Positions 1-64,000 of a DNA stretch of 64,000 nucleotides are shown one piece after another. The position numbers and the translations under genes were made by a program. The DNA lies in IMG/VR virus record IMGVR_UViG_3300045988_107814, positions 64,001-128,000 of that record; one strand, 5' to 3'. A model generated the notes under the pieces. The model was not told the origin of the DNA. It searched no databases and saw only the letters and a program-made list of their open reading frames with translations. Within the stretch, counting starts at the first letter, position 1. Every line of letters begins with the position of its first letter. Source of the stretch: a virus.

Positions 1-2174
1 ATTGGATCTTGTTCATCTGGATCAAGAATCAATTGTGCAACACTTTGAGAATATTCGTTTACATTAGTCATCATCTGGTTAGTATTTGTAATATTTAAGA
101 ACATTGGTGGCGGTAATACTACAGATAACTGAATGTTATCATCAAACTCATTATTATAAATCTTATTAAATATACGAGTAAGATTCTTCTGATATTTACT
201 TTGACGATTATATACTTTTCTTAAAAACTTACTAGAAGACATAGTTAACTGAGAAGAATAATCTACAGAATTACGCATCTGAATCATTTCCATAGGAACA
301 TCTGTGCTATTAACAGCCATTTCTTCAAGAGATGTCATAAACTCAGTTTGCCATTCTACTTGTTGACCTTGCATAACTTCAAAATCAATAGGAGCCTGAC
401 CACCTGGACTTCTAGGAATAATATAATCATTAAACATACCAGTTATATTCAAGATATGGTTAATATTCTCAATCTGTCTAATACCAAAGTTACCTTTCTT
501 AATCTGATTGATAGTATTAAGTAATGTCTTTGAAATATTAGTATCTACGGTTTGATTTACATAATATACACGTTTATCTTGTGCTCTTGTCATGTTCCAA
601 ATAGAATGCGTAATATACATAGCACAGTACAATGTTGCTGGGAACATTGCTTTATCTAGATCAGAAATACCTCTATGAGTATCTTTGTTCATATTAAAAT
701 ATACATGTTCCATATCATCGGGTGGAATAAATGTAACTCTAACCTTATTCATATGAGAACTGTTATTATCATAATTATATTTAAGAACTGTATAAATTTC
801 ATTTCTTAAATCTTGATTGGCGTTAATAAACTTAGCATCAATAAAATTAGAAATCTGATTAGCAAGAAATCTAATAATAGTATTCTGCTTATTAGATTGA
901 TCTAGCATACTATTTGTAGAAAGAATAGAATTAGATCCTTTTAAAGACATTGTAGGATCTTGCATCTTATCGTAATCACCTACTGGATTATAAGGACCAT
1001 CCACTTCAATATAATAATAACCAAAACAATACTCTTCAATATAGATAGGAATAACATGTTTACGTTCTAATACCTTTACAATAGTACCAGGTACATTAAT
1101 AAACTTATCATCCTTTGTCTTTCTCTTAGCAGTGTTCTTATCTACTAATCCATCTTGTCCTCTATCATCAAATCCTTCAAATGACAAATCATCTTTAATA
1201 GTCTTCTGAAATCTTCCCTTTACAACATCACGTATATTTTCAGCTGATTCAAGGATTGTTTCTTCAGAAAAATTTGCACCTTCATAATTCAATGACATTT
1301 CGTTCAATGATTGACAAGCTTTTTCAAATCTCATTGTATTTTCTACTACAGAGTTAATTACACCAGTATAACATTCCAATTCAATATTATCCAATCCAGT
1401 CTCTTTAAACATTTCTGGAGTAATATCTTTTGGCAATTCATCCATTTGAATATTACCTGATTCTGTTATAATAGTAGATTCTTTGATATCTAATTCAGCA
1501 CGAGTATTATTCTTTTGCTTTAATAATCTAGCTACTGCCTTCTTATATGGTACAACATAAACAAATGCTTCACCATACTTAGACGCTTGTTCATAAATCT
1601 CATCTGTTAAATCTTGGAACTTATAAGTTTCTTTAATAAACTTAATATGCTCATTATATGTTTCAGAATCATTTGTGATATTTGATGAAGTGATATTAAT
1701 ATAATCTTTAGAAAAATGGTCTGCTGATAGCACATTGTCTTTTCTAGTATCTAATGCCTCTTGCAATCTTGGCATGTATTTTAGAATAGTATCAATCTTG
1801 TTATCATAATCAAATACAGTAGTTGTATTATTGATAAATCCCATTAATCCAGCTTCTATAACTTGACTATCATTAATAAGAGATTCTAAACTTTTACCAG
1901 ATTCTTTATCACCAGGCTTTAAATTACTACCTTGCCGCTGCATTCTAGAATATAGAGTGCTCATAGTTCCTTTACCTGTATTATCCATATTAACAGAAAC
2001 TATGTTATCTATAGAAGAGTCAAGTTTAGATTTAATAGATTCAAGATCTTGTTTATTAGAAGGCTGTGAATAATATGTCTTACTATATAGATTATCTAAG
2101 TTATTTTGAATGGTATTGGAAAGTCTATTAATAATACCACTAGATGATTTTTTCTTATCATCTTTTTTAGCCAT
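1..2174 (-). CDS. portal protein, partial (C-terminal end lies beyond the left edge)
   Basis: Absent from the supplied ORF track (no stop inside the window). The minus-strand frame from the ATG at 2174-2172 stays open to base 1 (about 724 codons), with GGAGG 7 nt upstream. It translates as MAKKDDKKKSSSGIINRL... The core segment HRGISDLDKAM..MTRAQDKRVYYVNQTVD..MFNDYIIPRSPGGQAPIDFEVMQGQ..FMTSLEEMAVNSTDVPMEMI follows the pattern I know from T4 gp20-type portals (G-x-S-x-L, R-x-x-x-R-R-V-F-Y-x-D, E-D-Y-F-x-P, L-x-G-G, x-V-P). Confidence 0.65.
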   Translation of the reverse strand, partial: MAKKDDKKKSSSGIINRLSNTIQNNLDNLYSKTYYSQPSNKQDLESIKSKLDSSIDNIVSVNMDNTGKGTMSTLYSRMQRQGSNLKPGDKESGKSLESLINDSQVIEAGLMGFINNTTTVFDYDNKIDTILKYMPRLQEALDTRKDNVLSADHFSKDYINITSSNITNDSETYNEHIKFIKETYKFQDLTDEIYEQASKYGEAFVYVVPYKKAVARLLKQKNNTRAELDIKESTIITESGNIQMDELPKDITPEMFKETGLDNIELECYTGVINSVVENTMRFEKACQSLNEMSLNYEGANFSEETILESAENIRDVVKGRFQKTIKDDLSFEGFDDRGQDGLVDKNTAKRKTKDDKFINVPGTIVKVLERKHVIPIYIEEYCFGYYYIEVDGPYNPVGDYDKMQDPTMSLKGSNSILSTNSMLDQSNKQNTIIRFLANQISNFIDAKFINANQDLRNEIYTVLKYNYDNNSSHMNKVRVTFIPPDDMEHVYFNMNKDTHRGISDLDKAMFPATLYCAMYITHSIWNMTRAQDKRVYYVNQTVDTNISKTLLNTINQIKKGNFGIRQIENINHILNITGMFNDYIIPRSPGGQAPIDFEVMQGQQVEWQTEFMTSLEEMAVNSTDVPMEMIQMRNSVDYSSQLTMSSSKFLRKVYNRQSKYQKNLTRIFNKIYNNEFDDNIQLSVVLPPPMFLNITNTNQMMTNVNEYSQSVAQLILDPDEQDP

Positions 2175-2196
2175 ATGACTACCTCCTTTTATAATA

Positions 2197-2209
2197 TTAA
2201 TAGATTGTT
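2197..2209 (-). promoter_or_regulatory. candidate phage promoter, AACA-N3-TAWTAA class
   Basis: The minus strand reads AACAATCTATTAA, 22 nt upstream of the portal ATG. The same 13-nt pattern occurs upstream of three other structural-type genes (12905, 43799, 49604). Confidence 0.3.
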
Positions 2210-2253
2210 GATTTGATTAGTTTTTGTCATTTTGAAATAATTAATCAATTTAG

Positions 2254-2405
2254 TTATATATAATTATAGTGAATAGAAGATAGATTATAGGCTATTATTA
2301 TAAAAGCTATTCGGTCTGGATGCTCGGAGACCTTAAACTGAGCAATGGATGTATAAACTTTGGGGTTAATTTACTATGATCCCACGACGTTAAAGGGAGG
2401 CCAAT
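2254..2405 (+). promoter_or_regulatory. conserved promoter plus 5' leader element, copy B
   Basis: Blocks shared with copy A (24935-25080, minus): TATATAATTATAGTGAATAGAAGA (23/25 identical), a hairpin (ggtct..agacc, 2313-2332), TGTATAAA (2350-2357) and ATGATCCCACGACGTTAAAGGGAGG (2376-2400, 21/24 identical), which runs into the SD and ATG of the 2406 gene. Confidence 0.55.
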
Positions 2406-2927
2406 ATGGTAAAAGACTTTAACACGAACAAGCAATTCAAGCTGACTGAAAGGGAAAATAAAAATCCTAATCAGTCAATATGCTGGAATTGTCAAAACGC
2501 AGTTCCATCTGCAACAACTGGTTGTTGCTGGTCAAGGAACTTTATGCCTGTTAAGGGATGGGAAGCTAAACCCAACCTTGATATGAGATCCTTTAGGATT
2601 AAAAAATGCCCGCTTTTCAAAGAAGAAACTCCTGAAAGTAGGCAAGGAAATTTATGCAAGTATGATTCTGCTTGCATAAAACTAGCGGAGCATATCATTA
2701 AAAGTGAAATATCTCATTATAGAGAAATCTTGAGACAGTATTCACAAGCTCCACTCTACAGTAAGGATAGTCAGAAAGTTGCTGGAGAACTTCATTGCAT
2801 AGAAAGATATTTGTGTAGTGAAGTCTATGCAAACCTTACTATGAGATTGGTAGACCTTAAAGACTTCTGCAATCAACTCAGAAGAGAATATGGGATCGAA
2901 CCGATGGACGAATATTTCGTTTATTGA
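2406..2927 (+). CDS. Cys-rich small protein (putative zinc-binding, possible regulator)
   Basis: 173 aa, with AAAGGGAGG 6 nt before the ATG. It has a cysteine cluster CWNC-x10-GCCW...KKCP with FMPVKGWEAKP. I recall similar small proteins in temperate Firmicutes phages, but from memory only. It lies in a locally GC-richer two-gene island. Confidence 0.6.
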   Translation: MVKDFNTNKQFKLTERENKNPNQSICWNCQNAVPSATTGCCWSRNFMPVKGWEAKPNLDMRSFRIKKCPLFKEETPESRQGNLCKYDSACIKLAEHIIKSEISHYREILRQYSQAPLYSKDSQKVAGELHCIERYLCSEVYANLTMRLVDLKDFCNQLRREYGIEPMDEYFVY

Positions 2928-2983
2928 TTCAATATACATACGCAATCCACCACCCGACGATGTCCAAAAAGGAGGACTATAAA

Positions 2984-3448
2984 ATGAACAGTTATATCCA
3001 AAAAACCAATGGCGAAAAAACATGGGACAGATACGATTTTGTAAAGTTCCTGGATGGAGATTCTGTAATAACGGAACTCAATAATACAATGGCTGATGCT
3101 ATTTTTCAGTCAATTGTAAACCAGACATTGATTTCTGGTACAGATATCACCGAATCCACACTCAATAGATTCGGTGATATGTATGAAAAGATGATGATTA
3201 GCAAGGTCAACATTTATTGCCTTGATTGTGGCAAGGTTTCAAACGAAGAAGTTCTTTACTTCACAGTAAGTGTGACTGGCTATAAAAGATATTTGAACCT
3301 GAAAAGGCTCTTTACAATCGTTACCGAAAATAATATTACCATCGGTGATATGAAGGAAATGGAGGATAATGATAACAAATTTGTTATCCTCTCTGTCGAT
3401 GAAAGATGGGTATTTGAATGTGAAAGAGAACCGCTAAGAAGAAGATAA
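2984..3448 (+). CDS. hypothetical protein
   Basis: The ORF track begins it at a TTG (2924) overlapping the previous stop. The ATG at 2984 has GGAGG (2971-2975) 8 nt upstream, so I prefer it (154 aa). Contains CLDCG. A terminator follows. Confidence 0.7.
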   Translation: MNSYIQKTNGEKTWDRYDFVKFLDGDSVITELNNTMADAIFQSIVNQTLISGTDITESTLNRFGDMYEKMMISKVNIYCLDCGKVSNEEVLYFTVSVTGYKRYLNLKRLFTIVTENNITIGDMKEMEDNDNKFVILSVDERWVFECEREPLRRR

Positions 3449-3486
3449 ATTCTTCTAATGACTGATTTATAAGAGACATAAAATAA

Positions 3487-3519
3487 GAAACGTGCTATTG
3501 CCAAGCACGTTTCTTTTTT
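3487..3519. terminator. bidirectional rho-independent terminator
   Basis: gaaacgtgct-attgcca-agcacgtttc forms a 10-bp stem, with a T-run on the plus strand and an A-run before it. It lies between convergent genes. Confidence 0.8.
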
Positions 3520-3520
3520 A

Positions 3521-4150
3521 TTATAAATCCAGAAAATTCATAAATGTTTGTATGTCAAGATTATCCTTATGAGATATAAACTCAACGATGAAATTATAGT
3601 TATTATTAAGATTATATATTCTAGCATCTAAATCCGTCTTTTTAGTGCCAGGTAACATACTCGGAGTTAAATATATAACCTTATTCTTTAATATATATCT
3701 AGAAGCTCCATCTGCTGTCTTTCTTAATAAAACGTCATTATAAAATCTCTCATCATTATTTAACCCAGAAATATAATCTGTATCAACACAAGATCTAATA
3801 TAAGAACTCAATTCCTCAAGAGTACTAATTGATTTGTTAAAAGAAGTCACTGCATTATATCTTGTAATAGAATCAAAATTTTCAAGAATTCCAATGTCTG
3901 TTTCGAATCCAACAGTTTTATCATATACAACATCTGTAGAATAAATCTTGTTAAAATATTTATCAGAAAGATTATTACACTTAGTCATTATAATATTTCC
4001 TGGATTAGTTACAAACAATATATTTCCAAATATATTGTGTCTAATGACATAAAAGTATTTATTTGTGTTTGTCTTAATCTTCATGCTTTTCAAATATGAT
4101 TTAAATATGGTAGAACTATTTTTGAGATCTTCTCCAAATATATTATCCAT
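3521..4150 (-). CDS. hypothetical protein
   Basis: 209 aa. Its ATG overlaps the stop of the upstream polymerase fragment in TAATG (4148-4152), suggesting translational coupling. Confidence 0.75.
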   Translation of the reverse strand: MDNIFGEDLKNSSTIFKSYLKSMKIKTNTNKYFYVIRHNIFGNILFVTNPGNIIMTKCNNLSDKYFNKIYSTDVVYDKTVGFETDIGILENFDSITRYNAVTSFNKSISTLEELSSYIRSCVDTDYISGLNNDERFYNDVLLRKTADGASRYILKNKVIYLTPSMLPGTKKTDLDARIYNLNNNYNFIVEFISHKDNLDIQTFMNFLDL

Positions 4151-6192
4151 TATACAGTCTCTCCAATCTGTTTAGGTTTACTATACAAATAACCATCCTT
4201 AAGACTATCATAAATTTCTGTAAAGTTATTAAAATCAGAATTGTCAAAGTCAAACTTAGGTTGATTGAACTTGTCTTTATTTCCAGATACAATAGCATTT
4301 ACAATTTCCAAGTCACGTTTATTATTACATTTAATAAACATACTTCTATCATCCATTTCAGGACTACCAGAAATATCATCAAAATCATGATATGTCATAA
4401 TTCCACTAGGATATTTCACTGTTGTAAAATACTCAATAATATCATCATACATCTCTTCATATCCAGCAAAATGGAACCAACGACTAAAGAATTCAATCCA
4501 GTTATGAGATTGTAGATCATCCATAAATTGTCCTTCTCGTTTCCATTTAACATCATCACGTCTAAATCTATTTTCAAATTCATATACCTTATTAGGAATA
4601 TTTACATGTCCAATCAAAGTTGTTCTAGACATATTAAATTCAGATGTGATAGATGGATACAAAGCTTTATAATCAAAGTCATCCAAGTTATCAAAGATTG
4701 AAATTGGAACACCATTAATTTTCATCTTAGAATAGTCACTGTTATATTTAGGATCCGCAACAAATGCTCCAGGGAAATTAACTTTAGGATTGTTTTGATT
4801 TGTGTTGTTTCCTATAATCATACCATAGTTATAATATGATTTAGCGGCTCTATTTTTAAGATATACTGTCTGACGATAAATCTTAGACCAACGAGTATTA
4901 TCAAGTAATACATTATTGTATGCTGAATCTATATCATTAACTTTGAATTCAATACAATACTGAACAATAGTATCCATAATATTATAAAATACAAATGTTT
5001 CATAATCTTTATATGGAAGATCAGCAAGTTTATTTGTAATATGACTATAATCAAGCTTCTTTACACCACAAGTAATTTCGCCGATATAATCCAATCGATA
5101 ATTTGCAATTGCCTTTTGACCTTTACGTCTAGATGCAAAGTGAATCATTTGATCAAGATATACAGAATAACTACTAATCTTTGCGAAATCATTACGTTCT
5201 TCATATTTGAACTGATTTCTTTCGTCAATCATATACTTTACTTCTTTATATTTAAAATCTGGACTACACATTATACCTTTAGGATTATATCCAAGATTAA
5301 TAATTCTTTGGATAATATACGGAATATCGAAAGCCATATTCCAAGCAAGTACAATATCAGGTTTAATATTGTTGATATAATTAAATAGATGCTTTAGCAT
5401 TATAATCTCATCTTTCTCATCATAGAAATGAAATTGTACAGTCATCTTATCTACTTTATATTTTCTTGCTTGTTTAGATCCACCTACAGCATTGATAAGA
5501 AAACTCTTTAATTTATTATGAAGAGCAGGAGTATGAGTTTCTTTTTCAAACTTTTCAATCAAAGGATTCTTATCATTTCTCAATAAGAATGAATGAACAA
5601 CTAATGACTGATCATCAATAAAAGACACTGCATTAATCGGACACTCACCCAACGAAACAAAATCTCCTTCACAATCAATGATATCAGCCTCAATATCAAG
5701 AAATGATTTAGTTGGTTTGGTATAGCTATTTTCATATGTGTGAGAAAATTGAAATCTAATATTATCTTCAATATCCATATCAGACATAAGAACTCTAGGA
5801 TCATAGTTACACATTGTTCTATTTCCTAATCTATTACCATTTCTGATATTATCATAGAATTTATTAAGAAGTCCTAATCTCTCAGCAATATCTTTCTGTA
5901 ACTGTTGATATGGAACAATTATACATTTACAATCATCTTTCATTGCATATTCCAAAGTATAATTTGGAATTTCTTGTCCATCAAGAAGCATATAATATTC
6001 ATAACTAGGATCAACAATAGTTTCAAGAAATTTCTCTCCTGTATTACAATCCTTGATAATTAAATCAATTGCTCCTGGTTGCCATTTACCAGACAAATCC
6101 TTTCTAGGATAATGGTAAATAGTATTCAACAAAGATAATGGATATCCTTTTGGATATTGACCTATTAAAAAATCATTATCATAATACTTCAT
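4150..6192 (-). CDS. family B DNA polymerase, N-terminal fragment (N-terminal domain, 3'-5' exonuclease, palm motif A)
   Basis: 680 aa, with GGAGG before the ATG. Carries ExoI FLDIEADI (5680-5703), ExoII WNMAFDIPYI, ExoIII YNIMDTIV and motif A DFDYKALYPSI (4648-4680). Motifs B and C are absent. Confidence 0.85.
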   Translation of the reverse strand: MKYYDNDFLIGQYPKGYPLSLLNTIYHYPRKDLSGKWQPGAIDLIIKDCNTGEKFLETIVDPSYEYYMLLDGQEIPNYTLEYAMKDDCKCIIVPYQQLQKDIAERLGLLNKFYDNIRNGNRLGNRTMCNYDPRVLMSDMDIEDNIRFQFSHTYENSYTKPTKSFLDIEADIIDCEGDFVSLGECPINAVSFIDDQSLVVHSFLLRNDKNPLIEKFEKETHTPALHNKLKSFLINAVGGSKQARKYKVDKMTVQFHFYDEKDEIIMLKHLFNYINNIKPDIVLAWNMAFDIPYIIQRIINLGYNPKGIMCSPDFKYKEVKYMIDERNQFKYEERNDFAKISSYSVYLDQMIHFASRRKGQKAIANYRLDYIGEITCGVKKLDYSHITNKLADLPYKDYETFVFYNIMDTIVQYCIEFKVNDIDSAYNNVLLDNTRWSKIYRQTVYLKNRAAKSYYNYGMIIGNNTNQNNPKVNFPGAFVADPKYNSDYSKMKINGVPISIFDNLDDFDYKALYPSITSEFNMSRTTLIGHVNIPNKVYEFENRFRRDDVKWKREGQFMDDLQSHNWIEFFSRWFHFAGYEEMYDDIIEYFTTVKYPSGIMTYHDFDDISGSPEMDDRSMFIKCNNKRDLEIVNAIVSGNKDKFNQPKFDFDNSDFNNFTEIYDSLKDGYLYSKPKQIGETV

Positions 6193-6235
6193 ATATTTTA
6201 CCTCCGTCTTTCTTAACTAACGCATTGCGTAACTT

Positions 6236-6380
6236 AATGACTATTATATATTAGTTTGTCAATGTATAAAAATCGAAAATAACTCCTCACGGTACCCGAC
6301 AACCGTGAGGAATCAAAATAAATTAACAGAGGAAAACAAACTCATAAGAGGAAATCATGTCCCAACCAGACCTTAAGGTA
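6236..6380 (+). promoter_or_regulatory. degenerate third copy of the leader element, with a GC-rich hairpin
   Basis: Contains TGTATAAA (6263-6270), a 9-bp hairpin tcctcacgg-tacccgacaa-ccgtgagga (6284-6311) with no T-run, and ATCATGTCCCAACCAGACCTTAAGGTA (6354-6380), which resembles the ATGATCCCA..GAC.TTAAAGGGA block of copies A and B. It sits in a divergent intergenic region. Confidence 0.35.
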
Positions 6381-6430
6381 ATATTTCAACCTTATTTAAA
6401 TGTTCAAAAATATTAGCGATTTATATGAAA

Positions 6431-6446
6431 AACATCTCTATAATTA
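6431..6446 (+). promoter_or_regulatory. candidate phage promoter, AACAT-N3-TATAAW class
   Basis: AACATCTCTATAATTA is 15/16 identical to 25128-25143 and ends 23 nt before the ATG at 6470. Confidence 0.4.
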
Positions 6447-6469
6447 GCACATAAAGGAGGAAACATTAT

Positions 6470-7420
6470 ATGTCTATGCTTAATTGTGATGTTTTTACAT
6501 CTCCAGAATCTGCAAATAAAGATTCTAACACTACTACTCCAATAGTTAATAATACTTCTGAGAGTACAGATCCACCTAAAAGAAAAAGAGGACGACCAAG
6601 AAAAAGTGAACAGCAGTCTAATACTTTAGAAGTTAGTGCTTCTTCTAATATTCAGAAACAAGATATGCATGTTCCTATGTGTCAATCTGATGAATCATAT
6701 GAAAATAATTATGATGAAACCAATAACATGTTGAAATATTCTATTATGCAATTGGATATCTTGGCAAATGATGTTAAATCAGAACTTGATTCTATTAGAA
6801 AGTCAAAGACCCTAAAAGGTAAATATCAATATATTTCTGATCTTTGTTCTACAGCTAGTAACTTAGTAAGTTCTAAGATTTCCGCTATTAAAGAAATCAA
6901 CTCTGTTAAAACAAACTGTTATAAACTAGAACTACAGAGAGCTAAAGATATTAGAACTTCTCAAGTTAATCAGCAAGATGATGATAAATATATTACAGAT
7001 CTATACAATGCTTATATTAATACTCCTGTTGGCGGAGTTCCTAATCCAGCATTACAATATACATCATCCAATATTGGTGGTAATATCAATGCTTATATGA
7101 ATGGTATGAACACTACTCAAGTTAATGAAGAACAAAATTTCCAGAATTATATGAATAACTTATCTCCAGAACAGAATAGAATGATTATTGGTGATAATCC
7201 TAATATTGAAACTGTAGTTGCATTTGATCCTAATACTGGAGAAAAGGCATTTGAAGTTATTGATACTAGTACAGGTTTATCTGTTCCTAATTATCCAAGA
7301 CCAAATGCCTCTTTATTAGATGATACAAGTGTAGATGTTTCTACAGGTATTGCCTCTAATACTAATATTGGACAAAGTTGGAAAGTTGTTGTACTTGGAG
7401 ATATGCTAAATAAGTTTTAA
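6470..7420 (+). CDS. hypothetical protein with N-terminal AT-hook
   Basis: 316 aa, with AAAGGAGG before the ATG. KRKRGRPRK (6578-6604) matches the GRP-core AT-hook. The C-terminal half is N/Q/T-rich. Confidence 0.75.
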   Translation: MSMLNCDVFTSPESANKDSNTTTPIVNNTSESTDPPKRKRGRPRKSEQQSNTLEVSASSNIQKQDMHVPMCQSDESYENNYDETNNMLKYSIMQLDILANDVKSELDSIRKSKTLKGKYQYISDLCSTASNLVSSKISAIKEINSVKTNCYKLELQRAKDIRTSQVNQQDDDKYITDLYNAYINTPVGGVPNPALQYTSSNIGGNINAYMNGMNTTQVNEEQNFQNYMNNLSPEQNRMIIGDNPNIETVVAFDPNTGEKAFEVIDTSTGLSVPNYPRPNASLLDDTSVDVSTGIASNTNIGQSWKVVVLGDMLNKF

Positions 7421-7483
7421 TCTATATATTATTATAATGATTACATGAAGTAATCAAAATTTTACTTTTAAGGAGTTTAAATT

Positions 7484-7825
7484 ATGGAAATCAACATCGA
7501 TGGAATTGAAACTTTGGCAACTGATTTTTTCAGTAATCTTGACACTTGTCGTCCTGAACCCGTGCAACTTACTTTAGGTGAAGAATGTTATGTAGTAGAT
7601 CAATCTATGATAGATGAAGAGAATGAATCATATGCATTCATTCCTTGTATCGTTGTAAGAATTGATCAGTCTACAAGAATTCCTGGAAGATGGTATTATG
7701 CTCTTCAGGCAAAAGATTCAATTAATGATAAAGCGTTAAACTCTATTAGGGAAGGGGATTTATTATATTATAAATATCTTGAAAATACATCTCCGTTTCT
7801 TATGAAAATTAACGAAGTTAGATAA
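7484..7825 (+). CDS. hypothetical protein
   Basis: 113 aa, with a TAAGGAG RBS. A terminator follows. Confidence 0.75.
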   Translation: MEINIDGIETLATDFFSNLDTCRPEPVQLTLGEECYVVDQSMIDEENESYAFIPCIVVRIDQSTRIPGRWYYALQAKDSINDKALNSIREGDLLYYKYLENTSPFLMKINEVR

Positions 7826-7856
7826 TCTTATCTAACGTAATCAAATTTAAAAAGAG

Positions 7857-7885
7857 GGATGAGTCGAAAGGCTCATTCTTTTTTG
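7857..7885 (+). terminator. rho-independent terminator
   Basis: gatgag-loop-ctcatt stem followed by CTTTTTTG. Confidence 0.65.
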
Positions 7886-7902
7886 TTAAAGGAGGTTAGA
7901 AA

Positions 7903-9207
7903 ATGGCATATAGAGAGATAAAAGTACAAGATGTATCTATAAGTAATCAGTTAAATAAAAATATTACTGTAGCACCTTTGCATCAAAGCTATGCGTTATG
8001 CATAGAATATATGAAACATTGGTTTTTAGAAAAGTTTGAAAAAGATTTCTTTTCTTGGATTCATATAGATGGTAGTCATGTATTTGGAGAGATATCCAAA
8101 ATTGATAAAAAGACTATTATGTCTCATCTAAGTGATGACAAAGCTGCTCTATCTATTATTCCTATGATAGATGATGATTATAATAGAGATAGATTAGATC
8201 AGAATTTATTCGGGATAGATCAATTTATCAATACTACAAAGATTGATAAGTCATTCTTTCAAGATCCAATTAATAGAAGATATATAATGATGCAGATGGA
8301 TATGATATTAATGACATTTACTTATAGAGTAAAAGTACCATCAAGAGCAATGCAGTTAGATTTACAGAAGTATATGAAATTAGCATTCAGAACAAACTTA
8401 TCAGAAACTAAAGATGCTGATTTAGACTATGTATTACCATATCCAATGATGCTATTTGTAGCCAAAGATTTAGGTTTTGAAATTAAAGATGACAGAATTT
8501 GTGAACCTCTTAAATTCCTTACTTATTTAAATAGTCGCTCATATATACCTATCACATATAAACGTTCTAATGTAAATGCTAGAGAAGAATACTTTGTAAG
8601 AGTAGATCATCTTCCAGTTAGATTAGGGATTAAAGATGTTATTAAAGATGACGGTAATAGATATGGTCATATTGCAGATGACTTTGGTATTGAAATGCAA
8701 GTAGAAGCTAGGTTTCCGGCAATGCAATTATATGTATATTTCACAAAAGAAGACTTTACAAAAGTTGCTTTTGGTAAAGAAGCATATAATATTGATAATA
8801 CTCTGATGATGTCTCTGCATTATTATGATGACCCACCGGCAATTAATGATAAGGGATGGAAACTTACAGTCAATGCTCAATGGGAAGAAGATAAACCTGG
8901 TAAAATAAATATTGATCTTAATGAATTATTTGATGGTGAATTGTCAGATATTTCTAAGAATTTATTGTCTAAATTTATTTCTCCTAGTGTATTTATAGAT
9001 ATACAAATCTATAGTGGAGGATTAAAATTAGAAGAAGTTGATATAGATTGGACTAATATGAAACTATCAGCAAACAACCCAACAAATAAACTAGTATCTA
9101 CATTAGCAATTTATATTGATCTTGATTATTTAAATAGTAATAGAATTGAAAGTTATGGTAACAGCTCTAGCAAGGTATTACCAAGTACCCCAGAAAGGTC
9201 TTACTAA
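7903..9207 (+). CDS. hypothetical protein (head-module position)
   Basis: 434 aa, with an AAAGGAGG RBS. It opens the plus-strand block that ends with the capsid gene. Confidence 0.75.
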   Translation: MAYREIKVQDVSISNQLNKNITVAPLHQSYALCIEYMKHWFLEKFEKDFFSWIHIDGSHVFGEISKIDKKTIMSHLSDDKAALSIIPMIDDDYNRDRLDQNLFGIDQFINTTKIDKSFFQDPINRRYIMMQMDMILMTFTYRVKVPSRAMQLDLQKYMKLAFRTNLSETKDADLDYVLPYPMMLFVAKDLGFEIKDDRICEPLKFLTYLNSRSYIPITYKRSNVNAREEYFVRVDHLPVRLGIKDVIKDDGNRYGHIADDFGIEMQVEARFPAMQLYVYFTKEDFTKVAFGKEAYNIDNTLMMSLHYYDDPPAINDKGWKLTVNAQWEEDKPGKINIDLNELFDGELSDISKNLLSKFISPSVFIDIQIYSGGLKLEEVDIDWTNMKLSANNPTNKLVSTLAIYIDLDYLNSNRIESYGNSSSKVLPSTPERSY

Positions 9208-9243
9208 GAACTTTATTATAAAACTACTAAGGAGGTCGATATA

Positions 9244-11856
9244 ATGAGTCTAACGTATAAAGACATTATTGTGCGTCAGAGAAATCTTTTATCTGAAGTA
9301 TATACTTGTGATACTAATGTATTGCAATTATATAATTCAATAAAAGAGAATTATTCTTTTGCCAAGGCTAAGTTATTTTTAGAGCATTGGTATGGGCTTA
9401 GAGTAGAGGATGTTGCTATCAATAAAGTATTAGAAGTATTTACTATTATTGCTGACAATGATAATGAATCTAATATTAAAAATGCTGCTAATATTATTGA
9501 AAGTAATATTATTCCAAAACTTCGTAATGCTAAACAAACAAATATGCTTAACCATTATAAACGTGGTTGGATTAAGCATAAACACACATCTATGCTTAAT
9601 GATACTAAAGATAATGAAACAGCAGTATCTAGAGCAAAAGCAAATAAAGGATATTTAGGAAATTCATTACATCCAAATAGAAAATATAAGAGAGATATAT
9701 ATGGTAGAAAAATGGGTGAAGTAAAGAAAGCCAACTCTCAAGAAAATGGTAGTGAAGAAGGACAACAAGACAACCAAAAAGTAACAGAAGAATGTTTTAA
9801 TAGATTTATTGCTAAAGCATTTGTCAATGAACAATGCGATAGAGTTTTGACAAATCATAGTAAATTAACAAGACGATTTAATCTAGATAGTATTATAAGA
9901 AAATGTCCTCTAGATCAAGCATCATTACAAGAGTGTGTATATAATATATGTAATCTTATAGATACTTATGATGCTCCTATTGGAGTAAAGTATGATATCG
10001 CTCTTGAAAATATCATGTATTTAATGAATAAAAACTGTGTTCCTGTGAGCAATACATTCATTATCGAAACAGTTACAGATTATTTTTTAATGTCTGAAAA
10101 TGAAAATCTTACTAATACAGCAAAGATTCATGATATGGTATATATTATTGAAAATTCTAAATTCTTTACAGAAGATGAATTAAAATGTGTATCTTATTTA
10201 TATGAAGATGAACAAGCTATTATCGAAGCTGTAGAGAATGAAGAAGATATAGATCGAGAACCATTAGAAGAAAATAAAGTACATGATATGTTTATGAAAT
10301 ATAAGAAAAAGAAAATAATTACATTAAAAAAGAAACAAAAGGTAGAATCTCTTAAAATTAAAAAAGAGATTCATGACTTTAAAAAACAACACAATAAATC
10401 TATCGAAAAATTTAAAGTTTCGATATCTAGAATTTTTGTTAATAGTCCAGAAGGTATTATTAATGAACTTCCAGATATATTTGCATTTGTTAGATTAGGA
10501 ATTGTTGTTGGTGGTTTTGCTATTAATCCTATTCTTGGTGTAATTACATTAGTAACTGGATTCTTTTTAAAAATGAAAGTATCTAGAGATAGAATGGAAA
10601 AAGTATGTGCTCAGTATGAAAAAGAACGTGATCATTATAAAAAGAAAATGAATGAAGCAACTGACGAAAAGAAGAAAAAGAAATATGAAGAACTGTATAA
10701 ACAGTATAAAAGTGATCTAAATAAATTAGAAATGTATAGAGATGAACTATATACAGAAAAAGAAAATGATAAGAGAATGGAAGAAAAATACGCTAAAGAA
10801 GCTGAAAATAATAATGATGATTTCGACTTTGATTTTGATATGGATTTTAATTTTGATGAACAGACTGCAATAGAATATACAGAAAGATTAGCTACATTGT
10901 ATGAGCAATTATCTTATGCTAAAGGAAATCTAATGAAAGCAGTATCTAGTAATATAAGTAATATGGATAGTAATGATATATATGGTATATCAGAAGCTAT
11001 TAAATTATGTAATGATATTGTGGATTGTCCAAGATATGTATCTATCCTAGAAGATGATTTATCAAGAACAAGAGCAAATAAATCTATATCATATATTTCA
11101 TCATTACAGAAGATTGATGCTATTAAAACATGTATATCAGATATAGATAAGATCAAATATAATGGTTTATTAGAAAATGCTTATGTAATAAACGATGACA
11201 CTGTTCAAAATGATATTATATATATTTATAAAACTCTAAAATGTAAATATGATATCATTGATGATACTATTGATTATATAACTAGTGCTATTACAGAAGC
11301 TAAAGATGAAAAATCTGGTATGTCATTTATGAGTAAAATGAAAATAGCATCTGAAAATCTTAGAAGAACAATGTTAAAAGCAAAAGATAAAGACAAACAA
11401 CTCAGTATGAAACTAGATAGCGAATTAAACAGAGTTACTAAGTCTGCTAAGAGAGCTATGATTAGTGATAGTAGAGAAAGTATTATTCGTGGTTCATTCT
11501 TACCATCTGCTTCTAAGTGTATTCATATCGCTCTAGCTTCTGGTGTTGCAGCATTATTTAGCCCAGTATTCGCAGTTATTGGTCTTATTGGATACATCGG
11601 TTGTTCTAAATCTTTAACAGAAAAAGAGCGTAATCTTATTCTAGATGATATCGATATAGAAATAAAAATGTGTGATAAATACATGAAAATTGCTGAAGAT
11701 AAGGATGATTTAGTTGCAGTTAGAGAAATAATGAAAACAAAACGAGATTTGGAAAGACAACGTGCTAGAATTCTATATAATAAAAAGTATATCTTCAAAG
11801 GAAAGAAACAATATGACATGCCTGATTTGAAAAAGAAACATGAAAATGATGATTAA
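9244..11856 (+). CDS. large coiled-coil protein with two glycine-rich hydrophobic hairpins
   Basis: 870 aa, with a TAAGGAGG RBS. Has K/E-rich heptad-like stretches. The hydrophobic Gly-rich segments are IFAFVRLGIVVGGFAINPILGVITLVTGFFL (about 10474-10570) and CIHIALASGVAALFSPVFAVIGLIGYIGC (about 11518-11605). Confidence 0.75.
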   Translation: MSLTYKDIIVRQRNLLSEVYTCDTNVLQLYNSIKENYSFAKAKLFLEHWYGLRVEDVAINKVLEVFTIIADNDNESNIKNAANIIESNIIPKLRNAKQTNMLNHYKRGWIKHKHTSMLNDTKDNETAVSRAKANKGYLGNSLHPNRKYKRDIYGRKMGEVKKANSQENGSEEGQQDNQKVTEECFNRFIAKAFVNEQCDRVLTNHSKLTRRFNLDSIIRKCPLDQASLQECVYNICNLIDTYDAPIGVKYDIALENIMYLMNKNCVPVSNTFIIETVTDYFLMSENENLTNTAKIHDMVYIIENSKFFTEDELKCVSYLYEDEQAIIEAVENEEDIDREPLEENKVHDMFMKYKKKKIITLKKKQKVESLKIKKEIHDFKKQHNKSIEKFKVSISRIFVNSPEGIINELPDIFAFVRLGIVVGGFAINPILGVITLVTGFFLKMKVSRDRMEKVCAQYEKERDHYKKKMNEATDEKKKKKYEELYKQYKSDLNKLEMYRDELYTEKENDKRMEEKYAKEAENNNDDFDFDFDMDFNFDEQTAIEYTERLATLYEQLSYAKGNLMKAVSSNISNMDSNDIYGISEAIKLCNDIVDCPRYVSILEDDLSRTRANKSISYISSLQKIDAIKTCISDIDKIKYNGLLENAYVINDDTVQNDIIYIYKTLKCKYDIIDDTIDYITSAITEAKDEKSGMSFMSKMKIASENLRRTMLKAKDKDKQLSMKLDSELNRVTKSAKRAMISDSRESIIRGSFLPSASKCIHIALASGVAALFSPVFAVIGLIGYIGCSKSLTEKERNLILDDIDIEIKMCDKYMKIAEDKDDLVAVREIMKTKRDLERQRARILYNKKYIFKGKKQYDMPDLKKKHENDD

Positions 11857-11870
11857 TGGAGGTGAATAAT

Positions 11871-12884
11871 ATGGATTATTTGGAAGGTCTTAGAAATATA
11901 ATTCTTAATGAATTGAATATTGGTGGTCAAGAAGTACAAGAAGAAAATGATGATGATAACGGAGATCAGAATTTTATGGATGACGATGATAATCCGCCAG
12001 CAGAAGAACCTGCACCCGCTGAAGATGCTCCAGCACCAGATGAAGGAGAAGATGATACATCCGATGATGGTGATCAAAACTTCATGGATGACGATGGTGG
12101 TGGAGATGATGCACCTGTTGAAGATGCTCCTACAGACGACGGATCATCTGATGATGGAGATCAGAATTTTATGGATGATGATAGTGGTGAGGGAGATACA
12201 TCTGATACTGGAGAAGAACCTGCTAGTGATGATGGATCCGCTGAAGATGATGGCGATCAAAACTTCATGGATGACGATAGTAGTGGAGAAGGAGGAGACT
12301 CTGCTGAAGGTGGTGGAGATGATTCTGGATCTGAAGAAGCTCCTGAAGATAGTGGTGATCAACAAGAAGGAGAAGAACAGCCTGAAGGTCAAGATTATGA
12401 TATTAATAAGATTGAAGACGAATTGTTCTCTAGTTTAACACCAGAACAAATTGCTATTAAAAATCATGAATTAAAAGATCAATTCATTGAACTGTATTCT
12501 ATTATCGGTAGTACTTTAGTCAGAATCAATGATATATCTAAATCTAATGAAAATATTAATGTACTAAAATTTATTACAGAAAAATTATTAGAGCTTAGAG
12601 AAATGATTGACTTTAATATTACTACTGCATATCAGACTAGAACTTATATTGAAAATAATATTATTTATCAACAATGTATAGCAACTCTTAATGCTATAGC
12701 AGATATTATTGATAATATTCCTAAATTAGATGGTAGAGACGAAGATCAAGAAGAAGATGAAGAAGACAAGAATGGTATTTCAGTAGAAGATGACGATGAA
12801 GAAGAAGTAAAAGCACTAGACATTTCTGACACTAGTGTAAGCAATTATCAAGAAGAATCTACAGATTATAATTCTTTATTTTAA
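11871..12884 (+). CDS. highly acidic repeat protein, scaffold-like by position
   Basis: The ORF track starts at 11856 (TAATG overlap with the previous stop). The ATG at 11871 has GGAGG (11858-11862) 8 nt upstream. The N-terminal 180 aa or so are mostly D/E/G with four GDQNFMDDD repeats, the centre is helical, and the tail is acidic. It lies directly upstream of the capsid gene. Confidence 0.7.
   Translation: MDYLEGLRNIILNELNIGGQEVQEENDDDNGDQNFMDDDDNPPAEEPAPAEDAPAPDEGEDDTSDDGDQNFMDDDGGGDDAPVEDAPTDDGSSDDGDQNFMDDDSGEGDTSDTGEEPASDDGSAEDDGDQNFMDDDSSGEGGDSAEGGGDDSGSEEAPEDSGDQQEGEEQPEGQDYDINKIEDELFSSLTPEQIAIKNHELKDQFIELYSIIGSTLVRINDISKSNENINVLKFITEKLLELREMIDFNITTAYQTRTYIENNIIYQQCIATLNAIADIIDNIPKLDGRDEDQEEDEEDKNGISVEDDDEEEVKALDISDTSVSNYQEESTDYNSLF
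11961..12278 (+). repeat. four in-frame GDQNFMDDD repeats
   Basis: The units lie at 11961-11987, 12069-12095, 12156-12182 and 12252-12278. Units 1 and 3 use gatcagaatttt and units 2 and 4 use gatcaaaacttc, so a two-unit block was duplicated. Confidence 0.9.
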
Positions 12885-12904
12885 ATTTATTAATGGAATA
12901 TCAT

Positions 12905-12917
12905 AACAATATAATAA
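12905..12917 (+). promoter_or_regulatory. candidate phage promoter, AACA-N3-TAWTAA class
   Basis: AACAATATAATAA lies in the scaffold-capsid intergenic region, 108 nt before the capsid ATG. Confidence 0.3.
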
Positions 12918-12936
12918 AAATAGTGGAAAGGATATT

Positions 12937-13002
12937 ATGTTGCTTACACTATTAATTTTAATAACAGTAATATTATCATCTCTAAACATTTATAAATTTT
13001 AA
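12937..13002 (+). CDS. possible 21-aa hydrophobic micro-ORF (MLLTLLILITVILSSLNIYKF)
   Basis: ATG preceded by GGAAAGGA at 6 nt spacing. It encodes a single hydrophobic helix between the scaffold-like gene and the capsid gene. Too short to support on its own. Confidence 0.2.
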   Translation: MLLTLLILITVILSSLNIYKF

Positions 13003-13025
13003 TTCCAAAAAGGAGGATACTAATT

Positions 13026-15104
13026 ATGCCAGTAATCGGTGAAGTAGCAAGCCGTAAGCCTGGTTCGTCTGGTTATTCCCATGACCCAATGGCTGGTTTT
13101 GCTAAAGAATTTTTAAATTTGTCTAATTCTATTCTAGAAGAGGCTAGACTAGATTTATATGAAGATACATCTAAGGTTTTAAGAACTAATGTTACAGATG
13201 AAACTATGAAGTCTTTCTTCATGGAAAATTCTGCTGACCCCGCAGGTATGACTACTGAGGAATATGAAGACCATATGGCTATGATGGAACAGGCTTATGA
13301 AAATGATAAGGAAGCCGTTCTTGAACATTGTGGTATGGGTCAATATAACCCAGTTGTAGGTATGACATTCCCGATTCATAAGAATATTATGCTTAACAAT
13401 ATCTTTGATAAGGGTGCTATTCCTAAGTTTGTAGCAACTTCTCCTAAGTTCACAGTTTCTATGGAAACAAGATGGTTGATTGATCCTGAAACTGGTGAGA
13501 AGATCGATATGTGGAAAGAACAATACAAGATGACTGATGCTATTGATAAGGCAGCACCAATGAAGTCTATGTATCTTCCACTCCCAGAAGCTGAGAATAC
13601 TAACATCCTGACAACTCTATTTGGTGTTCCTGAGGATCAGAATAATAACCTTTCTATTGAATCTTATATTTCTGGTCTAGTTGGTAGCCGTGTTGTATAT
13701 CCAGGTCAGACTGTAAATGCTTCTGTTGAAATTACAGATACCACTGATAATACTAAGACTTATCGTATTATTAAGTATACTAATACTACAACTGCCGCTG
13801 TTCTATTAGGTTCTGAATTAGCTGCTACTCCTGTTACAAAGCCTACTGACTTTGATAGTCAGCGTGATAAGCAGTTAGTTGATGAAAAAGGTCAGCCTAT
13901 TGTTGATGGTACTAAAGTAACTGCTAAGGTTGCTGGTGCTGTATTTGATTGGAGAGGTTCGTTTGTTCCAGCTTATGGCGGTTATGATCGTCAGATTTGT
14001 GAACAGTTTGCACTTCCTATGCCTTCTAAGGTAGAACCTGGTACTCTTCCTGGTACTACTAAGCTTACAGTTACTCTTGCAGATGGCACTACTGTTACAA
14101 TCGATAATACCACTAGTGAAGATTCTATTCCTGGTAATTACAGAACTGTAGGTTTTGTATCTGGTTTCTCTAAGGATAATCGTTTTGGTATTACATCTTC
14201 TAACGCTAATGTAGCAGGTGTAATTCTTACTTCCAGAATTGATACTTCTTCTGCTATGCTTAAGACAGCTTCTGTTTCTTGGAGTGTTCGTACTGATATT
14301 ATCGAAATTCCTAACCGAGTTCCGATTAATGTAACTATCAGCCCTGAAGAAGTTAAGGATATCGCAGCTCTGTATCAGATTAACCAGCTTACTAAGGTTA
14401 TGTCTCTGATGAAGATTTCTCTTGGTAACTATAAGGATGATCATATCAGACGTGAACTTGATGAAAGTTTCTTAACTATGCCTGATGATTCTAAGATTGC
14501 TCGTCAGTTTGACTTTGCTCCAACACAGTCTTATGCACTAGATCCAATCGAGTGGCGTCATAAGACATTTATGGATAGCTTAGATACTCATGCTACTCAG
14601 CTTCTCCATGTATTGAATGATCCTAACGTTACATTCAATATTATTGGTCGTGATGATCTTATCCGTAAGATTACTCCTACAGATTACACATATCAGTCTC
14701 CTTCTAGCATTGGTCCTGTTCAGCTAGACTTTGTAAAGACTGTTGTTACATCTGATAAGAGAACATATCAGTTCATTAGCTCTGACAAGCTTCGTGATTC
14801 TAACAACTTAATGATTATTGTTTGCCCAAGAAACTCTGAGAGATTCATTTATCGTATTTATGATTATCAGATGTACTTAAGCAACGAAATCAGAAATATT
14901 ACTAACCCTGCACTTCCAGCTGTTCATGCGTTCGAGCGTTGGGTAATGAAGGATTACCAGCCAGTTCAGGGACGTATTCGTATCCTCAATCCTACTGGTT
15001 TACGTAACTACGGTACTGATTATGCATTCAGCAATGATCCTACTGGTCGTGGTGACGGTATGAAGAGCATTGGTAAGAATGATTTCAACATTGATGCTAT
15101 CTAA
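13026..15104 (+). CDS. major capsid protein (HK97-fold type, large)
   Basis: 692 aa, with an AAAGGAGG RBS. Codon usage is noticeably GC-richer and biased (cgt, ggt, ctt), and it has its own strong terminator. The acidic gene precedes it. The segment ISPEEVKDIAALYQINQLTKVMSLMKISLGNYKDDHIRRELDE resembles the conserved S-x-E-x-x-x-D-(x)n-E-I-D-R-E-L region of T4-type capsid proteins. Confidence 0.65.
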   Translation: MPVIGEVASRKPGSSGYSHDPMAGFAKEFLNLSNSILEEARLDLYEDTSKVLRTNVTDETMKSFFMENSADPAGMTTEEYEDHMAMMEQAYENDKEAVLEHCGMGQYNPVVGMTFPIHKNIMLNNIFDKGAIPKFVATSPKFTVSMETRWLIDPETGEKIDMWKEQYKMTDAIDKAAPMKSMYLPLPEAENTNILTTLFGVPEDQNNNLSIESYISGLVGSRVVYPGQTVNASVEITDTTDNTKTYRIIKYTNTTTAAVLLGSELAATPVTKPTDFDSQRDKQLVDEKGQPIVDGTKVTAKVAGAVFDWRGSFVPAYGGYDRQICEQFALPMPSKVEPGTLPGTTKLTVTLADGTTVTIDNTTSEDSIPGNYRTVGFVSGFSKDNRFGITSSNANVAGVILTSRIDTSSAMLKTASVSWSVRTDIIEIPNRVPINVTISPEEVKDIAALYQINQLTKVMSLMKISLGNYKDDHIRRELDESFLTMPDDSKIARQFDFAPTQSYALDPIEWRHKTFMDSLDTHATQLLHVLNDPNVTFNIIGRDDLIRKITPTDYTYQSPSSIGPVQLDFVKTVVTSDKRTYQFISSDKLRDSNNLMIIVCPRNSERFIYRIYDYQMYLSNEIRNITNPALPAVHAFERWVMKDYQPVQGRIRILNPTGLRNYGTDYAFSNDPTGRGDGMKSIGKNDFNIDAI

Positions 15105-15133
15105 GTAATTATTTCATATTAATTCAGTCTTTC

Positions 15134-15171
15134 ATCGCCTAGTGTCTTGGTTAGGCACTAGGCGATTTTTA
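15134..15171 (+). terminator. rho-independent terminator after the capsid gene
   Basis: An 11-bp stem, atcgcctagtg / cactaggcgat, followed by TTTTT. Confidence 0.85.
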
Positions 15172-15193
15172 TATTGAAAGGAGGATATCAAAT

Positions 15194-16402
15194 ATGATTA
15201 GACAGATCAGATATGATTTTGATGATCTAGAAATGGCTTGTGCTGAGATCATCGATTCTGATGGTAAAAGAGGTCTAACCAATCTAAAAAAAGAATTAAA
15301 TAGATTCTTTAAAGATTCTAATTGTAAGGAAATTCTGTTTACTAAATCTGATACATTATTTTTTGGTATGTGTGTATATCCTCAAGTTACTAAAGAACTT
15401 GTAGTAGAGATTTTACAAGATGATAAAAATGTAAGATTCAAGGAATATAGTATCGAAATTGATTCTAAGATTCTTAACCCTATGCTTGGTATAACTCCTA
15501 GAGAATTACTTGCTATGGTGCTGCATGAAGTAGGTCATATTGTAAATGATAATGGTCCTGTGGATGAAGTTAGAAAAGTTATTGCATTGCAACTTACCAA
15601 GAACGGTGATTCATTAAATATTCCAAAGACTGCACAATACTATACCATCATTAGTTATGGTATTAAAGATACTGTAAGAAAACTAACATCTATGTTATTT
15701 GTATATAGAGATGGTGAAGTTCTTGCAGATGAGTTCGTTCATATGTGCGGATATGGCGAAGATCTAAACTCTATATTTGATAAGATTTGTAAATCTGGTA
15801 TGAAGATTAATGATAGAACAGCAAATAAACTAACTGCATTAGCATGGGTATTAGCTGTATATAAAGAAATTAAGATTAAGAGAATCCCAGCATTAAAATT
15901 ACTAGAGAAAATGCATAGTATTTCTGGATCTCAATTAGAGAAACGAGAAATGGAAATTATGACAAATGCCATTAAAACAATTGATGATTCTAGTGTTAAT
16001 GAATGCTGTGATTATACAAATACAGAATTGTACTGTGTGTTTAATGAATCTAAAACAGAAATTAAACAGAGTAAATATGCTCAATTAAGAAAAGAATCTG
16101 CTATAAAAAATATAAGAAAGTTTGAACAAGACTTATATGAATATAAAATGCGTATTCGTCATGTAGTAGATGAAGATGATGCATATTATCTAATGCGTAT
16201 GATCAATACTCGTATTTCTGTTATTGAGGATTTTCTTGATCATGAACGTTTAACTGAACAAGAACATAAACGTTGGTGGGGATTATTAGAAAGGTATTAT
16301 TCTTTACGTGAAGAACTTGCTAATCATACTACATATAAGTATGATTATAGTGGTAGTACAATTGTTGTTAATTATCCAGATATTAAACCTGGACGTATGT
16401 AA
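15194..16402 (+). CDS. HExxH zinc-metalloprotease-like protein
   Basis: 402 aa, with a GAAAGGAGG RBS. Carries LAMVLHEVGHIV (HEVGH at 15524-15538). The family is not identified. Confidence 0.55.
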   Translation: MIRQIRYDFDDLEMACAEIIDSDGKRGLTNLKKELNRFFKDSNCKEILFTKSDTLFFGMCVYPQVTKELVVEILQDDKNVRFKEYSIEIDSKILNPMLGITPRELLAMVLHEVGHIVNDNGPVDEVRKVIALQLTKNGDSLNIPKTAQYYTIISYGIKDTVRKLTSMLFVYRDGEVLADEFVHMCGYGEDLNSIFDKICKSGMKINDRTANKLTALAWVLAVYKEIKIKRIPALKLLEKMHSISGSQLEKREMEIMTNAIKTIDDSSVNECCDYTNTELYCVFNESKTEIKQSKYAQLRKESAIKNIRKFEQDLYEYKMRIRHVVDEDDAYYLMRMINTRISVIEDFLDHERLTEQEHKRWWGLLERYYSLREELANHTTYKYDYSGSTIVVNYPDIKPGRM

Positions 16403-16447
16403 CAAAAAAAAATAACCGCATCATAAGACACGGCTATAAACAATATC

Positions 16448-16469
16448 GACACTGGAGAAATCCAGTGTC
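16448..16469. terminator. hairpin between convergent genes
   Basis: gacactgga-gaaa-tccagtgtc forms a 9-bp stem. The T-runs on both sides are interrupted. Confidence 0.55.
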
Positions 16470-16477
16470 TATTGTTT

Positions 16478-16966
16478 TTACACAACAGGATTAACACCCA
16501 TAGAACTAACTTGCTCTCTAAGCTGTTGATTCTGTGCTGCAAGTACATTATTCTGTTGCAATAAACTATTTACATCAATAAATAATCCTTGCTGTTGTAC
16601 TTTGCTAATGTCATTATCAATTAAAGACATAATTTTATCTTTAATTTGCTCTTCATTTGTAAGGTTATACGTAAGAGCAATTTGACCTAAAGCTGCGTAA
16701 ATAGGACTTTTCTTATCTGCATCTGTTTCAATATCACTTAATACAGATTTTACAATGCTAAGATCATGCATAAAGTCATTAAAACTTTCCTTTTCATACA
16801 TGAATTTATTAATAGCACAAATTGAATCTCCGTTTTTTTCATCTGTTTTCCATTCTGTAATAATATCAGATAAAATATTATCATTATTACAACGTGATAT
16901 AGCATTTGCAAACATCTCGATTCCATTTACAACGCTAGCTTTAAAGTTTGGTGTCATCATACCCAT
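16478..16966 (-). CDS. hypothetical protein
   Basis: The ORF track starts at 16987, but that start contains the RBS. The ATG at 16966 (MGMMTPNF) has GGAGG 7 nt upstream (162 aa). Confidence 0.7.
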   Translation of the reverse strand: MGMMTPNFKASVVNGIEMFANAISRCNNDNILSDIITEWKTDEKNGDSICAINKFMYEKESFNDFMHDLSIVKSVLSDIETDADKKSPIYAALGQIALTYNLTNEEQIKDKIMSLIDNDISKVQQQGLFIDVNSLLQQNNVLAAQNQQLREQVSSMGVNPVV

Positions 16967-17059
16967 TTTATTTCCTCCTAATGACAAAATATATTTGAGG
17001 ATGACAATCGAGTCATCCTCTTCTTACACCTTAATATTATATAATACAATTATTGTTTA

Positions 17060-17770
17060 CTAATCAAAAATCGACTTATTGTTTCTGCCATTAAATGTTC
17101 TTCCAGTAGATCCAGATGCTGTACTTGAATCTGTTAATTTTGGTTGATTTCTAGTGCTATTGTCTGTGCTATAATCAACTCTATTAACAGGATTATCTCT
17201 TAACATCATAAATGTTAATGCAGTGTTTGCATAATTTAACATATCTAATCTAGATAAAGAATAGTATAATCCATTAAATGTGTCTACTGATATTTGTACA
17301 GGATCTGGTGTGTTGAGATATAAGTTTAAACACATACAATCTCCACCTTCTTTTTTGAAGATACCAGGAGATATCTTTATAACCATATCTAATGGAAGTT
17401 TTAATATAAAACTTTCATCTGTTGTTATAACAAGACTATTATCAAGATATGCATAAATATGATTAGCTCCCATTTCAAACCATGTTTTCTTTGCCTTATC
17501 AAACATGTCTAAAAGTGCAAACATATTTTCTGGATAAATATAGAGCTTTATAGGTTTAATACTTTTTCTTCTATCGTCAATATAAAGGTAATAGCTCAGA
17601 TTACGTTTTATCATAGTATTACAAGATTCTGAATCGTTTAATTTAAATTCTGTACAATTGGAATAAACTCTGTCATTTGATTTGAATGAGGCTACTGTAT
17701 GAAAGAATACTTTAACATCTTCATTCAATACATATATTACATCATTCATATACATATAATCTGTTTGCAT
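17060..17770 (-). CDS. hypothetical protein
   Basis: 236 aa, with a GGAGAGGTGG RBS. Confidence 0.75.
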   Translation of the reverse strand: MQTDYMYMNDVIYVLNEDVKVFFHTVASFKSNDRVYSNCTEFKLNDSESCNTMIKRNLSYYLYIDDRRKSIKPIKLYIYPENMFALLDMFDKAKKTWFEMGANHIYAYLDNSLVITTDESFILKLPLDMVIKISPGIFKKEGGDCMCLNLYLNTPDPVQISVDTFNGLYYSLSRLDMLNYANTALTFMMLRDNPVNRVDYSTDNSTRNQPKLTDSSTASGSTGRTFNGRNNKSIFD

Positions 17771-17800
17771 ATTACCACCACCTCTCCACAGTAATAAAGA

Positions 17801-19351
17801 CTACCACCATGCTTTATTACCATTATCATCTAATCTTTCAAATGGCATACCACCATATTTTATTAGTCTGTTGTGCATTACGTTAAATGCAGTATTTTTG
17901 AGTTGCTTGTTTGTAAATCTTATTTCCTTTGTATCGAGTGCATATTTATCATACATTGGAAGTGCGTTTTTATAATAATTATAAATAGGCTTTACAGAGA
18001 TATCTACTAGATCTATATAGAATGAATTATATTTTCTTGTCCTACCAAATCTCTGTTGATTCTGCGGTAACGATTTTGTAGGTTCAGCCATATTTATACA
18101 TACCATAAGATCATCAATATCCAAACAAGCCCCAGCAGATTTAGACGTTGTTAATATGAGTGTATTATTCTTTGCAGATGCTTTGTCTGGATTAATAGAC
18201 GTATAGATTCCAATATCATTAGCATACTCAGAATAGTTATATCTTAACCAATTATAAAAGAATACTATTGAATTATTGGTAGAAAAGAATAATAACTTCT
18301 TTCCTGGAATCTTACTAATCATATCCATAACAATTCTTGAAATATAGTCAAAGTTTTGTTTCAAGATAACAATATCATTATATGTCATCTTATTAAAACC
18401 ATGATTGCTAAAACAAGGTAACATCTCTTGTTCAGTCACACCACTCTTATAAAGCAATGCAATATAATGAGTATGAGGATCTGATTCAGGATCAAATAAC
18501 GATAGAGTTGGAACATTTCTAAAGTAATTCTGATATACTCTATCTTGATTAGAATCTCCTCTAGATGGTGTTGCTGATAGATATAATGTCTTATATACTG
18601 GAGAAGCATAATCTATATTGCATATATTATCAAAATTAAGATGTGCTTCATCTATTATCTTAAGACCGATACCAAGTTTATTAAACAATACATCTATAGA
18701 TTCCCAACCATTATTCTTTGCATATGAAAGAATAGTATCATGTGTTATAGTGTATACTTTATACTTATCTGGATTGAAATTACTTTTAATAATTTTATTC
18801 ATCATAATAGATCCTGATATAAACATCAACTCAGATGGAATAAGATTAGTATGCTGAAGATATGCATCTTTCCATTGATTAAGCCAATCTACAGAATTAG
18901 TAATAATAACTGTTTTTACATTCAACAATGCAGAGTAAACTATACCTAAATATGTTTTACCTGCACCTGTATTCAATGCCAAAAACAATTGATCATATTT
19001 TTTAGTATAACTATATTCGCCTTTACCAGAAAGAAACTTAAGTGCTAACTCTTGTTTCTCATCTTTAGGTGGAAACTTGATTAATATCTGATTTGTATTG
19101 AGCCTCGGTTTATTATAGGTGTTTTCATAAAATGCATAACAACCTACAATACGTTCTATAAATGGTATATCAACACCTCTTGGAATTGTATATGTTTTAT
19201 TTACTCTATCATAAACAACTCCAATAGATTTGAATGAGAATGTTGTCTTATCATAAATATCAAATAGTTTCTCTAACTCAGGTATATCACCAATATTATA
19301 ATTATTAATCACTATCTTATTATGATAAACAACTAACTTTCTGTTGTCCAT
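17801..19351 (-). CDS. SF2 DEAH-box helicase
   Basis: 516 aa. Walker A LALNTGAGKTY, motif II IIDEAHLNF, motif III LSATPS, motif VI QQRFGRTRK. Confidence 0.85.
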   Translation of the reverse strand: MDNRKLVVYHNKIVINNYNIGDIPELEKLFDIYDKTTFSFKSIGVVYDRVNKTYTIPRGVDIPFIERIVGCYAFYENTYNKPRLNTNQILIKFPPKDEKQELALKFLSGKGEYSYTKKYDQLFLALNTGAGKTYLGIVYSALLNVKTVIITNSVDWLNQWKDAYLQHTNLIPSELMFISGSIMMNKIIKSNFNPDKYKVYTITHDTILSYAKNNGWESIDVLFNKLGIGLKIIDEAHLNFDNICNIDYASPVYKTLYLSATPSRGDSNQDRVYQNYFRNVPTLSLFDPESDPHTHYIALLYKSGVTEQEMLPCFSNHGFNKMTYNDIVILKQNFDYISRIVMDMISKIPGKKLLFFSTNNSIVFFYNWLRYNYSEYANDIGIYTSINPDKASAKNNTLILTTSKSAGACLDIDDLMVCINMAEPTKSLPQNQQRFGRTRKYNSFYIDLVDISVKPIYNYYKNALPMYDKYALDTKEIRFTNKQLKNTAFNVMHNRLIKYGGMPFERLDDNGNKAWW

Positions 19352-19370
19352 TACAATTCACCTCTCAAAA

Positions 19371-19401
19371 TAAAAAGGAACTACTCAAACAGAGTAGTTC
19401 C
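19371..19401 (-). terminator. rho-independent terminator after the beta-prime fragment gene
   Basis: ggaactactc-aaaca-gagtagttcc forms a 10-bp stem, with a T-run on the minus strand (A-run at 19372-19376). Confidence 0.75.
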
Positions 19402-19414
19402 CAAGTTTTACCGA

Positions 19415-21637
19415 TTAACCCATGAAAGTAAACAGTTCATTAGGCTTTCCTTCATTTTCCACAACCGGATTTTCTGCAAGGAATTTCTGAGGCTGAACCA
19501 TATAAAGAAGATCGTATCCAGACGGTTCACTCTTCTTATAGCTTAACGGGTTATAAAGCATTCTTGCAATATCCTGAGACTGAAGAGCTACAGAAATACT
19601 CGGATGAGTTTGAATAGCTTTCTTCAATGTCAGAATTGTATAATTCTGCTGATTAGGAACTGACCAGTCTGGAACGTCAATAATATTTTCAGCAGAACGA
19701 ATCTGATTCATAATGATAATCTCAAGATGAACACTCATAATTCCATCAAGACCAATGTTGTTAAGCTTATCACTCAACGCTTCAAGGAATGTCTCTGCTG
19801 TATAGCTATCTGTATTTGACTTTCTATCGATAACTCTAATAACAGATTCAAGTCTCTCAGACATATCATCATTATGAATACTTTCAAGATCAAACAAAGG
19901 ATAATCTTCACCGATAAGATTGTTTACTGGAATAGTAATATCTTCATCAACATCATTAATATTCTTGAGTTTAAGATACTCAATAAGCCATTCGCTTAAT
20001 TGGAAATTATCCAAGTTAGTAGACTTGATAGGATATTCCATACCAGTAGATTCATTTCTGAGATAAAATACATTTACATATTTAATAATCTCATCAAATG
20101 TTGCATCAATATCGTCATCATCAGATTCATCACTTTCGATAGCAGCAAACACTTCTTCTTGAATGTCACCATCTTTAATAATGAATTTCCATTTCTTAGC
20201 ATCTTCAAATTCTGGATTAATATAGATAGTACCATTATCAACTACAATAAGCTGTTCAAGTTGTTCCTTAGTAAGCATACTAGTATCAAATGTCAACTCA
20301 TCAATCTTTGCTTCGAGAAGATGTTTTGCAGACAACATCATCTGAGTCAACGGTTCTGTCAGATTTGTTACACTATAAATTCCAATATTTACAGCAGGAA
20401 TAATATTGTATAACTCACCCATACACTTTCTACAAACACCTCTACCCTCTGCGGCAGATCTACATTTGATTGGGCTTCTTAAATAGATTTCCTTTCCAAT
20501 AAGATTAGAATTAACTTTAGTGATATTATAAACATCACTAGTTCTATATTCCATTCCCATTGGGTCCAGTCTGTAATATCTATCGGCAATCTTCTTTAAT
20601 GCTACCTCATCAGTAACTTTGTACTTCAAGAAATTACGAGTACCACAATCATATCCAGGATCAATCTTATTTGTATATGGGATAGTATACTTCTTCGTTC
20701 TAGAACAATTAAGAATCATAATTCTACTAAACTGACCAGAACGAGCAGTATTTTTCTTTGACAGAATCTGTGCAATTCTTGCAATCAAAGACTCAAGAAT
20801 ATGAAATGCAACATTAGTAGCACCACCACTAATATAATTAGTGTTTACTACATAAGGGAAAATACCACCCTCGCCATTAGGCTTGACACCAATATTGATA
20901 TACATTTCACGAGCCTGTTTAGGTTTAATACCTTCTTTTGCTCTAAATGCATCAGATAAGCAATGATCTCTACCAATATATTTCTTAGCATTTACAATAT
21001 AATCGATAAGACGATTCATATCTTTTAATGCTTCTGCATTCATCTGCTCAGGTGGGAACTGAGAATAATAGTTGGTCTTATGTCTGTCCATAATTTCTTT
21101 AAAACCAGGGCAGTTATTATACATAAGAATAAAGTCTTCGTTGTTGATAGAATTGTTAAAGAACCACGCAAACTTATCAACAAACTTAAGATTCCTCAGA
21201 GTATCATAGATAATTCTATTAAGATTATGAATAATCATAATATCACTATCATTACCACATCTTTCTCTTGTAGGAATAATAGCAAATCTATCAATATACT
21301 TCTTGATATAGCCGTTGGTAATACCGTCCTTATTAAAGAATACATGATACGGTTTAATTGTTTGACCAGTTTTAATAATAAACTGCCAAACAATGATGTT
21401 GATAAGAGAATAAGACAACGGCAATCTTACTCTCATATTATTATCGAAAACGAATTCAATTTTTGTATTCTGAATTGCCTGAATTTCAATATAATCCAAG
21501 AATACATTTTTCAAATCATTAACATAATCATCAATGTTAGATTCATTGATATCACTTGTTCTAATGGTAACAGAATTACCATTAATCACTGGTGTAAAAA
21601 CACCATAATCATAAATTTGGGCAACGTTAGTGTTCAT
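19415..21637 (-). CDS. multisubunit RNA polymerase beta-prime subunit, C-terminal half
   Basis: 740 aa.
- KPNGEGGIFPYVVNTNY matches the KPDG..I..PI.ANF region.
- NTARSGQFSRIM (within 20701-20760) matches the bridge-helix TANSGYLTRRLV.
- DCGT is conserved.
- LRSPIKCRSAAEGRGVCRKCMGELY (about 20413-20480) matches the VRS..C....GVC..CYG zinc site.
- NLTEPLTQMMLSAKH matches the trigger-loop GEPGTQLTMRTFH.
- No NADFDGD catalytic loop is present, so this is only the C-terminal half. Confidence 0.8.
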   Translation of the reverse strand: MNTNVAQIYDYGVFTPVINGNSVTIRTSDINESNIDDYVNDLKNVFLDYIEIQAIQNTKIEFVFDNNMRVRLPLSYSLINIIVWQFIIKTGQTIKPYHVFFNKDGITNGYIKKYIDRFAIIPTRERCGNDSDIMIIHNLNRIIYDTLRNLKFVDKFAWFFNNSINNEDFILMYNNCPGFKEIMDRHKTNYYSQFPPEQMNAEALKDMNRLIDYIVNAKKYIGRDHCLSDAFRAKEGIKPKQAREMYINIGVKPNGEGGIFPYVVNTNYISGGATNVAFHILESLIARIAQILSKKNTARSGQFSRIMILNCSRTKKYTIPYTNKIDPGYDCGTRNFLKYKVTDEVALKKIADRYYRLDPMGMEYRTSDVYNITKVNSNLIGKEIYLRSPIKCRSAAEGRGVCRKCMGELYNIIPAVNIGIYSVTNLTEPLTQMMLSAKHLLEAKIDELTFDTSMLTKEQLEQLIVVDNGTIYINPEFEDAKKWKFIIKDGDIQEEVFAAIESDESDDDDIDATFDEIIKYVNVFYLRNESTGMEYPIKSTNLDNFQLSEWLIEYLKLKNINDVDEDITIPVNNLIGEDYPLFDLESIHNDDMSERLESVIRVIDRKSNTDSYTAETFLEALSDKLNNIGLDGIMSVHLEIIIMNQIRSAENIIDVPDWSVPNQQNYTILTLKKAIQTHPSISVALQSQDIARMLYNPLSYKKSEPSGYDLLYMVQPQKFLAENPVVENEGKPNELFTFMG

Positions 21638-21720
21638 TATAAATTCCTCCTAAAACTATTGTTATGTAATAGTTTTTGACAAAGTCATTTCCTATTACAT
21701 GTTAATAATATACTAATAAG

Positions 21721-21757
21721 AAAAAAATTAGTCAGTAGCTTAATCGCTACTGACTAA
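21721..21757 (-). terminator. rho-independent terminator
   Basis: ttagtcagtagc-ttaatc-gctactgactaa forms a 12-bp stem. The A-run at 21721-27 gives a T-run on the minus strand. Confidence 0.85.
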
Positions 21758-21778
21758 CCAAATCACATTATAATATAA

Positions 21779-22237
21779 TTAGTGACGAGTCTTGCTCATT
21801 TCCTTTGGTTGCAACTTAGGAGTATTGATATGCTTTTGGCCTTGACCAGAAACATACATACGCTGACCCTGGCGAGCTACAGTCTTAGCTTTGTTAGCAT
21901 ACTTCTTCTTAATAGCAGCTAAAAGCTTACGTTCCTGAATACGATTCTTTACAAGCTTCTTCCAAAGATTATCATTATTATCCTTGGCCAACTGTAAAGC
22001 AGCCATGCCTGTACGACGAGTCAAATCATCATTCTTATTTAAACGAACAATTGTCTTACGACTAATTTTCTTAGCTTCCTGAAGTACATCTGCATTTTCA
22101 AGAAGTTCACGCTTTTCTTCATCAGAATCAGAATAATGATCATCATAGAAGAAAGCTTCCTGAAGTTCATCCATATTTAAATACATCTGAACTTCTCTTG
22201 TGTCTTGAGCTAACTGCTCATTAGTATAAAGTCCCAT
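21779..22237 (-). CDS. small protein with acidic N-terminal and very basic C-terminal halves (MGLYT N-terminus)
   Basis: The ORF track starts upstream at 22276 (non-ATG start). The ATG at 22237 has GGAGG 9 nt upstream (152 aa). Codon usage is biased (ctg, cgt), and it has its own terminator and promoter-like motif, suggesting high expression. Confidence 0.7.
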   Translation of the reverse strand: MGLYTNEQLAQDTREVQMYLNMDELQEAFFYDDHYSDSDEEKRELLENADVLQEAKKISRKTIVRLNKNDDLTRRTGMAALQLAKDNNDNLWKKLVKNRIQERKLLAAIKKKYANKAKTVARQGQRMYVSGQGQKHINTPKLQPKEMSKTRH

Positions 22238-22299
22238 AGGATTAATCCTCCTTAATAAAATAAAATTTAATTGCAATTAAAAATATTTCGCATACTAAT

Positions 22300-22313
22300 A
22301 CCAGTCTTTTTTA
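22300..22313 (-). promoter_or_regulatory. candidate phage promoter, AACAT-N3-TATAAW class (variant)
   Basis: The minus strand reads AACAATTATATAAA, 62 nt upstream of the ATG at 22237. Confidence 0.25.
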
Positions 22314-22408
22314 TATAATTGTTATGATTTTAAAGTACGAATAACAATTTGATAATAGATTATAATTATACGTAATAGGTAGTCTGACGAAAATTTGGAG
22401 GTTTTAGT

Positions 22409-24508
22409 ATGGACATTACTCAAATTGTTAAAAGTAAAACAACAGATCTTTATAAAAAAGATATGTTAGATGCACTTAAGTTATCTTTTCCAGGTATGAC
22501 AGAAACTGATTTAATGGAAGCTATTGATTATTCTATTACAAAAAGAGGTAGCGATAGTAAAGCATATCTAGATAATAACTATAAGAAAATAAGAGAAAAC
22601 AGAACTCTATTTGAAATTACTGATTATATTATACAGAGAGAACCAATCATTACAGTTTCAGGTGTAATGTTTAGAAAACATGGTTATTGTCCTAATCCTT
22701 TTGTAATGCTTATTCAGGAATTCTTGGAGCAAAGAGGTATTTATAAAAAGACAATGTTTAAATATCCTAAAGGTTCTGAGGAATTTGAAAAGTATAATAT
22801 TCTTCAGTTATCAGAAAAAGTATCTGGTAATGCAATGTATGGTGCTTCTGGTAATCATACAAGTATCTTTTATAATCTTTATGTTGCACAGAGTATTACA
22901 ATGCAAGGTAGAAGTTGTATTGCATCAGCTATTATGTTATTCGAAGCAACAATGGCTAATAATGTAAAGTTACTTAGTCTGAATGATGCGGTGACTTTTA
23001 TTACAAATATTAGACGTGAGCCTGTATTAAAGTATCCAGATGAATTGATTATTGATAAAGATAATTATGTAACTGTAGAAGAATGTTTCTTTAAGATTCT
23101 TTATAGTTCTGGATTCTATTGGATTCCTACAGAAAAAGAAATGACTCTTATTTGGGATATTCTTAATCAGTGTAATCAGCATGAATTGAATAAGATTTTC
23201 TATAAGAATAATCTATTTTGGTTTGTTGATAATAGCCTTGTTATGAACAAGATTATTTCTATTCTTTCTACTCTTGATGAGCCATTTATTGATCCTAATA
23301 GTCCTCCTGAATCTATTAAAGGTATGATGGATGAATTATATGATATGATCTATGAATGGGTTTATTATGATAAACAATATATGGATAGAATTGATAGAAC
23401 AGAAAATATGTACAGATGTGTATCTATGCTTACAGATACAGATAGCTGTTTTATTTCTTTTGATGGATGGTATAGATATATTCTTGATAAGACATTTAAT
23501 ATTCCTATGAAGATTAAAGAGCTTGAAATTGAAGAAAAAACAGGTGAAGTAAAGGAAGCATTTGATATAGGCTATGACTATGACTTTTATAAAGATGAAA
23601 TTATTGAAAGTCAGAATATTATTAGACCTGATGTAATTATTCCTCAGGTTGGTTTTCGTTGTAGTATCATCAATATTCTTGCAAGTATTATGGGAAGACT
23701 TGCTATTGATTATATGTGTAAGTATTCTGATAATTCTAATTCTACTATTTGTCATGATGGTTCTCGACGTAAAAGTTTCTTTATTCTTAAGAATGAATTC
23801 CAACTTAAACGTGCTTTGATTACAGATGGGAAAAAGAATTATTGTGCATATCAAGAACGTCAAGAATCTAATATTATTCCAAAAGAAAAAGCTCTTGCAA
23901 TTACAGGCATGCCGATCAAAAAAGTAGGTGTTCCAGAATCTACAAAAGTTAGACTTCAAAAAATTCTTCTTGAACAAATTCTAGATAATCCTGGCGAAAT
24001 TTCTCAAGTAGAAATTGTAAAACAGTTAGCTATATTCGAAAAACAAATTATTCAAGCTATCGAAAATGGTAGTAAAGAATATTTTAAACCAGAAAGAATC
24101 AAAGCTAAAGATGCTTATGATAATCCTATGAGAGAATCTGGTGTTAAGGCCGCAATAGCATTTAACTTCCTCAAGGATGACGATATGGAAGCTATTGATC
24201 TTGATGAAAGAAATAGTATTCTAAATATTAAAGTAAATATTGATCTTAAAAATATTGAGAATATGAAAGATAGATATCCAGATGTTTATAAACGTGCTAT
24301 TGAACTAATGTCAACAAGAAAAGAATTTGAAAAAGGAATTACTGCTATCGCTATTCTAGACAATATGCAAGTACCTGAATGGATTAAGGAATATATTGAT
24401 TATACTACTATTGTAAATGATAATCTTAGACCATTTCCTTGCGAAGCCTTAGGTATTGATAGAATGGACAACAAGAATATTAATTATACTAATATTTTGA
24501 AGTTTTAG
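22409..24508 (+). CDS. family B DNA polymerase, C-terminal fragment (fingers motif B, palm motif C, thumb)
   Basis: 699 aa, with a TTGGAGG RBS. Carries motif B KVSGNAMYGASG (22817-22852), motif C MLTDTDSCF (23426-23452) and the KKNY (KxY) motif. It has no exonuclease motifs and no motif A. Confidence 0.85.
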   Translation: MDITQIVKSKTTDLYKKDMLDALKLSFPGMTETDLMEAIDYSITKRGSDSKAYLDNNYKKIRENRTLFEITDYIIQREPIITVSGVMFRKHGYCPNPFVMLIQEFLEQRGIYKKTMFKYPKGSEEFEKYNILQLSEKVSGNAMYGASGNHTSIFYNLYVAQSITMQGRSCIASAIMLFEATMANNVKLLSLNDAVTFITNIRREPVLKYPDELIIDKDNYVTVEECFFKILYSSGFYWIPTEKEMTLIWDILNQCNQHELNKIFYKNNLFWFVDNSLVMNKIISILSTLDEPFIDPNSPPESIKGMMDELYDMIYEWVYYDKQYMDRIDRTENMYRCVSMLTDTDSCFISFDGWYRYILDKTFNIPMKIKELEIEEKTGEVKEAFDIGYDYDFYKDEIIESQNIIRPDVIIPQVGFRCSIINILASIMGRLAIDYMCKYSDNSNSTICHDGSRRKSFFILKNEFQLKRALITDGKKNYCAYQERQESNIIPKEKALAITGMPIKKVGVPESTKVRLQKILLEQILDNPGEISQVEIVKQLAIFEKQIIQAIENGSKEYFKPERIKAKDAYDNPMRESGVKAAIAFNFLKDDDMEAIDLDERNSILNIKVNIDLKNIENMKDRYPDVYKRAIELMSTRKEFEKGITAIAILDNMQVPEWIKEYIDYTTIVNDNLRPFPCEALGIDRMDNKNINYTNILKF

Positions 24509-24512
24509 TAAC

Positions 24513-24552
24513 AAAAAATAAACAGGACGTAAAGTCCTGTTTATTTCTTTTT
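24513..24552. terminator. bidirectional rho-independent terminator
   Basis: aaacaggac-gtaaa-gtcctgttt stem, flanked by an A-run and a T-run, between convergent genes. Confidence 0.8.
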
Positions 24553-24577
24553 GCTTTGTGAAGATATGTTTATAGTA

Positions 24578-24934
24578 TTACTTTTCTTGTGCTATTTCCC
24601 TTGCTATTTCTTTAATTTGAATTTTCTTTACTAAATAAATAACAGAATCGTTGTATTCGAAGAACGAATCAAATAATTTTTCATCGGCTTCAATCTGACT
24701 TTTAAATGCACTATAGCCAGAATTAATAATTGAGTGTTCACGAATAAATAAGTTTTCTAACATATTAATTTTAGATTCGTTCCTTCGTTTAATAGCCTTT
24801 AAAAATGATAAAGAGTAAGTAAGGTCAAGCATATTCTTGCATTCGTAAGGAATATTTCCAACCTTAAACGACTTTTTGATTGCACGATGAAACTTATTTG
24901 CTGCCGAAATAGCTACCTTAATATCGTTGGTCAT
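24578..24934 (-). CDS. hypothetical protein
   Basis: 118 aa, with an AAAGGGAG RBS that is part of conserved leader copy A. Confidence 0.7.
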   Translation of the reverse strand: MTNDIKVAISAANKFHRAIKKSFKVGNIPYECKNMLDLTYSLSFLKAIKRRNESKINMLENLFIREHSIINSGYSAFKSQIEADEKLFDSFFEYNDSVIYLVKKIQIKEIAREIAQEK

Positions 24935-25080
24935 GATAATGCCTTTCTCCCTTTAATGTCTGGGATCATAAGTTTTATACAAACTTATGATTACTTGCCT
25001 TTTGACAACTGGAGTAATTTGCAAGTCTCCAGTTATTGATATAGATAGAATGTATTCTCCTATTCACTATAATAATATAT
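24935..25080 (-). promoter_or_regulatory. conserved promoter plus 5' leader element, copy A
   Basis: On the minus strand it reads, in order:
- ATATATTATTATAGTGAATAGGAGA (25056-25080)
- hairpin aactggag-12 nt-ctccagtt (25007-25034)
- hairpin ataagtt-tgtataa-aacttat (24968-24988), which carries TGTATAAA in its loop
- ATGATCCCAGACATTAAAGGGAG (24947-24969), running into the ATG at 24934. Confidence 0.55.
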
Positions 25081-25127
25081 AAAGCAATAAATAAAATCTT
25101 ACACTTCTGTATATTTCTTGTATCTTG

Positions 25128-25143
25128 AACATATCTATAATTA
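25128..25143 (+). promoter_or_regulatory. candidate phage promoter, AACAT-N3-TATAAW class
   Basis: AACATATCTATAATTA is 15/16 identical to 6431-6446 and ends 26 nt before the ATG of the giant gene. Confidence 0.4.
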
Positions 25144-25169
25144 AAGAGTGAAAGGAGGTCATTATTTAT

Positions 25170-28100
25170 ATGGCTGTTTCAGTACAGAAATATATGAAGA
25201 ATATGATAAAATCTGTGGCGTATGGTACGTCAGATGTTTTATCTGAAAAATTTGAATATGTTAGGGACTTCAAAGAAGAAAATCAAGAAGTCTTTAAAGA
25301 AGCATATAGTGCAGTAAAAGATTATAAAAACACATATGCTAGAATCAAAAAAGCTATAGTAAATAATAAAGTAATGGATGCAGCTAGAATCGGTTATGAT
25401 TCTATGTTATATAGTATTACAACAGGCGATTTCTATGCAAAATCTAAAGAAGCCGAAGTAATGGATAAATATGGTGGTGATATATTAGACGGCTTTGATG
25501 TAGATAATGAAGATTTTGATTGGGATAATGAAGATTTATCTACTGGAGATAAAGTTATAGCTACAGCTATTAAAAAAAATGGCAAAGTTGGAACTGCTCT
25601 AACCATTGAAGCTGTTTCTCAAACTGGAAAAGCACAAATGGATGTAGCTAAAGAAAATACAATGTTATTATATACTCAAAATGAGCGTATGTTAAATAAA
25701 CTTGATACTGGATTTACTAATATAATGGGATTCTTAAAACAAAATGGAGAACAAACTGCTAAAATCCAGAATCAAATGAATGATAACTTAAATAAATTTA
25801 TGACTCATGTAGATAATAATGTAGAGAAATTAACTAAACAAATGGACGAATTACTTCAAATGCAAAGAAATATATATAATGGTCCAGAGCAAAAAGAGAA
25901 AAAACATAAAATAGGATATGATGATATTATAAGTAATAAAGGCGTTATTAATATAAAAGAATATGGAAAGCAAATTAAAAAACAAGCATTTGAAGCTGCT
26001 AATAATTTATCAGGTGGAATGCTAAGTCAAATGTTTGGAGAATCTATAAGCGGATCTAACTTATTAGCTACAGCAGCATCTACATTACCAAGAGATATAT
26101 TAAAAGGTATGATTAACAAAGCTCTCGGTGCTAAATTTGATCAAGCTGCCAAAGAATTAGATACAACTCTACAAGGAATTATTCCAACTCTAATGTCAAA
26201 GGCTAATGCTGCCGGTAGAGGAGATAATAAAATATTAAGTTTCTTAGGAAAAATATTTGGTATTAAAGATAAAAAGAATGAAAAAGTAGAAACTGATAAA
26301 TATAATAGAGGTGCTATACCATTTGATGGAGTGACTAAACGTGCTATAACAGATGTAATCCCATATTATTTGAGAAAGATGACAGCCTCTATGACAGGTA
26401 AACCAGAAATGGTATATGATTATCAATCTGGTAGATGGACTACTATGAGAGGTATTAAGCAAGAACATGAAAAAACAATGACAATGGCTAAAGATAGAAC
26501 AACCGGATTATTATTAAATATACTAGAAAGTAATATGGGTGGAAGAAGAATAAGCGATTCATTTAAAACAAAAGACGAATATGATAAATTTATGAAAGCT
26601 CTTGAATCCTATTCTAGTAGACTGTTATCAGCTGGTGATTTTGGTTCTATAAAAGAATCTGAATTAGATAGTAGTGCTCAAGAAGAAATTCATAAAGCAT
26701 TACGATATGTAATGAGATTAGATGATGATACTGGAAAAGATAGAAGATTTACTAAAGGAGCTAATGGCAAAAAAACAAGTTCTGGACTTGGAAGAAGTAG
26801 TATTGGTTCTTTATCTACTATATTAAGAGAATATAAGAATGCACAAAATGCCGCAATTAAAGCTATCAATGACGGCGATTCTACATTAAGATTAATTAAT
26901 GCAGAAGGCCTTGACAGAATAAGTTATGAAAGTTATTCTGATAAAGCGGGTGCTAATAAATATGGAGATTTAGATCAAAGATATATTCAAGATCTTCCAA
27001 TAACACAAGTATTATTAAGAGGCAAAGATGAATACGGTGTATCTATGTATCAATATTTAAGAGACATGGGTAAGAGTTTAAGATTTATTAAAGCTAATTC
27101 TGTATATCTTGCTGGAATTAATGGTACTGGTATAGGAGATGAATTATCAGAAGAAAAATGGAAATCCATATTTGAAAGTAATGGGTCTGGCGAAGGATTA
27201 TCTTATTCTGATGATAAACCTGCTAAGTATGCATTAGAATATTATAAGGAACAACACAAAGAAATTAAAAGAAAAGAAGAAAAAGGTTATGAATCTAGAA
27301 TTGCAAGAGCAAAAAATAGAGCCGAACAAAAAGGCGAATCTTTCTATGTTGCTGATGATTTTTATTCTTTTTCTTCTAAAGACGGTAAAACAGGTCTTAA
27401 AAAAATTATAACTACACAAGAAGAATCAAAAATAGCAAAGACAATTAAAGAAGAAGAAAAGGAAAGATTAAAGAAAGAAAAAGAAAGATGGGCTAATATA
27501 ACTGACATTGTTGGAGAAGATAGTGCAAAATTATTAAAAGATGCATCCGATGATTTTGATAGTTCTGAATCATTAAGTAAAAATATGAGTAAAGTTAAAG
27601 ATAAAGGCTTTGCTGCTAATTTAATGATGTTTGCTAAATGGGCTACTAATAAAGTGGGTAACCCAGCTAATGCGGCTGCTGATGCTGTTATAAAAGTAGA
27701 TTATTGGTTACAAAAATTAATTTATGGTGAAGATTTAAAAAGTGATGATAAAAAGACAGGATTTTTTACAAGAGTAAAGGATTCAATTAAAGATGGGTTT
27801 AAAACAGTAACTGATAAAATTCAAGAAGGATTTGATACTCTTAAAGAAAAACTGAAACCACTTAAAGAAAAATACTTGGATCCAATATTAGAAAAAGTTT
27901 CTAATACGTTATTTGGTACAAAGGATGGAGATGGTATTAGAAGTGGCGGAATATTAGGTGGTTTTATAGGAGGAATTCAAAAAGGTATAAGAAAAAATAC
28001 AGCGGATGTAGAAAGATATGCTAAAGAAAAAGCTAAAAAATTTGGTAATAAAGCAAAGCAAATTTTTAATATAAGTGAAGAACCAAAAGCAACTCCACCT

Positions 28101-31100
28101 AAACCTGAACAGAAAAAAGTAGAACCTCTTACAGTTCTTACACCAGGACAAGTTAAATTTAAAGAAAAAATTCAAAATACTAAAGATCAAATATATAAAT
28201 TAAGAAGTGCTATAAGTTCTAGTATGAAATATATAAAAGAACTAGAGGACAAAATTTCATATATAAGTGATGGTCTTAAGACATTTAGTAAAAAGAATGT
28301 AGAATATTATTCAGAGGAACAATATAAACTTGACAAACAAGAAAGAACAGCGTATCAAATTCAATTAAATGAAGAAAAAGCAAAATTGAAAAAATTAAAA
28401 AATACATTAAGCAAAAAGATAAAAACATACAATTCTATGGTAAAACATGCTCTGTCTATAGGTATTAATGATTTTCAATTAATTGATGAGAATGGTGCAG
28501 ATGTTAAAACAATGGCTGTTGGTGGTGTGAATAAAACTGGCAAATCATTCCAATCTGTATTATCTGCTGGTGAACTTCATAATGGTGTACCAGTAAGATC
28601 TATGGGTATATATACCATTAATCCTGGTGATACAGTTGTTAACCCAGCTAGTGCATCTACAAGATCTAGACAAGCTAGAGCAGAGAAAAATTATCTAAAC
28701 AATATTAAACGAAACGCTGAAGCTAACCAAAAGCTATCTCCAGATGAACAAGTTCCTAGTGAAACAGAACAAAAAGAAGATCCAAATAAATTTGCTGAAT
28801 TAATGACAAATAAAGACTGGACAGAATTAACTGATAAGAAGCAAAGAGCTGAATTCTTAGGAAATGTGGCTAGTAGAGGTCTTATTGGCGGTGGTCTTGG
28901 TCTGTTAGTAGGTGGTCCTTTATTAGGTGCTGCTGTTGGTGCTGCTTCTTCATTAACCAAATCTACCGATGCTTTCTCAAGTCTGCTATTTGGCGACGCT
29001 ATTAAAGATAAAGATGGTAATGTTCAAGTTGATGAAGATGGTAAAATTGTTAGATCAGACAATGGTCTTATTTCTAAAGAAATTATGAAGGCTATGCCAG
29101 ATGTTAAGAAGTTTGGTATTGGTGGTGCTATTGCAGGTCTCATCACCCCTCTAGGTCCATTAGGTGGTATTCTAGCAGGTTCAGCATTAGGATTTGCAAA
29201 AAACTCTGAAATATTCCAAGGTTCTTTATTTGGTGATGGTGGTATATTCTCTGATAAGAATGTAAATAAACTTAAAAAAGGTGCTAAGAATATTGGTGCT
29301 GGTGCTATTATCGGTGCTATTGCTATGCCTGGTCCTTTTGGTTTATTAGGAAATGCTCTTATTGGTGCTACAGCTGGCTATATAACTTCTACTGACAAAT
29401 TCAAAGATGCTTTACTTGGCGAAAAATCTGATCCTAATGATCCAAATAGTAAACGTCAAGGTGGTATTGTTGGTGGAATTAAAGATGCTTTACGTCCTAT
29501 GAAAGATTTCGGTCTGCATCTACGTGATAATATTATGGATGAAATCTTTGGTAAGGATGAAGGCGATGGTCGTAAGGGTGGACTATTTGGTGCTATTAGA
29601 GATAATATGGTAACTCCTATTATCGAAGGTGGTAAATCTGTATTCCAAACTTTGCAAAATAATGTATCTGATATGGCTCATCTATTAGGTGATGCTTATA
29701 AAAAATTTAGAGCAAATCACGCTGGTAATGATTTCTTTGGTGGATTAATTGAAAAAGCAGATAAACTTACTGGAGGTGCTATTAAAGGTGCTGGTTCTAT
29801 TGGTAGGGCTATGACTAAACCATTTAGACTTTTAGGTGACGATGGTATTGGTGGAATGCTTACTGCTAGACGTATTAAAAATGGTACAGAAATAGGTAAA
29901 TCTGCTACGCAAAGAAATATATTTAGAACAAAACATAACCTAGGCATAGGTGATAAATATGCTAAAGCTGACCAAGTAATGGCCAACATGTCTAGAGAAG
30001 ATCTACTAATGGCTCAATCATTATTAGAATTTGGCGACAATACTGATATGATTGATCAGGCTAGAGATAATGACTATGCTATTTTAGGTCAAGAATTAAG
30101 AAAGAATCTAAATAGATCAGATGCTAAAAAAGTTATTAAATTAATAAAAGATGGTAATATTGCCGAAGCACAAAAATTTGCTAGAACTAGAAAAGTATCT
30201 GATGATTCAAAGAAAAATGTAGAATCCTTAATTAGTAATCACCAATATAAATTAGATCAGTATAAGAGTACTAAAAAGAGAATTGAAAGTCTTGGTAAAG
30301 ATTCTCAAACTATTTTAAAAGATTTGGGGTTAAAAGTAGATACTAAAGATCCAAAATCTGTAAGATATTTAAAGAAACAATTGTCTAAAGAAATTGCTCA
30401 TCAAGATGCTGGTTTAACTGATGAAGAAATAGCATTTAAAAAGCAAGAAGAAATGTGGAAAGGTAAAGATTCTCCATTAACTGTAGTTAATACTGGTGTA
30501 ACAACTGTTGTAGAATTATTACAACAGATTAAACTTGGTAATGAATATGACAATCTTCCTGCTAGTGAAAAAGCAAAATACTCTAAAACTGAATATATTA
30601 ATTCTCATAAAACTACAGCTGATACAGAAACACAAGTTAAGAAAACTGCTGTAGGAAAAGGTGTACAACCATCTGTAGCTGTAAACCCTCAAGCTAACTT
30701 ATATAAGAAAATGGAAGATATTAAAAATGAAGAATATATGAAGTCTCTAAAAGAAGTATCTGATAGAGGTGTTAAAATTTTCAACAACTTAGTTGCAGAA
30801 GATTTAAGAGATCCAGAAAAAATAGAATTCGATATAGCAGCTCAATATAGTGTGTCTGAAGATGGTTCTGATGGTAAACCAAAATATGAACCAAATAAAA
30901 AGTTAATCCGTAATATTAAAATTACTAGATTTAAAAAGACATATGAATTCGATGTTACCTATACATGTAATGAAAAAGGTGATGTTTCATTAACTACTGA
31001 TCAAGAAGAAACATTTACTATTGCTAGAGATTCTTTTGTTAGTGAATATATGAGAAAATTCATTCCTAAAGATCGTAAAGAAATAATTAAAAATATGAAC

Positions 31101-34100
31101 TTTGGTGATATGATTAGAACTTCTGTTAAGGCTGCTGGAATAATTGCTATTGCATCTGTAATACCTGGTGGTATCTTTGCAGTTGGTGGCTTTAAACTTG
31201 CCAAGTCTATTAATAAACATTTCGATCTTACTGGAAAAGCTAAACGTCTAACTAAAAAAGGTATTAATAAAGTATCTATGGGTGTTAAGAATAAGCTAGG
31301 TTCTCATGACTTAGATATGCAATCTAGACACCAAAAGAAAAAAGAAAAGAAATATAATAAGAAAGCTAATAAAGCATTAAATGAAGCTATAGAACACAAC
31401 GATCCTAGACTTGATCAAATTGCTCAAGAACAATTTGGACAGAATTATGCTGATCTAGAAAGAAAGCAAAAATATACAGTAAATGATATATTTAGAGAAG
31501 AGGTTAAAAACGAAAAAAGATCTTGGCAAGCTTCTGGTCATGGTTTAGTTGGTAATATAAAAGCTATTGGTAAAAATATGGGCACACTTAAAACTAAAGC
31601 ATTTAATGCAGCCAAAGCTCTAAAAGAAAAGGAACAAGAGAAAGATAACTTTATTGGTAAATTCTTTAATAAATTAGACAAATGGAAAATTAAAAATGAT
31701 AAACGTAAATTTGAAGGCAAGTCCAATCCATTAACTAAAATAATTAAATGGTTATTTGTTGGTGGCATTGCTACTCCTATTCTTGTAGGATTTGTTAAAG
31801 ACAAGATTATGCCAGCAATACATGATAAGATTCAACCATGGTTAAAGAAAGCTGGAGAAAAGATAATTGGTAAAAAGAATCAACAGACTGGTGAATATGA
31901 AGGCGGTATTGTATCTGGTATAGTAAATCCAATTAGAAACTTCTTTAAAGATAAATTCCAAACTATACACGACTGGTTCCATAATGATGGTAAATTTACA
32001 AGTAATGATACTGGTTTTAAAGGCTTCTTAGGAAACTTTGTAAATGTATTTAAGTATGGTGTAAAACTATGGCAAAGTGGTGCTAATACAATTATAAATG
32101 ATGTATTACCTGGATTTGTAGAGGCTATTGTTTCTAAGTTACCAGATATATTAAAATCTGTAGGTAAAGGTATTGTTGATGGTATTGCTTCTTGGTTTGA
32201 TAAGAAAGATGGTACTGGTAAACAATCTCTTGATAAAATTGATGGTTCTATGGTATCTGGTGGCGGTGGTAATACTAGAGCAAATACGAATACTGATAAT
32301 TCTACAATAGAGTTTAATAACACTGTAGGTGGAAAATTCTCTATGGAAGCACCTAAATACATGGGTTCTGGACCAGATTATAGTAGTATTCAAGTAAATG
32401 ATGCATTAGCAGATACATCTCAAACAAAGAATAAAGATGGTACTACTACAATAACAAATAAAGATAATGGTAAAAATGTTACTACAGAAAAAATTAATGA
32501 TGACGAAATGGTATCTGCTGGTGTTAATGCATCTGGAACAGAAATTTTCTATAAACTTTCTGATACAAATAGAACTCAGCCATATTCAAAAACAGGTGAT
32601 GGCCAATATTTAAGAATAGATAATCAAACAGATGTAATGAATAATACATTACAAGATAATACAAGTTTTCAAGAAATGATTGAAAATGATAATGCCGGTA
32701 ATGCTGGTGTTACAAATTCTTATACTGGCACAACTCCTGGATTAGATAATGCTATTAAAGGAACTAAAATCGGTGTTAAAGCACTCACTTCTAAGTCTGG
32801 TGCTAAAGGTCTTACACTGGCTCTTAAAGCCGGTGGTAAAACTATTAAAACAGTTGGTAGAGTTGCTTCTATTCCTGTTGGTGGTAAACGTAGTATAGCT
32901 GGTAAAGTAATAACTAAAACAACTAATGGATTAGGAAATATTGTAGAAAAAGGTGCTGATAAACTTTCTAACGATATATTTAATGTAGGTCAGAAAATAA
33001 CAAACAAAGCATTATCAAAGAGTAAAACACTACAAAAAGTAAATGAACTAGGATTAAAGATAAATGATTCTTGGATGAATAAATTCGGACATGGTCAAAA
33101 TAAACTAGATGCACTTGATAGAAGTATTGATAGAGCACTTGAAAAAGGTGATACTGCTAAAGCAGAAAAATTATTAGACAAAGCTACTAAAGTTGAAGAT
33201 AAAATAAATAATGGAAATGTCTTTAGTAAATTTAAAGATAAGGCTACTTCAAAAGTTAAGAATAGTAAAGCTGGTCAAGCTGTTACTAAAGTTAGCGAAG
33301 GTGCTAAAAATATAAAAACAAAAGCTAAAGATGTTGTTAAGAAAACTAAAGTAGGACAAGCAGCTACAAAAGTTAAAGGCGTAGCTGATGATGCTGTTAA
33401 ATCTGTAAAAGGAATATTCGAAAAAGCTAAAAAGAGTATAGTAGACTGGTTTAAGAAATTATTTAAAAATGGTACATTTAAGAAAGCACTTAAAGAAGCT
33501 GGTCAAGAAGCAAGTGATGAAGCTATTGAAAAAATGGCTAAAGAATCTGGTGAAAAACTAGTTAAGGAATGTGCTGAAGAGGGTGCTGAAAAAATTGCTA
33601 AAGCAGCTGGTAAGAATGCTATAGCAACTGCATCTGATGCAACTGGTATTGGTGTTGTTATTAATATAGCAATGGCTGTAGCAGACTTCGCACTGGGTAT
33701 GGATGATTGCAGAAACATTCTTCAAATAACAGATAAAGAAATTCCTATATCTTGGAGAATATTTGCTGGTCTTGCTAATGCACTTCAAGATATTCCAGCT
33801 GTAGGTATCATATTCGGCATTATCGGTGCTAAAAATATCGTTTATTTCTTAATTGATATTCTAGGTCCTATTATTGCTCCTGATGCAACCAAAAAGATAA
33901 GAGAAAAACAAAAACAAGCTGAAGAAACAGTAGCTGAATATAATAGACAACATAATACAAATCTTACATTAGAAGAATATAATAATAAATTTAATAAAAC
34001 TTTCTCTAGTGTTACTAAGGGATTAGCAGCCGATGCAGGTTCTTTCTTATCTGGTAGAGATGCTACAGTATCTCAATCAATGGAGTCTAGACGTATTGTT

Positions 34101-37100
34101 GAAGATGCCGGTAAAAAAGTAACTAAAATAAGAAAGAAACTAGAAGATATTGCTTCTCATATGTGGGAAAAAGAAGGTAAAAAGTTTAAAGGCTTTAATC
34201 TTACTAAAGAAACATATGGTACATTATGTGCAGAAGTAATTGATAAAATTGTAATGTTGCTAAATGGTTTAGATGAAGATAAATTAGATAAAGTTTTAGA
34301 ATCTGCTGGTAAAATGAGAATGAACTTTGCTGAAAATTATGGTAGTGGATATGTTAAAGTTCTTACATTTGGTGCTGTTGATTTGGACCCATTTGTAGAC
34401 GCTTGGGATGACGGTTATAAAGGTTTGTCATACTTAGGTCTAGATGAGGATAAATTTGAAAATACAGACGTGGTTAAATGTATTGGTGGTATTGCATCTG
34501 TATTTGTAAAATCATGTGGCGGTGCTAAATTAAAAGGAAAAATCATTGATATAGTAATTACTACATTCTGTAAGGGAATGTCAGCTGATGGTAAAAAAAT
34601 TGGTGAAAATGAAAAGAAAATGATAGAAGAAAGCGGTAAAGATATAGAAGAAATAAATAATCAATATACAGCAGTTCAGCAACAATTTAAAGAAGCTGGT
34701 CAAGCTCAATCAGTTGCTATTGATTCTAACGGTAATGTAACTACTGATAATATTGTAACAAATGCAAATGCTAATAATAAACTTTCTACTACCAATACTT
34801 TACAAACAGCAACTTCTCCATTAAGTAAAATCAGTAATAAATTTTCTGAAATTATAAATAATGCAGTTGGTGGATTTACTGGCGGATTAGATAATATTGA
34901 AGAATTGTTTAAATCTTTATCTAGTAAAAATAAGAGTACTAATGAAGCAATTGATGCTATGACACTATTACCAACTGATAAGAAATATTGGAAAATAGAA
35001 TTAGATAATACGAATCCATTTGTTAGTGCTATATTTAACTTTATGGAATCTATGAACAGAGTTGTTAAAGCTCCATTTGCATTAGCAGCAGCTTCTCTAG
35101 GTAGTGGTCTTGAAGTTATTTCTAGTAACTCTGCTGATAATGGTGGATCTGCTCAAACTGTAAATGATTCTAGTGGTAATACTGGAAGTTCAACAGCTTC
35201 TACTAATAATGCTTCTTCTGGTTCTACATCTTCTAAGAGTAGTGGAGGATTCTTAAGTAAAGTAGCAAGTAAAGGTAAAAGTATATTAAAGAAAATTGGT
35301 GGTGCATTTAAGAGTCTATTTGGTAGAGGTGCTGATGATGAATATACCGATGATACAGGTTATGGTGATGATCCATTCCATATTTATCAAAGAGACTATA
35401 AGAGATCATATAAAACAAATGGTGATACAGAAAATCAAACAGTAGCAGATTCTGGTTGTGGCCCAGCCGCAGCAGCTTCTCTATTAAGAATGTATGGTAA
35501 AAACGGTAATATGAATAATGCTGTTAGTTATGCACTTAATAATAACTACAAGGAAGTAAATGGTGGTACTTATCCACAATACTTCAATGATTATCTAAAT
35601 AAAAATGGTATTAGTACTAACTCTAATGCAAATAATAGAGATGTGGTAAATAGTCTTATTCATAATAAACCAGTTATATTAATGGGTCAAGATGCATCCA
35701 ATAGTGGTAGAACTCCATATGGATCTAAGTATTCTCACTATGTCGTTGCTAGAGGACTTGATTCTAATGGTAATGTAATAGTAGAAGATTCTGAAGATAA
35801 AAAGGGTTCTACTAGATATAGCCTTGCTGATACTTTAAGAAATTCTTCTGTAAGAATTACTACAGGTAGTGGAAAATATGGCAGAGCTAAAGGCACTGTG
35901 TTAGATAACTTTGTTAGTGGTGTTAACTCTGTAATGGCTTCTTCTGTTACAAGCATCTTAGGCAACTTATCTAGCAGTATAGGATATAGCGATAGTAGTA
36001 GCGGTAGCACATCATCTAGTGGTAATACTGGTAGTAGCGGTGGTACTGTTATCGCTGGTACTAATGGAACAATAAGTGATCTAACAAAAGACTCCGATGT
36101 TAAAACAAAATGTGGTTATACAGCTGAACAATTAACAGCCGCTATTAAAGCTATACATCCAGAAGGTTGCTCTGCTGAACAATTCCCAGAAGCAGCTATT
36201 AATGTAGAAAAATCTAAAGGTCTTAATGCATTATTTATAATTGCTGCTGCTATTCAAGAACATGGATGGGATGGTAAAGTTGGTATTAATACAACAGGTG
36301 CTAACTGGGGTAACTGGAATGTATTTAATATTATGGGTAGTCCACATGCTTCTAATGGTCGTTGGAAAGACTATAATGATCTTACTGATGCATTTAGTGG
36401 ATTCGGTGATCTTATTCTAGGTAGCACTTATTATGGTGCTGGATTAAAAACGCCTGAAGCGATTGGTAATAGATATTGTCCTCCAGATTTAGAAGAAAAT
36501 GCAAATTACGGTCAATGGGGCGAATCAGTATGTAATGTTGCTCAAAATATTGTAAAACACATTCCTACTTCTGGATCTGGTCGTGGTAATAATAAGATTG
36601 AACCAGCAATAAATAAAAAATTAATAAATAATATTACAGACTCTATTAGTTATGGAACAGTATCTGCTCTTAATGGCGGATCTGGTAAATGGGGTCGTGA
36701 TGGTGAAGAAGATACAACAACCGCTGATGATACCACAACAACAGATACTTCAACAGAAACAACTGATAGTACTACAACTACTACTAATACATCATCATCT
36801 AGTTCTAGTAGTGCTTCTGAATCTGCTGGATTATTAAGTAAACTAACTGAATATACAACTAATCTTACTAAGGGTGTATTTGGAGATTTTTACGATGCAT
36901 TATATGGTAAAACAGAAACAAGTACAACCACACCAACATCTGGTAATACTATTACTGGTACATTATCTTCTGGTGATTCAATTGCTAATATGAAAACCTT
37001 ATTTAGTTACTTTACATCTCAAGGATTAAGTGATAATTTAGCTGCCGGTATTCTTGGTAATATTAAAGCTGAATCTGGTTTTAATCCTAACGTATTATAC

Positions 37101-39161
37101 GGTGGTGCTATTGGTACTGTATTTGATCAGCAATCATTAGCATATGGTCTAATTCAATGGACAGGTACTGATGCAAGAGCTAGCTTATATAACTGGTGTA
37201 CTGCAAATAACTGTGATCCTGATACACTGGATGGCCAAGCTAAATGGATTGTTGCTCAAATTAAAGGTATAAATCTAAACGATGAAACAAATACTGCTAA
37301 TGCTTCTAAATTTAATGGTAGTACTGGTAGAGGTACTATGACATATAATGCTCAATTATTTAATGCTAGAGGTTCATTTGAAACATTTAATACTTATTCT
37401 ATAGAAAAAGCTACAAAATTATGGCTAGAATGTGTAGAAAGACCTGGTGATGTAAATAGTTTCTTACAAGCTAGAGTAGAAAATGCTAAGCAAATACTTG
37501 CAGAATGTAAAGGAACTAGCAGTGGTTCTGGAAGAGGTAGAGGAATAATTAATAAAGCTTTATCTAAACCTAATAAACTAAGAAAGAGAAGATTTGGCAG
37601 AGGTATTTGGGGTCGTGATGGTGAAGAAGAAACAACTACCACTACAACAACCACCACAACGACAGAAGCAGCAGATACTTCTACATCTGAAGATGAAAAT
37701 ACTGGTGTAACATATAGTAGTCCTATAGGTCCAACTAAACCAGATAACTCTACTGATGATACTACAACAACCAATGATTCCGATACAACATCGAGTACAG
37801 GTAGTAATGGTAGTGATACTCTATTAAGTAAACTTACAGATTACGCTTCTAAAGCTGTTAAGGGAGTATATGGTGATTTCTATGACGCATTATATGGATC
37901 TGATACATCTTCCAATGAATCTGATGCTTCATTATCTAATGTAACTGGAAATAGCACTATAACTCAAGGAACTGGTGTGCCATATGAAACTTATAAACAC
38001 TGGAAACAAGGTGATTATGGAACATATCCAGCACCTTGGGCAAGTAAGAACATTGCAACTGGTGGGGGATATGATACATGTGCTGATAGCGGTTGTGCAC
38101 TTGTATCCTCGGCTATATTATTAGTACACTCCGGATCTATAACCGATAGTTCATTTGACCCTGGTGTATTTATTGATGACGTTGTTGCAAGAGGAGCTAC
38201 AAATTATAAGGGTGAATGGTCAAGTCTAGATACATTAATGGATTATAAAAATTCTGGTATTATGACAGGTGTAGATTATCAAAAATGGTGTTTTGGTCAA
38301 GACTTCACTCAATCTGCATCTTGGGATACTATATATAATACATTATTAAAACAACTACAAGATGGTTATTATGTAATGATACGTGTATCTATTCATGGTA
38401 CTTGTGGTCACTTTGTAGCGTTAGATTATATTGATACGTCTTCTAAAACTATCTATATAATGGACCCTGGTTCATCTCATAAAGAAAATTTAACTGATTA
38501 TTCTGGAAGAATTCTTGGTTACGCAACATTTAAAACCAATGCATCTAATGCTAGTCAATATATTTTAAATGGTAAAAGAAGTGGCTCTGGTAGAGGTAAA
38601 TTTAGCAAGAATACATCTTCGTTTACAGGTAGAGGAAATGATAATAAATATACATTTGCTAATATTAATTCTTCTGTAAATAAGAGAATTGGTAGACAAA
38701 TGATGAAATATACTAAACCTGAGCATTTCTATCCACCTACTGGACAAGGAAGAGGTGTATCTGGTTTAGTAAGTTATGATCAAATTAAAAATAACACAAA
38801 GTCTACTTCTACAACATCAATGACTACTCCTACTAATAACAATAATCAAATAATTGCTTCTAACAATTATATTGGTTCAGCTTCTACTATCGGAACTTCT
38901 TCTGGTGGTAACGGTATAGATTTGAATCAATTAATTAGTTTAATATCTATTATAGCAAACAATGCTGATAAGATGGATGCAATATTACAGTTATTAGGAG
39001 CCATTGCAACTAATACTCAAAATACATCTACAGCTATTTCAAATAATAATAAATCTAAAACAACAAATAATAACGGTCTATCTGCATTGAGAAATGCATT
39101 AGATTCAAATAGTTCTGGAATAGATATTGCAAAAGCAGTTTATCAAATAGCAAAAAGTTAA
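25170..39161 (+). CDS. giant virion-associated multidomain protein (tape-measure or ejection-protein-like) with four C-terminal peptidoglycan-hydrolase domains
   Basis: A 4663-aa uninterrupted ORF in AT-rich DNA, with a GAAAGGAGG RBS and a terminator.
- The N-terminal two thirds are K/E-rich and helical, with Gly-rich hydrophobic segments (28878-29385, about 31130-31200, about 31745-31800, about 33640-33880).
- C39-like Cys peptidase 1: ADSGCGPAAAASLL, Cys at 35457; SHYVVARG, His at 35735.
- GH73-like glucosaminidase: AIQEHGWDG...NVFNIMG, about 36110-36560.
- Phage-tail-lysozyme-like domain: LAAGILGNIKAESGFNPN...YGLIQWTG, about 36990-37500.
- Cys peptidase 2: ADSGCALVSSA, Cys at 38094; GHFVALDY, His at 38408. 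Confidence 0.85.
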   Translation: MAVSVQKYMKNMIKSVAYGTSDVLSEKFEYVRDFKEENQEVFKEAYSAVKDYKNTYARIKKAIVNNKVMDAARIGYDSMLYSITTGDFYAKSKEAEVMDKYGGDILDGFDVDNEDFDWDNEDLSTGDKVIATAIKKNGKVGTALTIEAVSQTGKAQMDVAKENTMLLYTQNERMLNKLDTGFTNIMGFLKQNGEQTAKIQNQMNDNLNKFMTHVDNNVEKLTKQMDELLQMQRNIYNGPEQKEKKHKIGYDDIISNKGVINIKEYGKQIKKQAFEAANNLSGGMLSQMFGESISGSNLLATAASTLPRDILKGMINKALGAKFDQAAKELDTTLQGIIPTLMSKANAAGRGDNKILSFLGKIFGIKDKKNEKVETDKYNRGAIPFDGVTKRAITDVIPYYLRKMTASMTGKPEMVYDYQSGRWTTMRGIKQEHEKTMTMAKDRTTGLLLNILESNMGGRRISDSFKTKDEYDKFMKALESYSSRLLSAGDFGSIKESELDSSAQEEIHKALRYVMRLDDDTGKDRRFTKGANGKKTSSGLGRSSIGSLSTILREYKNAQNAAIKAINDGDSTLRLINAEGLDRISYESYSDKAGANKYGDLDQRYIQDLPITQVLLRGKDEYGVSMYQYLRDMGKSLRFIKANSVYLAGINGTGIGDELSEEKWKSIFESNGSGEGLSYSDDKPAKYALEYYKEQHKEIKRKEEKGYESRIARAKNRAEQKGESFYVADDFYSFSSKDGKTGLKKIITTQEESKIAKTIKEEEKERLKKEKERWANITDIVGEDSAKLLKDASDDFDSSESLSKNMSKVKDKGFAANLMMFAKWATNKVGNPANAAADAVIKVDYWLQKLIYGEDLKSDDKKTGFFTRVKDSIKDGFKTVTDKIQEGFDTLKEKLKPLKEKYLDPILEKVSNTLFGTKDGDGIRSGGILGGFIGGIQKGIRKNTADVERYAKEKAKKFGNKAKQIFNISEEPKATPPKPEQKKVEPLTVLTPGQVKFKEKIQNTKDQIYKLRSAISSSMKYIKELEDKISYISDGLKTFSKKNVEYYSEEQYKLDKQERTAYQIQLNEEKAKLKKLKNTLSKKIKTYNSMVKHALSIGINDFQLIDENGADVKTMAVGGVNKTGKSFQSVLSAGELHNGVPVRSMGIYTINPGDTVVNPASASTRSRQARAEKNYLNNIKRNAEANQKLSPDEQVPSETEQKEDPNKFAELMTNKDWTELTDKKQRAEFLGNVASRGLIGGGLGLLVGGPLLGAAVGAASSLTKSTDAFSSLLFGDAIKDKDGNVQVDEDGKIVRSDNGLISKEIMKAMPDVKKFGIGGAIAGLITPLGPLGGILAGSALGFAKNSEIFQGSLFGDGGIFSDKNVNKLKKGAKNIGAGAIIGAIAMPGPFGLLGNALIGATAGYITSTDKFKDALLGEKSDPNDPNSKRQGGIVGGIKDALRPMKDFGLHLRDNIMDEIFGKDEGDGRKGGLFGAIRDNMVTPIIEGGKSVFQTLQNNVSDMAHLLGDAYKKFRANHAGNDFFGGLIEKADKLTGGAIKGAGSIGRAMTKPFRLLGDDGIGGMLTARRIKNGTEIGKSATQRNIFRTKHNLGIGDKYAKADQVMANMSREDLLMAQSLLEFGDNTDMIDQARDNDYAILGQELRKNLNRSDAKKVIKLIKDGNIAEAQKFARTRKVSDDSKKNVESLISNHQYKLDQYKSTKKRIESLGKDSQTILKDLGLKVDTKDPKSVRYLKKQLSKEIAHQDAGLTDEEIAFKKQEEMWKGKDSPLTVVNTGVTTVVELLQQIKLGNEYDNLPASEKAKYSKTEYINSHKTTADTETQVKKTAVGKGVQPSVAVNPQANLYKKMEDIKNEEYMKSLKEVSDRGVKIFNNLVAEDLRDPEKIEFDIAAQYSVSEDGSDGKPKYEPNKKLIRNIKITRFKKTYEFDVTYTCNEKGDVSLTTDQEETFTIARDSFVSEYMRKFIPKDRKEIIKNMNFGDMIRTSVKAAGIIAIASVIPGGIFAVGGFKLAKSINKHFDLTGKAKRLTKKGINKVSMGVKNKLGSHDLDMQSRHQKKKEKKYNKKANKALNEAIEHNDPRLDQIAQEQFGQNYADLERKQKYTVNDIFREEVKNEKRSWQASGHGLVGNIKAIGKNMGTLKTKAFNAAKALKEKEQEKDNFIGKFFNKLDKWKIKNDKRKFEGKSNPLTKIIKWLFVGGIATPILVGFVKDKIMPAIHDKIQPWLKKAGEKIIGKKNQQTGEYEGGIVSGIVNPIRNFFKDKFQTIHDWFHNDGKFTSNDTGFKGFLGNFVNVFKYGVKLWQSGANTIINDVLPGFVEAIVSKLPDILKSVGKGIVDGIASWFDKKDGTGKQSLDKIDGSMVSGGGGNTRANTNTDNSTIEFNNTVGGKFSMEAPKYMGSGPDYSSIQVNDALADTSQTKNKDGTTTITNKDNGKNVTTEKINDDEMVSAGVNASGTEIFYKLSDTNRTQPYSKTGDGQYLRIDNQTDVMNNTLQDNTSFQEMIENDNAGNAGVTNSYTGTTPGLDNAIKGTKIGVKALTSKSGAKGLTLALKAGGKTIKTVGRVASIPVGGKRSIAGKVITKTTNGLGNIVEKGADKLSNDIFNVGQKITNKALSKSKTLQKVNELGLKINDSWMNKFGHGQNKLDALDRSIDRALEKGDTAKAEKLLDKATKVEDKINNGNVFSKFKDKATSKVKNSKAGQAVTKVSEGAKNIKTKAKDVVKKTKVGQAATKVKGVADDAVKSVKGIFEKAKKSIVDWFKKLFKNGTFKKALKEAGQEASDEAIEKMAKESGEKLVKECAEEGAEKIAKAAGKNAIATASDATGIGVVINIAMAVADFALGMDDCRNILQITDKEIPISWRIFAGLANALQDIPAVGIIFGIIGAKNIVYFLIDILGPIIAPDATKKIREKQKQAEETVAEYNRQHNTNLTLEEYNNKFNKTFSSVTKGLAADAGSFLSGRDATVSQSMESRRIVEDAGKKVTKIRKKLEDIASHMWEKEGKKFKGFNLTKETYGTLCAEVIDKIVMLLNGLDEDKLDKVLESAGKMRMNFAENYGSGYVKVLTFGAVDLDPFVDAWDDGYKGLSYLGLDEDKFENTDVVKCIGGIASVFVKSCGGAKLKGKIIDIVITTFCKGMSADGKKIGENEKKMIEESGKDIEEINNQYTAVQQQFKEAGQAQSVAIDSNGNVTTDNIVTNANANNKLSTTNTLQTATSPLSKISNKFSEIINNAVGGFTGGLDNIEELFKSLSSKNKSTNEAIDAMTLLPTDKKYWKIELDNTNPFVSAIFNFMESMNRVVKAPFALAAASLGSGLEVISSNSADNGGSAQTVNDSSGNTGSSTASTNNASSGSTSSKSSGGFLSKVASKGKSILKKIGGAFKSLFGRGADDEYTDDTGYGDDPFHIYQRDYKRSYKTNGDTENQTVADSGCGPAAAASLLRMYGKNGNMNNAVSYALNNNYKEVNGGTYPQYFNDYLNKNGISTNSNANNRDVVNSLIHNKPVILMGQDASNSGRTPYGSKYSHYVVARGLDSNGNVIVEDSEDKKGSTRYSLADTLRNSSVRITTGSGKYGRAKGTVLDNFVSGVNSVMASSVTSILGNLSSSIGYSDSSSGSTSSSGNTGSSGGTVIAGTNGTISDLTKDSDVKTKCGYTAEQLTAAIKAIHPEGCSAEQFPEAAINVEKSKGLNALFIIAAAIQEHGWDGKVGINTTGANWGNWNVFNIMGSPHASNGRWKDYNDLTDAFSGFGDLILGSTYYGAGLKTPEAIGNRYCPPDLEENANYGQWGESVCNVAQNIVKHIPTSGSGRGNNKIEPAINKKLINNITDSISYGTVSALNGGSGKWGRDGEEDTTTADDTTTTDTSTETTDSTTTTTNTSSSSSSSASESAGLLSKLTEYTTNLTKGVFGDFYDALYGKTETSTTTPTSGNTITGTLSSGDSIANMKTLFSYFTSQGLSDNLAAGILGNIKAESGFNPNVLYGGAIGTVFDQQSLAYGLIQWTGTDARASLYNWCTANNCDPDTLDGQAKWIVAQIKGINLNDETNTANASKFNGSTGRGTMTYNAQLFNARGSFETFNTYSIEKATKLWLECVERPGDVNSFLQARVENAKQILAECKGTSSGSGRGRGIINKALSKPNKLRKRRFGRGIWGRDGEEETTTTTTTTTTTEAADTSTSEDENTGVTYSSPIGPTKPDNSTDDTTTTNDSDTTSSTGSNGSDTLLSKLTDYASKAVKGVYGDFYDALYGSDTSSNESDASLSNVTGNSTITQGTGVPYETYKHWKQGDYGTYPAPWASKNIATGGGYDTCADSGCALVSSAILLVHSGSITDSSFDPGVFIDDVVARGATNYKGEWSSLDTLMDYKNSGIMTGVDYQKWCFGQDFTQSASWDTIYNTLLKQLQDGYYVMIRVSIHGTCGHFVALDYIDTSSKTIYIMDPGSSHKENLTDYSGRILGYATFKTNASNASQYILNGKRSGSGRGKFSKNTSSFTGRGNDNKYTFANINSSVNKRIGRQMMKYTKPEHFYPPTGQGRGVSGLVSYDQIKNNTKSTSTTSMTTPTNNNNQIIASNNYIGSASTIGTSSGGNGIDLNQLISLISIIANNADKMDAILQLLGAIATNTQNTSTAISNNNKSKTTNNNGLSALRNALDSNSSGIDIAKAVYQIAKS
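36689..36908 (+). repeat. intragenic linker module, copy 1 (WGRDGEE, Thr/Ser-rich tract, LLSKLTEY..GDFYDALYG)
   Basis: Begins with the 23-nt string tggggtcgtgatggtgaagaaga, which is identical at 37608-37630. It has the same protein architecture as copy 2. Confidence 0.85.
37608..37898 (+). repeat. intragenic linker module, copy 2 (WGRDGEE, poly-Thr, LLSKLTDY..GDFYDALYG)
   Basis: See copy 1. Includes a run of eleven Thr codons. Confidence 0.85.
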
Positions 39162-39167
39162 AATAAT

Positions 39168-39200
39168 AGAGGGTTGGATTGCTCCAACCCTCATATTTTT
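39168..39200 (+). terminator. rho-independent terminator after the giant gene
   Basis: agagggttgga-ttgc-tccaaccctc stem followed by ATATTTTTA. Confidence 0.8.
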
Positions 39201-39208
39201 ATGTCAAG

Positions 39209-39222
39209 AACATTAGTATAAT
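39209..39222 (+). promoter_or_regulatory. candidate phage promoter, AACAT-N3-TATAAW class
   Basis: AACATTAGTATAAT lies directly after the terminator and 29 nt before the ATG at 39252. Confidence 0.35.
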
Positions 39223-39251
39223 ATTCAAAATAATAATAAGGAGGTTTAGTA

Positions 39252-41513
39252 ATGGCTTACAATTATGTATACCCACTAAATATGAATAAGATAGCGGAAA
39301 CATTTTATGCTAAAAAAGCAAGCGATCTATCTAATAGTGGATTTTATATTATGTGTAAAACTGATACTAATATTTATGCATCTAGTGAAAAAGCACTTGC
39401 AAATGCAAATGTAACAACAGAAACAGATAAAGCAATGATGAGAATAAAAGGTAAATCGTCTGCTAAAATATATGATGTAGTTAAAGATCATAATAGAATA
39501 TTGGTTAAAATATACGCAGGTGCTAAAGAAGCTTGGTTATATATTGGAACAGTACAAGCATATGGTAGTTCAACAGGTAGCTATTATAGATGGACAGTTG
39601 GCCCTACAGTTAATATAGGTGCAACGAAAAATTGTCTTAAAAAATTTAATATAAGACGATTTAAAGAATCAAATACACCTAATAGATATGCTAATTTAAA
39701 TTTAAGTGTAACAGAAATAGATGCTAGTAGAGTATTGAAAACAAATCAAAGCGAAATAGATGGTGCTGATAATAATACTGAAGAAAAAAGAACAAATACA
39801 ACAGATAATATAACTAGTACTAGTACAGCAACTGGAGAATCTGGAGTAACATATGAATTTGCTGTAAAGGCTGCTCCAAATACTTACTATTATGATATTG
39901 GTAAGTATATAAGAGATAACTCTTATGAAGCATATGCATCTCAAAATAATATAAATTCTGGCATTGATTATAGTAAACTTAAATATATTTTTGGCATTCC
40001 ATATCAATATCTTCCTACAACAGATTGTAGAGTTGGGGATGATTTCTCAGATGAAATAGAACAAGCTGGATATGAATTTGCTGACAAAATTATATCTAGA
40101 ATGCCACTATTATATGTAACTCCAGGTAATACATCTTTTATGGGTAATGCCGGTTCTAAAGAAAATTACAGAACTTTTTTACTTGGTAAATTAGGTGTAA
40201 GCGGTGCTACATCTGGAGAAAATGATATAATGGAATCTTCTCTAGAAACTATGCTTGGAGAATACAATGGTAAACTATATACATTAACTCCAGCATATAA
40301 AGAATATTTTGAATATGTAAATCCATTATGTCGTGCTGGTGCAATATTCTTAGATATTGGAGAATTATCATTTGAATCTGAGACAACAAGTGGAACTAAT
40401 AAATTTCAAAACTATAACTGGGGTATTAACCAAGGTATAGCATATGAGATATATACCGAAGAAGAAAGTACAGAAGATGATACTAAAAAAAGTGATACTA
40501 AAGATGAGGAAGAAAATACAGATAATGCAGATGGGAAAAAGGCTAAATTTGATGAAGATTATTCTGATTTCTTTGAATCTACTATAACCAAGATCAGTGA
40601 AAAAATAAGTGATTTTGAGAGTAGATTATATTACGGTAACTCTATAGCTTTCTATATAAATTCCGATGCATCGTTTCAAGATTCTTTTGGTAATGAAACA
40701 ACAGAATCTTCTTTATCTTCTCTTATAAATGGTTTATCTGATAAAGCTAGAGAAATACAATTCTTATTGGGCACTTCTAGACAAATGGTTGGTGAAGCAT
40801 TTGATAAAGTAGACGGTACTCTTGGTCCAATAAAACAGCAAATTGATAATATAGTTAATAAAGTTGCTGGTGGTAACTCTATATTTACTACAATTGCAAA
40901 TAGTGTTAAAACTATTGTTTCTGGCGGTAGGTTACAATTTCCACAAATATGGTCTAATAGTTCTTTCTCAAAATCTTATAGTATATCTATTAAATTAAAT
41001 ACTCCAAGTACAGATAGAGTTTCTTGGTGGTTAGATATATATGTGCCACTTTGTCATCTTATGGGATTAATTCTTCCTAGATCTGAATATATTAACTCTT
41101 ATACTACTCCATTTATTGTAAAAGCATTCTATAAGGGTATGTTTAATATAGATATGGGCATTATAACAGAAATGACATTCACTAAAGGTAAAGAAGGCTC
41201 ATGGACTAAAGATGGCTTACCTACTGTAGTCGATGTAAGTTTCACTATTCAAGACTTATATAGTACGATGTCTATGACATCTACAGAAAGTATGTTTAAA
41301 GGAAAAACATTACAGAATGTAGCTGAGATGGATTATATAGCAAACTTATGTGGTATTAATATAAATGAGCCTGATATATTTAGAATGATTAGATTATGGT
41401 GTGTATTCAATATTTCTAATAGAGTATACGACTTTATTCCTAACCTTGAAATGGGAGTTGAAAAGTATATTGGTAATAGAGTATTAAGTGCTTATAATAA
41501 TTTTTGGTTTTAA
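39252..41513 (+). CDS. hypothetical protein (probable virion protein by position)
   Basis: 753 aa, with a TAAGGAGG RBS. It immediately follows the giant gene. Confidence 0.75.
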   Translation: MAYNYVYPLNMNKIAETFYAKKASDLSNSGFYIMCKTDTNIYASSEKALANANVTTETDKAMMRIKGKSSAKIYDVVKDHNRILVKIYAGAKEAWLYIGTVQAYGSSTGSYYRWTVGPTVNIGATKNCLKKFNIRRFKESNTPNRYANLNLSVTEIDASRVLKTNQSEIDGADNNTEEKRTNTTDNITSTSTATGESGVTYEFAVKAAPNTYYYDIGKYIRDNSYEAYASQNNINSGIDYSKLKYIFGIPYQYLPTTDCRVGDDFSDEIEQAGYEFADKIISRMPLLYVTPGNTSFMGNAGSKENYRTFLLGKLGVSGATSGENDIMESSLETMLGEYNGKLYTLTPAYKEYFEYVNPLCRAGAIFLDIGELSFESETTSGTNKFQNYNWGINQGIAYEIYTEEESTEDDTKKSDTKDEEENTDNADGKKAKFDEDYSDFFESTITKISEKISDFESRLYYGNSIAFYINSDASFQDSFGNETTESSLSSLINGLSDKAREIQFLLGTSRQMVGEAFDKVDGTLGPIKQQIDNIVNKVAGGNSIFTTIANSVKTIVSGGRLQFPQIWSNSSFSKSYSISIKLNTPSTDRVSWWLDIYVPLCHLMGLILPRSEYINSYTTPFIVKAFYKGMFNIDMGIITEMTFTKGKEGSWTKDGLPTVVDVSFTIQDLYSTMSMTSTESMFKGKTLQNVAEMDYIANLCGININEPDIFRMIRLWCVFNISNRVYDFIPNLEMGVEKYIGNRVLSAYNNFWF

Positions 41514-41596
41514 AAATGTCATAACTATATAGTAAGGGTAATAATAATTACTCTGTAATGGGTTAATGTCGGTATTTGTGTCTCCTGAAAAATAGT

Positions 41597-41633
41597 CCAC
41601 TGATAGGAATATTCCTATCAGTGGATCCTTTTG
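41597..41633 (+). terminator. rho-independent terminator
   Basis: ccactgatagga-atat-tcctatcagtgg forms a 12-bp stem followed by ATCCTTTTG. Confidence 0.75.
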
Positions 41634-41678
41634 CAAAATACCGTATCTGTAACAATTAATTAAAAAGGAGGTACTTGA

Positions 41679-42383
41679 ATGAGTAGTTTAAAAAAGAAAA
41701 TGCAAGATTATAAAAATAAATATGGAGATATACCGCTAGATTATAAAGAACGTCTAGAATGGATGTGTGATAAATATAAAATATCTTCAAATGATATGGA
41801 TTATATTTTGTATGAGCGTGATAGAAGAATGAATTCTCTATATTATACTAGTATAAAAGTTATATTATATCAAGTACCTCAAGGTGCTAAACGTCCTAGA
41901 TATAGGTTTGTTAATAGAAAAAATCTTGTGTCAGCGGCTATTTCAGATCCAGGCTACATACATGTATATTCTCCTGACGCTGCTAGTAACCACGATTATA
42001 TGAAAAGGCTTGTAAATGAACAAGAATTCATACAATTAGAACATCTTATTTGTACTCCATGTGATGTTTGCTATAAAGCCTATTTCCCTACGCCTAAATC
42101 ATATAATAAGACTGAAACGTTTATGGCTGAAATAGGACTCGATAGACCACTAGTAAAACCAGATTTTGATAATATAGAAAAACTATATGCAGATATGTAT
42201 AATAGTAATGTATGGATTGATGATGCTCTTACTGTAGATGCTGCAATAGGAAAATTCTATTCTATATTACCAAGAGTTGAAATTGATCTTAATTATCTTA
42301 ATGCTGTATATTGTAAGCAGCAATATGATAATATAACAAGTAGAAAAGATTATAAAGAAAACATGAACTTATCATTTATTTAA
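41679..42383 (+). CDS. rusA: RusA-family Holliday junction resolvase
   Basis: 234 aa. YQVPQGAKRPRYRF, followed by KPDFDNIEKLYADMYNSNVWIDDALTVD...PRVEIDL, matches the Gram-positive RusA pattern (PQGK-RPR, then KPD-DN-x-K-(x)n-DD). Confidence 0.7.
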   Translation: MSSLKKKMQDYKNKYGDIPLDYKERLEWMCDKYKISSNDMDYILYERDRRMNSLYYTSIKVILYQVPQGAKRPRYRFVNRKNLVSAAISDPGYIHVYSPDAASNHDYMKRLVNEQEFIQLEHLICTPCDVCYKAYFPTPKSYNKTETFMAEIGLDRPLVKPDFDNIEKLYADMYNSNVWIDDALTVDAAIGKFYSILPRVEIDLNYLNAVYCKQQYDNITSRKDYKENMNLSFI

Positions 42384-42398
42384 GAAAGAGGTAAAGAA

Positions 42399-42779
42399 AT
42401 GAATACTTTTGTCAGAACTTCAAATGTTAAATCTATCAATCAAATAAGAAAATATCTATGGGAAAATGTATATTCTAAATTTCCAAACTTAGATAGATTA
42501 GTTAAACTCATTGGTGAGGAAATTAAAAACAATTATTCTATAGAAATAGAATCATTCCAGATTTATTTTCAGTCAATGAGTATGAATATTATATTTGCAC
42601 AAGATATTGTATATGATAGTAATTTATTAACATGCATTCATAAAGGATATAAAAAATATGTTCAAGAAACTGTTGGTAAATTAAAAGACGACGAAATGAA
42701 TAATGCTTGGTTAAGCAATTATGATAAATTTACTATTGTTACATTTAAAGGAAGACGAGAACTTATTATTGGATTATAA
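42399..42779 (+). CDS. hypothetical protein
   Basis: 126 aa, with a GAAAGAGG RBS. Confidence 0.7.
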   Translation: MNTFVRTSNVKSINQIRKYLWENVYSKFPNLDRLVKLIGEEIKNNYSIEIESFQIYFQSMSMNIIFAQDIVYDSNLLTCIHKGYKKYVQETVGKLKDDEMNNAWLSNYDKFTIVTFKGRRELIIGL

Positions 42780-42783
42780 AAAT

Positions 42784-42811
42784 TGCAGGTAACCGATTAA
42801 GGTTACCTGCA
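42784..42811. terminator. bidirectional terminator hairpin
   Basis: tgcaggtaacc-6 nt-ggttacctgca forms an 11-bp stem between convergent genes. Confidence 0.8.
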
Positions 42812-42817
42812 TATATT

Positions 42818-43777
42818 TTACTTCTTCATATCTTTAAGCATCTTTTCAATATATGCTTCATCAACATTAATAATCTTTAAAGAATCTAATGCAGTTACAA
42901 ATGTACAAATAGTTTCACAATGTTCAACAATCTTATCCATATTAAGTCTGGAATTATCAACAAATACTTTACCAGCAGATTCATTTACAATAGCCGCTTT
43001 GGAAAGAGTGTATACCATTTGTTCCAGTACATTTTTAGTCTTACTGTTTCTAATATCAGTTGCTCTTCTCTTACCCAAAGCAATGTAACCTTCTTCAATT
43101 TTAGCAGCTTTCTCTTGTTCTTTCTTGCTGTTTACTTTATCGGCAAGTTTCTGTTTGTTATTTTCAACTTTCTGCTGAGTCTTAGATAAGGATGCTGCAA
43201 GTTCTGCTTTTTCACTCATATTAGTATTCATGAATTCAGCGGCTTGATCTTGTACTCTGTCAGTAATCTTATCAACAGCATCACCAACTTCAATCTTACT
43301 TAGCTTATCATAAAACTTGTCCTTATCTTTCTTATCAGGTTTAAAAGATTCAGGATTATCTTTATCAGCTCTTTCAAGAATAGACTCTACTGTAGTTTCA
43401 ATTACATATGCCATCTCAGACATAATATAAGAAGTACCTCTAAATTTCTTTAAAAGCTTCATAGAACCTTCTTCATTTACAAAGTTTGTTACTAACTGTC
43501 TTACTAACTTTTGATGATACTGTTCTCTTACAAGTACAGGATTTAAACAGTTATCTACAATAGCTACTAATCCTTCAGTAACATATGCATCAGTAAGCTT
43601 CTTTTTATAATCAATATAAGAATAATCTACTCTATTACGAGAATTAAGTTTATTCCAAATAGCAGCTCTGTCTGCGGCTTCAGATAAATAGGCTAATCTT
43701 TCTTTAGATTGATTGTAACTTTGTTTAGCCTCTTTTCTTGCAGCAGCTTCAAGCATAAGTTTAGTATCTTCGTACAT
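42818..43777 (-). CDS. hypothetical coiled-coil protein
   Basis: 319 aa, with an AAAGGAGG RBS. K/E-rich and helical. Confidence 0.75.
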   Translation of the reverse strand: MYEDTKLMLEAAARKEAKQSYNQSKERLAYLSEAADRAAIWNKLNSRNRVDYSYIDYKKKLTDAYVTEGLVAIVDNCLNPVLVREQYHQKLVRQLVTNFVNEEGSMKLLKKFRGTSYIMSEMAYVIETTVESILERADKDNPESFKPDKKDKDKFYDKLSKIEVGDAVDKITDRVQDQAAEFMNTNMSEKAELAASLSKTQQKVENNKQKLADKVNSKKEQEKAAKIEEGYIALGKRRATDIRNSKTKNVLEQMVYTLSKAAIVNESAGKVFVDNSRLNMDKIVEHCETICTFVTALDSLKIINVDEAYIEKMLKDMKK

Positions 43778-43798
43778 ATTACAATCCTCCTTTTGATA

Positions 43799-43811
43799 TT
43801 ATTAATATGTT
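43799..43811 (-). promoter_or_regulatory. candidate phage promoter, AACA-N3-TAWTAA class
   Basis: The minus strand reads AACATATTAATAA. It overlaps the stop of the 1473-aa gene and lies 21 nt before the ATG at 43777. Confidence 0.3.
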
Positions 43812-46800
43812 TAAGAGGTTACTACACGTATGTTTATATACGGTGTACCATCCAAATCATCTGTATCTACATGCAAGAATTCTGGAACCATAGATAACAT
43901 TTCCATATTCTCAGTAGATATAATATGCTGATTAATAGCATCATAAATATTGAATGAAACGAATTCAAAATAAATAAGATATTCAGCAAATTCAGATTCT
44001 ATCATAGTAGTAATGTTCGGGAAGTGGATATCATCTAATTGATCAAGTTTCTCAAGATATCCCTTAATACTATCCTTAATATTAGTTATAATGCTAGCAG
44101 CATCGCTATCTTCATTATAGAACTTAGCTCTAAATGTCATAGTCAATGCAACGTTATCAATCAACTCTGTTGTAGCATCTCCATCATCATCTGTCAAGTG
44201 ATACATATTAGATGGGCCGTAAGTATTGAAGAACTTATAATCTAAACCAAATGTACATTCCAATGGAGAAATAGCATCAAGAACATAGTTAATCTTCTTC
44301 TTCATTTCTTTAATAAATGTATTAACTCTTTCTTCAGTATTCCAATAAAAATATCTTACACAAGGTACTCTATTAATAATATAAGATTCAATCTGATCAT
44401 TAGCAGGACTAAAGATATCATTTGTCTTAATAGAAGTCACATAAGAATTCATTATATTAGAATAGTCATATAGTAAGTTAATACCCTGATAAGTACTATA
44501 TACATTTGTCAATACCATCTGTCTTAATGTATAATTATCAATATATCCAGATTCTTCTTTCTCTACAGGAATAGTCATAGTAAACTCAGTATTTTGCGGT
44601 ACAGAATTATATAGAGATTCAGACTTAGAATTATTAATAGCTACATATTGACTTGTTAATCCATCTGTATATGTCTTAGGAGTTGGAATATCATACTTGT
44701 ATAAAACAAATATCTTCATTTCAGTGTTTAGATTTAAATAAGCACTAGATGCATAGAATTTGGATCCTCTTAAATTATCTAACCAACCACTCTTAAGCAT
44801 TTGATCATAATCTACAGGACGAGCATTATTAGCATCTGTATAGAAGCATCTATATCTTTCATAGAATAGCTTCTTTGCTTCTTCTGTATTTAATGGATCA
44901 TCTCCACCAATCTCATTAGCAATTTCATCCAATACTTCTTTTACACCAATATAAACATCGTTATTATCATCTATAATATCAGTAATATCTAAATCTTTAT
45001 CTTCTTTAGATGATGTGGTAAATGGTCTAGAATACAAATTAACTTCATATGGAATACCATTTGCAAAATCATCATCACCAGTAGTAGATCCAACATACTG
45101 AGCAATAGAATACATTATTGGTTTGGAAGCCGTATTATTTTTACCTTTCTTATAGAATACTGCAATTACTTGAGTTCTATTGATCATATTATTATCTATA
45201 GATCCGGTGTTTGGTTTTAAGTTTATACTAATTGTATACTTATATCTATTATCAGACAGATAAGAAGTTCTACAAGTTTTAACACTAGGAAGAATAAACT
45301 GTACTGGAGATTTACTATTAATACAATCAAATTCTTGATATCTTGTTTCGTTAATAATATCAAGATAATAGGATGCTGTAATTCTATGAGAATCTATCTC
45401 AGCATTATCTTTAAGAACTATACTTAATGGTGTAGTATATAAGAACTTAGTTATCTTAGATATTAGCACAATATAAGTACTGTCGAAATTCTTTTGATCA
45501 TCTGAAATGCTAGGAATAATATATCTATAGTGAGCAAGATCACCAATTTCAGTTTGTTCATTTACCATAACTTCTATACTTATAATCTTGCCATCATTCT
45601 TTTCTATAGATAATACTTCACCTAAAGTCCAAGTAGACGGATCTTTATAATAGAAACTTGAATTTATATCAGATCCATTATAAGTACTAAATCTAATCAA
45701 GTCCCCTTCAGTTAATGTCATAGAATCGAAGTTATATTTACCCTGACCATCATAAGAATACACATCAATAGTATTAATAGAATCTAGAATTAACCATGTA
45801 TTACTACCACCGTTAATATATCTAGATATAATATTGTTATAGAACGTCTCTATATAGCATATTTTATTATCATAACTTAAAGATCTTATATCTGTAAAAT
45901 AATCAGGTACCCAGACATTTCTATTAATATTCTCTGGATTTAATACAGTTACAGGTGCTTCAGAGAATTTAGTTGTCGAATCTACAAATGATATATTTGT
46001 ATACCAAAGATAGAAATTAACATTAATATCAGTTGTATTATTACCACTTACAATAAGATCAAAAGGTATGTCTATTACACATTTATTTTCTTTATCTACT
46101 ACATTTCCAGAAGTATCAAATACTCTTGGTCTATAGAATCTTACGGCAGTAATAAGATCATCATATTCAGAATTAACTTGTATAGATGATACGGTATATT
46201 TATAACTTCCATCATCATTAGTAGTTCGTACTAATCTTACAGTTAGATATTTACCATTTTCTGAATTAGGGTCATCAGATATTACTCGTCCACTAGTAGA
46301 ATTTTCGTATACGATTACTTTAGCAGCAGATAATTCAGCTACATCTCTCTTTGGAAAGTGAGTAGTGGTTGTTATACTTCCATTTACTTCTTTCCATTCT
46401 ATTTCCAAATCATGAATATCCATATAGTCAGATCCCATAGGAAAGAAAGTTAATAATAATGTGTTTAGAGACATCTTCACATTACGAAGATTACAATTTC
46501 TACATGTACCATAAAACCAATTATCATATAATTCTTCTTTACTAGGCTGCATATTCTTTATATTTTTAGAATAGAATGGTTTAAAATATACAGAAGAATT
46601 CTCATGAAAATCATAAGATAATTCTGGTTTCTTTGTTTTATATTCAAAATCAGGAATATCTAACTCATGTTCAAAAGATGTTCTATATGGTGACTTAGCC
46701 CACATAGCCATACTTTCATCAGTGGGTGTTCCTTGATAAGTTGTATAACCATCTACGTCATAAAAAGAATAGTTTGTTTCTACATTAGATACTTTCTGTT

Positions 46801-48232
46801 GTAAATATCCAATAAAATTATTCTTAAGTAATGGTAAATTTGCTCCATTACCAAACTTATAGTAATATATAGGAGTGCCACTTTCTAGATAGATCTTTCC
46901 ATTATATGAATCTCGTCTAGTACTTTCAATATAAATAGGAATAGTGTTTGTAGGAACAATATTTAATTGAGAATCTTTCATTAAGTTATATATATAATAT
47001 ACTCTATCTAATATATTATCTTCTTTTCTAAATACATGAAGAACAGAGTTTTCATTATTAAGACTATTAAAGAAATTTCTCAAGTCAGTAAGAGTTGTTA
47101 TACTTCCTCTAGATAAAGCTTCTTTAGGAATAATATGTTGTAGCTGTTCAATAGTCTGTCGATCAAGTCCTCCTGTAGAACCATCCTCACCTCTTTGAGC
47201 TACAATTACATATAGATTAGTGTATCTATCTGAAGTTAATCGTATTGTCTTTTCTTCAGAATATTCAAAGTTACCAGCAGAACCATCAGTAGTATATAGC
47301 TGAATTACTATATCAGAGTTTGCAGGTGGTTGATAATTAGTAGGATCAAATCTAATTCTTATCGTATTACTATTAATATACTGATAATAGCAATACTTTT
47401 GTTCTGCTATCTCTTGATTATATAATCCATCATATACTGGATTAAGATATACTGTTTTTCCTTCACTATCTGTAGAAGAATCAGAAGGTTCTTTTACAAG
47501 TACACTAAAGTGACTCATCTGTTTATCAAATGAGAAATTAATAGTTTTATTAGCAATCACATCAGAATCAAGAATCTTTTCATTAATCTCTTTATAATAA
47601 ACTTGATGTAAATTAGTTGATAATACAACCATGTTGTCTTCTTCATAATTAAAAATAGAAATAGGTGGTAAGAAAGGATTCTCAAGATCAGATATCGGAT
47701 TCTTGTGATCCATATTATACGTCGCTGTATATACATAATTACGATCACTACCATTTGTACTATCATTAAGATTTACATAATTAATAGTGATATCATAATC
47801 TGGATGAAATTCAAACTCATCAAACTTTAATGGTGTATCGGCAGTAAGAGTAAACTTACCATCTATCATATTTGCCTTTAATGCTTTTTCTGGAAACATC
47901 AAAAGTACTTTCATATTAGCCGCCGTAGCAGCTACTTTTTCAACACCAAGAGATAATGCATGAGTGATAACATTTCTATCAAACTTAGCTCTTGTTGGTA
48001 TAGCTTCATTTGATAACTCAGATGCAGTTACTATAGCATTTTGTAATAAAGACGAGAATTGATATCCTAGATAACCGTACATACCAATCATTAAAGTTTC
48101 TTTTGTATCTCCGTCTTTAGTGATACCATCTATATTTACTTTCTTTATATTATCTACAAACTTAGTAATATCATATATATCAGAATTAAGAATCTTCTGT
48201 GATGTCGTTTCTTCAGTTTTTTTTACAGACAT
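43811..48232 (-). CDS. large hypothetical protein (probable tail or baseplate structural protein)
   Basis: 1473 aa, with an AAAGGAGG RBS. Rich in N/T/Y/S and predicted beta-type sequence, with no enzymatic motif recognised. Confidence 0.7.
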   Translation of the reverse strand: MSVKKTEETTSQKILNSDIYDITKFVDNIKKVNIDGITKDGDTKETLMIGMYGYLGYQFSSLLQNAIVTASELSNEAIPTRAKFDRNVITHALSLGVEKVAATAANMKVLLMFPEKALKANMIDGKFTLTADTPLKFDEFEFHPDYDITINYVNLNDSTNGSDRNYVYTATYNMDHKNPISDLENPFLPPISIFNYEEDNMVVLSTNLHQVYYKEINEKILDSDVIANKTINFSFDKQMSHFSVLVKEPSDSSTDSEGKTVYLNPVYDGLYNQEIAEQKYCYYQYINSNTIRIRFDPTNYQPPANSDIVIQLYTTDGSAGNFEYSEEKTIRLTSDRYTNLYVIVAQRGEDGSTGGLDRQTIEQLQHIIPKEALSRGSITTLTDLRNFFNSLNNENSVLHVFRKEDNILDRVYYIYNLMKDSQLNIVPTNTIPIYIESTRRDSYNGKIYLESGTPIYYYKFGNGANLPLLKNNFIGYLQQKVSNVETNYSFYDVDGYTTYQGTPTDESMAMWAKSPYRTSFEHELDIPDFEYKTKKPELSYDFHENSSVYFKPFYSKNIKNMQPSKEELYDNWFYGTCRNCNLRNVKMSLNTLLLTFFPMGSDYMDIHDLEIEWKEVNGSITTTTHFPKRDVAELSAAKVIVYENSTSGRVISDDPNSENGKYLTVRLVRTTNDDGSYKYTVSSIQVNSEYDDLITAVRFYRPRVFDTSGNVVDKENKCVIDIPFDLIVSGNNTTDINVNFYLWYTNISFVDSTTKFSEAPVTVLNPENINRNVWVPDYFTDIRSLSYDNKICYIETFYNNIISRYINGGSNTWLILDSINTIDVYSYDGQGKYNFDSMTLTEGDLIRFSTYNGSDINSSFYYKDPSTWTLGEVLSIEKNDGKIISIEVMVNEQTEIGDLAHYRYIIPSISDDQKNFDSTYIVLISKITKFLYTTPLSIVLKDNAEIDSHRITASYYLDIINETRYQEFDCINSKSPVQFILPSVKTCRTSYLSDNRYKYTISINLKPNTGSIDNNMINRTQVIAVFYKKGKNNTASKPIMYSIAQYVGSTTGDDDFANGIPYEVNLYSRPFTTSSKEDKDLDITDIIDDNNDVYIGVKEVLDEIANEIGGDDPLNTEEAKKLFYERYRCFYTDANNARPVDYDQMLKSGWLDNLRGSKFYASSAYLNLNTEMKIFVLYKYDIPTPKTYTDGLTSQYVAINNSKSESLYNSVPQNTEFTMTIPVEKEESGYIDNYTLRQMVLTNVYSTYQGINLLYDYSNIMNSYVTSIKTNDIFSPANDQIESYIINRVPCVRYFYWNTEERVNTFIKEMKKKINYVLDAISPLECTFGLDYKFFNTYGPSNMYHLTDDDGDATTELIDNVALTMTFRAKFYNEDSDAASIITNIKDSIKGYLEKLDQLDDIHFPNITTMIESEFAEYLIYFEFVSFNIYDAINQHIISTENMEMLSMVPEFLHVDTDDLDGTPYINIRVVTS

Positions 48233-48254
48233 AGTTAACCTCCTTTACTAAGCA

Positions 48255-49571
48255 TTAATTAACCCATAATAATCTATGAAATTCAGCAGATTTATCATTT
48301 GTATTTTGACCAGTTCTTAATGAACTACCCTTAAATATTTTTCCATCAGATGTCATTACTAATGGAAGACCAACCCAAGTTTTACCATCAGCAATAGTAT
48401 TTATTTCGCCCCAATGAGCAATAGCTTTTGTAATAGAACTAGAATAAGCTGATATATCCATAGATCTTGATGTAAGATAATTTAATTCTGCTAAATTAAT
48501 AGGATCCATATCTTTTACAAATTGTGCTTTCCAGTTAACAGTAAATTTAATATTACCTTCGATATTAGATATTGTTCCTCTAGGCACAGACATTGGAGTG
48601 CATCCTGTAGCTTTTGCCCAATACATAATTCTACCAGTATCATCAACAATAACTTTCCAAATAGATAACGCTTCTGGATATATCTTATTTATAATATAAT
48701 CATATCTAGTTGGCATTATCTCTTCCATGTATTTGGCTCTAAAATATTCATCATATATCTTAAATAACATATATACATCTAAATATTTGGTATCTTTAAA
48801 TTCTAAAGTAAAATCATATTGAAGGTCAGAAGCAATAGAACCTTCTCTATAACTTGTATTAATTTGATATAAGTTTTGATTATTTAATACATCTGTAGCT
48901 GTAATATCAGGTAAATCAAATGTACTAGTAACCATATTTGATAACAACGGAATAAATTTATTACTCAAATCGATATTTACACCACCATAATCACGAGTTC
49001 CAGCTTTACCTCCAAAACATTGCTGTAGTGAGTAATAACTTAGTTTATATCTATTAAATGCTTCTATAAAAAATGGTATACTCTTAAGCTTACTATACAT
49101 TTTATATGGTTCACCAGTTTCTACTAAATGCAGATCAGGTCTAGAGAAAAACAAGTATTCTCTAGTTCCAGTAACAAGTTCATGTGTAGGATCTAGATAA
49201 CCATATCTGCTGAACTTATTAAACCTATTATTTAGCATATCTTCTGGATCAGATAATGTACTTCCGTATAGCATATTATTATATTGGCTATCTGTAAATC
49301 TCATATCAGATGCTTTAAAATTTTTTATTTTAGAATTTACAGTTTCTTTTTTACCTTCACCTGTTACAATATATTTACTATAATCCCAGGATGTTTTATA
49401 ATTATCGTCATCTGTATTTTCTATTCCATCTACACCATTATCAACTCTTTCTTTAACAATATGTGCATAATCAGATGTGTGTTCATTCCAACCAGCTAAC
49501 TCTGAAGCATAATTCAAATCTTTCCCTTTATGATAAGTATTCATAAAAGAAAACTTTGCATCTGTCGACAT
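48255..49571 (-). CDS. hypothetical protein (probable structural)
   Basis: 438 aa, with a GAAAGGAGG RBS. First gene of the minus-strand block containing the 1473-aa gene. The segment TFDLPDITAT..FTLEFKDTKYLDVYMLFKIYDEYF loosely recalls tail-tube-fold (T4 gp19-like) proteins. That resemblance is weak. Confidence 0.7.
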   Translation of the reverse strand: MSTDAKFSFMNTYHKGKDLNYASELAGWNEHTSDYAHIVKERVDNGVDGIENTDDDNYKTSWDYSKYIVTGEGKKETVNSKIKNFKASDMRFTDSQYNNMLYGSTLSDPEDMLNNRFNKFSRYGYLDPTHELVTGTREYLFFSRPDLHLVETGEPYKMYSKLKSIPFFIEAFNRYKLSYYSLQQCFGGKAGTRDYGGVNIDLSNKFIPLLSNMVTSTFDLPDITATDVLNNQNLYQINTSYREGSIASDLQYDFTLEFKDTKYLDVYMLFKIYDEYFRAKYMEEIMPTRYDYIINKIYPEALSIWKVIVDDTGRIMYWAKATGCTPMSVPRGTISNIEGNIKFTVNWKAQFVKDMDPINLAELNYLTSRSMDISAYSSSITKAIAHWGEINTIADGKTWVGLPLVMTSDGKIFKGSSLRTGQNTNDKSAEFHRLLWVN

Positions 49572-49603
49572 TGTTTATCCTCCTTTCTTCCTATTCTCAG
49601 GAT

Positions 49604-49616
49604 TTATTATGATGTT
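49604..49616 (-). promoter_or_regulatory. candidate phage promoter, AACA-N3-TAWTAA class
   Basis: The minus strand reads AACATCATAATAA, 32 nt upstream of the ATG at 49571. Confidence 0.3.
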
Positions 49617-49758
49617 CAACCTGGTAAAGTAATACACATTTATATACTATTATAATGATAAAAATAAAGTATATCATTTTAACACCCTATAACTTCAAAG
49701 AAAAGGTTGTACAAAAATAGTACGAAAATTTTATTCAATGTTATAGGAGGATTTTATT

Positions 49759-50100
49759 ATGAATACAATTGACATGCATAACGGTATGGTGAACAACATG
49801 GAATGGGATGCAAAAAAATCTGCCGAGTTAGCTGCAATTCACAATAAACGTTATAATGAATGTATTAATAATGATAGACAAAATAATCAATCTTATAGTA
49901 ATACAGATATGTCTTCTATTAATCGAAGACTCGATTCTATTGAAAGAAAGATTGATAATTTGCGAAATCTTATCGTTAATAGTACATCAAATAACGGTGA
50001 GTTATTTATATTTGCTCCAAAGAAAAATATTAATGCTGGAGTTTCATTTGGTCTTACCGAAGCACAATTTAATGCTCTGCTAAAACGTATTTCAAAATAA
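49759..50100 (+). CDS. hypothetical protein
   Basis: 113 aa, with a TAGGAGG RBS. Confidence 0.7.
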   Translation: MNTIDMHNGMVNNMEWDAKKSAELAAIHNKRYNECINNDRQNNQSYSNTDMSSINRRLDSIERKIDNLRNLIVNSTSNNGELFIFAPKKNINAGVSFGLTEAQFNALLKRISK

Positions 50101-50134
50101 CAGATGTCGTTAGTTGATATACTTTATTTTTTTG

Positions 50135-50148
50135 AACATTCCTATAAA
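50135..50148 (+). promoter_or_regulatory. candidate phage promoter, AACAT-N3-TATAAW class
   Basis: AACATTCCTATAAA lies 22 nt before the ATG at 50171. Confidence 0.35.
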
Positions 50149-50170
50149 ATTCGAACAAGGAGGTAAAAAT

Positions 50171-51730
50171 ATGTACGGAAGAGAATACTTTCATGAATCT
50201 GCTGTTCGAGATATTGTAGATATTTTAACTTCTCTTAAAGATTATGATGAAGTACAATTCATCAATAATGCCAAAACAAATAGAAGTTTCAAGTCTATTA
50301 CATCCGCAACAAAAGATTTAATTCTTACTTTCCCAATAATGGTAAGCTCTGATATTGAACCAGACAATGCTATTATGATTGCTAAGGCACATGAGAAAAA
50401 AATGGCATCATTACTTCATATTCTTTTTACTGCTATTAGTGTAGGAAATAATGAAGATGTTTTCGATTATGTCAAAAAATTCCATTCTAACATGGGTAGT
50501 ATGAATGGTACACTTGACGACTATGTTGATAGTCTTGATAGAATGGCTAATACATTCGGTGAATCATATGATCAAACTCTTAAAATTGATAAAGCTGTGT
50601 TAAATACTGTACTTGAAGATTTAAAAGAGTCTAATTATGTTTTACCTGATGACACTAAAGAAGCTAGTCTTGAATCTTTTAAAATTATTCCTGGTTATCG
50701 TACAGGAATGAATGATATGATTATTCAAGAAGCAAAATCTAAATCTAATAGAAATGGTGATATTTTTTTTAAAGATGAAAGAGAAGCTGCTGGGTATATT
50801 TCTGGTCGTGGTTTATCATTAGATTATGATATTTCCAAACTTGATTCAGATTATCCAGACGGTACAAAATTTCCTGATGGTACACTTGCTAGTAATTATA
50901 CAAGAAGTAGACTTAGAACTGCATTTACTACGATGAACTATGAAGAAAAACACAATAAATCAAATGATAATCATTATGTATCTAAAATGAACTATAAATC
51001 TGGATTTGCAAGTGATAAAGACTATGCAGATTATTTAAAGAATATGACAGATTATCATGGAAAAGTAATTCTAAATAATGAATACAAAAAAGCTAATGAA
51101 CTTCAGCCTACTATGATGGTAGTTAATTTTATGCGTCATTCTGAAGAAAATGGTGATCATATTAACACAGCTGTAATCGGTATTAAAGCTAAAATTTATC
51201 CAGTTTCTTCTGCTGATATTTGTAACAGAATTTCTAGTAAGCTTGATGATAAAAATGTACTTACTAATTTTGTAAGAGCTACTACAAATGAAATTGCATT
51301 TTTCCGAGATTTCTTATTTGCTATTGATAAGGCTAAAATCGATGCTACTTCTTATAGTAAGAAAGCTACATCTAATAAGCTTTGGAAAGTTCTAGAAAGA
51401 AGATCTCAAAAGAGTAAGTTTAGACGTTCATTAAAGATGTATAATGATGCTACAGCAATTTCTACTCTAGTGTTATCTGAGAACGATGTAGAATATCTAA
51501 AGAAAGTTAATGATGTAGATATTCTAAATGTAGGTAAAGCTAGAAAGATTTTAGATGCATATAACTTTATGTGTATCTGTATTCTCAATCAGTCTACAGA
51601 AGTTGCGTCTATTCTCTATGATACTGGTGACGATACTTACGAGATGATTCCTTTCTCTGGACTTGAAAGAGAAGCTAGTGATAATAGTTATAAGAAGATG
51701 GTAAATCTTCTATCTAAGGTTAGTAGATAA
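50171..51730 (+). CDS. hypothetical protein
   Basis: The ORF track starts at a TTG (50114). The ATG at 50171 (MYGREYF) has AAGGAGG 7 nt upstream (519 aa). Confidence 0.75.
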   Translation: MYGREYFHESAVRDIVDILTSLKDYDEVQFINNAKTNRSFKSITSATKDLILTFPIMVSSDIEPDNAIMIAKAHEKKMASLLHILFTAISVGNNEDVFDYVKKFHSNMGSMNGTLDDYVDSLDRMANTFGESYDQTLKIDKAVLNTVLEDLKESNYVLPDDTKEASLESFKIIPGYRTGMNDMIIQEAKSKSNRNGDIFFKDEREAAGYISGRGLSLDYDISKLDSDYPDGTKFPDGTLASNYTRSRLRTAFTTMNYEEKHNKSNDNHYVSKMNYKSGFASDKDYADYLKNMTDYHGKVILNNEYKKANELQPTMMVVNFMRHSEENGDHINTAVIGIKAKIYPVSSADICNRISSKLDDKNVLTNFVRATTNEIAFFRDFLFAIDKAKIDATSYSKKATSNKLWKVLERRSQKSKFRRSLKMYNDATAISTLVLSENDVEYLKKVNDVDILNVGKARKILDAYNFMCICILNQSTEVASILYDTGDDTYEMIPFSGLEREASDNSYKKMVNLLSKVSR

Positions 51731-51754
51731 ATTATAGAAAGGAGGTTTATATAA

Positions 51755-53476
51755 ATGGCTATTTTTTCTGATTTAGAATTAGAAGGAATTCTAAATGAAG
51801 CAGAAGATGAAAGAAAGTATAAAGATAGTGTAAAAAGAAATATACAAAATATTAAAGATGCTGGTAATAAAGCCAAATCTAATATAAAGAATAATTCTTG
51901 GATTGGTAAGAAGATGTCTTCTAAGAATGAATCTGGTATGCAAACTATTACATTTAAAGAAGATGCAGACGGAAATGTTTTAGAAAGCTCTCTAGATGAA
52001 GGAACTAAAGAATCTAGATTTGAAGTAAAATTTGGTGATGATGGTAAGAATAAAAAAGAAACTGTTACTAAACATCGTCATTATGATTTTGAATTTGGAC
52101 TTGGTAATAGACGTGTAAGAGATTCATTTGATAGAAAATATGTCAAACTAGAAGATGATGATTCTTTTGAGGAATCTGAGAAAGTTGATCCTGAAAAAAT
52201 CACAAGAGATTTGACTCTTAAGGCTACTATAGGCATTGGTAAGGAAAAACAAGATTGGGAAGAAAATCCTGGAACTAAAACTGGTGAAATGATTGGAAAT
52301 ATTGCTACTGGTGGTAATTTCCTAAATGATGTTGGTAAGAAAGCTGGTAGAAGTATTGGTTCTAAAGTAGACGATTTCATTCATAAAAAGAATAGAGAAC
52401 GTAGAAAGTTAAAAGAAGATTCTGAAGTTATTTATAGAAGTCCAGAATATAATCGTATTATTGACGAGTTCTTTGACTTTACAGATAGAGAAACTCGTAA
52501 GGTTCTTTTAGCAGTGAATGAAGCTGATCAAAATAAGATTCTTGTTTCTTTAACTTCTAAGCTATATGATAATGTAGTAGATAAAGTAGATGATATCGAT
52601 TTTGGTGAGATTGAAATGTCTAAGGGTGATATTGAAAAACTTCCTAACTTCGAGACACTACATGAATGTCTAAATAATATGGCTAGATTATTGATTGAGT
52701 TTAAGCAAGATACACATCCAGTAGATCAAATCGCTGAATGTATTTCTAATATGATTGAAACTAAGGATATGTGGAAAAAAGCCTATGCTTTAAATGTAGA
52801 ACTTCCTATGATTACTTATAATACTATTGTATTAGCAATTATCGAAGCTACTTCTTATATGGTATCAATGTGTGTAGAATTTGTTAAGTCACCATCAGAA
52901 GATACAATGAAGATAATGATTGATAAGTCTGCTCTTACAAAATCTAAGAGTCATATGATTCTTAAGAATATCGAATCTTTCAACTCTGCATTTAGAAAAG
53001 GTCAAGTACAAAAGGCTATGTGGCATGTTATCGATGAATCTGCAAAGAAAAAGAACTTTGTTGGTCTCGGTATTTATGGCGGATTAGGAGTAGGTGCAGC
53101 TGCTGTAGCTGGAATTGCTGGCTTATTATTCTGTATTATTCCACTGCTTAGAGAATTGATCTTCCTATTCTATTATACTAGGGTGAGAGTTTCTGACTTC
53201 TTTGAAGTGCAGGCTGATCTATTACAAGTATCTTCTTATAATGTAGAGAATAATAGATTAGATCTAACTAAGGAAGAAAGAAAGAAGATTGCCACTAAAC
53301 AAATGAAGACTGCTGATAAGTTTAGAAATGCTTCTAGATTCATTGCTATTAAAACTTCTGAAGCTGAGAACAAAGCAGTCAAAGAAATTAAAAAAGAAGA
53401 TAATAAGAAATATAAAGTGAATGATGTTGTTGATGAACTCCCAGATTCAGCAGCAGCAAGTTCGGCATTATTCTAA
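51755..53476 (+). CDS. hypothetical protein with glycine-zipper hydrophobic hairpin
   Basis: 573 aa, with a GAAAGGAGG RBS. Contains FVGLGIYGGLGVGAAAVAGIAGLLFCIIPLL (about 53057-53150), followed by LTKEERKK. Confidence 0.75.
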   Translation: MAIFSDLELEGILNEAEDERKYKDSVKRNIQNIKDAGNKAKSNIKNNSWIGKKMSSKNESGMQTITFKEDADGNVLESSLDEGTKESRFEVKFGDDGKNKKETVTKHRHYDFEFGLGNRRVRDSFDRKYVKLEDDDSFEESEKVDPEKITRDLTLKATIGIGKEKQDWEENPGTKTGEMIGNIATGGNFLNDVGKKAGRSIGSKVDDFIHKKNRERRKLKEDSEVIYRSPEYNRIIDEFFDFTDRETRKVLLAVNEADQNKILVSLTSKLYDNVVDKVDDIDFGEIEMSKGDIEKLPNFETLHECLNNMARLLIEFKQDTHPVDQIAECISNMIETKDMWKKAYALNVELPMITYNTIVLAIIEATSYMVSMCVEFVKSPSEDTMKIMIDKSALTKSKSHMILKNIESFNSAFRKGQVQKAMWHVIDESAKKKNFVGLGIYGGLGVGAAAVAGIAGLLFCIIPLLRELIFLFYYTRVRVSDFFEVQADLLQVSSYNVENNRLDLTKEERKKIATKQMKTADKFRNASRFIAIKTSEAENKAVKEIKKEDNKKYKVNDVVDELPDSAAASSALF

Positions 53477-53496
53477 TATAAGAAAGGAGTTTAATA

Positions 53497-54828
53497 ATGG
53501 GTATTTACACATCTAATAGATACTTACAGTCTGAAGATTATGTATCTGACATTCCTGTTAATGAAGCATATGATGCTGCATTTGGTTGTGCACATGCACT
53601 TGCTGAATGTGAAATTAATGATATGGCTTTATTTGAAAGTGCTATCTATAGTGATATTGCAGAAGTTAGAGCTATGCAAGAAGGCTATGGTTATGTTAAC
53701 GAAAATGCATTTACTGATGTACTTAAGAGAGTTAAAGAAATTTTCATTAAGCTTATCGGTAAGATTAAAGGTATTTTTGCATCTTTCCTTACTAAATTAA
53801 CATCTGCATTTAAGAGTGGTGAAGATTTAGTAAAGAAGTATAGTACTAAGATTAACTCTTATCAGAATTGGAAAGGCTTTAAGTGTAAGAAGATCCGTAA
53901 GCCTATAGCAAGCGATATCAAAACTGCAATTTTGGACAAAGATGTTTTTGGAACATTTATAAATCAATACAAAACTGGAGCAATAAAATATACATTAAAT
54001 ATAAAGACAGATTCTAATGAAGCTAGTATATCAATTAATACTAAACTTAAAGACTATACTAAGGTAGAAGATATTAAAGAAGCAGATACTGAAGATCTTA
54101 AAAATGCTATTCTCGAAAAGCATATTACAGGCTGTGATGATATCAAGGAAATTACAAAGAGTGTAATGGATAAGTTATTTGAAGAAGAAGAAACAATTGA
54201 TGATGAAGTTAAAGATGGTCAATACTTTAATGCAAATTGGATCAAGGGTGCTTTAGTAGATAGTAAGGACTGGATCAAAGAAGTTAAAAAGTATAACGAT
54301 GAAGTTAATAAAGGTATAAATACAATAATTGATAATCTTAAAAAGACTAATGATAACTTAAATAATTTAATCGATAAAAAGGGAGATATGTATTTTCAAC
54401 ATGGTGCTGAATATGCTAAAAACTTTGCAAGAACTGATGGTAATACTAACAAAGTAATAAAAAATTATTACGGATTTAAAGATGAAAAAGAGACAAAGCA
54501 TAATGTAGCTGATGATAGATATATTAATGGTCAGAAACAAATTGATCCTGATTATCAATTAAGATCTGATAAGGGAGTGTATAGTTTATCTGATGTTCAA
54601 AAGGCAGTTCAAGCATTACAGAAGCTTGCTACTAATCACTCTGAAGTAATTACTACTGTTACAAATGAGTATATGAAAACTGTTAAATTCACTATTGCTC
54701 AGGCTAAGAAACTATATACTGCCGCAGCAGTTTGGTCTTCTGGTGTTCATAAAGAATCTGTAGAATTTTCTGAAGCTATGGGTGATGTAGCATTAGAACA
54801 ATTCTATTCTAATATGGAATCTCTTTAA
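53497..54828 (+). CDS. paralog family member P1 (MGIYT N-terminus)
   Basis: 443 aa, with a GAAAGGAG RBS. It shares three identical blocks with P2 and the family helix NENAFTDVLKRVKEIFIKLIGKIKGIFASF. Confidence 0.8.
   Translation: MGIYTSNRYLQSEDYVSDIPVNEAYDAAFGCAHALAECEINDMALFESAIYSDIAEVRAMQEGYGYVNENAFTDVLKRVKEIFIKLIGKIKGIFASFLTKLTSAFKSGEDLVKKYSTKINSYQNWKGFKCKKIRKPIASDIKTAILDKDVFGTFINQYKTGAIKYTLNIKTDSNEASISINTKLKDYTKVEDIKEADTEDLKNAILEKHITGCDDIKEITKSVMDKLFEEEETIDDEVKDGQYFNANWIKGALVDSKDWIKEVKKYNDEVNKGINTIIDNLKKTNDNLNNLIDKKGDMYFQHGAEYAKNFARTDGNTNKVIKNYYGFKDEKETKHNVADDRYINGQKQIDPDYQLRSDKGVYSLSDVQKAVQALQKLATNHSEVITTVTNEYMKTVKFTIAQAKKLYTAAAVWSSGVHKESVEFSEAMGDVALEQFYSNMESL
53552..53904 (+). repeat. 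identical block 1 shared by P1 and P2 (partner 54984-55336)
   Basis: 353 nt, offset 1432. The protein sequences are identical. The out-of-frame ORFs 53540..53800 and 54957..55232 also translate identically, which requires nucleotide identity. Confidence 0.9.
54052..54266 (+). repeat. identical block 2 shared by P1 and P2 (partner 55490-55704)
   Basis: 215 nt, offset 1438. Encodes DYTKVEDIKEADTEDLK...GALVDSK in both genes. Confidence 0.85.
54587..54822 (+). repeat. identical block 3 shared by P1 and P2 (partner 55956-56191)
   Basis: 236 nt, offset 1369. Encodes LSDVQKAVQALQKLATNHSE...EQFYSNMES in both genes. Confidence 0.85.
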
Positions 54829-54925
54829 AACTTTAATTATAAACATATAAATAAAATGTGTGTAAATCTTTTGATATTGAAAAGTATTAAAGTATATAAC
54901 AACACTAAACAAGGAGGTAAAATTA

Positions 54926-56197
54926 ATGGGTATTTATACATCTGGTAGATATCTGAATGAGGCATATGATTATGCTTCCGATGTTCCTGTTAATGAAGCA
55001 TATGATGCTGCATTTGGTTGTGCACATGCACTTGCTGAATGTGAAATTAATGATATGGCTTTATTTGAAAGTGCTATCTATAGTGATATTGCAGAAGTTA
55101 GAGCTATGCAAGAAGGCTATGGTTATGTTAACGAAAATGCATTTACTGATGTACTTAAGAGAGTTAAAGAAATTTTCATTAAGCTTATCGGTAAGATTAA
55201 AGGTATTTTTGCATCTTTCCTTACTAAATTAACATCTGCATTTAAGAGTGGTGAAGATTTAGTAAAGAAGTATAGTACTAAGATTAACTCTTATCAGAAT
55301 TGGAAAGGCTTTAAGTGTAAGAAGATCCGTAAGCCTGTTAATATTTCTGAAGGCATTATTACTAGTATTAATAAATTATTTGGAAATGAGTCAAGTGATT
55401 CAACTGGTATTGGTAATATCACATACACTATTAATTTAAAAAATACTGGCGATTCTACTAAAAGAATAGCACTTACTACCGGACTTAGAGACTATACTAA
55501 GGTAGAAGATATTAAAGAAGCAGATACTGAAGATCTTAAAAATGCTATTCTCGAAAAGCATATTACAGGCTGTGATGATATCAAGGAAATTACAAAGAGT
55601 GTAATGGATAAGTTATTTGAAGAAGAAGAAACAATTGATGATGAAGTTAAAGATGGTCAATACTTTAATGCAAATTGGATCAAGGGTGCTTTAGTAGATA
55701 GTAAAAAAGCTAAAGAAAAAGTAGAAAAGTATAATAAAAAATGTGTAGAAAATATCAATAAAATTATTGATAATCTTGATAGAGACGAGAAAGCAATTTC
55801 TGAACTTATCGGAAAAAATGTAGATAAATATAAAACAAAAGATACAAGTGCTGATATATCCTACTCTAATTCTGATAAAGGTAAAGTTAGTAAGACTGAT
55901 AAATTCAGTTATTCTGAAACTGATAATAAACCATCTGCTAGTTATGGTGTTAGTCTATCTGATGTTCAAAAGGCAGTTCAAGCATTACAGAAGCTTGCTA
56001 CTAATCACTCTGAAGTAATTACTACTGTTACAAATGAGTATATGAAAACTGTTAAATTCACTATTGCTCAGGCTAAGAAACTATATACTGCCGCAGCAGT
56101 TTGGTCTTCTGGTGTTCATAAAGAATCTGTAGAATTTTCTGAAGCTATGGGTGATGTAGCATTAGAACAATTCTATTCTAATATGGAATCTATCTAA
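54926..56197 (+). CDS. paralog family member P2 (MGIYT N-terminus)
   Basis: 423 aa, with an AAGGAGG RBS. Mosaic with P1. Confidence 0.8.
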   Translation: MGIYTSGRYLNEAYDYASDVPVNEAYDAAFGCAHALAECEINDMALFESAIYSDIAEVRAMQEGYGYVNENAFTDVLKRVKEIFIKLIGKIKGIFASFLTKLTSAFKSGEDLVKKYSTKINSYQNWKGFKCKKIRKPVNISEGIITSINKLFGNESSDSTGIGNITYTINLKNTGDSTKRIALTTGLRDYTKVEDIKEADTEDLKNAILEKHITGCDDIKEITKSVMDKLFEEEETIDDEVKDGQYFNANWIKGALVDSKKAKEKVEKYNKKCVENINKIIDNLDRDEKAISELIGKNVDKYKTKDTSADISYSNSDKGKVSKTDKFSYSETDNKPSASYGVSLSDVQKAVQALQKLATNHSEVITTVTNEYMKTVKFTIAQAKKLYTAAAVWSSGVHKESVEFSEAMGDVALEQFYSNMESI

Positions 56198-56218
56198 TAG
56201 AAAGGAGATATAAACACA

Positions 56219-57529
56219 ATGGGTATTTATACTGAAGCTTATACTAGTTATGATCATTCTGATTATACTAGTGTAGAGCCATTTATTGGTGAGAGCTTTA
56301 ACTATCATGAATTAGGTATTATTGCTGCTCATGAAATTAACACTAATTATAATTCCTTTATGAAGAGCATTGCATTGTCTGAACTTGCTGCTCTTGAACA
56401 GACTGGTTCCACAGATGTGTTCTATGAGTCTGTAGATATTAAGGGTATCTTTGCTAAGATCAAGGCATTTTTCCAAAAGGTTCTTGAAAAGATTAGAAAG
56501 ATTTTCCATACATTCATTGCTAAGATGAAATCTTGGTTTGGTGATACTAAGAAGTTTGCTGAAAAGTATGGTAAAGAAATTAAGAATAAATGGAATAATG
56601 TTAAATCTGACTGGGAATTCAAAGGATATAACTTTAGTGTCGTTGATAATGTTAAAATTGATACCGACATTAAAGCAGATGCTAAAACTAATAGTAATGC
56701 ATTAAAGCAACTTATGGCTACTTCCGATTTTACAGGGCTTGCTAATAGTGGATATGCTAAAATTAGTGGTGGTACTTATAAAGATACTCAAGGTCAAGAT
56801 ACTAATAACGATGACTGGGCTAATCATAAAACAACAAAACCTGGACCCAATAACACTTATGCAGAACCTGAGAATGATCAAACTTTTAAAGATCTTAAAG
56901 CAGCAATCTCTTCTATTAATGAAAACTATGAAGATTGTGTAGATCATATGCGTCAGCAGGCAATTACAAGTATTGCTGGCAACGATCATAAACTTTTATT
57001 AAAATTTGATGTTTCTGCTTCTGGTGATGGTTTAGATGCTAAAGAGTTCTCTAAAGAATTATTTAAAGCATTTAGAAACGACGAAGATTCTAAGAAAAAT
57101 ATTACTAAGTCTGAAATTGAAACTATGTACGGTGGAAGCATTAATAACTTAGTTGAGTTTATTAAAAATTTTGATAAGACACTTAAAGATGTTAAGGAAG
57201 CTCAAAAGAAGATTGATGATTCTTACAAGAAGCTAATTTCTAAAATTGAATCTCAGGCTAGCAAATTAAAGTCTGAAAATACTGGAAAAAATGATAATCT
57301 AACATATTGTGCAGGATTCTATCAGAAAGTTTACAGTAGTATTTCTAGTATTGTTACTGAAGAATTCGCTGCATATATTTCTGCACTTAAAGAAAAGTGC
57401 ACACAGGCTAAGGAAATCTGCGTTAAGACTATTAGTCTTTCTAAGAAAATGACAGAATCTTATGACTATTTCGATAGTTATAGCGATAATGGTGGTTTTG
57501 ATTTTATTAGCTCTGTAAAGCTAGTTTAA
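56219..57529 (+). CDS. paralog family member P3 (MGIYT N-terminus)
   Basis: 436 aa. Family helix FYESVDIKGIFAKIKAFFQKVLEKIRKIFHTF. Confidence 0.8.
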   Translation: MGIYTEAYTSYDHSDYTSVEPFIGESFNYHELGIIAAHEINTNYNSFMKSIALSELAALEQTGSTDVFYESVDIKGIFAKIKAFFQKVLEKIRKIFHTFIAKMKSWFGDTKKFAEKYGKEIKNKWNNVKSDWEFKGYNFSVVDNVKIDTDIKADAKTNSNALKQLMATSDFTGLANSGYAKISGGTYKDTQGQDTNNDDWANHKTTKPGPNNTYAEPENDQTFKDLKAAISSINENYEDCVDHMRQQAITSIAGNDHKLLLKFDVSASGDGLDAKEFSKELFKAFRNDEDSKKNITKSEIETMYGGSINNLVEFIKNFDKTLKDVKEAQKKIDDSYKKLISKIESQASKLKSENTGKNDNLTYCAGFYQKVYSSISSIVTEEFAAYISALKEKCTQAKEICVKTISLSKKMTESYDYFDSYSDNGGFDFISSVKLV

Positions 57530-57567
57530 TAAATCAGAAGTTCTGATTATATAAATTGTAAATCAGA

Positions 57568-57600
57568 GCTGGGATACCTACAGGTGTCCCAGCCCTTTAT
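57568..57600 (+). terminator. rho-independent terminator
   Basis: gctgggatacc-taca-ggtgtcccagc stem followed by CCTTTAT. Confidence 0.65.
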
Positions 57601-57623
57601 ATTATTATATAGGAGGTAAGTAA

Positions 57624-58799
57624 ATGTCTTTATTATTTTCTTTAGATAATATTCTCCTAAATGAATCTAACGATATTATCGATATCGATAATATTGAATG
57701 TATGGATAACAGTTTAAAAAATTATTCTTTTGTGCAAGAAGGATATAATTTTATTCTAGAAATGAATTCAGATTACATTACTGCTGAAAAGACATTTTGC
57801 GAAGCAGTTTTAGGTTCTTATGGTAATGATAATATTATTAACGAATCATTTAGTGGATTCTTTGATAAGATTAAAGCAATCATTCATAAATTTATTGATT
57901 GGGTTAAAAAGATCTTTAAAGAATTTTCTATCAAGATTCATTCTTTAGTTTCTAGTGATAAGTATATTAAGAAAAACCATAAACTTCTTGATAAATTTGA
58001 CGATTCTAAAGATGAATTTGAATTTGAAGGGTACGAATTTTCCAATATTAATAACACAACGATTCCAGCAAATAACGCTTTAGATGCGTTTTCTGAAGAT
58101 AATGATGGTAAAGGTTATCTTAATACTTGGTATGGTGCTTCTGGTACTGATGAAGAAAAAACAAATGAATTAAACAATAACCTAAATCAAAAATTATCAA
58201 ATCTTCAAGATAATATGGAAGATTTCTATGATAGTTTTAGAGCTAAAGTTATTAATAGAACAGATGAGTCATATGATTCTAGTGAATACGGAGAAGTACT
58301 ATTTAAATTATTTAGAAGTGGTGAAACTAGCCCTTCTTCAATTACAGTAGATAGTTCTCTTGTAAATGAAATCTATCATAGATTTGATAGCTATAAAGAA
58401 ACAGTAAAGTCTATCGAAAAAACTCAAAAAGATATTATAAAAAACTATCAAGATTTAGAAAAGTATCTAGATAAAATGATTAAATTATCGAAAGAGGGAG
58501 AAAAGCTAAAACTTTCTATTAGCGATACATCTAGTGTTTATGCAAATAAACAAATTGAAACATTAGGAAATGTGTCTAATCGAAAGTCAGACAATGAAAT
58601 TAAAAACAAATCTACATTTGATATTATGAATAATTATCTAAAAGTACAATCTACTAAAATAAATGAGATGTGTCAAATTCATACAAGAGCATTTACTGCT
58701 AAATTAGAAGCTGCTAAAGATTGCTTTAAACAAGATAAAAAGATTCTTTATAAAGCATTATCTAAAGTAGCTAAACGTTCTAATAAATCTGACTATTAA
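57624..58799 (+). CDS. paralog family member P4
   Basis: 391 aa, with a TAGGAGG RBS. Family helix INESFSGFFDKIKAIIHKFIDWVKKIFKEF. Confidence 0.8.
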   Translation: MSLLFSLDNILLNESNDIIDIDNIECMDNSLKNYSFVQEGYNFILEMNSDYITAEKTFCEAVLGSYGNDNIINESFSGFFDKIKAIIHKFIDWVKKIFKEFSIKIHSLVSSDKYIKKNHKLLDKFDDSKDEFEFEGYEFSNINNTTIPANNALDAFSEDNDGKGYLNTWYGASGTDEEKTNELNNNLNQKLSNLQDNMEDFYDSFRAKVINRTDESYDSSEYGEVLFKLFRSGETSPSSITVDSSLVNEIYHRFDSYKETVKSIEKTQKDIIKNYQDLEKYLDKMIKLSKEGEKLKLSISDTSSVYANKQIETLGNVSNRKSDNEIKNKSTFDIMNNYLKVQSTKINEMCQIHTRAFTAKLEAAKDCFKQDKKILYKALSKVAKRSNKSDY

Positions 58800-58816
58800 T
58801 ATGGAGGTGAAACAAT

Positions 58817-60280
58817 ATGGAATTAAGTTTAGATAATACTATTGTAAATGAAGTCGAATCTTCTATTGAAAGACAGAGTAGAGATATTAAATTTTGTTAT
58901 GATATTGCCGAGCAAAATCGTGAAATGGAAAGATATGTTAATGAATGTATTATCAAAGCTAGTGGTAATAAGAAAGCTATTAACGAAATGTATGTTCTTA
59001 ATGAATCTTCTTTTACGTCAAAAATCAAGAATTTCTTCTTAAAAATCATAAACTTCTTTAAAAAAATTTTTGAAAAATTTATTGCCGCTATGAGAGGTAT
59101 ATTTCAACAACATAAAAATTATATTGATTCATATAATGTTATAATTACTAAATGTAAATGGAAAGCTGGAGATGTCTATGATATAAAAAATAGATTTATC
59201 GGAATAGCTAGAATTCTTGAAGCTGCCAATAATGTAAATGATGCAATTATCGGAATGAATATAGATAGATTTGTAAATGAAAACAATGTACCTGAGTTAG
59301 AAATAAATGACTCAATATATTCAGATTCTAAAAAATTAGAAAGTTTAAAACTTCCAGAAAAAATTTCTAATGGAGAAGGAAAACAACAAATGTTTGATCA
59401 ATTTATCAAACAAGGATATTGGAAAAATGTCAAAGATTTTAATTCTTATAAAGAAACAGACTCCGAAGGTAATGTAGATACAGCTGCTACATTTTCTTCT
59501 TGGTTTGATGGTGGTAAAGGAACTGTAACATGGAATGAAAACTATGTAGATGAAAACTTTCAAACTATTATTAATGTAACATATGCTGGTGAATCTTATC
59601 TAAAAAAATTAGAAAGTATAGTGTCTGTTATTACTAAAAAGATGAAAGAATCTTCTGATAAAATGGAAAAATATGTTAAAGAAGCTTCTGATAAAATTAA
59701 TAAATCTATTGATTCTACACCAAATTCTACTTCCACCAAAACAGGTACGGGAACCCAAACAGATACAGAACAATCAACTCAAACAGCGTCAGCTGATATG
59801 ACATTGAATTATTCTGGCGGATATATCAATGAAGTAGGTTTTAGACCTAGTAGTTCAAATGATGAAAATAAGACTGATTTAAACAAAACTGGTGATAAAG
59901 AAATAAAAAATGCAACTAAGACACATCAAGATATACAAAATATGCAAGTTAAAGGTCTTAAGAGTGCAGATGTAGATACTTCTGGTGCCAATACTAAAGA
60001 CCTTAAAGATAAGGCACAAAAATATCTAGATATTGATATGAATAATAGACAGGTAAGAATTAATGAATCTGTAAATATCTCATCAACAATTGCTAAAAAA
60101 ATGCTTGAATCTTTTGAAAAGACGACTGATGATTTTTATAAGATTATCAAAGCACATGTTCAATGGTATTTATCTAATCCAGGTGAAGATAAAAAAGAAG
60201 AAAATAAAACTAATAGACCAAGAAATCTCAATTTAAACGCTGGAGCAGTTCAAGTGGAAAAGAATACTCCTAAATCTTAA
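58817..60280 (+). CDS. paralog family member P5
   Basis: 487 aa, with a TGGAGG RBS. Family helix LNESSFTSKIKNFFLKIINFFKKIFEKF. Confidence 0.8.
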   Translation: MELSLDNTIVNEVESSIERQSRDIKFCYDIAEQNREMERYVNECIIKASGNKKAINEMYVLNESSFTSKIKNFFLKIINFFKKIFEKFIAAMRGIFQQHKNYIDSYNVIITKCKWKAGDVYDIKNRFIGIARILEAANNVNDAIIGMNIDRFVNENNVPELEINDSIYSDSKKLESLKLPEKISNGEGKQQMFDQFIKQGYWKNVKDFNSYKETDSEGNVDTAATFSSWFDGGKGTVTWNENYVDENFQTIINVTYAGESYLKKLESIVSVITKKMKESSDKMEKYVKEASDKINKSIDSTPNSTSTKTGTGTQTDTEQSTQTASADMTLNYSGGYINEVGFRPSSSNDENKTDLNKTGDKEIKNATKTHQDIQNMQVKGLKSADVDTSGANTKDLKDKAQKYLDIDMNNRQVRINESVNISSTIAKKMLESFEKTTDDFYKIIKAHVQWYLSNPGEDKKEENKTNRPRNLNLNAGAVQVEKNTPKS

Positions 60281-60289
60281 TAAAAATTT

Positions 60290-60315
60290 ACCAGAGTACT
60301 TTAAAGTACTCTGGT
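60290..60315. terminator. bidirectional terminator hairpin
   Basis: accagagtact-ttaa-agtactctggt forms an 11-bp stem between convergent genes. Confidence 0.8.
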
Positions 60316-60319
60316 ACTT

Positions 60320-61531
60320 TTATTCGTTAAATGCTTTCTTAAACTTTAATACAGTACTCATTATAAAATTCTCTGTCTGTTTTATAAATAGCTGTTGAAC
60401 TTGTAGTAATATATATCGTCCAGAATATGATTCATGTACTGGATCGTTTATAATATACTCTTTATTCAATGTAAATAAAGATGCATCTAAATCATTCTTT
60501 ACTATACTAATTACAACATTAGCAGATTCTACATTATGTGTTATAGGATTAATAGTATTTTGATCATTATTAGATACATTCATTACTTGATTAATAGTAG
60601 ATGTGATTTTTGCTTTGTTATCTTGTACTTCTTGTTCAAATACATCGCCTTTGGAATTTATAACAGTTACTTTATTTACCATCTTATTAGAAACCATGTT
60701 TTTAGTATATTCTACTTTAGAAGCATCTATTCCTATAGTACATTTTCCAGATCGTAGGTCTAAATAAGATCCAGGCTCTTCGGATGTAGTATTATCAATT
60801 TTTCTTATATCTATTACTATTGTATAAATATATTGATTACGAGCACGTATTGGGTTGCCTGACGATGATACAATATACGTAGTATCAAAATCAATAAAAA
60901 ACCTATAAGAAGTATCATAAAACGTTCCCAAGTTATCATTTAAGTACTTTACATAATTAGATATAGAATCAATAGGAGGAATTATAACTTGATCAAACTT
61001 AGTATCATATCTAATTGGTTCAAGCAACATATTACCTAGATAATTAGAAGATTGTAATATTAACGAATTCATACTAGCATTATGATATACTCCATTTATA
61101 GTATTTCTGTTATTATTAATAGCATCTTGTTGTATTAAGAATATAGTAACTTCTTTATATTGTCTATTACCAGTTTTTGAATCTATTCCATCTGGATTAT
61201 CTAATTTATCAGTTCTAGATAAATCTTCGTTTAAAATATATATGAATTTATCATTAAAATATTTCTCTGTTACATTATCACTTTGGTTAGTATTGTCATA
61301 TTTATATATACCTAATGTAACAAGATTATCATTAGAATGCTTGATCATATCATCTAGAATATTCTTTTCTATAGAACCAAATATAGTGATTACAGGCATA
61401 TTAGTATTATCAAAATCTTTATCTATAAGAATATATTGAATCTGTTTAGAATCTATTTCCACTTCAGTATTAGTAGAATTGATATATTTTAATACAATCT
61501 TATAGTTATACTGTTCACCTTGTTTAGCCAT
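60320..61531 (-). CDS. hypothetical protein
   Basis: 403 aa, with a GAAGGAG RBS. Confidence 0.75.
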   Translation of the reverse strand: MAKQGEQYNYKIVLKYINSTNTEVEIDSKQIQYILIDKDFDNTNMPVITIFGSIEKNILDDMIKHSNDNLVTLGIYKYDNTNQSDNVTEKYFNDKFIYILNEDLSRTDKLDNPDGIDSKTGNRQYKEVTIFLIQQDAINNNRNTINGVYHNASMNSLILQSSNYLGNMLLEPIRYDTKFDQVIIPPIDSISNYVKYLNDNLGTFYDTSYRFFIDFDTTYIVSSSGNPIRARNQYIYTIVIDIRKIDNTTSEEPGSYLDLRSGKCTIGIDASKVEYTKNMVSNKMVNKVTVINSKGDVFEQEVQDNKAKITSTINQVMNVSNNDQNTINPITHNVESANVVISIVKNDLDASLFTLNKEYIINDPVHESYSGRYILLQVQQLFIKQTENFIMSTVLKFKKAFNE

Positions 61532-61567
61532 TTTATCATCTCCTTCATTATAAAAAAGTTACAAAGC

Positions 61568-61603
61568 AAAAAAGAAACACAAGTGACTTGTCCGTCACTT
61601 GTG
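61568..61603 (-). terminator. rho-independent terminator
   Basis: cacaagtgac-ttgtcc-gtcacttgtg forms a 10-bp stem. The A-run before it gives a T-run on the minus strand. Confidence 0.75.
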
Positions 61604-61612
61604 GATTTCTTT

Positions 61613-62620
61613 TTAATTAGAGTTCATAGCTCTAACAAATGGTTCATCAACTTCAAGTAAAAACAGGTAGTTAAGAATGTTCTCTTCATCTACATTGAAA
61701 GTCTTGTCCAATACGTTAGCTAAGTTGTTATAGTCGCATTGTTTGTACACACGCCAACTTTTAACAAGAGATTCATAAGAGTTCTCGTATACTTTAGTGT
61801 AAGTTATAAGATCGCTAATACAAAGTCTCCTAAACATATCTTCTGACTCTGTTTTCTGGAATATTACTGGAGAATTATAACCATTCAGAAGTTGTCCCTT
61901 CGAAATCTTTTCTCGTATAATTGTAATAGTCCGTTTGAAATTATTAATCATTTCCATACCAAGTTCAGGACACTTGTGATATGCCATTATTACTGGTATT
62001 AGTCCAGGATTAATATCAGATGTTACTGTAGAACCTTTCCTAGGATACATTATATCTATTACATTATTAAATGTAATAAACTTTGTATTGGTACTTGGTC
62101 TAATAACAAATGACGATGGAATGAATGCTGGAATCTGATAAGAATATATACTATTTGATATAATTAGAGCAGAATGTCTAACTGGTAATGTTTCTGATTT
62201 AATCAAACTGAATATAACAGAAGCAGAGTTATATACATTTCTCTCTATAAAATATACCAATGGAAAATATGGTGATATCTTCTTCAGTATAATAAACATA
62301 TCTTCGTTCTTAGCATTTATATTTTCAAAAATATTATTGATACTAGATAACGTATTGACTATAAAGATTCTAGTGTTAACGTTATACCTAGACTTAAAAT
62401 AGTGCCTGTAATGAGCAGCTAGATTAAGTATATTTACCGATAATATTTTAACATCATTAACTAACAAAGTTTCAGCAAGAACGTTCTTATATATCGACTG
62501 TACGTCAATATAAATATCAACTGGAGTCTTTGTTAGGATATTAGATGATGGATTGTTTATTAGAAACTGATCAAGAATGTTATACTTGACAAATTTCTGA
62601 AACAATAAAGCTCTATTCAT
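61613..62620 (-). CDS. hypothetical protein
   Basis: 335 aa. Its ATG overlaps the upstream stop in TAATG (62618-62622). Confidence 0.75.
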   Translation of the reverse strand: MNRALLFQKFVKYNILDQFLINNPSSNILTKTPVDIYIDVQSIYKNVLAETLLVNDVKILSVNILNLAAHYRHYFKSRYNVNTRIFIVNTLSSINNIFENINAKNEDMFIILKKISPYFPLVYFIERNVYNSASVIFSLIKSETLPVRHSALIISNSIYSYQIPAFIPSSFVIRPSTNTKFITFNNVIDIMYPRKGSTVTSDINPGLIPVIMAYHKCPELGMEMINNFKRTITIIREKISKGQLLNGYNSPVIFQKTESEDMFRRLCISDLITYTKVYENSYESLVKSWRVYKQCDYNNLANVLDKTFNVDEENILNYLFLLEVDEPFVRAMNSN

Positions 62621-62964
62621 TAATCATCACCTACGCTGTTTATAAGTTTTTTCAATTTGGATTCGCATTTATCGCAAATACTTGGTATATCTGTAAATGG
62701 ATGTTGTCCATCTGAAAATACTATACACATTGTAGAATTGCAGAGTTTACACTTAGTATAAAATCTTGTATGAAACGGAATAGAAATAGGATATAGTTTT
62801 CTTATACATGTTTCGAACAAACATCTATCCTGTATAGTATCAGCATACTGACAATTCTTACAATCATCAGTATACTTTACAATATCAACACCATCCTCTT
62901 TATCATAATTTGGAGTAGCGTTGTTATACTTTTTTAATGTTGAATCAAATACACCTTTTGACAT
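62620..62964 (-). CDS. zinc-ribbon protein (three CxxC pairs)
   Basis: The ORF track uses a TTG at 62976. The ATG at 62964 (MSKGVF) has GGAG 6 nt upstream (114 aa). Contains CKNC, CKLC and CDKC plus additional cysteines. Confidence 0.7.
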   Translation of the reverse strand: MSKGVFDSTLKKYNNATPNYDKEDGVDIVKYTDDCKNCQYADTIQDRCLFETCIRKLYPISIPFHTRFYTKCKLCNSTMCIVFSDGQHPFTDIPSICDKCESKLKKLINSVGDD

Positions 62965-62965
62965 A

Positions 62966-63352
62966 TCAATCTCCAATCAGAGCTTTAGGATCATAGAAAT
63001 CATCTTCAATAGTACCAGCATCTGCATCATATAATTCATCAGATTCTCCAAGTACAGAATTCAATGATTTTCTAAAATCTTCTCTATTTTGAAGAATACC
63101 TAGAACTTCTTTTGTATTACCATAACCCATATTGAGTAATGTTTTTGCAAGTTCAGACGGGCCTTCTTCTGTCATAAAAGTATAACCTTTATTGCAGGTT
63201 TCTGTTCCATCTGGATTAGAAATCCATTTACGAACTTCCAATCTTTCAGTAGGATTATCTCCCCATCTAATTTTTCTTACAGCACCAAAAAGGTTCTGTT
63301 TTTCTTCAAATGTAAAGTCAATATTCTCTACAACTGTATATGAGAATGCCAT
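62966..63352 (-). CDS. PC4/YdbC-like ssDNA-binding protein with acidic tail
   Basis: 128 aa, with a TAAGGAGG RBS. VRKIRWGDNPTERLEVRKWISNPDGTETCNKGYTFMTEEGPSELAKTLL matches the bacterial PC4-like pattern (W-G..., D-I-R-x-W, K-G-x-T-L-x-x-E-E). The C-terminus DELYDADAGTIEDDFYDP is acidic, like SSB tails. Confidence 0.5.
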   Translation of the reverse strand: MAFSYTVVENIDFTFEEKQNLFGAVRKIRWGDNPTERLEVRKWISNPDGTETCNKGYTFMTEEGPSELAKTLLNMGYGNTKEVLGILQNREDFRKSLNSVLGESDELYDADAGTIEDDFYDPKALIGD

Positions 63353-63372
63353 TTTATATCCTCCTTAAATAT

Positions 63373-63407
63373 AAAAAAGACACATGCGGGAAAATCCCAC
63401 ATGTGTC
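63373..63407 (-). terminator. rho-independent terminator
   Basis: gacacatg(cggg)-aaaa-(tccca)catgtgtc stem. The A-run at 63373-78 gives a T-run on the minus strand. Confidence 0.8.
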
Positions 63408-63449
63408 CTTTATGTGTGTGCATGTCGTTTGTTTAATTACATATTTCTA

Positions 63450-63968
63450 TTACTGCTGGAACACTGCTCCAAGCTGGCTAGAAATACGACGCTTGTTGGC
63501 TACATTAATCTGTTCGATCTTGATAACAGAATTTGAACCAGTAGCATTAAATGCAGCCGGTACGAGATTGTACTCATACTTGTTCTTCTTGTCCTTACCT
63601 GCCAGCATAGCTAATACAGCCTTTGCATCAAGGTATACATCACCAATGATATTGGTAAATGTTACATTTGTCCAAGAGGTACCTGTCTGAGTAGTGATGA
63701 TATAATTGTTACCATTCACCCACTTATGCTTCGGATTATCCTGAGAGAAGTACAGAAGCTTAGTCAGGAGTTCCTTAGCAGATTTTGTGATCTTTGCATA
63801 CTTGGTTGCATCATATGCATTCATATTCTGCAACTGTACCATATTGATCAAGTTTGTAGCGATAGAATTCTTCGATACAATTTCCTCTGGATCAACAGTT
63901 GACGTGATGCAACGAACAAGATTAGTTTCGCTATTAGACAGCTTATCCTTAAACTGCTGTTCGGTCAT
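63450..63968 (-). CDS. hypothetical, probably abundant protein; start uncertain
   Basis: 172 aa from the first ATG. Codon usage is biased and GC-richer, and it has its own terminator. There is no clear SD before 63968, and the frame stays open to the right edge of the window, so the true start may lie outside. Confidence 0.6.
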   Translation of the reverse strand: MTEQQFKDKLSNSETNLVRCITSTVDPEEIVSKNSIATNLINMVQLQNMNAYDATKYAKITKSAKELLTKLLYFSQDNPKHKWVNGNNYIITTQTGTSWTNVTFTNIIGDVYLDAKAVLAMLAGKDKKNKYEYNLVPAAFNATGSNSVIKIEQINVANKRRISSQLGAVFQQ

Positions 63969-64000
63969 ATACTTAAACGAGCAGACGAATACGAAGCCGC

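Follow-up and report, generated by a model that had tools for sequence, protein, structure and literature searches.

A putative modular early-gene expression cassette with a structured RNA leader in an uncultured AR9/phiKZ-like jumbo phage

In the phages of the AR9/phiKZ group an injected polymerase transcribes the first genes, and, to our knowledge, almost nothing is known of the fate of those mRNAs. ORFan genes are the usual home of the host-takeover and anti-defence functions of phages. In the T4 gene 32 operator, an H-type pseudoknot lies close to the 5' end of the mRNA, with tens of nucleotides between it and the downstream ribosome-binding site (RBS), and is followed by an unstructured A/U tract; the element is autogenous and serves one gene, whose own ssDNA-binding product binds it. 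The early promoters of the AR9 virion RNA polymerase (RNAP) have the consensus AAATATATATTAT-(6N)-G, with the G as +1 (Lavysh et al. 2017, PMC5312081), and an unexplained motif in the early 5' UTRs is mentioned in that paper with reference to its Fig. S3. In the T4-like phages, the PeSL elements (Arbiol 2010, PMC2839356; Comeau 2014, PMC4122927) are repeated cassettes of an early promoter and a stem-loop among ORFans, which serve as recombination junctions swapping genes and are terminator-plus-promoter composites for the host sigma-70 RNAP, with the stem-loop placed before the promoter. The known 5'-terminal stem-loop stabilisers, such as those of E. coli ompA/papA and of the B. subtilis ermC/aprE type, belong to the leaders of single genes, and a 5' helix that starts at +1 or only a few nucleotides from it denies single-stranded entry to RppH, RNase E and RNase J1 (PMC3997798). 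Conserved structured 5'-UTR-derived sRNAs, released by premature termination from one orthologous late tail gene, have been reported in the jumbo phages phiKZ and 201phi2-1 (PMC11512511).

The window considered here (the whole 64-kb stretch of DNA analysed) comes from an uncultured gut AR9/phiKZ-like jumbo phage of about 215 kb, the homologous contigs of its relatives measuring 214-220 kb. It encodes a divergent, split PolB and an RNAP beta'-like protein (19415-21637, minus strand; phrog_3015, E=4e-53), for which the best tblastn matches came from the RNAP beta' genes of three phages, LPJP1, AR9 and PBS1, at about 30% identity, phiKZ-like phages being matched as well; the phage encodes a split multisubunit RNAP like those of phiKZ and AR9. 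No match to 8 kb of the window was found by megablast in phage and plasmid collections, a tRNA scan returned none, and a protein look-up to extend past the window end reached only a 1.7-kb contig. The element under study occurs here in two copies, each preceding a small gene:

2233-2405, plus strand: copy A, 5' of the ATG at 2406
2406-2927, plus strand: gene A, a 173-aa Cys-rich ORFan
25103-24935, minus strand: copy B, 5' of the ATG at 24934
24578-24934, minus strand: gene B, a 118-aa ORFan unrelated to gene A

The initial annotation had recognised homologous elements upstream of these two genes, and both were found at these places as the longest inverted repeat of the entire window, with no third copy detected in it by nhmmer or covariance-model search. 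Its block 1 (ATATATWATTATAGTGAATAGRAGA, 23 of 25 positions identical), the shared TGTATAAA block and the hairpins ggtct/agacc and aactggag/ctccagtt were all recovered. In block 4, ATGATCCCA(C)GAC(R)TTAAAGGGAG, 22 of 24 columns are identical with one 1-nt indel (21 of 24 in the earlier count), and zero chance matches are expected; the block extends directly to the ATG in copy A, as had been claimed for both, but stops 12 nt before it in copy B, where a second AAAGG lies at Shine-Dalgarno (SD) distance. In global alignment of A with B, promoter plus leader scored z=7.9 (none of 1000 dinucleotide shuffles as high), and the leader alone, after GAATAG, z=4.4 (1 of 1000 as high). The two downstream proteins, as had been noted, are unrelated (BLASTP E=0.37, no similarity). 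Genes A and B, together with a third gene C found in relatives, had zero matches in Pfam, PHROGs, NCBIfam and PDB; the AlphaFold2 model of gene A (pLDDT 45) was too low for use, and neither the protein patterns of genes A and B nor the exact block-4 pattern gave a match in IMG/VR scans.

With a probability of roughly 0.6, we read this element as a modular cassette by which an AR9/phiKZ-like jumbo phage expresses early genes, with an RNA leader that would control mRNA stability and translation; it would be an RNA control element not described so far, shuffled among the genes that the phage expresses first. The first ~25 nt are, by their match to the published consensus, an early promoter of the type read by the injected virion RNAP (TATATATWAT, 6 nt, G as +1), and comparative evidence supports that the next ~130 nt are transcribed as a structured 5' leader, whose +1 helix would leave no free 5' end. 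The paired 5' end and a pseudoknot may shield the first transcripts from 5'-end-dependent decay, while the region of the C-run and SD may set or gate translation initiation and is possibly the target of a phage factor shutting the early genes off later. Whether as operator, stabiliser or riboregulator, any such role of the leader is conjectural. A bolder version, rather unlikely in our estimate, is that the paired 5' end plus pseudoknot constitute a new RNA device, exoribonuclease-resistant or recognised by a factor, that marks the immediate-early transcripts of the virion RNAP. Were that so, early mRNAs could be spared while host mRNA is destroyed, or their shut-off or export timed, and a mobile cassette spreading through the genome would let newly gained ORFan genes be expressed at once. 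A pseudoknotted, multi-copy leader on a subset of early genes offers a testable entry to post-transcriptional control in this group, including stability, translation and shut-off.

Block 1 (TATATATWAT-N6-G) fits the published AR9 virion-RNAP early promoter, so that the promoter part of the earlier description stands, and as more than a generic AT-rich promoter. Among the 13 best early-promoter matches of a motif scan of the window, 7 were intergenic and correctly oriented, one of them 5' of the RNAP subunit gene. The features concerned are as follows:

2255-2270, plus strand: copy A early promoter, TATATATAAT with the spacer TATAGT and then G; 1 mismatch to TATATATTAT-N6-G
2271, plus strand: predicted +1 (G) of copy A, from the AR9 consensus and the helix beginning exactly there
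25066-25081, minus strand: copy B early promoter, TATATATTAT with the spacer TATAGT and then G; the 10-mer equals the AR9 consensus core exactly
25065, minus strand: predicted +1 (G) of copy B, from the AR9 consensus
7425-7455, plus strand: further early-type promoter, TATATTATTATAATG, with a short leader having the hairpin GATTAC-ATGAA-GTAATC from +1; the long leader is absent
21666-21712, minus strand: early-type promoter of the RNAP beta'-like gene, 2 mismatches; its leader opens with GTAATAG...CTATTAC at +1

The +1 sites and the early timing are thus suggested by likeness to AR9, whose RNAP is only ~30% identical. The locus resembles AR9 in the promoter layout (TATATATTAT, 6 nt, G as +1), in the homologous multisubunit RNAP, in the late motif AACA-N6-TA and in the placement of early promoters facing late virion genes, large late-type genes diverging from both copies across the intergenic regions 2175-2405 (copy A) and 24935-25169 (copy B). 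It differs in that the early 5' UTRs of AR9 (8 examined) are mostly 30-45 nt long, unstructured and without a +1 helix, whereas ~130-nt structured leaders follow two promoters here. A +1 hairpin as a general AR9-type trait was rejected, being absent from those 8 UTRs, and such structure is therefore no general requirement of the promoter class. The promoter hexamers also resemble a sigma-A -10 box (TATAAT-N6-G), by which, from sequence alone, the host RNAP may still be a reader of the promoter. The idea of a sigma-70 promoter that includes a -35 box was rejected.

Downstream of the predicted +1, the leaders fall into two types, A and B, for which a single predicted architecture is supported: a +1 helix, an H-type pseudoknot, a type-specific hairpin and, shortly before the RBS, a conserved YUAUGWUCC(C)A block. 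In the two window copies it comprises:

2271-2312, plus strand: copy A 5'-terminal domain, GAATAG (2271-2276)/CTATTC (2307-2312) around the hairpin GATAG (2279-2283)/CTATT (2292-2296)
2313-2344, plus strand: copy A predicted H-type pseudoknot, S1 GGTCT (2313-2317)/AGACC (2328-2332) and S2 TGCTCGG (2321-2327)/CTGAGCA (2338-2344), with the loops L1 of 3 nt, L2 of 0 nt and L3 UUAAA
2350-2357, plus strand: copy A TGTATAAA block, single-stranded; RTATAAA is kept in A-type relatives
2361-2384, plus strand: copy A G-run/C-run helix, UGGGGU (2361-2366)/AUCCCA (2379-2384)
2375-2405, plus strand: copy A block 4, TATGATCCCACGACGTTAAAGGGAG, with the SD GGGAGG (2395-2400), stopping just 5' of the ATG at 2406
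25038-25065, minus strand: copy B 5'-terminal hairpin, leader nt 1-28, kept in relatives, where A:U becomes U:A and G:C becomes G-U
24993-25034, minus strand: copy B predicted H-type pseudoknot, S1 AACTGGAG (25034-25027)/CTCCAGTT (25014-25007) and S2 ACTTGC (25026-25021)/GCAAGT (24998-24993)
24966-24990, minus strand: copy B hairpin H3, TCATAAGTT/AACTTATGA, loop TGTATAA
24935-24965, minus strand: copy B C-run region, UCCC (24965-24962) pairable with GGGA (24951-24948), then GAAAGG (likely SD) and the ATG at 24934

H3 accounts, in copy B, for the shared TGTATAAA as its loop and for the block-4 TATG as its 3' arm. The hairpin with stems differing between copies, as first described, holds as a hairpin and is now seen as one stem of the H-type pseudoknot. 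Like the T4 gene 32 operator, the leader would thus carry an H-type pseudoknot in a phage mRNA leader; unlike it, the leaders here precede several unrelated genes (A, B, C and more), and the region from pseudoknot to RBS forms hairpins. With the 5'-terminal stabilisers it shares a predicted helix at or near +1, and it is distinguished from them as a multi-copy, two-type family with a pseudoknot, in which a stabilising role is presumed.

Helices beginning at +1 are predicted for copies A and B, for the leaders at 7439 and 21698, and for L185/L188, two related leaders between which compensatory changes occur in this helix; among the relatives, AU, GC and GU pairs are swapped in the 5' helix. The +1 helices are thermodynamically weak. 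A perfect 6-nt helix arm was present at 3 of the 7 +1 sites in the window, themselves predicted, against 2.5% in the background (P=5e-4). By overall folding, copy B is distinct from shuffles (z=-3.8), while copy A alone is not better than them (z=-0.8). Since the pseudoknot and the G-run/C-run helix proved not alignable by MAFFT across lineages, with RNAalifold on that alignment recovering only the 5' helix and CC/GG pairs, an exhaustive pseudoknot score against shuffles and a gap-free sub-alignment were used instead. The pseudoknot potential exceeded that of dinucleotide shuffles in five lineages with unlike stems (p=0.006, 0.039, 0.001, 0.004 and 0.003; Fisher 7e-8), and was not significant in the clade-2 A-type variants L168, L138 and L078 (p=0.29-0.62). 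In the S1/S2 covariation test, 3 of the 6 S2 pairs and 1 S1 pair were compensatory, all four in the single sequence L056, with 94.6% of cells paired, none of 500 shuffles equal and slid controls giving 0-1. Within the A-type clade of the window, where the pseudoknot is nearly invariant, its covariation was not significant (102/500), and one A-type relative (L002) has a compensatory S1, AGTCT/AGACT. A covariance model built from clade-2 B leaders only detected copy B of the window at E=6.6e-4 and nothing else, aligning it end to end with its longer S1 misaligned. G-U pairs are confined to the sense strand, as expected of RNA and not of DNA. The earlier view of a structured RNA leader reused before unrelated genes is borne out: 51 related leaders were found in metagenomic relatives, and helices are kept by compensatory and G-U changes, whereas the absence of further copies and of covariation had been named as what would speak against it.

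For the C-run of block 4 a G-run partner is always predicted, the upstream one in A-type leaders and the SD-adjacent one in B-type leaders. An occlusion of the SD by TCCC..GGGA had been suggested for both copies and finds partial support. For the A-type it is not supported: the two arms change together (UGGGGU to UGGAUC to UGGAAC, with the pairs UGGAUC/GAUCCA and UGGAAC/GUUCCA in relatives), and this covariation favours the pairing of AUCCCA with the upstream G-run and not with the SD. In the B-type the variation is compatible with it, UCCC/GGGA becoming UUCCC/GGGAA in clade 2 and, by co-deletion, UUCC/GGAA in L026, with an A-G mismatch in L009 and L012 and a register shift in L015 as exceptions; the GGGA there is located 5' of the likely SD.

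Such pairings would also suit a riboswitch-like or factor-responsive switch, in which the pseudoknot is an aptamer or protein site whose occupancy would choose the partner of the C-run, either the SD-proximal G-run (OFF) or the upstream one (ON). Its compact H-type pseudoknots with A-rich L3 loops resemble small riboswitch aptamers, copy A has three mutually exclusive pairings (AGACCUUAAA/UUUGGGGUUA, p=0.018; UGGGGU/AUCCCA; UCCC/GGGA), and no other leader segment is as conserved across types and clades as block 4. We nevertheless hold this explanation to be improbable, as the loops and junctions differ between A and B and the stems have 5 versus 8 bp, differences that one ligand pocket common to both could not accommodate, and most A-type relatives have lost the alternative AGACC/GGGG pairing; against Rfam 15, no family reached the gathering score in the window, and the leaders of four related loci had no match even at E<=1.

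The expression-cassette reading further includes modularity, which is supported by the relatives: the slots that the cassette occupies are flanked by conserved late genes, the ORFan genes that it precedes change fast, and recombination exchanges it. Both A and B leaders are kept there 5' of orthologous genes, and the same leaders also stand before other genes, so that at least 5 unrelated ORFs are preceded by cassettes in the window and relatives together. A single genome of 214.8 kb (IMGVR_3300045988_128423) has at least 7 copies, 3 of A-type and 4 of B-type, and an A-type copy precedes gene C, the third unrelated gene, on 190-220-kb contigs; anchored gap-pattern scans of IMG/VR added two more A-type copies and no new pseudoknot variants. 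Leader types are exchanged between syntenic slots, in its 5' module copy A shares 99% identity with a gene-C leader and 85% with orthologous gene-A leaders, and L012 and L001 are leader/gene mosaics. The fast-evolving ORFans would thus be plugged by recombination into a ready-made expression cassette. Many contigs terminate within the element, and the repeat accounts for these assembly breaks.

In their repeated early promoters and stem-loops among ORFans, and in the slot swaps, mosaics and incongruent identities of 5' and 3' modules, the cassettes are akin to PeSL. They depart from it in that the structures lie 3' of the start in the mRNA leader, include a pseudoknot and RBS and follow a promoter of the virion-RNAP type; no terminator 5' of the promoter occurs on the sense strand at either copy, all conserved helices coming after +1. 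The same mobility could be explained by a purely DNA-level element, that is, a strong promoter and a PeSL-like patch of recombination homology with a functionless leader RNA, in accordance with the single 5' module on different genes, the mosaics, the exchange of types between slots and the breaking of assemblies at the element. This we judge about as improbable as the switch, because the compensatory and G-U changes keep the helices on the sense strand only, lineages whose stems share no sequence keep the architecture, for which homologous recombination has no need, and conservation is higher in the B leader than in the ORF behind it (90% versus 78% nt and 66% aa).

That the leader is mainly a trans-acting 5'-UTR-derived sRNA, with the ORF expressed by read-through, appears less probable still. 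The phiKZ and 201phi2-1 RNAs offer a precedent within the same broad jumbo-phage group, and the 5' module exceeds the 3' module in both conservation and mobility. Those RNAs, however, depend on premature termination at one late gene, whereas the cassettes here are multi-copy and early-promoter-linked, no intrinsic-terminator-like site is found on the sense strand in either leader, and every copy runs straight into the SD and start codon. An intrinsic attenuator was rejected as well.

Tandem promoters, with the block-4 TATG as a phiKZ-type middle/late promoter (G as +1) or TGTATAAA as a host -10 box, are very improbable: the phiKZ late promoter is indeed TATG with the start at G, and the "continuous" genes of AR9 have an early and a late promoter (PMC5312081), but TATG becomes TACG in most clade-2 B leaders and covaries as the H3 3' arm (CGUAG/CUAYG; CAUAAG/CUUAUG), the sigma-70 scan is empty at these blocks, and the late genes here use AACA-N6-TA, absent from both leaders. 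Least probable of all is a regulatory uORF in block 4 (ATGATCCCA…, giving MIP…), read as MIPRR* in copy A and, in copy B, as MIPDIKGRKALS*, whose stop codon overlaps the main ATG, as its ATG has no SD and becomes ACG in most clade-2 copies, and frame, length and peptide are not kept in A-type relatives.

The AR9 late motif AACA-N6-TA was found 28-47 nt 5' of 9 genes, where ~0.7 would be expected by chance. The genes divergent from both cassettes are among them:

2198-2209, minus strand: AR9-type late motif AACAATCTATTA, 35 nt 5' of the portal-like gene (1-2174, minus strand)
25128-25139, plus strand: AR9-type late motif AACATATCTATA, 42 nt 5' of the giant virion-type gene (25170-39161)

By means of this motif pair, the early TATATATWAT-N6-G and the late AACA-N6-TA, temporal classes of genes may be predicted in such metagenomic genomes.

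The two similar upstream regions reported by the initial annotation are present as described: copy A, the promoter and leader at 2233-2405 (+), precedes gene A (2406..2927, +; a 173-aa ORFan), and copy B, at 25103-24935 (-), precedes gene B (24578..24934, -; a 118-aa ORFan). Their claimed homology holds in alignment against dinucleotide shuffles (z=7.9; transcribed part alone, z=4.4), while the proteins share no similarity, as was also stated. The copies form the longest inverted repeat of the window, and each lies between two divergently transcribed genes; searches of the 64 kb with a covariance model and nhmmer profiles yielded no further copy.

The window (G+C ~30%, strong AAGGAGG ribosome-binding sites, numerous hairpin terminators) derives from an uncultured jumbo phage of AR9/phiKZ-like type, an assignment based on the best database relatives of its RNA-polymerase gene, namely Listeria phage LPJP1, Bacillus phages AR9 and PBS1 and other phiKZ-like jumbo phages (~30% identity), and on close relatives found only in metagenomes, mostly in studies of the human gut, as contigs 213-220 kb long. 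The following genes were located:

4150-6192, minus strand: exonuclease-domain gene of a family B DNA polymerase, one half of a split polymerase
19415-21637, minus strand: RNA-polymerase beta'-like gene, database relatives ~30% identical
22409-24508, plus strand: 'divergent PolB' gene of a family B DNA polymerase, Pfam divDNApol match
25170-39161, plus strand: giant gene, a single 4663-aa ORF with an AR9-type late motif upstream
within the window: capsid-like gene

A distance of 16 kb separates the two polymerase halves, which are encoded on opposite strands, and Peptidase_C39_2 and Phage_lysozyme2 domains occur in homologues of the giant gene from related contigs.

Block 1, the AT-rich promoter block, is well supported by motif as an early promoter of the known AR9 type, with a predicted start site and timing. 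In AR9, experiments defined the early promoter used by the virion RNA polymerase as AAATATATATTAT-(6N)-G+1 (PMC5312081). The corresponding sites are TATATATAAT-TATAGT-G in copy A and TATATATTAT-TATAGT-G in copy B, and their hexamers also look like a sigma-A -10 box, with no -35. The 15-mer TATATWATTATARTG has 13 matches in the window (at most 2 mismatches), seven of them intergenic and aimed at a gene, including the RNAP subunit gene and the second of the two polymerase genes. The AR9 late motif AACA-N6-T[AG] is found ahead of nine window genes, 28-47 nt from the start codon (~0.7 expected); among these genes are the giant gene opposite copy B, several genes for virion proteins and, opposite copy A, the portal-like gene:

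late motif, minus-strand genes: upstream of 1-2174, 21779-22276, 42818-43777 and 48255-49571
late motif, other genes: upstream of 6470, 25170, 39252, 41679 and 42399

Thus, the divergent regions that hold copies A and B are each early on one side and late on the other, an arrangement also reported for AR9 (PMC5312081), and both AR9 promoter classes seem, from these matches, to be common to the distant window phage.

The A-type and B-type leaders, named after the two copies, have one architecture in common, which is well supported by sequence comparison. Copy A opens at the predicted +1 with a GAATAG/CTATTC helix enclosing GATAG/CTATY, and copy B with a hairpin of leader nt 1-28, one pair of which varies among AU (12 sequences), GC (7) and GU (1). 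Helices at the predicted start also follow the early promoters at 7439 (GATTAC/GTAATC) and 21698 (GTAATAG/CTATTAC), and the +1 helix changes from GAGTAG/CTGCTC in L185 to GAGTGG/CCACTC in L188, two loci of relatives; of the 7 starts predicted in the window, 3 have a perfectly complementary 6-mer within 50 nt, versus a background of 2.5% (P=5e-4). An H-type pseudoknot is formed by the following stems:

copy A: GGTCT/AGACC and TGCTCGG/CTGAGCA
copy B: AACTGGAG/CTCCAGTT and ACTTGC/GCAAGT
L056, a leader of a relative: ATGGAG/CTCCAT and ATCTGT/ACAGAT
B-type leader of clade 2, the syntenic ~214-kb relatives: CAGGT/ACCTG and TGATGC/GCATCA

The exhaustive crossing-helix score exceeded 1000 dinucleotide shuffles with p=0.006, 0.039, 0.001, 0.004 and 0.003 (Fisher combination 7e-8, the five being not fully independent since the A lineages share stem S2), and was not significant in three clade-2 A variants. 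Compensatory pairs in the gap-free alignment, all from one sequence, number 3/6 in S2 and 1/8 in S1, which 0/500 shuffles reached and slid controls scored at 0-1. The A-type pseudoknot shows no significant covariation within its clade, because it is nearly invariant there, and copy A alone, under a nested-structure model, folds no better than shuffles. The B-type hairpin H3, CAUAAGUU/AACUUAUG with loop UGUAUAA (CGUAG/CUAYG in clade 2), accounts for both the TGTATAAA block of the initial annotation and the TATG in block 4, the conserved YUAUGWUCC(C)A region running into the Shine-Dalgarno. The C-run of that region can pair in B-type leaders with the GGGA after it (UUCCC/GGGAA in clade 2 and, after a co-deletion, UUCC/GGAA in L026), and in A-type leaders pairs with an upstream G-run (UGGGGU/AUCCCA, UGGAUC/GAUCCA, UGGAAC/GUUCCA), three positions covarying.

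Much less probably, the leader would be a riboswitch-like switch, and no Rfam family matches the leaders; as improbably, it would be a 5'UTR-derived sRNA, and no terminator was found within the leaders. A DNA-only recombination patch, another improbable reading, would suit the shuffling of the cassette; G-U pairs are restricted to the sense strand, which argues for an RNA-level element. Tandem promoters in the conserved blocks would be a further, unlikely reading, and no late motif lies inside the leaders. Block 4 as a uORF is rejected, none being conserved and TATG becoming TACG in many copies.

Scanning of public contigs for promoter plus GAATAG gave a leader family of 51 members. The leaders are retained in front of orthologues of gene A (69-99% aa) and of gene B (66-99% aa), the B leader being 90% identical versus 78% nt and 66% aa for its ORF. 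Clade 2 (portal 90% and polymerase 82-87% aa identical to the window) has many leader copies, three A-type and four B-type in one genome. An A-type leader is also present before gene C (260 aa), which is unrelated to genes A and B and adjoins divDNAB and PIF1 genes on contigs of 190-220 kb. Some ten metagenome contigs, independent of one another (L001-L008, L014, L016, L189), end inside the promoter or leader, the repeat evidently breaking short-read assemblies. The slot opposite the portal gene holds an A-type leader with gene A in the window and a B-type leader with an unrelated 149-aa ORF in clade 2, while that opposite the giant gene holds copy B with gene B and an A-type leader with an unrelated 173-aa ORF, respectively. 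The 5' module of copy A, from start to pseudoknot, is 99% identical to a gene-C leader and 85% to orthologous gene-A leaders, its 3' module tracks the gene, and L012 joins an L009-type leader to a window-type gene B. These swapped slots, incongruent modules and the mosaic indicate that the cassette recombines, much like the PeSL (promoter-early stem-loop) cassettes of T4-like phages (PMC4122927).

The class of the promoter, its reuse in multiple copies, the conserved leader architecture with its compensatory changes and the recombination are directly observed or well supported. The overall account of an AR9-type early promoter with a structured, recombining leader acting in mRNA protection and translation control is given a probability of about 0.6. 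The fully paired 5' end and pseudoknot may protect immediate-early mRNAs from 5'-end-dependent decay, for which the reviewed 5' mRNA stabilisers (PMC3997798) offer a comparison, and the conserved C-run/SD region may tune or gate translation, perhaps via a phage factor. AR9-type early promoters, structured leaders and shuffling cassettes are of known kinds; a family of pseudoknot-containing leaders of two types, linked to early promoters of the virion-RNAP kind and matched by no curated RNA family, and its spread before ORFan genes in a jumbo phage are new. Eight annotated early UTRs of AR9 are short and lack structure, whereas the leaders here are structured, so the structured leader is specific to the gut-phage clade of the window.

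Several minor observations were made. The early-type match TATATTATTATATAG at 57598-57623 would place the transcription start on the first G of the Shine-Dalgarno (GGAGG) of gene 57624, giving that gene an almost leaderless-plus-SD mRNA. The divergent intergenic region 6193-6469 (277 nt) holds a strong hairpin, CCTCACGGT-ACCCGACA-ACCGTGAGG, without a T-run, and a late-type motif. Near-duplicate genes of ~1.3 kb (53497-54828 and 54926-56197, blocks 97-99% identical) point to a recent tandem duplication, and gene 11856-12884 has at least four acidic repeats (DDGDQNFMDDD…) in its first half. On L015 (1-1900) the gene-B leader adjoins 146-aa, 190-aa and PTL_trimer-like genes rather than the giant gene, which reflects genome rearrangement or, alternatively, chimeric assembly across the promoter repeat. 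At clade-2 loci (L164 8960-9030, L168, L175 and others) the early promoter lies inside a palindrome, ATTCACT-TATATATAATTAT-AGTGAAT, and is preceded by conserved TTTGTAAAACT, both absent from the window copies; this would be a possible operator. A separate contig group (L042, L052, L077, L106, L110, L123) has the identical promoter and GAATAG with its own leader, in which GAATAGA/TCTATTC closes a variable hairpin and a second hairpin covaries (GTTATTAC/GTAATAAC, GTTGTTAC/GTAATGAC, GTTATAC/GTATAAC).

Follow-up and report, generated by a model that had tools for sequence, protein, structure and literature searches.

The window analysed here covers 64 kb of a roughly 215-kb genome and comes from an uncultured giant (jumbo) phage, a diverged AR9/PBS1-like phage with a phage RNA polymerase subunit gene. 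The AR9/PBS1-like jumbo phages are relatives of phiKZ that encode RNA polymerases of their own. Two divergent open reading frames in the window, separated by a gap of 16.2 kb, encode the two parts of a family-B DNA polymerase (PolB), and both were found at precisely the coordinates given in an earlier reading made from the DNA letters (hereafter the sequence-only reading).

4150..6192, minus strand: PolB N-half gene, 680 aa (ORF, Pfam, PHROGs, homology to AR9 gp132)
13026..15104: major head protein, between the halves
17801..19351, minus strand: SF2 helicase, between the halves
19415..21637, minus strand: phage RNA polymerase beta subunit gene (phrog_3015, E 4e-53)
22409..24508, plus strand: PolB C-half gene, 699 aa (ORF, Pfam, PHROGs, homology to AR9 gp152)

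The head gene, the helicase and the RNA polymerase subunit gene, which the sequence-only reading had placed between the halves, were all found in the 16.2-kb block. The last of these is the single subunit gene of a phiKZ-type multisubunit RNA polymerase within the window. The major head protein had no match among GenBank phages by tblastn. The ORF at 3521..4150 (minus strand) was considered as the counterpart of AR9 g131 (DnaQ-like exonuclease) and was rejected, as it showed no similarity; it belongs to no Pfam family, and its PHROGs matches were weak (E 0.04–0.06) and to families of unknown function.

In the N-half, the 3'-5' exonuclease and the first palm segment, which bears motif A, are accompanied by an N-terminal domain and a helical tail. 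The C-half contains the fingers (motif B), the palm (motif C and KxY) and the thumb, together with an N-terminal head and a helical insert.

5683..5697, minus strand: ExoI, DIEAD, residues 166–170; D166, I167 and E168 invariant in 13 and 42 aligned N-halves
5326..5343, minus strand: ExoII, WNMAFD, residues 284–289; W284, N285 and D289 invariant in the same alignments
4972..4986, minus strand: ExoIII, YNIMD, residues 403–407; Y403 and D407 invariant in the same alignments
4651..4680, minus strand: palm motif A, DFDYKALYPS, residues 505–514, carrying the first catalytic aspartate
22817..22852, plus strand: motif B, KVSGNAMYGASG, residues 137–148; K137, N141 and G145 invariant
23432..23446, plus strand: motif C, TDTDS, residues 342–346, the second catalytic aspartate pair; D343, T344, D345 and S346 invariant
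23831..23842, plus strand: KxY motif, KKNY, residues 475–478; Y478 invariant in 37 sequences

The family-B exonuclease set of ExoI (DxE), ExoII (NxxxFD) and ExoIII (YxxxD) is complete and lies wholly on the N-half. The polymerase set of A (DxxSLYPS), B (KxxxNSxYG), C (DTD) and KxY is also complete and is divided over the two chains, with A on the N-half and the other three on the C-half, so that neither product is a complete enzyme, as had been claimed. In the alignments, the catalytic residues are all invariant across 13–42 homologues per half, down to 23–33% identity; in motif A, the residues D505, D507, Y512, P513 and S514 are invariant with AR9, MarsHill and phiR1-37 included. The N-half was said to stop about 165 aa after motif A, and we counted 166 aa. 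The C-half does begin with further sequence ahead of motif B, but its length is 136 aa and not about 145 aa. Each gene has its own translation signals, as had been noted, with GGAGG 8–12 nt before the ATG in both and the stop codons TAA and TAG. The usual state of PolB, a single polypeptide, is absent; the two ORFs lie on opposite strands.

Pfam detected DNA_pol_B_exo1 (above cut-off) in the N-half together with DNA_pol_B over profile positions 63–95 only, and the C-half was matched by DNA_pol_B over profile positions 122–208 and by PF20286 (divDNApol). In PHROGs, each half hit a "DNA polymerase" family of its own (phrog_3011, E 1.6e-53; phrog_2927, E 1.1e-55). By tblastn, the N-half was 33% identical to AR9 gp132 over residues 9–575 (E 2e-57), and the C-half was 26.5% identical to AR9 gp152 over residues 15–699 (E 4e-55). 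The N-half profile matched RB69 gp43 residues 96–437 (E 2e-23), and motif A aligned with the RB69 motif FDLTSLYPS in the profile-to-PDB comparison. Profile matches also aligned motif B of the C-half with its counterparts in archaeal PolB and Pol alpha. Taken together, the motifs, Pfam, PHROGs and separate translation signals bear out the claim that one family-B PolB is encoded as two separately translated genes.

The AF2 models were based on alignments of 37–42 sequences, every one at least 47% identical. The N-half model matched RB69 gp43 in Foldseek (E 4e-15); its N-terminal and exonuclease domains were confident, and residues 470–528, which include motif A, had a pLDDT below 50. The best BFVD match of the C-half model was AR9 A0A172JI59 (E 8e-27), and the low-confidence stretches of this model coincided with motif B, motif C and the KxY region. 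As the C-half model alone had no significant PDB match in Foldseek, the cut was mapped by profile-to-PDB sequence alignments and not by structure. The models suggest that each half folds incompletely alone, although the shallow alignments are another possible cause of the low pLDDT in the catalytic segments.

The break had been placed inside the fingers, with roughly 170 extra residues at the junction that were proposed as heterodimerisation interfaces. Our alignments put it instead at the boundary of palm and fingers, between motif A, which it closely follows, and the first finger helix. In AR9, MarsHill and phiR1-37, the N-halves end inside a conserved helix block (residues 556–592), and the C-halves begin about 15 aa ahead of the conserved Y15..F27-P28; the gene ends of the window and of these three phages are homologous at 26–33% identity.

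4153..4437, minus strand: clade-specific C-terminal extension of the N-half, residues 586–680 (about 95 aa), defined by alignment
22409..22663, plus strand: N-terminal head of the C-half, residues 1–85, before the first finger helix

The extension is missing in AR9, MarsHill and phiR1-37 and is weakly conserved beyond about 70% identity; AF2 predicted two short helices in it (pLDDT 48–76). The head was predicted as a small alpha/beta unit (pLDDT 71–88), and its residues Y15, L23, F27, P28, N56, P79, I80 and T82 are kept down to AR9. Most of the junction sequence is contiguous in a single-chain relative; it is a lineage-specific insert that is crossed by the break, not a later addition. Of the proposed interfaces, only residues 586–680 are clade-specific, and most of the remainder occurs unbroken in that relative.

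This rare single-chain relative (P0349/P0389, 1224–1231 aa) was found on three contigs from three samples and consists of the N-half, about 12 aa and the C-half. It is 31% identical to the window in the N-half (E 5e-60) and about 30% in the C-half, and in P0349 the tail of the N-half and the head of the C-half are contiguous. The nearest relative of the fused form, contig k141_981447, carries the N-half, a 92-aa ORF and the C-half, all on one strand. No relative of this fusion turned up in the IMG/VR search. The succession of fused, one-ORF-apart and dispersed genes may record the splitting and scattering, or the re-fusion, of an essential enzyme gene; in a neighbour-joining tree of N-halves, the bootstrap value was 31% on whether the fused lineage is basal. 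The fused and the one-ORF-apart arrangements permit asking whether the split was ancestral or reversed, and they are ready-made constructs for studying chain assembly.

The split is common to Staphylococcus jumbo phages, Yersinia phiR1-37, a Fusobacterium phage and hundreds of metagenome contigs, and metagenome matches to the two halves number over 1300 and over 600 proteins. Among the matches listed, complete relatives of the N-half had about 630–704 aa and those of the C-half about 696–793 aa. All but one of the 150 closest 50%-identity cluster representatives of the C-half had about 630–760 aa or were fragments. Seven independent IMG/VR contigs (60–87% identity) have the divergent layout of the window, with a gap of 16.2–18.9 kb, and more distant contigs have same-strand or convergent halves; in relatives at 45–53% identity, the N-half precedes the C-half on the same strand. 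Among 19 IMG/VR contigs with both halves, the gap was 16–32 kb or more and the layout varied. On one contig, the overlap of two loci was checked base for base and agreed.

The sequence-only reading regarded the dispersed arrangement as unusual, but it is the rule in the AR9-type group, as seen in AR9 (15 kb), MarsHill (21 kb) and the 19 contigs. It also proposed a single inversion with a breakpoint inside an ancestral polB. This does not agree with the gene ends, which are common to AR9, MarsHill and phiR1-37, and with the orientation and spacing, which differ by lineage; together these indicate that the gene was already split before the rearrangements. The comparison of synteny in relatives, suggested as a test of the inversion, points to a split older than the rearrangements. 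Judging from gene order, inversions did occur, after the split. The two-gene PolB is the normal, previously annotated condition in the AR9 phage group and not a new rearrangement.

We consider it very probable that the two genes encode two subunits of one replicative family-B DNA polymerase of the AR9/PBS1 jumbo-phage type. The N-subunit would provide the N-terminal domain, the proofreading exonuclease and the palm strand with motif A, and the C-subunit would provide the fingers (motif B), the remaining palm (motif C and KxY), the lineage-specific helical insert and the thumb. Most likely, the two halves form a physical heterodimer. The active site would assemble only upon association of both chains, with the C-terminal helices of the N-subunit beside the N-terminal head of the C-subunit, and the predicted composite enzyme would be expected to be catalytically active. 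The split is old and common to the whole lineage, and later genome shuffling separated the two genes; the divergent 16-kb layout is one of several. Outside the 64 kb covered here, the genome may encode a second polymerase.

The layout could in principle be an assembly artefact, or a recent inversion could have cut an intact polB and left two fragments of a contiguous gene. The halves are divergent, one inversion could part them, and phiKZ-related genomes are known for frequent inversions (PMC5105663). However, the seven independent contigs have the same divergent layout, the two overlapping loci of one contig agreed in every base, both halves carry an SD, an ATG and a stop of their own, the same gene ends recur in AR9, MarsHill and phiR1-37 at 26–33% identity, and the catalytic residues of both halves are invariant. 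A layout that is kept in close relatives and varied across the 19 contigs excludes both misassembly and a recent break. We regard this explanation as exceedingly improbable and, for practical purposes, as refuted. A joining of the halves after synthesis, whether through a split intein, known from Nanoarchaeum PolB, or through trans-splicing of intron halves at the RNA level, is equally hard to credit. About 95–150 aa at the C-terminus of the N-half and about 85 aa at the N-terminus of the C-half are unassigned, and the N-half gene of a relative contains a group I intron (L026:11461-11828). Nevertheless, Pfam detected no intein/Hint domain in either half at E up to 0.1, the aligned junction segments lack conserved Cys/Ser/Thr or His-Asn boundaries, and these segments are kept as ordinary sequence in the fused relative. 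The AR9 N-half ends about 95 aa earlier, which leaves no room for an intein. Rfam gave no match in the whole 64-kb window at gathering thresholds, so no intron halves were detected.

It is also conceivable, though unlikely, that the halves are largely independent, with the N-half acting as a stand-alone exonuclease with a vestigial palm stub and the C-half as a self-sufficient polymerase like that of phiKZ/EL. PhiKZ-like phages encode exonuclease and polymerase as separate chains, and both active-site aspartates were reported on the polymerase chain (PMC3201878; PMC7824862). The wording of Iyer et al. permits a looser coupling, which we counted against the two-subunit reading, and the AF2 model of the N-half is confident only in the N-terminal and exonuclease part. 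On the other hand, the motif A residues on the N-half are invariant in all lineages examined, and ahead of motif B the C-half lacks any invariant aspartate or segment resembling motif A. In the model of the C-half folded alone, the catalytic core did not resolve. The natural fusion and the near-adjacent arrangement tie the halves together and support one heterodimeric enzyme with its catalytic aspartate motifs on different chains.

The closest known systems to this two-subunit PolB are those of AR9/PBS1 (Takahashivirus), Staphylococcus S6 and MarsHill. As in the window, PolB is in two pieces with homologous gene ends, the exonuclease with motif A and the motifs B, C and KxY are on separate chains, and the genes lie at distant loci (15–21 kb) in genomes with phage multisubunit RNA polymerase genes. 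AR9 gp132 and gp152 were annotated and discussed in print and are continuously expressed replication genes (PMC5312081). In GenBank, gp132 is described as "exonuclease and partial catalytic domain" and gp152 as "catalytic subunit"; g132 and g152 are 15 kb apart, and each has an early promoter of its own. The literature searched contained no structural or biochemical characterisation of the AR9-type enzyme. The window differs from AR9, where the C-half gene lies upstream on the same strand as the N-half gene; the identity to AR9 given above is low in both halves, and the N-half of the window has the extra tail of about 95 aa. The clade of the window is large and uncultured, has about 29% G+C and is represented by contigs of 210–250 kb. 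In Yersinia phiR1-37, g170 and g167 (annotated "B-family DNA-polymerase" and "catalytic subunit") are divergent as in the window, but merely 1.7 kb and two genes lie between the halves. Its C part seems to be split again, with g167 at 420 aa and the thumb matched by another protein of 242 aa.

In phiKZ/EL (PF20286), proofreading and polymerase are likewise on two polypeptides encoded apart, and the thumb region of the window C-half matches PF20286 and phiKZ-like polymerases. The window and phiKZ/EL are both group 1 jumbo phages (PMC7824862). In EL, however, both catalytic aspartates were reported on the polymerase chain (PMC3201878), whereas motif A of the window is on the exonuclease chain, which places the cut inside the palm and not between exonuclease and palm. 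A functional precedent for a two-chain PolB is Aeromonas phage 25, whose gp43A and gp43B co-purify and polymerise DNA (PMC2988022). Aeromonas 25 and 44RR also have PolB cut between motifs A and B, but their genes are adjacent, with a homing-endonuclease gene or an untranslated spacer between them, in contrast to 16.2 kb and opposite strands in the window. Their cut is at the finger tip, so the first finger helix is on 43A of phage 25, whereas that of the window (PNPFVMLIQEFLEQR) is on the C-half; moreover, the Aeromonas split is recent and limited to few phages, unlike the old split of the window. In Methanothermobacter (PolB1/PolB2) and Nanoarchaeum, a family-B polymerase also comes from two distant genes; these cuts are nearer the C-terminus, between motifs B and C, and the Nanoarchaeum pieces are rejoined by a split intein. 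The window enzyme would be an extreme natural case in which the two metal-binding aspartate motifs of the PolB palm are on different polypeptides. For annotation in this large, mostly uncultured jumbo-phage group, the replicase should be sought as two genes, and neither half should be labelled a pseudogene or a misassembly.

Upstream of both genes in the window, the leaders have a similar order of elements.

6193..6245, minus strand: N-half leader with a TATAAT-like box, the imperfect palindrome TACGCAATGCGTTAGT (6216–6231) and the SD GGAGG (6201–6205)
22355..22408, plus strand: C-half leader with a TATAAT-like box, the element TACGTAATAGGTAGTC (22369–22384) and the SD GGAGG (22397–22401)

The related 16-mers in both leaders start 39–40 nt ahead of the ATG. 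Their likeness by itself is not above the AT-rich background, and a pattern search with the 16-mer is not independent because the pattern was derived from these two sites. An unbiased best-14-mer comparison of the window leaders gave 11/14 against a background maximum of 12, which is not significant. Folding of eight leaders gave Z-scores of about 0 to -2.0, with no thermodynamic support for a stable hairpin. The gp43 proteins of T4 and RB69 repress their own mRNA through a translational operator. By analogy, we tentatively suggest that a common cis-regulatory element, evolving in concert, could link both polymerase genes and balance the dispersed subunits, although we hold this to be doubtful. 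The leader elements shared in some relatives hint at a way to keep two scattered subunit genes at matching dosage. The leaders of both halves are, in two relative lineages, identical or about 85% identical over 24–60 nt, with an imperfect palindrome between the TATAAT-like box and the SD, and no other copy of the shared sequence was found within the approximately 40 kb sampled per genome. The unbiased comparison was significant in three relative lineages; the third, 21431_3, which belongs to the window's own close clade, showed a weaker excess with 13/14 matched positions.

The two open reading frames that had been taken, in the sequence-only reading, for separated parts of one family-B DNA polymerase (PolB) were found in place with the motifs claimed for them:

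4150..6192, minus strand: PolB N-half gene (680-aa ORF; exonuclease motifs and motif A)
N-half residues 166-170: ExoI, DIEAD
N-half residues 284-289: ExoII, WNMAFD
N-half residues 403-407: ExoIII, YNIMD
N-half residues 505-514: palm motif A, DFDYKALYPS
22409..24508, plus strand: PolB C-half gene (699-aa ORF; motifs B, C and KxY)
C-half residues 137-148: motif B, KVSGNAMYGASG
C-half residues 342-346: motif C, TDTDS
C-half residues 475-478: KxY motif, KKNY

In the N-half, 166 aa lie between motif A and the C-terminal end. For the N-half, Pfam reported DNA_pol_B_exo1 and, of the DNA_pol_B profile, positions 63-95 alone; the C-half matched that profile from position 122 on, together with PF20286 'divergent family B DNA polymerase'. 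PHROGs holds a separate 'DNA polymerase' family for each half, phrog_3011 (E 1.6e-53) and phrog_2927 (E 1.1e-55). Each gene has GGAGG 5' of its ATG and its own stop codon, and the 16.2 kb between the halves carries genes for the major head protein, an SF2 helicase, a phage RNA polymerase beta subunit and virion proteins. The earlier observation is thus confirmed.

In tblastn against GenBank phages, AR9 and PBS1 of Bacillus came first for both halves (33% identity, E 2e-57, for N-half residues 9-575; 26.5% identity, E 4e-55, for C-half residues 15-699), followed by Staphylococcus jumbo phages (S6, MarsHill), Yersinia phage phiR1-37 and Fusobacterium phages, while phiKZ-like Pseudomonas phages matched the thumb region only. 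The AR9 polymerase was also the top structural match of the C-half AF2 model in BFVD (E 8e-27). The window, with a G+C content of ~29%, is therefore part of a diverged, uncultured jumbo phage, one of those that encode RNA polymerases and that Iyer et al. place in 'group 1' (PMC7824862). AR9 has two PolB genes, both on the minus strand, 15 kb apart and each with its own early promoter; g132, the counterpart of the N-half, is annotated as 'exonuclease and partial catalytic domain' and g152, the counterpart of the C-half, as 'DNA-polymerase catalytic subunit', and both genes are among the continuously expressed replication genes in the AR9 transcriptome (PMC5312081). The two genes lie on one strand 21 kb apart in MarsHill and are divergent, 1.7 kb apart, in phiR1-37, and the polymerase (738 aa) of Fusobacterium phage JD-Fnp1 is also of the C-half type. 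Papers on phiKZ relatives have described a 'split subunit DNA polymerase' from about 2011-2012 on (PMC3201878; PMC5105663). A two-gene PolB is thus what AR9/PBS1-like jumbo phages normally have, and it has been annotated before; the earlier view of the divergent, dispersed layout as unusual has to be given up. What is new here is the same architecture in a new, very divergent uncultured clade; the analysis also locates the cut exactly, shows how the gene arrangements vary, brings in natural relatives with fused or near-adjacent halves, and points to a possible regulatory element common to both genes.

The gene ends were identical in position in AR9, MarsHill, phiR1-37 and the metagenomic clade when 13 N-halves and 13 C-halves were aligned. 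Beyond motif A the N-halves continue across a conserved helical block (window residues about 552-592), and the C-halves start about 15 residues ahead of a conserved Y..L..FP segment. Profiles of both alignments were run against PDB sequences; the N-half profile spans residues 96-437 of RB69 gp43 and archaeal PolB to about residue 423, and the C-half profile spans archaeal PolB from about residue 451. By these profile alignments the cut is placed at the palm/fingers boundary, directly after motif A, and not inside the fingers as had been proposed. With the cut after motif A, the two metal-binding aspartate motifs are on separate chains, motif A (D505/D507) on the N-half and motif C (D343/D345) on the C-half, whereas in EL/phiKZ both aspartates are reported on the polymerase chain (PMC3201878). 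The window's cut also differs from that of Aeromonas phage 25, where 43A keeps the first finger helix and the cut is therefore at the finger tip.

Matches to the two halves numbered >1300 and >600 metagenome proteins, and the complete ones among the matches listed were about 630-704 aa (N-half relatives) and about 696-793 aa (C-half relatives). Both halves were found together on 19 IMG/VR contigs; a script gave their positions, and one locus overlap was checked base for base:

7 contigs, 60-87% identity: divergent, like the window, gap 16.2-18.9 kb
6 contigs, 45-53% identity: same strand, N-half upstream, gap 16-25 kb
2 contigs: same strand, C-half upstream, gap about 25 kb
3 contigs: convergent, gap 18-32 kb
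1 contig: same strand, far apart, gap at least 78 kb

An assembly artefact was rejected, as the divergent layout is shared by the seven contigs at 60-87% identity and both halves recur on all 19. A single inversion through an intact polB had been offered as the origin of the layout, and the comparison of synteny in relatives speaks against it: divergent, same-strand and convergent layouts all occur with unchanged gene ends. Constant ends combined with a changing arrangement argue that the PolB gene was already in two pieces before the rearrangements; inversions later relocated the pieces and did not generate them.

Most of the 'extra' junction sequence (N-half about 530-585, C-half 1-85) is contiguous in a fused relative, P0349. 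By this alignment the junction sequence is an insert specific to the lineage; it lies between motif A and the fingers and is traversed by the cut. Only the tail at N-half residues 586-680 is restricted to the window's clade; AR9, MarsHill, phiR1-37 and P0349 lack it. Pfam revealed no intein domain in either half, and Rfam no intron fragment in the 64-kb window.

The core of the earlier reading, one PolB from two genes, is borne out by motifs, conservation and the fused relative. Every exonuclease and polymerase catalytic residue is conserved without exception in both halves, among homologues as distant as 23-33% identity, and no motif-A-like segment was found within the C-half. When 1.84 billion cluster representatives were searched exhaustively with the C-half, 1093 matched, and the best 150 of these were about 630-760 aa or fragments with the sole exception of P0349 (1224 aa). 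Its residues 25-554 align to window N-half residues 22-575 (31% identity, E 5e-60) and its residues 625-927 to window C-half residues 49-360; in alignment it equals the N-half, about 12 residues and the C-half, and Pfam finds exo1, DNA_pol_B and divDNApol together on this chain. Three contigs, each from a different sample, carry P0349 or its cluster mate P0389 (1231 aa), and on a contig of the nearest relative of P0349 only a 92-aa ORF lies between the halves, with the ends of neighbouring reading frames touching:

L170:18-3692: single-chain PolB gene (P0349)
L171:780-4475 and L172:177-3872: single-chain PolB genes (P0389)
L173:7877-11950 (contig k141_981447), one strand: N-half (615 aa), 92-aa ORF, C-half

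The 92-aa ORF matched no known family. Such single-chain versions of the AR9-type polymerase (1224-1231 aa) are rare. P0349 is a classic 'Rosetta stone' fusion, which argues that the products of both halves act together, with the N-half C-terminus near the C-half N-terminus; the halves probably form a heterodimer. The closest relative of P0349 is P0312, a 649-aa protein of C-half type (46% identity). In a neighbour-joining tree of N-halves rooted on Aeromonas gp43A, the fused and adjacent forms cluster with 98% support, and their placement relative to the AR9 group and the window clade has 31% support. The P0349 lineage could possibly have retained the ancestral fused state; a single ancient split followed by re-fusion in that lineage is the simpler reading because the cut is shared across lineages.

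The N-half AF2 model (pLDDT 78) was confident at residues 1-465, which matched RB69 gp43 in Foldseek (E 4e-15, about 465 columns), and fell below 50 at residues 470-528, motif A included. The C-half model (pLDDT 70) was confident in the head (1-80), a helical insert (190-320) and the thumb (510-690); its main segments below 50 were 138-169 (motif B), 325-344 (motif C) and 456-500 (KxY), with shorter low-confidence stretches at 82-99, 387-405 and 694-699, and alone it had no significant match in the PDB. The best-conserved segments of each chain modelled alone are thus the worst predicted, which would fit a palm that needs both chains; shallow alignments could contribute.

Both PolB genes of the window have a TATAAT-like box, then a related 16-mer starting 39-40 nt 5' of the ATG, then GGAGG:

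6216-6231, minus strand: N-half leader 16-mer TACGCAATGCGTTAGT, imperfect palindrome between TATAAT-like box and SD
22369-22384, plus strand: C-half leader 16-mer TACGTAATAGGTAGTC, imperfect palindrome between TATAAT-like box and SD
Related leader elements in loci of relatives: L020:6098, L098:9950, L036:9949, L096:9950, L163:9950, L026:9952, L100:9936, L002:9969, L004:9966

The likeness of the two leaders is striking in three relatives. In the 28887_70 / 32038_55 / 10346_241 lineage an identical 24-mer, AATCGTACGTGTTTGGGACGATTA, stands 5' of the C-half in 3/3 contigs and 5' of the N-half in both contigs where that gene was recovered. The two leaders of 18495_1 share about 85% identity across about 60 nt, with GTGCCTGATTAGGTAC in each, and both leaders of 29305_1599 share the short core GCC(C)TATTTAGGG. 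No other copy of the shared sequence was present in about 40 kb sampled for each of these three. An unbiased best-14-mer comparison of the two leaders, each against its background maximum, gave 14/14 in the 28887_70 / 32038_55 lineage and 18495_1 and 13/14 in 21431_3 (background maximum 11-12), but 12/14 in 29305_1599 and 11/14 in the window, not above their maxima of 13 and, in AT-rich background, 12. Folding energies and z-scores of the leader RNAs were unremarkable. The element is possibly a shared operator through which both PolB genes are kept co-regulated; in the case of the window itself, that idea is a lead and not a finding. The same layout, with TATAAT box, hairpin TGATTACATGAAGTAATCA and SD, was seen at 7430-7483 (plus strand) 5' of ORF 7484-7825, and the GATTAC...GTAATC arms of this hairpin recur in C-half leaders of close relatives (L088, L110); therefore the box-plus-palindrome design may mark a promoter class, not polymerase genes alone.

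On the minus strand at ~6290-6320, a G+C-rich hairpin, CCTCACGGT...ACCGTGAGG, with a T-rich run after it, lies upstream of the N-half promoter-like box in the space that separates the divergent genes 4150..6192 and 6470..7420; it looks like a terminator, though no upstream gene is obvious on that strand. After the N-half gene, on the same strand, a 209-aa ORF (3521-4150) shares base 4150 with the N-half stop codon, which suggests translational coupling. It has no Pfam family, and its PHROG matches, to families of unknown function, are only weak (E 0.04-0.06). At the corresponding place a relative has a gene of some 200 aa with weak similarity (E 0.16; L002:11919-12527), whereas AR9 holds there g131, a DnaQ-like exonuclease without similarity to it. 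The product could be an accessory subunit. The same 55%-identical relative (JGI Ga0307249_10000692) has a tRNA-Met (CAT) gene about 170 nt 5' of the N-half gene (L002:9753-9828, plus strand); the 64-kb window has no tRNA gene.

A group I intron (Rfam RF00028, 77 bits) was found inside the N-half gene of a 60%-identical relative (L026:11461-11828, IMGVR_UViG_3300018495_000001), about 1.5 kb into the gene near motif A; the C-half gene on this contig is about 470 nt above the expected size, with no Rfam match there. In phiR1-37 the C-half appears cut once more (L006:1850-2578 and 2911-4173, both minus strand). Its g167 has only 420 aa and ends at about window residue 465, and a separate 242-aa protein (UniProt G4KKA3, by its length probably g164) matches the thumb of the window C-half model (TM 0.61), so this polymerase may consist of three pieces. 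Directly downstream of the C-half region, a single 4663-aa ORF (25170-39161, plus strand) carries Peptidase_C39-like (residues 3426-3541) and phage tail lysozyme (residues 3940-4110) domains, and its product is probably a giant virion or tail-associated lytic protein.

Follow-up and report, generated by a model that had tools for sequence, protein, structure and literature searches.

Giant lysin-bearing, tape-measure-like proteins are already known from jumbo phages. AR9 g204 and PBS1 gp95 (phrog_26249) are annotated as "tail tape measure protein" and "lysis domain protein", respectively, and the AR9 label is an annotation. AR9 g204 has 1925 aa, with an N-terminal domain of ~480 aa and one cluster of glycine-rich hydrophobic segments ahead of its only lytic domain, a VgrG3-like C-terminal muramidase. 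Other such proteins include phiR1-37 g083 (2553 aa), which is annotated as "putative tape measure tail fibre protein" and is listed among virion structural proteins (PMC4848604), and JD-Fnp1 gp176 and JD-Fnp4 gp101 (3026 and 2978 aa), which are annotated as "papain-like cysteine protease" and occur in phages with tails of 335 and 300 nm. The phiR1-37 and JD-Fnp proteins come from phages of Gram-negative hosts, and each has a single lytic domain (C39 or SLT) at its C-terminus. Staphylococcus jumbo phages DC4 and MarsHill have two paralogs of ~1960-1990 aa, which in DC4 are the "tail lysozyme" DC4_259 and the "tape measure" DC4_260. The MarsHill tail is 233 nm long, and proteins of this type have been put forward as tape-measure or tail-lysin candidates that are helical and have transmembrane segments (bioRxiv 10.1101/2020.12.14.422802). 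The largest tape measure that we found described in a cultured phage is Bacillus phage G gp183, a 2893-aa protein (50% helix, 44% coil) with C-terminal LytD glucosaminidase and peptidase domains, from a phage with a 450 nm tail (PMC8570332). Finally, phiKZ gp181 (2237 aa) and SPN3US gp239 are giant virion proteins of RNA-polymerase-encoding jumbo phages and have a C-terminal muralytic domain; SPN3US gp239 was called a tape measure, and particles without tails lack it (PMC5105663).

We analyzed a 64-kb window (the whole stretch of 64,000 nucleotides) of an uncultivated AR9/PBS1-like jumbo phage of roughly 220 kb, which has its own multisubunit RNA polymerase and was obtained from metagenomes of pig-gut and rumen type. 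Genes for RNAP beta', DNA polymerase and helicase are present in the window. The open-reading-frame listing contains a single giant ORF on the plus strand (25170..39161, stop included), which starts with ATG, ends with TAA and encodes a protein of 4663 aa, a giant tape-measure-like tail lysin of the AR9 g204 family. At the window GC content of 0.30, one stop per ~12 codons is expected, and the probability that 4663 codons would lack a stop by chance is ~1e-177. The first-pass annotation had credited this ORF with a strong Shine-Dalgarno sequence, a promoter-like motif and a terminator. The Shine-Dalgarno sequence, AAAGGAGG, was located at 25151-25158 (+), 11 nt upstream of the ATG, and an intrinsic terminator at 39169..39200 (+), whose stem begins 8 nt past the stop codon and consists of 10 bp (39169-39192, six G-C pairs) with a 4-nt loop, followed by a T-run. 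The promoter-like motif proved to be of the AR9 late type: AACATATCTATA (25128-25139, +) starts 42 nt upstream of the ATG and fits the consensus AACA-N6-T[A/G] (PMC7598289), giving a predicted transcription start at ~25139 and a 31-nt leader. A TATAAT overlaps it at 25136-25141, and no full sigma-70 site was found upstream of the ORF. Four further ORFs in the window (6470..7420; the virion gene immediately downstream; 42818..43777 on the minus strand; and the tail tube gene) had the same motif 34-45 nt upstream of their starts. The presence of AACA-N6-TA motifs at the giant ORF, the tail tube gene and the downstream virion gene fits late expression. Scans of the window for tRNAs and Rfam families were empty and gave no hint of introns within the giant ORF or close to it.

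The giant ORF is a real, conserved gene, and its continuity is no assembly accident. An identical protein was present on five contigs, one of 192.5 kb and four of 0.2-1 Mb. Its 90% cluster contained six full-length variants (4651-4688 aa, 95-97% identical), separated by 12 indels, every one of which was in frame, and six IMG/VR orthologs of 5000-5147 aa with ~53% identity were also uninterrupted. The idea that the frame is an assembly chimera, a fusion of genes by sequencing error or a pseudogene might draw on a rumen ortholog (L006) with a single in-frame TGA at codon 1050 and on two short contigs (L005 and L007) with a stop 35-61 nt from the contig end. However, L006 stays colinear beyond its TGA over >4383 codons, and the five identical contigs, the intact variants with in-frame indels only, the uninterrupted orthologs and the length of the open frame all count against an artefact, whose probability we regard as negligible and which is already refuted for the window sequence. 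The claim of one uninterrupted gene, as opposed to several, thus held. Stop-codon recoding in relatives (code 4) was considered and rejected: L006 has only one TGA in >4383 codons, and it aligns to a non-conserved Tyr, not to Trp.

One mark of family membership is the N-terminal domain (aa 1 to ~480, 25170..26609, +), which was recognized by alignment, tblastn and phrog_26249 (E=2e-12, aa 6-439). Its core is the motif Y-x-[KR]-G-x-IPFDG-x-T-[KR]-x-AI-x-D-VIP-x-YL at aa 378-401 (26301-26372, +), which fits the family-wide form Y-x-[KR]-G-x-IPFDG-x-T-[KR]-x-AI-x-x-VIP-x-YL. An alignment of the window protein with AR9 g204, phiR1-37 g083, JD-Fnp4_101 and metagenomic orthologs showed that F385, D386, G387, T389, I393, V396, I397, P398 and L401 are invariant. 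tblastn searches with the window protein detected AR9 (E=1e-9), and matches were confined to the giant proteins of AR9/PBS1-like, BpSp, phiR1-37 and JD-Fnp phages; megablast of the ORF against GenBank phages gave no match, and a profile search of the N-terminal domain against PDB detected nothing. When aa 1-1200 were compared with a 5.8-billion-protein database, four matches were found, with the word filter saturating on low-complexity sequence, and the hydrophobic core matched only fragments, none of which had a Pfam label. The N-terminal domain was common to about 1040 representative clusters. By both position and sequence, the window ORF is the ortholog of AR9 g204, phiR1-37 g083, JD-Fnp4_101 and DC4_259; as a very large member, it belongs to a tail tape-measure/tail-lysin family for which annotations already exist. 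Homology and synteny with these four genes support the proposed assignment to a family of virion or tail proteins.

The gene neighborhood is also conserved. Upstream of the giant ORF are a DNA polymerase gene (22409-24508), which is also upstream in the JD-Fnp phages, and an oppositely oriented ORF of 118 aa. The latter equals AR9 g203 in size, and was rejected as its counterpart since it had no similarity to AR9 g200-g203. Downstream is a gene for a 753-aa virion structural protein (39252..41513, +; phrog_20401; its own AACA-N6-TA motif at 39209-39220), which is the counterpart of AR9 g205 and the ortholog of DC4_258 (blastp E=3e-30). It is followed by a RusA resolvase gene (41679..42383, +), a syntenic marker corresponding to AR9 g208, phiR1-37 g086 and JD-Fnp1_174, and by a minus-strand block (43811-49571) corresponding to AR9 g212-g213, in which the Phage_TTP_15 tail tube gene (48255..49571, -) has the position of AR9 g213. 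Gene order in the window was colinear with AR9 g204 to g213, phiR1-37 g083 to g086 and JD-Fnp1_176 to 174, and in DC4 the gene that comes after gene 259 is 258, the homolog of the window ORF downstream of the giant one. Thus, the neighborhood of virion protein, RusA and nearby tail tube block is present in the window, and this order also occurs in phiR1-37, JD-Fnp1 and DC4.

AR9 resembles the window phage in its multisubunit RNA polymerases, its AACA-N6-TA late motif and the downstream block of virion protein, RusA, a homolog of an opposite-strand 1473-aa ORF, and the tail tube counterpart g213. AR9 g204 shares with the window protein the N-terminal domain and the hydrophobic segments ahead of a C-terminal hydrolase; however, it is less than half as long, has one hydrophobic cluster rather than three and one lytic domain rather than three or four different ones, and the two proteins are ~24% identical at the N-terminus only. 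The JD-Fnp and phiR1-37 proteins share the N-terminal domain, the giant single ORF, the C-terminal lysin, an ...IA.. ending and a nearby RusA gene, but are shorter and have fewer lytic domains. DC4_259 has the N-terminal motif and a Phage_lysozyme2 domain, and also carries an NlpC/P60 peptidase, whereas the window contains one protein of 4663 aa in place of two paralogs. Phage G gp183 is similar by description, in that it is a myophage protein with a long helix/coil region and C-terminal wall enzymes, but the window protein is 1.6 times longer, and the classical order of sheath, chaperone pair and tape measure found in phage G is absent from the window. The likeness to phiKZ gp181 and SPN3US gp239 is by analogy only: tblastn with the window protein and, as a transitive search, with phiR1-37 g083 as queries gave no matches in Pseudomonas, Salmonella or Erwinia phages (E<=1e-3).

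Most of the protein is non-enzymatic. This N-terminal region comprised 3419-3561 aa across orthologs that were only ~53% identical, and differences in ortholog size were mostly within the C-terminal cassette. The combined share of Lys and Glu ranged from 9 to 34% per 100-aa window of the protein. A Lys/Glu-rich, proline-poor spacer segment (aa 560-1100, 26847..28469, +) was modelled as 69% helix with low confidence, and an AlphaFold model of aa 600-1799 based on a five-sequence alignment had 61.5% helix at a mean pLDDT of 43.5; Foldseek comparison of this model with PDB returned generic helical or coiled-coil matches alone (E>1). These models only weakly suggest a helical spacer. Seven glycine-rich hydrophobic segments form three clusters. 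Cluster 1 (aa ~1230-1400, 28857..29369, +) has three membrane-like segments (aa 1238-1256, 1317-1335 and 1375-1398), cluster 2 (31131..31796, +) has segments at aa 1988-2006 and 2191-2209, and cluster 3 (33645..33875, +) at aa 2826-2844 and 2864-2902. Outside the enzymatic part, conservation of the protein is highest around cluster 1: aa 1200-1400 were 80-86% identical among orthologs compared with ~53% overall, and a cluster at 0.25-0.37 of protein length was present in most metagenomic and JD-Fnp members sampled. The anatomy of hydrophobic segments and lysins was as the first-pass annotation had described; its helix-rich character is only weakly indicated at this pLDDT.

Four wall-degrading domains had been proposed for the C-terminal part, of which a domain scan upheld two, made a third probable and gave no match for the fourth. 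Solid assignments by profile were a papain-like cysteine peptidase, Peptidase_C39_2 (aa 3426-3541, 35445..35792, +; Pfam E=4.6e-13, 50 bits against a cut-off of 24; 84% identity among orthologs), and the phage tail lysozyme Phage_lysozyme2 (aa 3940-4110, 36987..37499, +; Pfam E=6.6e-26; phrog_512). Staphylococcus phage Twort has a domain of the latter family (PF18013) too, in its annotated tape measure or tail lysin. Between them is a probable GH73 N-acetylglucosaminidase, similar to FlgJ (aa 3674-3760, 36189..36449, +), which matched Pfam Glucosaminidase at E=3.6e-4 and 21.6 bits, below the cut-off of 30.2, and whose ortholog profile matched FlgJ in PDB at E=0.002. The fourth is a Cys/His domain (ADSGC ... 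GHFVALD; aa ~4240-4440, 37887..38489, +), for which Pfam (E<=1), PDB phmmer and a three-sequence profile gave no match. It had two homologs in 5.8e9 proteins and a single-sequence AlphaFold model with a pLDDT of 38, and BLASTP against the first domain aligned the active-site-like ADSGC stretch alone (E=0.003); in orthologs, a different Cys/His domain occupied this position. A wall hydrolase near the C-terminus was present in each of the ten family members scanned (the window protein among them), and hydrolase domains were present in each of seven relatives scanned. The domains are separated by short joints: SLFGRG upstream of the C39 domain (aa 3382-3387), SGSGRG after the second domain (aa 3801-3806), SGSGRGRG after Phage_lysozyme2 (aa 4118-4125) and SGSGRG after the fourth domain (aa 4471-4476). 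The protein ends in a conserved tail (aa 4560-4663, 38847..39158, +), the last 63 residues of which were 78% identical among orthologs; an ending of the form [ILMV]-A-x(1-6) was present in 118 of the 130 long representatives of the family, and the window protein ends in ...AVYQIAKS.

We consider it probable, with some reservation, that this AR9 g204 ortholog is a single late-expressed virion protein that acts as a tail-lumen ruler and as an ejected lysin and conduit. At assembly, the tail tube would enclose the N-terminal domain together with a spacer of roughly 3400 residues, mostly helical or coil, and the conserved C-terminal end would dock to the baseplate hub, so that the protein may set tail length or contribute to it. 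Sheath contraction would then expel the protein with its C-terminus leading; the cassette of cysteine peptidase, GH73-like glucosaminidase, tail lysozyme and fourth Cys/His domain might open the thick peptidoglycan, and the three conserved glycine-rich hydrophobic clusters might insert in the membrane and line a DNA conduit. The kept length of the non-enzymatic region among diverged orthologs is compatible with a ruler, and the strong conservation and recurrence of cluster 1 across the family are compatible with ejection and a conduit. In three cultured relatives, the ratio of tail length to protein length was roughly constant at 0.10-0.12 nm per residue, the MarsHill ratio using an ortholog length of ~1962 aa borrowed from DC4, and extrapolation gives a tail of ~470-560 nm for the window protein.

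Several observations argue against the ruler. The JD-Fnp1 and JD-Fnp4 tails differ by 35 nm while their proteins differ by only 48 residues, and the Staphylococcus jumbo phages have two family paralogs for one 233 nm tail. Protein length therefore need not map onto tail length, and the ruler role of the window protein is not established. Profile scans (Pfam with the whole protein and eight segments, NCBIfam with ten segments at E<=1, and PHROGs) gave no match to canonical tape-measure families (Pfam PhageMin_Tail, TMP_2 and Tape_meas_lam_C; TIGR01760 TP901 core) anywhere in the protein. No tail-chaperone pair was recognized upstream, and the gene does not have the canonical tape-measure placement between a chaperone pair made by programmed -1 frameshifting and the baseplate hub genes. 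The ~500 nm tail originally suggested is to be read as an extrapolation. The low confidence of the helix model and the lack of any match to phiKZ gp181 or SPN3US gp239 also count against the tail-lumen reading. A lumen location also faces the difficulty that at least 12 folded lytic domains per trimer cannot stay folded in the tube lumen.

These points bear on an alternative in which the protein, like phiKZ gp181, is a tail-tip or baseplate multi-lysin and ejection protein. Its long spacer would then serve only to span a thick envelope and form a channel, and tail length would depend on a different protein, perhaps a paralog like DC4_260. The absent tape-measure match and the JD-Fnp tail difference suit this reading, as does the annotation of the Staphylococcus ortholog as tail lysozyme, not tape measure. 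Moreover, phiKZ gp181 has been described as a needle-like, cell-puncturing lysin and a puncturing device (PMC5380687), and family lengths of 2800-5900 aa would mean very long tails for most uncultivated members. However, the length of the non-enzymatic region and the near-constant ratio per residue would be unexplained by it, no second family member or other tape-measure candidate was found within the 64-kb window, and AR9, phiR1-37 and the JD-Fnp phages had a single such gene in the regions examined. We regard this alternative as unlikely. An internal head protein, packaged with DNA like T7 gp16 and building a trans-envelope conduit, would have the same combination of lysin and hydrophobic segments, which is the anatomy of T7-type ejection proteins as well, and the gene adjoins that for DNA polymerase and, in the JD-Fnp phages, the portal gene. 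Yet the block is syntenic with the tail tube gene and virion proteins, the relatives are annotated and described as tail proteins, and the giant protein of SPN3US, which is like the window protein by analogy only, is missing from tailless particles (PMC5105663). A head location is thus very improbable.

Another possibility is that the protein is a polyprotein, in which the [F/Y/S]-G-[R/K]-G joints flanking every lytic domain would be candidate processing sites, and the virion would contain a helical-hydrophobic N-terminal product with free or tethered lysins. Such processing could coexist with the tail-lumen ruler and ejected lysin. In the window protein, SLFGRG, three copies of SGSGRG, RFGRG, FTGRG and GQGRG are located exactly at domain boundaries, and most of the family members examined had motifs of the forms [FYW]G[RK]G and G[ST]G[RK]G in their C-terminal third alone. 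By our estimate, chance would yield ~0.1 copies of G[ST]G[RK]G per 5000 aa, and KYGRG.Y.KQ.DP precedes the first peptidase even in relatives only 25-30% identical. We know of no protease with specificity for these joints, which might just as well be flexible hinges or sites of recombination behind the observed domain shuffling; moreover, the frame has been kept as a single unit together with its C-terminal docking end. Processing is compatible with the conserved joints but seems quite doubtful. A broader version, to which we also give little credence, combines a processed polyprotein, with cleavage or hinge joints deploying four to five wall enzymes, with a 3400-residue spacer that, with its three conserved hydrophobic clusters, would serve as a half-micrometre tail core and then as a trans-envelope DNA channel.

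Should the ruler scaling hold, this clade and the members of 5000-5900 aa would have tails of ~0.5-0.7 micrometres, matching the phages with very long tails that electron microscopy has revealed in the rumen (mentioned in bioRxiv 10.1101/356790). Many uncultivated gut, rumen and oral jumbo phages would then have tails of 0.4-0.7 micrometres, exceeding every cultured phage tail except that of phage G, and the protein would provide a sequence-only proxy for virion morphology. The family also amounts to a natural collection of peptidoglycan hydrolases that are carried in virions, shuffled among members and linked through a short conserved motif, including C39-like, GH73-like, PF18013, CHAP or NlpC/P60, SGNH, SLT and VgrG3-like types, which is of practical interest for enzybiotic engineering. 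Present annotations of its members are unnamed, "predicted phosphohydrolase", "papain-like cysteine protease" or "hypothetical", and defining the family by its N-terminal domain would mend the naming of about a thousand clusters.

The size of the window protein is typical of its family and not unique, though notable nonetheless. Complete members had a median length of 3879 aa and a maximum of 5883 aa, 15 of 118 complete members were at least as long as the window protein, and its close orthologs reach 5147 aa. Metagenomes hold hundreds of relatives of equal or larger size. Its description as exceptionally large is hence true against cultured phages only, as 17 of the best 150 representative clusters were at least as long. 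Internal duplication was rejected as the origin of this size, as self-BLAST revealed no repeats; hhalign between segments detected one short weak element at aa ~891-963, 1437-1518 and 2209-2255 (probability 55-65%).

The giant ORF (ATG at 25170 to TAA at 39159-39161, + strand, 4663 codons in the ORF listing) adds to a known, poorly characterized family of jumbo phage proteins, and several lines of evidence showed that it is one gene. At the GC content of the window (0.30), a stop is expected approximately every 12 codons, and the probability of 4663 stop-free codons, computed from window base composition, is ~1e-177. The frame is preceded by the Shine-Dalgarno sequence AAAGGAGG (25151-25158, + strand, 11 nt upstream of the ATG) and followed by a terminator hairpin (39169-39200, + strand, a 10-bp stem with 6 G-C pairs and then a T-run), which confirms the single long frame with both signals described in the first-pass annotation. 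Gene calls on five contigs, one 192.5 kb in size and four between 0.2 and 1 Mb, gave exactly this 4663-aa product, and its 90%-identity cluster contained six full-length variants (4651-4688 aa, 95-97% identical) that differed by 12 indels, all in frame. We further traced orthologs to their ends by stitching overlapping IMG/VR loci, and six of them were uninterrupted ORFs of 5000, 5000, 5075, 5084, 5137 and 5147 aa with ~53% identity over the full length. A rumen ortholog (locus L006, contig STEW19-1 scaffold_256) was colinear with the giant ORF over more than 4383 codons and had a single in-frame TGA (codon 1050, L006:3449-3451), being split by the gene caller into 1049 and 3887 aa. The residue aligned with this TGA is a non-conserved Tyr, not Trp, and the codon may reflect an error in sequencing, a nonsense mutation of recent origin or read-through. 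Two short contigs had a stop 35-61 nt from their ends. The repeated intact copies, in-frame variants and uninterrupted orthologs exclude artefact and pseudogene readings for the window, and the chance that the giant ORF is an artefact is negligible.

Tblastn searches with the first 3000 residues matched only giant proteins of AR9/PBS1-type Bacillus phages, BpSp, phiR1-37 and JD-Fnp1/4/6/7, always within aa 8-527 of the giant protein and mostly within ~280-530. An alignment of seven sequences revealed a common N-terminal domain of ~480 aa with an invariant core (FDG..T...I..VIP..L, aa 385-401), and in PHROGs the N-terminal part was assigned to phrog_26249, the AR9 g204 family. Family members have been given different names, including 'tail tape measure protein' for AR9 g204 (1925 aa), 'lysis domain protein' for PBS1 gp95, 'putative tape measure tail fibre protein' for g083 of Yersinia phage phiR1-37 (2553 aa) and 'papain-like cysteine protease' for JD-Fnp4_101 and JD-Fnp1_176 of Fusobacterium phages (2978 and 3026 aa), the last of which fits one domain out of ~3000 residues. 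The Staphylococcus jumbo phage DC4 has a pair of giant genes (locus L094, MZ779063.1 249374-261258) that belong to one family as paralogs. Of the two, DC4_259 (1962 aa, 'tail lysozyme') is the true ortholog. It shares the N-terminal motif and Phage_lysozyme2 with the giant protein and additionally has NlpC/P60. The neighboring DC4_260 (1990 aa, 'tape measure') is related more weakly, as a paralog; DC4_258, next after DC4_259, is homologous to the window ORF at 39252-41513. Since the 'tail lysozyme' DC4_259 is orthologous to the 'tape measure' AR9 g204, published labels are inconsistent across phages. In one public source the giant protein is called 'predicted phosphohydrolase', a name that none of the domain scans supported. 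No homology to phiKZ gp181 or SPN3US gp239 could be detected, and the likeness to these proteins is by analogy only.

The family domain (aa 1 to ~480) is followed by a proline-poor region, K/E-rich in places (aa 560-3400), which holds three glycine-rich hydrophobic clusters (aa 1238-1398, 1988-2209 and 2826-2902). The best conserved non-enzymatic stretch (80-86% identity at aa 1200-1400 vs ~53% overall) includes cluster 1, and most of the metagenomic and JD-Fnp members sampled had a cluster at an equivalent relative position. For aa 600-1799, AlphaFold predicted 61.5% helix (69%, 38% and 72% in three parts), which argues only weakly for helicity because mean pLDDT was 43.5. Recent internal duplication was ruled out as the source of the long spacer, as no such duplication was found. 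A weak element recurs at aa ~891-963, 1437-1518 and 2209-2255 (nt ~27840-28058, 29478-29723 and 31794-31934) and consists of a helix, FG.KD..G and GG[IL].GG[IF] (probability 55-65%, E ~1e-4, profile-profile comparison of ortholog sub-alignments); it may be an ancient repeat unit of the spacer. The C-terminal quarter holds a cassette in which Peptidase_C39_2 (aa 3426-3541) is followed by a GH73/FlgJ-like glucosaminidase (aa 3674-3760), for which the Pfam score was sub-threshold and an ortholog profile gave E=0.002 against FlgJ, and then by Phage_lysozyme2 (aa 3940-4110) and a Cys/His domain (aa ~4240-4440), a putative fourth lytic domain. Orthologs share 78% identity over the last 63 residues of the C-terminal tail (aa 4560-4663), and an ending of the form [ILMV]-A-x(1-6) was present in 118 of the 130 long family representatives and in phiR1-37 g083.

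Every lytic domain is flanked by a [F/Y/S]-G-[R/K]-G motif (SLFGRG, SGSGRG three times and RFGRG) within window 35316-38600, or aa 3382-4530. Such boundaries were also found at lytic domains in other loci carrying relatives (L025, L027, L029, L032, L033, L052 and L065), in forms including SGSGRG, KYGRG, RFGRG and tandem KFGRGKFGRG. In most family members, even those 25-30% identical, [FYW]G[RK]G and G[ST]G[RK]G were restricted to the C-terminal third, and 'KYGRG.Y.KQ.DP' preceded the first peptidase in relatives of only 25-30% identity. This motif may serve for processing, act as a hinge or mark a recombination joint. In six compared sequences (~53% identity), 3419-3561 aa (spread 4%) preceded the first lytic domain, and the size difference of 340-480 aa was mostly in the cassette. 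In the orthologs of 5000-5147 aa (stitched L009+L089, L013+L091, L011+L092, L012+L088 and L010+L093), glucosaminidase and lysozyme were separated by one more hydrolase domain of the SGNH/GDSL type (Lipase_GDSL_2, E=2e-6), which may act as an esterase on peptidoglycan or teichoic acid. The fourth Cys/His domain of these orthologs also differed from that of the giant protein, so that the cassette is shuffled while spacer length is kept. Shuffling extends across the family: metagenomic members had C39_2, lysozyme2 and CHAP or NlpC/P60, and of the cultured members AR9 had a VgrG3-like muramidase, phiR1-37 had SLT and JD-Fnp4 had C39.

Searching 1.84 billion representative proteins by phmmer, with aa 1-560 as the query, detected 1040 clusters, 351 of them at E<=1e-30. 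Length statistics were taken from the best 150 of the 1040, among which 130 had 2500 aa or more, 55 had 4000 aa or more and 17 matched or exceeded 4663 aa, with a maximum of 6902 aa; the 118 with the family C-terminus ranged from 2808 to 5883 aa (median 3879 aa). Given this distribution, the giant ORF is large even for its family (top ~13%) but not unique. IMG/VR loci agree on size, the near-complete assemblies being contigs mostly of ~150-313 kb. The giant protein is 1.6 times the length of phage G gp183 (2893 aa, 450 nm tail, PMC8570332), the largest tape measure that we found described in a cultured phage. The importance of the family lies in its scale (~1000 clusters of 3-6 k-aa proteins, unnamed or misnamed in current annotation), and also in the very long tails implied and the conserved inter-domain motif.

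No full sigma-70 promoter was detected by a scan of the region upstream of the giant ORF. A TATAAT is present at 25136-25141 (+ strand) and overlaps AACATATCTATA (25128-25139), a sequence that matches AACA-N6-T[A/G], the late-promoter consensus of the AR9 non-virion RNA polymerase (PMC7598289). Similar motifs (AACAT-N5-TAAT-like) occur 34-45 nt 5' of five window ORFs, including the giant ORF, the downstream virion gene and the tail tube gene (6431-6442, 25128-25139 and 39209-39220 on the + strand; 43800-43811 and 49605-49616 on the - strand), and an estimated one such coincidence or so would be expected by chance. The AR9 late promoter is recognized only in uracil-containing DNA. Since AR9-type motifs are present, the window phage might likewise have dU-substituted DNA. 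Sigma-70-like matches were depleted in window 24500-39400 (54 vs 81 +/- 9 in shuffled sequence), which fits transcription by polymerases of the phage and not those of the host.

We observed the family membership, anatomy and late-promoter motif of the giant ORF directly, and the best-supported interpretation is that its product serves the phage as a tape-measure-like protein inside the tail and as a virion lysin. One family member, phiR1-37 g083, was counted among virion structural proteins (PMC4848604). The giant protein would be located inside the tube lumen and baseplate with its C-terminus at the tip and would determine tail length; upon contraction, it would exit, digest the wall and insert its hydrophobic clusters into the membrane. 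Tails of JD-Fnp4 (2978 aa, 300 nm), JD-Fnp1 (3026 aa, 335 nm) and MarsHill (233 nm, set against ~1962 aa, the DC4 ortholog length) are compatible with a ruler and give 0.10-0.12 nm per residue, or an extrapolated ~470-560 nm for the window phage, and the conserved spacer length is likewise compatible.

Several observations count against a ruler, and would fit a tail-tip lysin or ejection protein without a ruler function, which we consider rather unlikely: the Staphylococcus phages have two coexisting paralogs, and the difference in tail length between JD-Fnp1 and JD-Fnp4 has no parallel in protein length. Profile scans of the giant protein gave no match to a canonical tape-measure profile, and no chaperone pair was found upstream of the ORF. 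The tube lumen would also not accommodate folded lysin domains. Of the first-pass proposal, a tape-measure-like protein of the virion or tail is upheld by family and anatomy, but a proven ruler is not. A polyprotein cut at the GRG joints appears distinctly unlikely, and is compatible with the tape-measure-like reading; a head-internal ejection protein is highly improbable.

The giant ORF is located near genes for a multisubunit-type RNA polymerase beta' subunit (19415-21637, - strand, closest to Listeria phage LPJP1 and Bacillus phages AR9/PBS1) and a family-B DNA polymerase (22409-24508), and other neighbors encode a helicase, a 753-aa virion protein, RusA and the tail tube protein. No close DNA relative of the window phage was found in GenBank; the giant gene was present on contigs of 219-221 kb, and relatives, judged by contig names, originated in assemblies of pig gut and rumen. 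Colinearity with AR9 g204 to g213 extends over window 25170-49571, the shared order being the giant ORF, virion protein, RusA and small ORFs, and then the opposite-strand 1473-aa ORF homolog and tube/virion protein. This order is kept in phiR1-37 as g083, g085 and g086, and in JD-Fnp1 as DNA polymerase, portal, giant, hypothetical and RusA. Further downstream, five successive paralogous ORFs (53497-60280, + strand), none with a Pfam family, were identified. The first two (53497-54828 and 54926-56197) are 72% identical and the next three are less similar, partly in the N-terminal region only; this set is possibly a diversified group of tail fibre or virion proteins.
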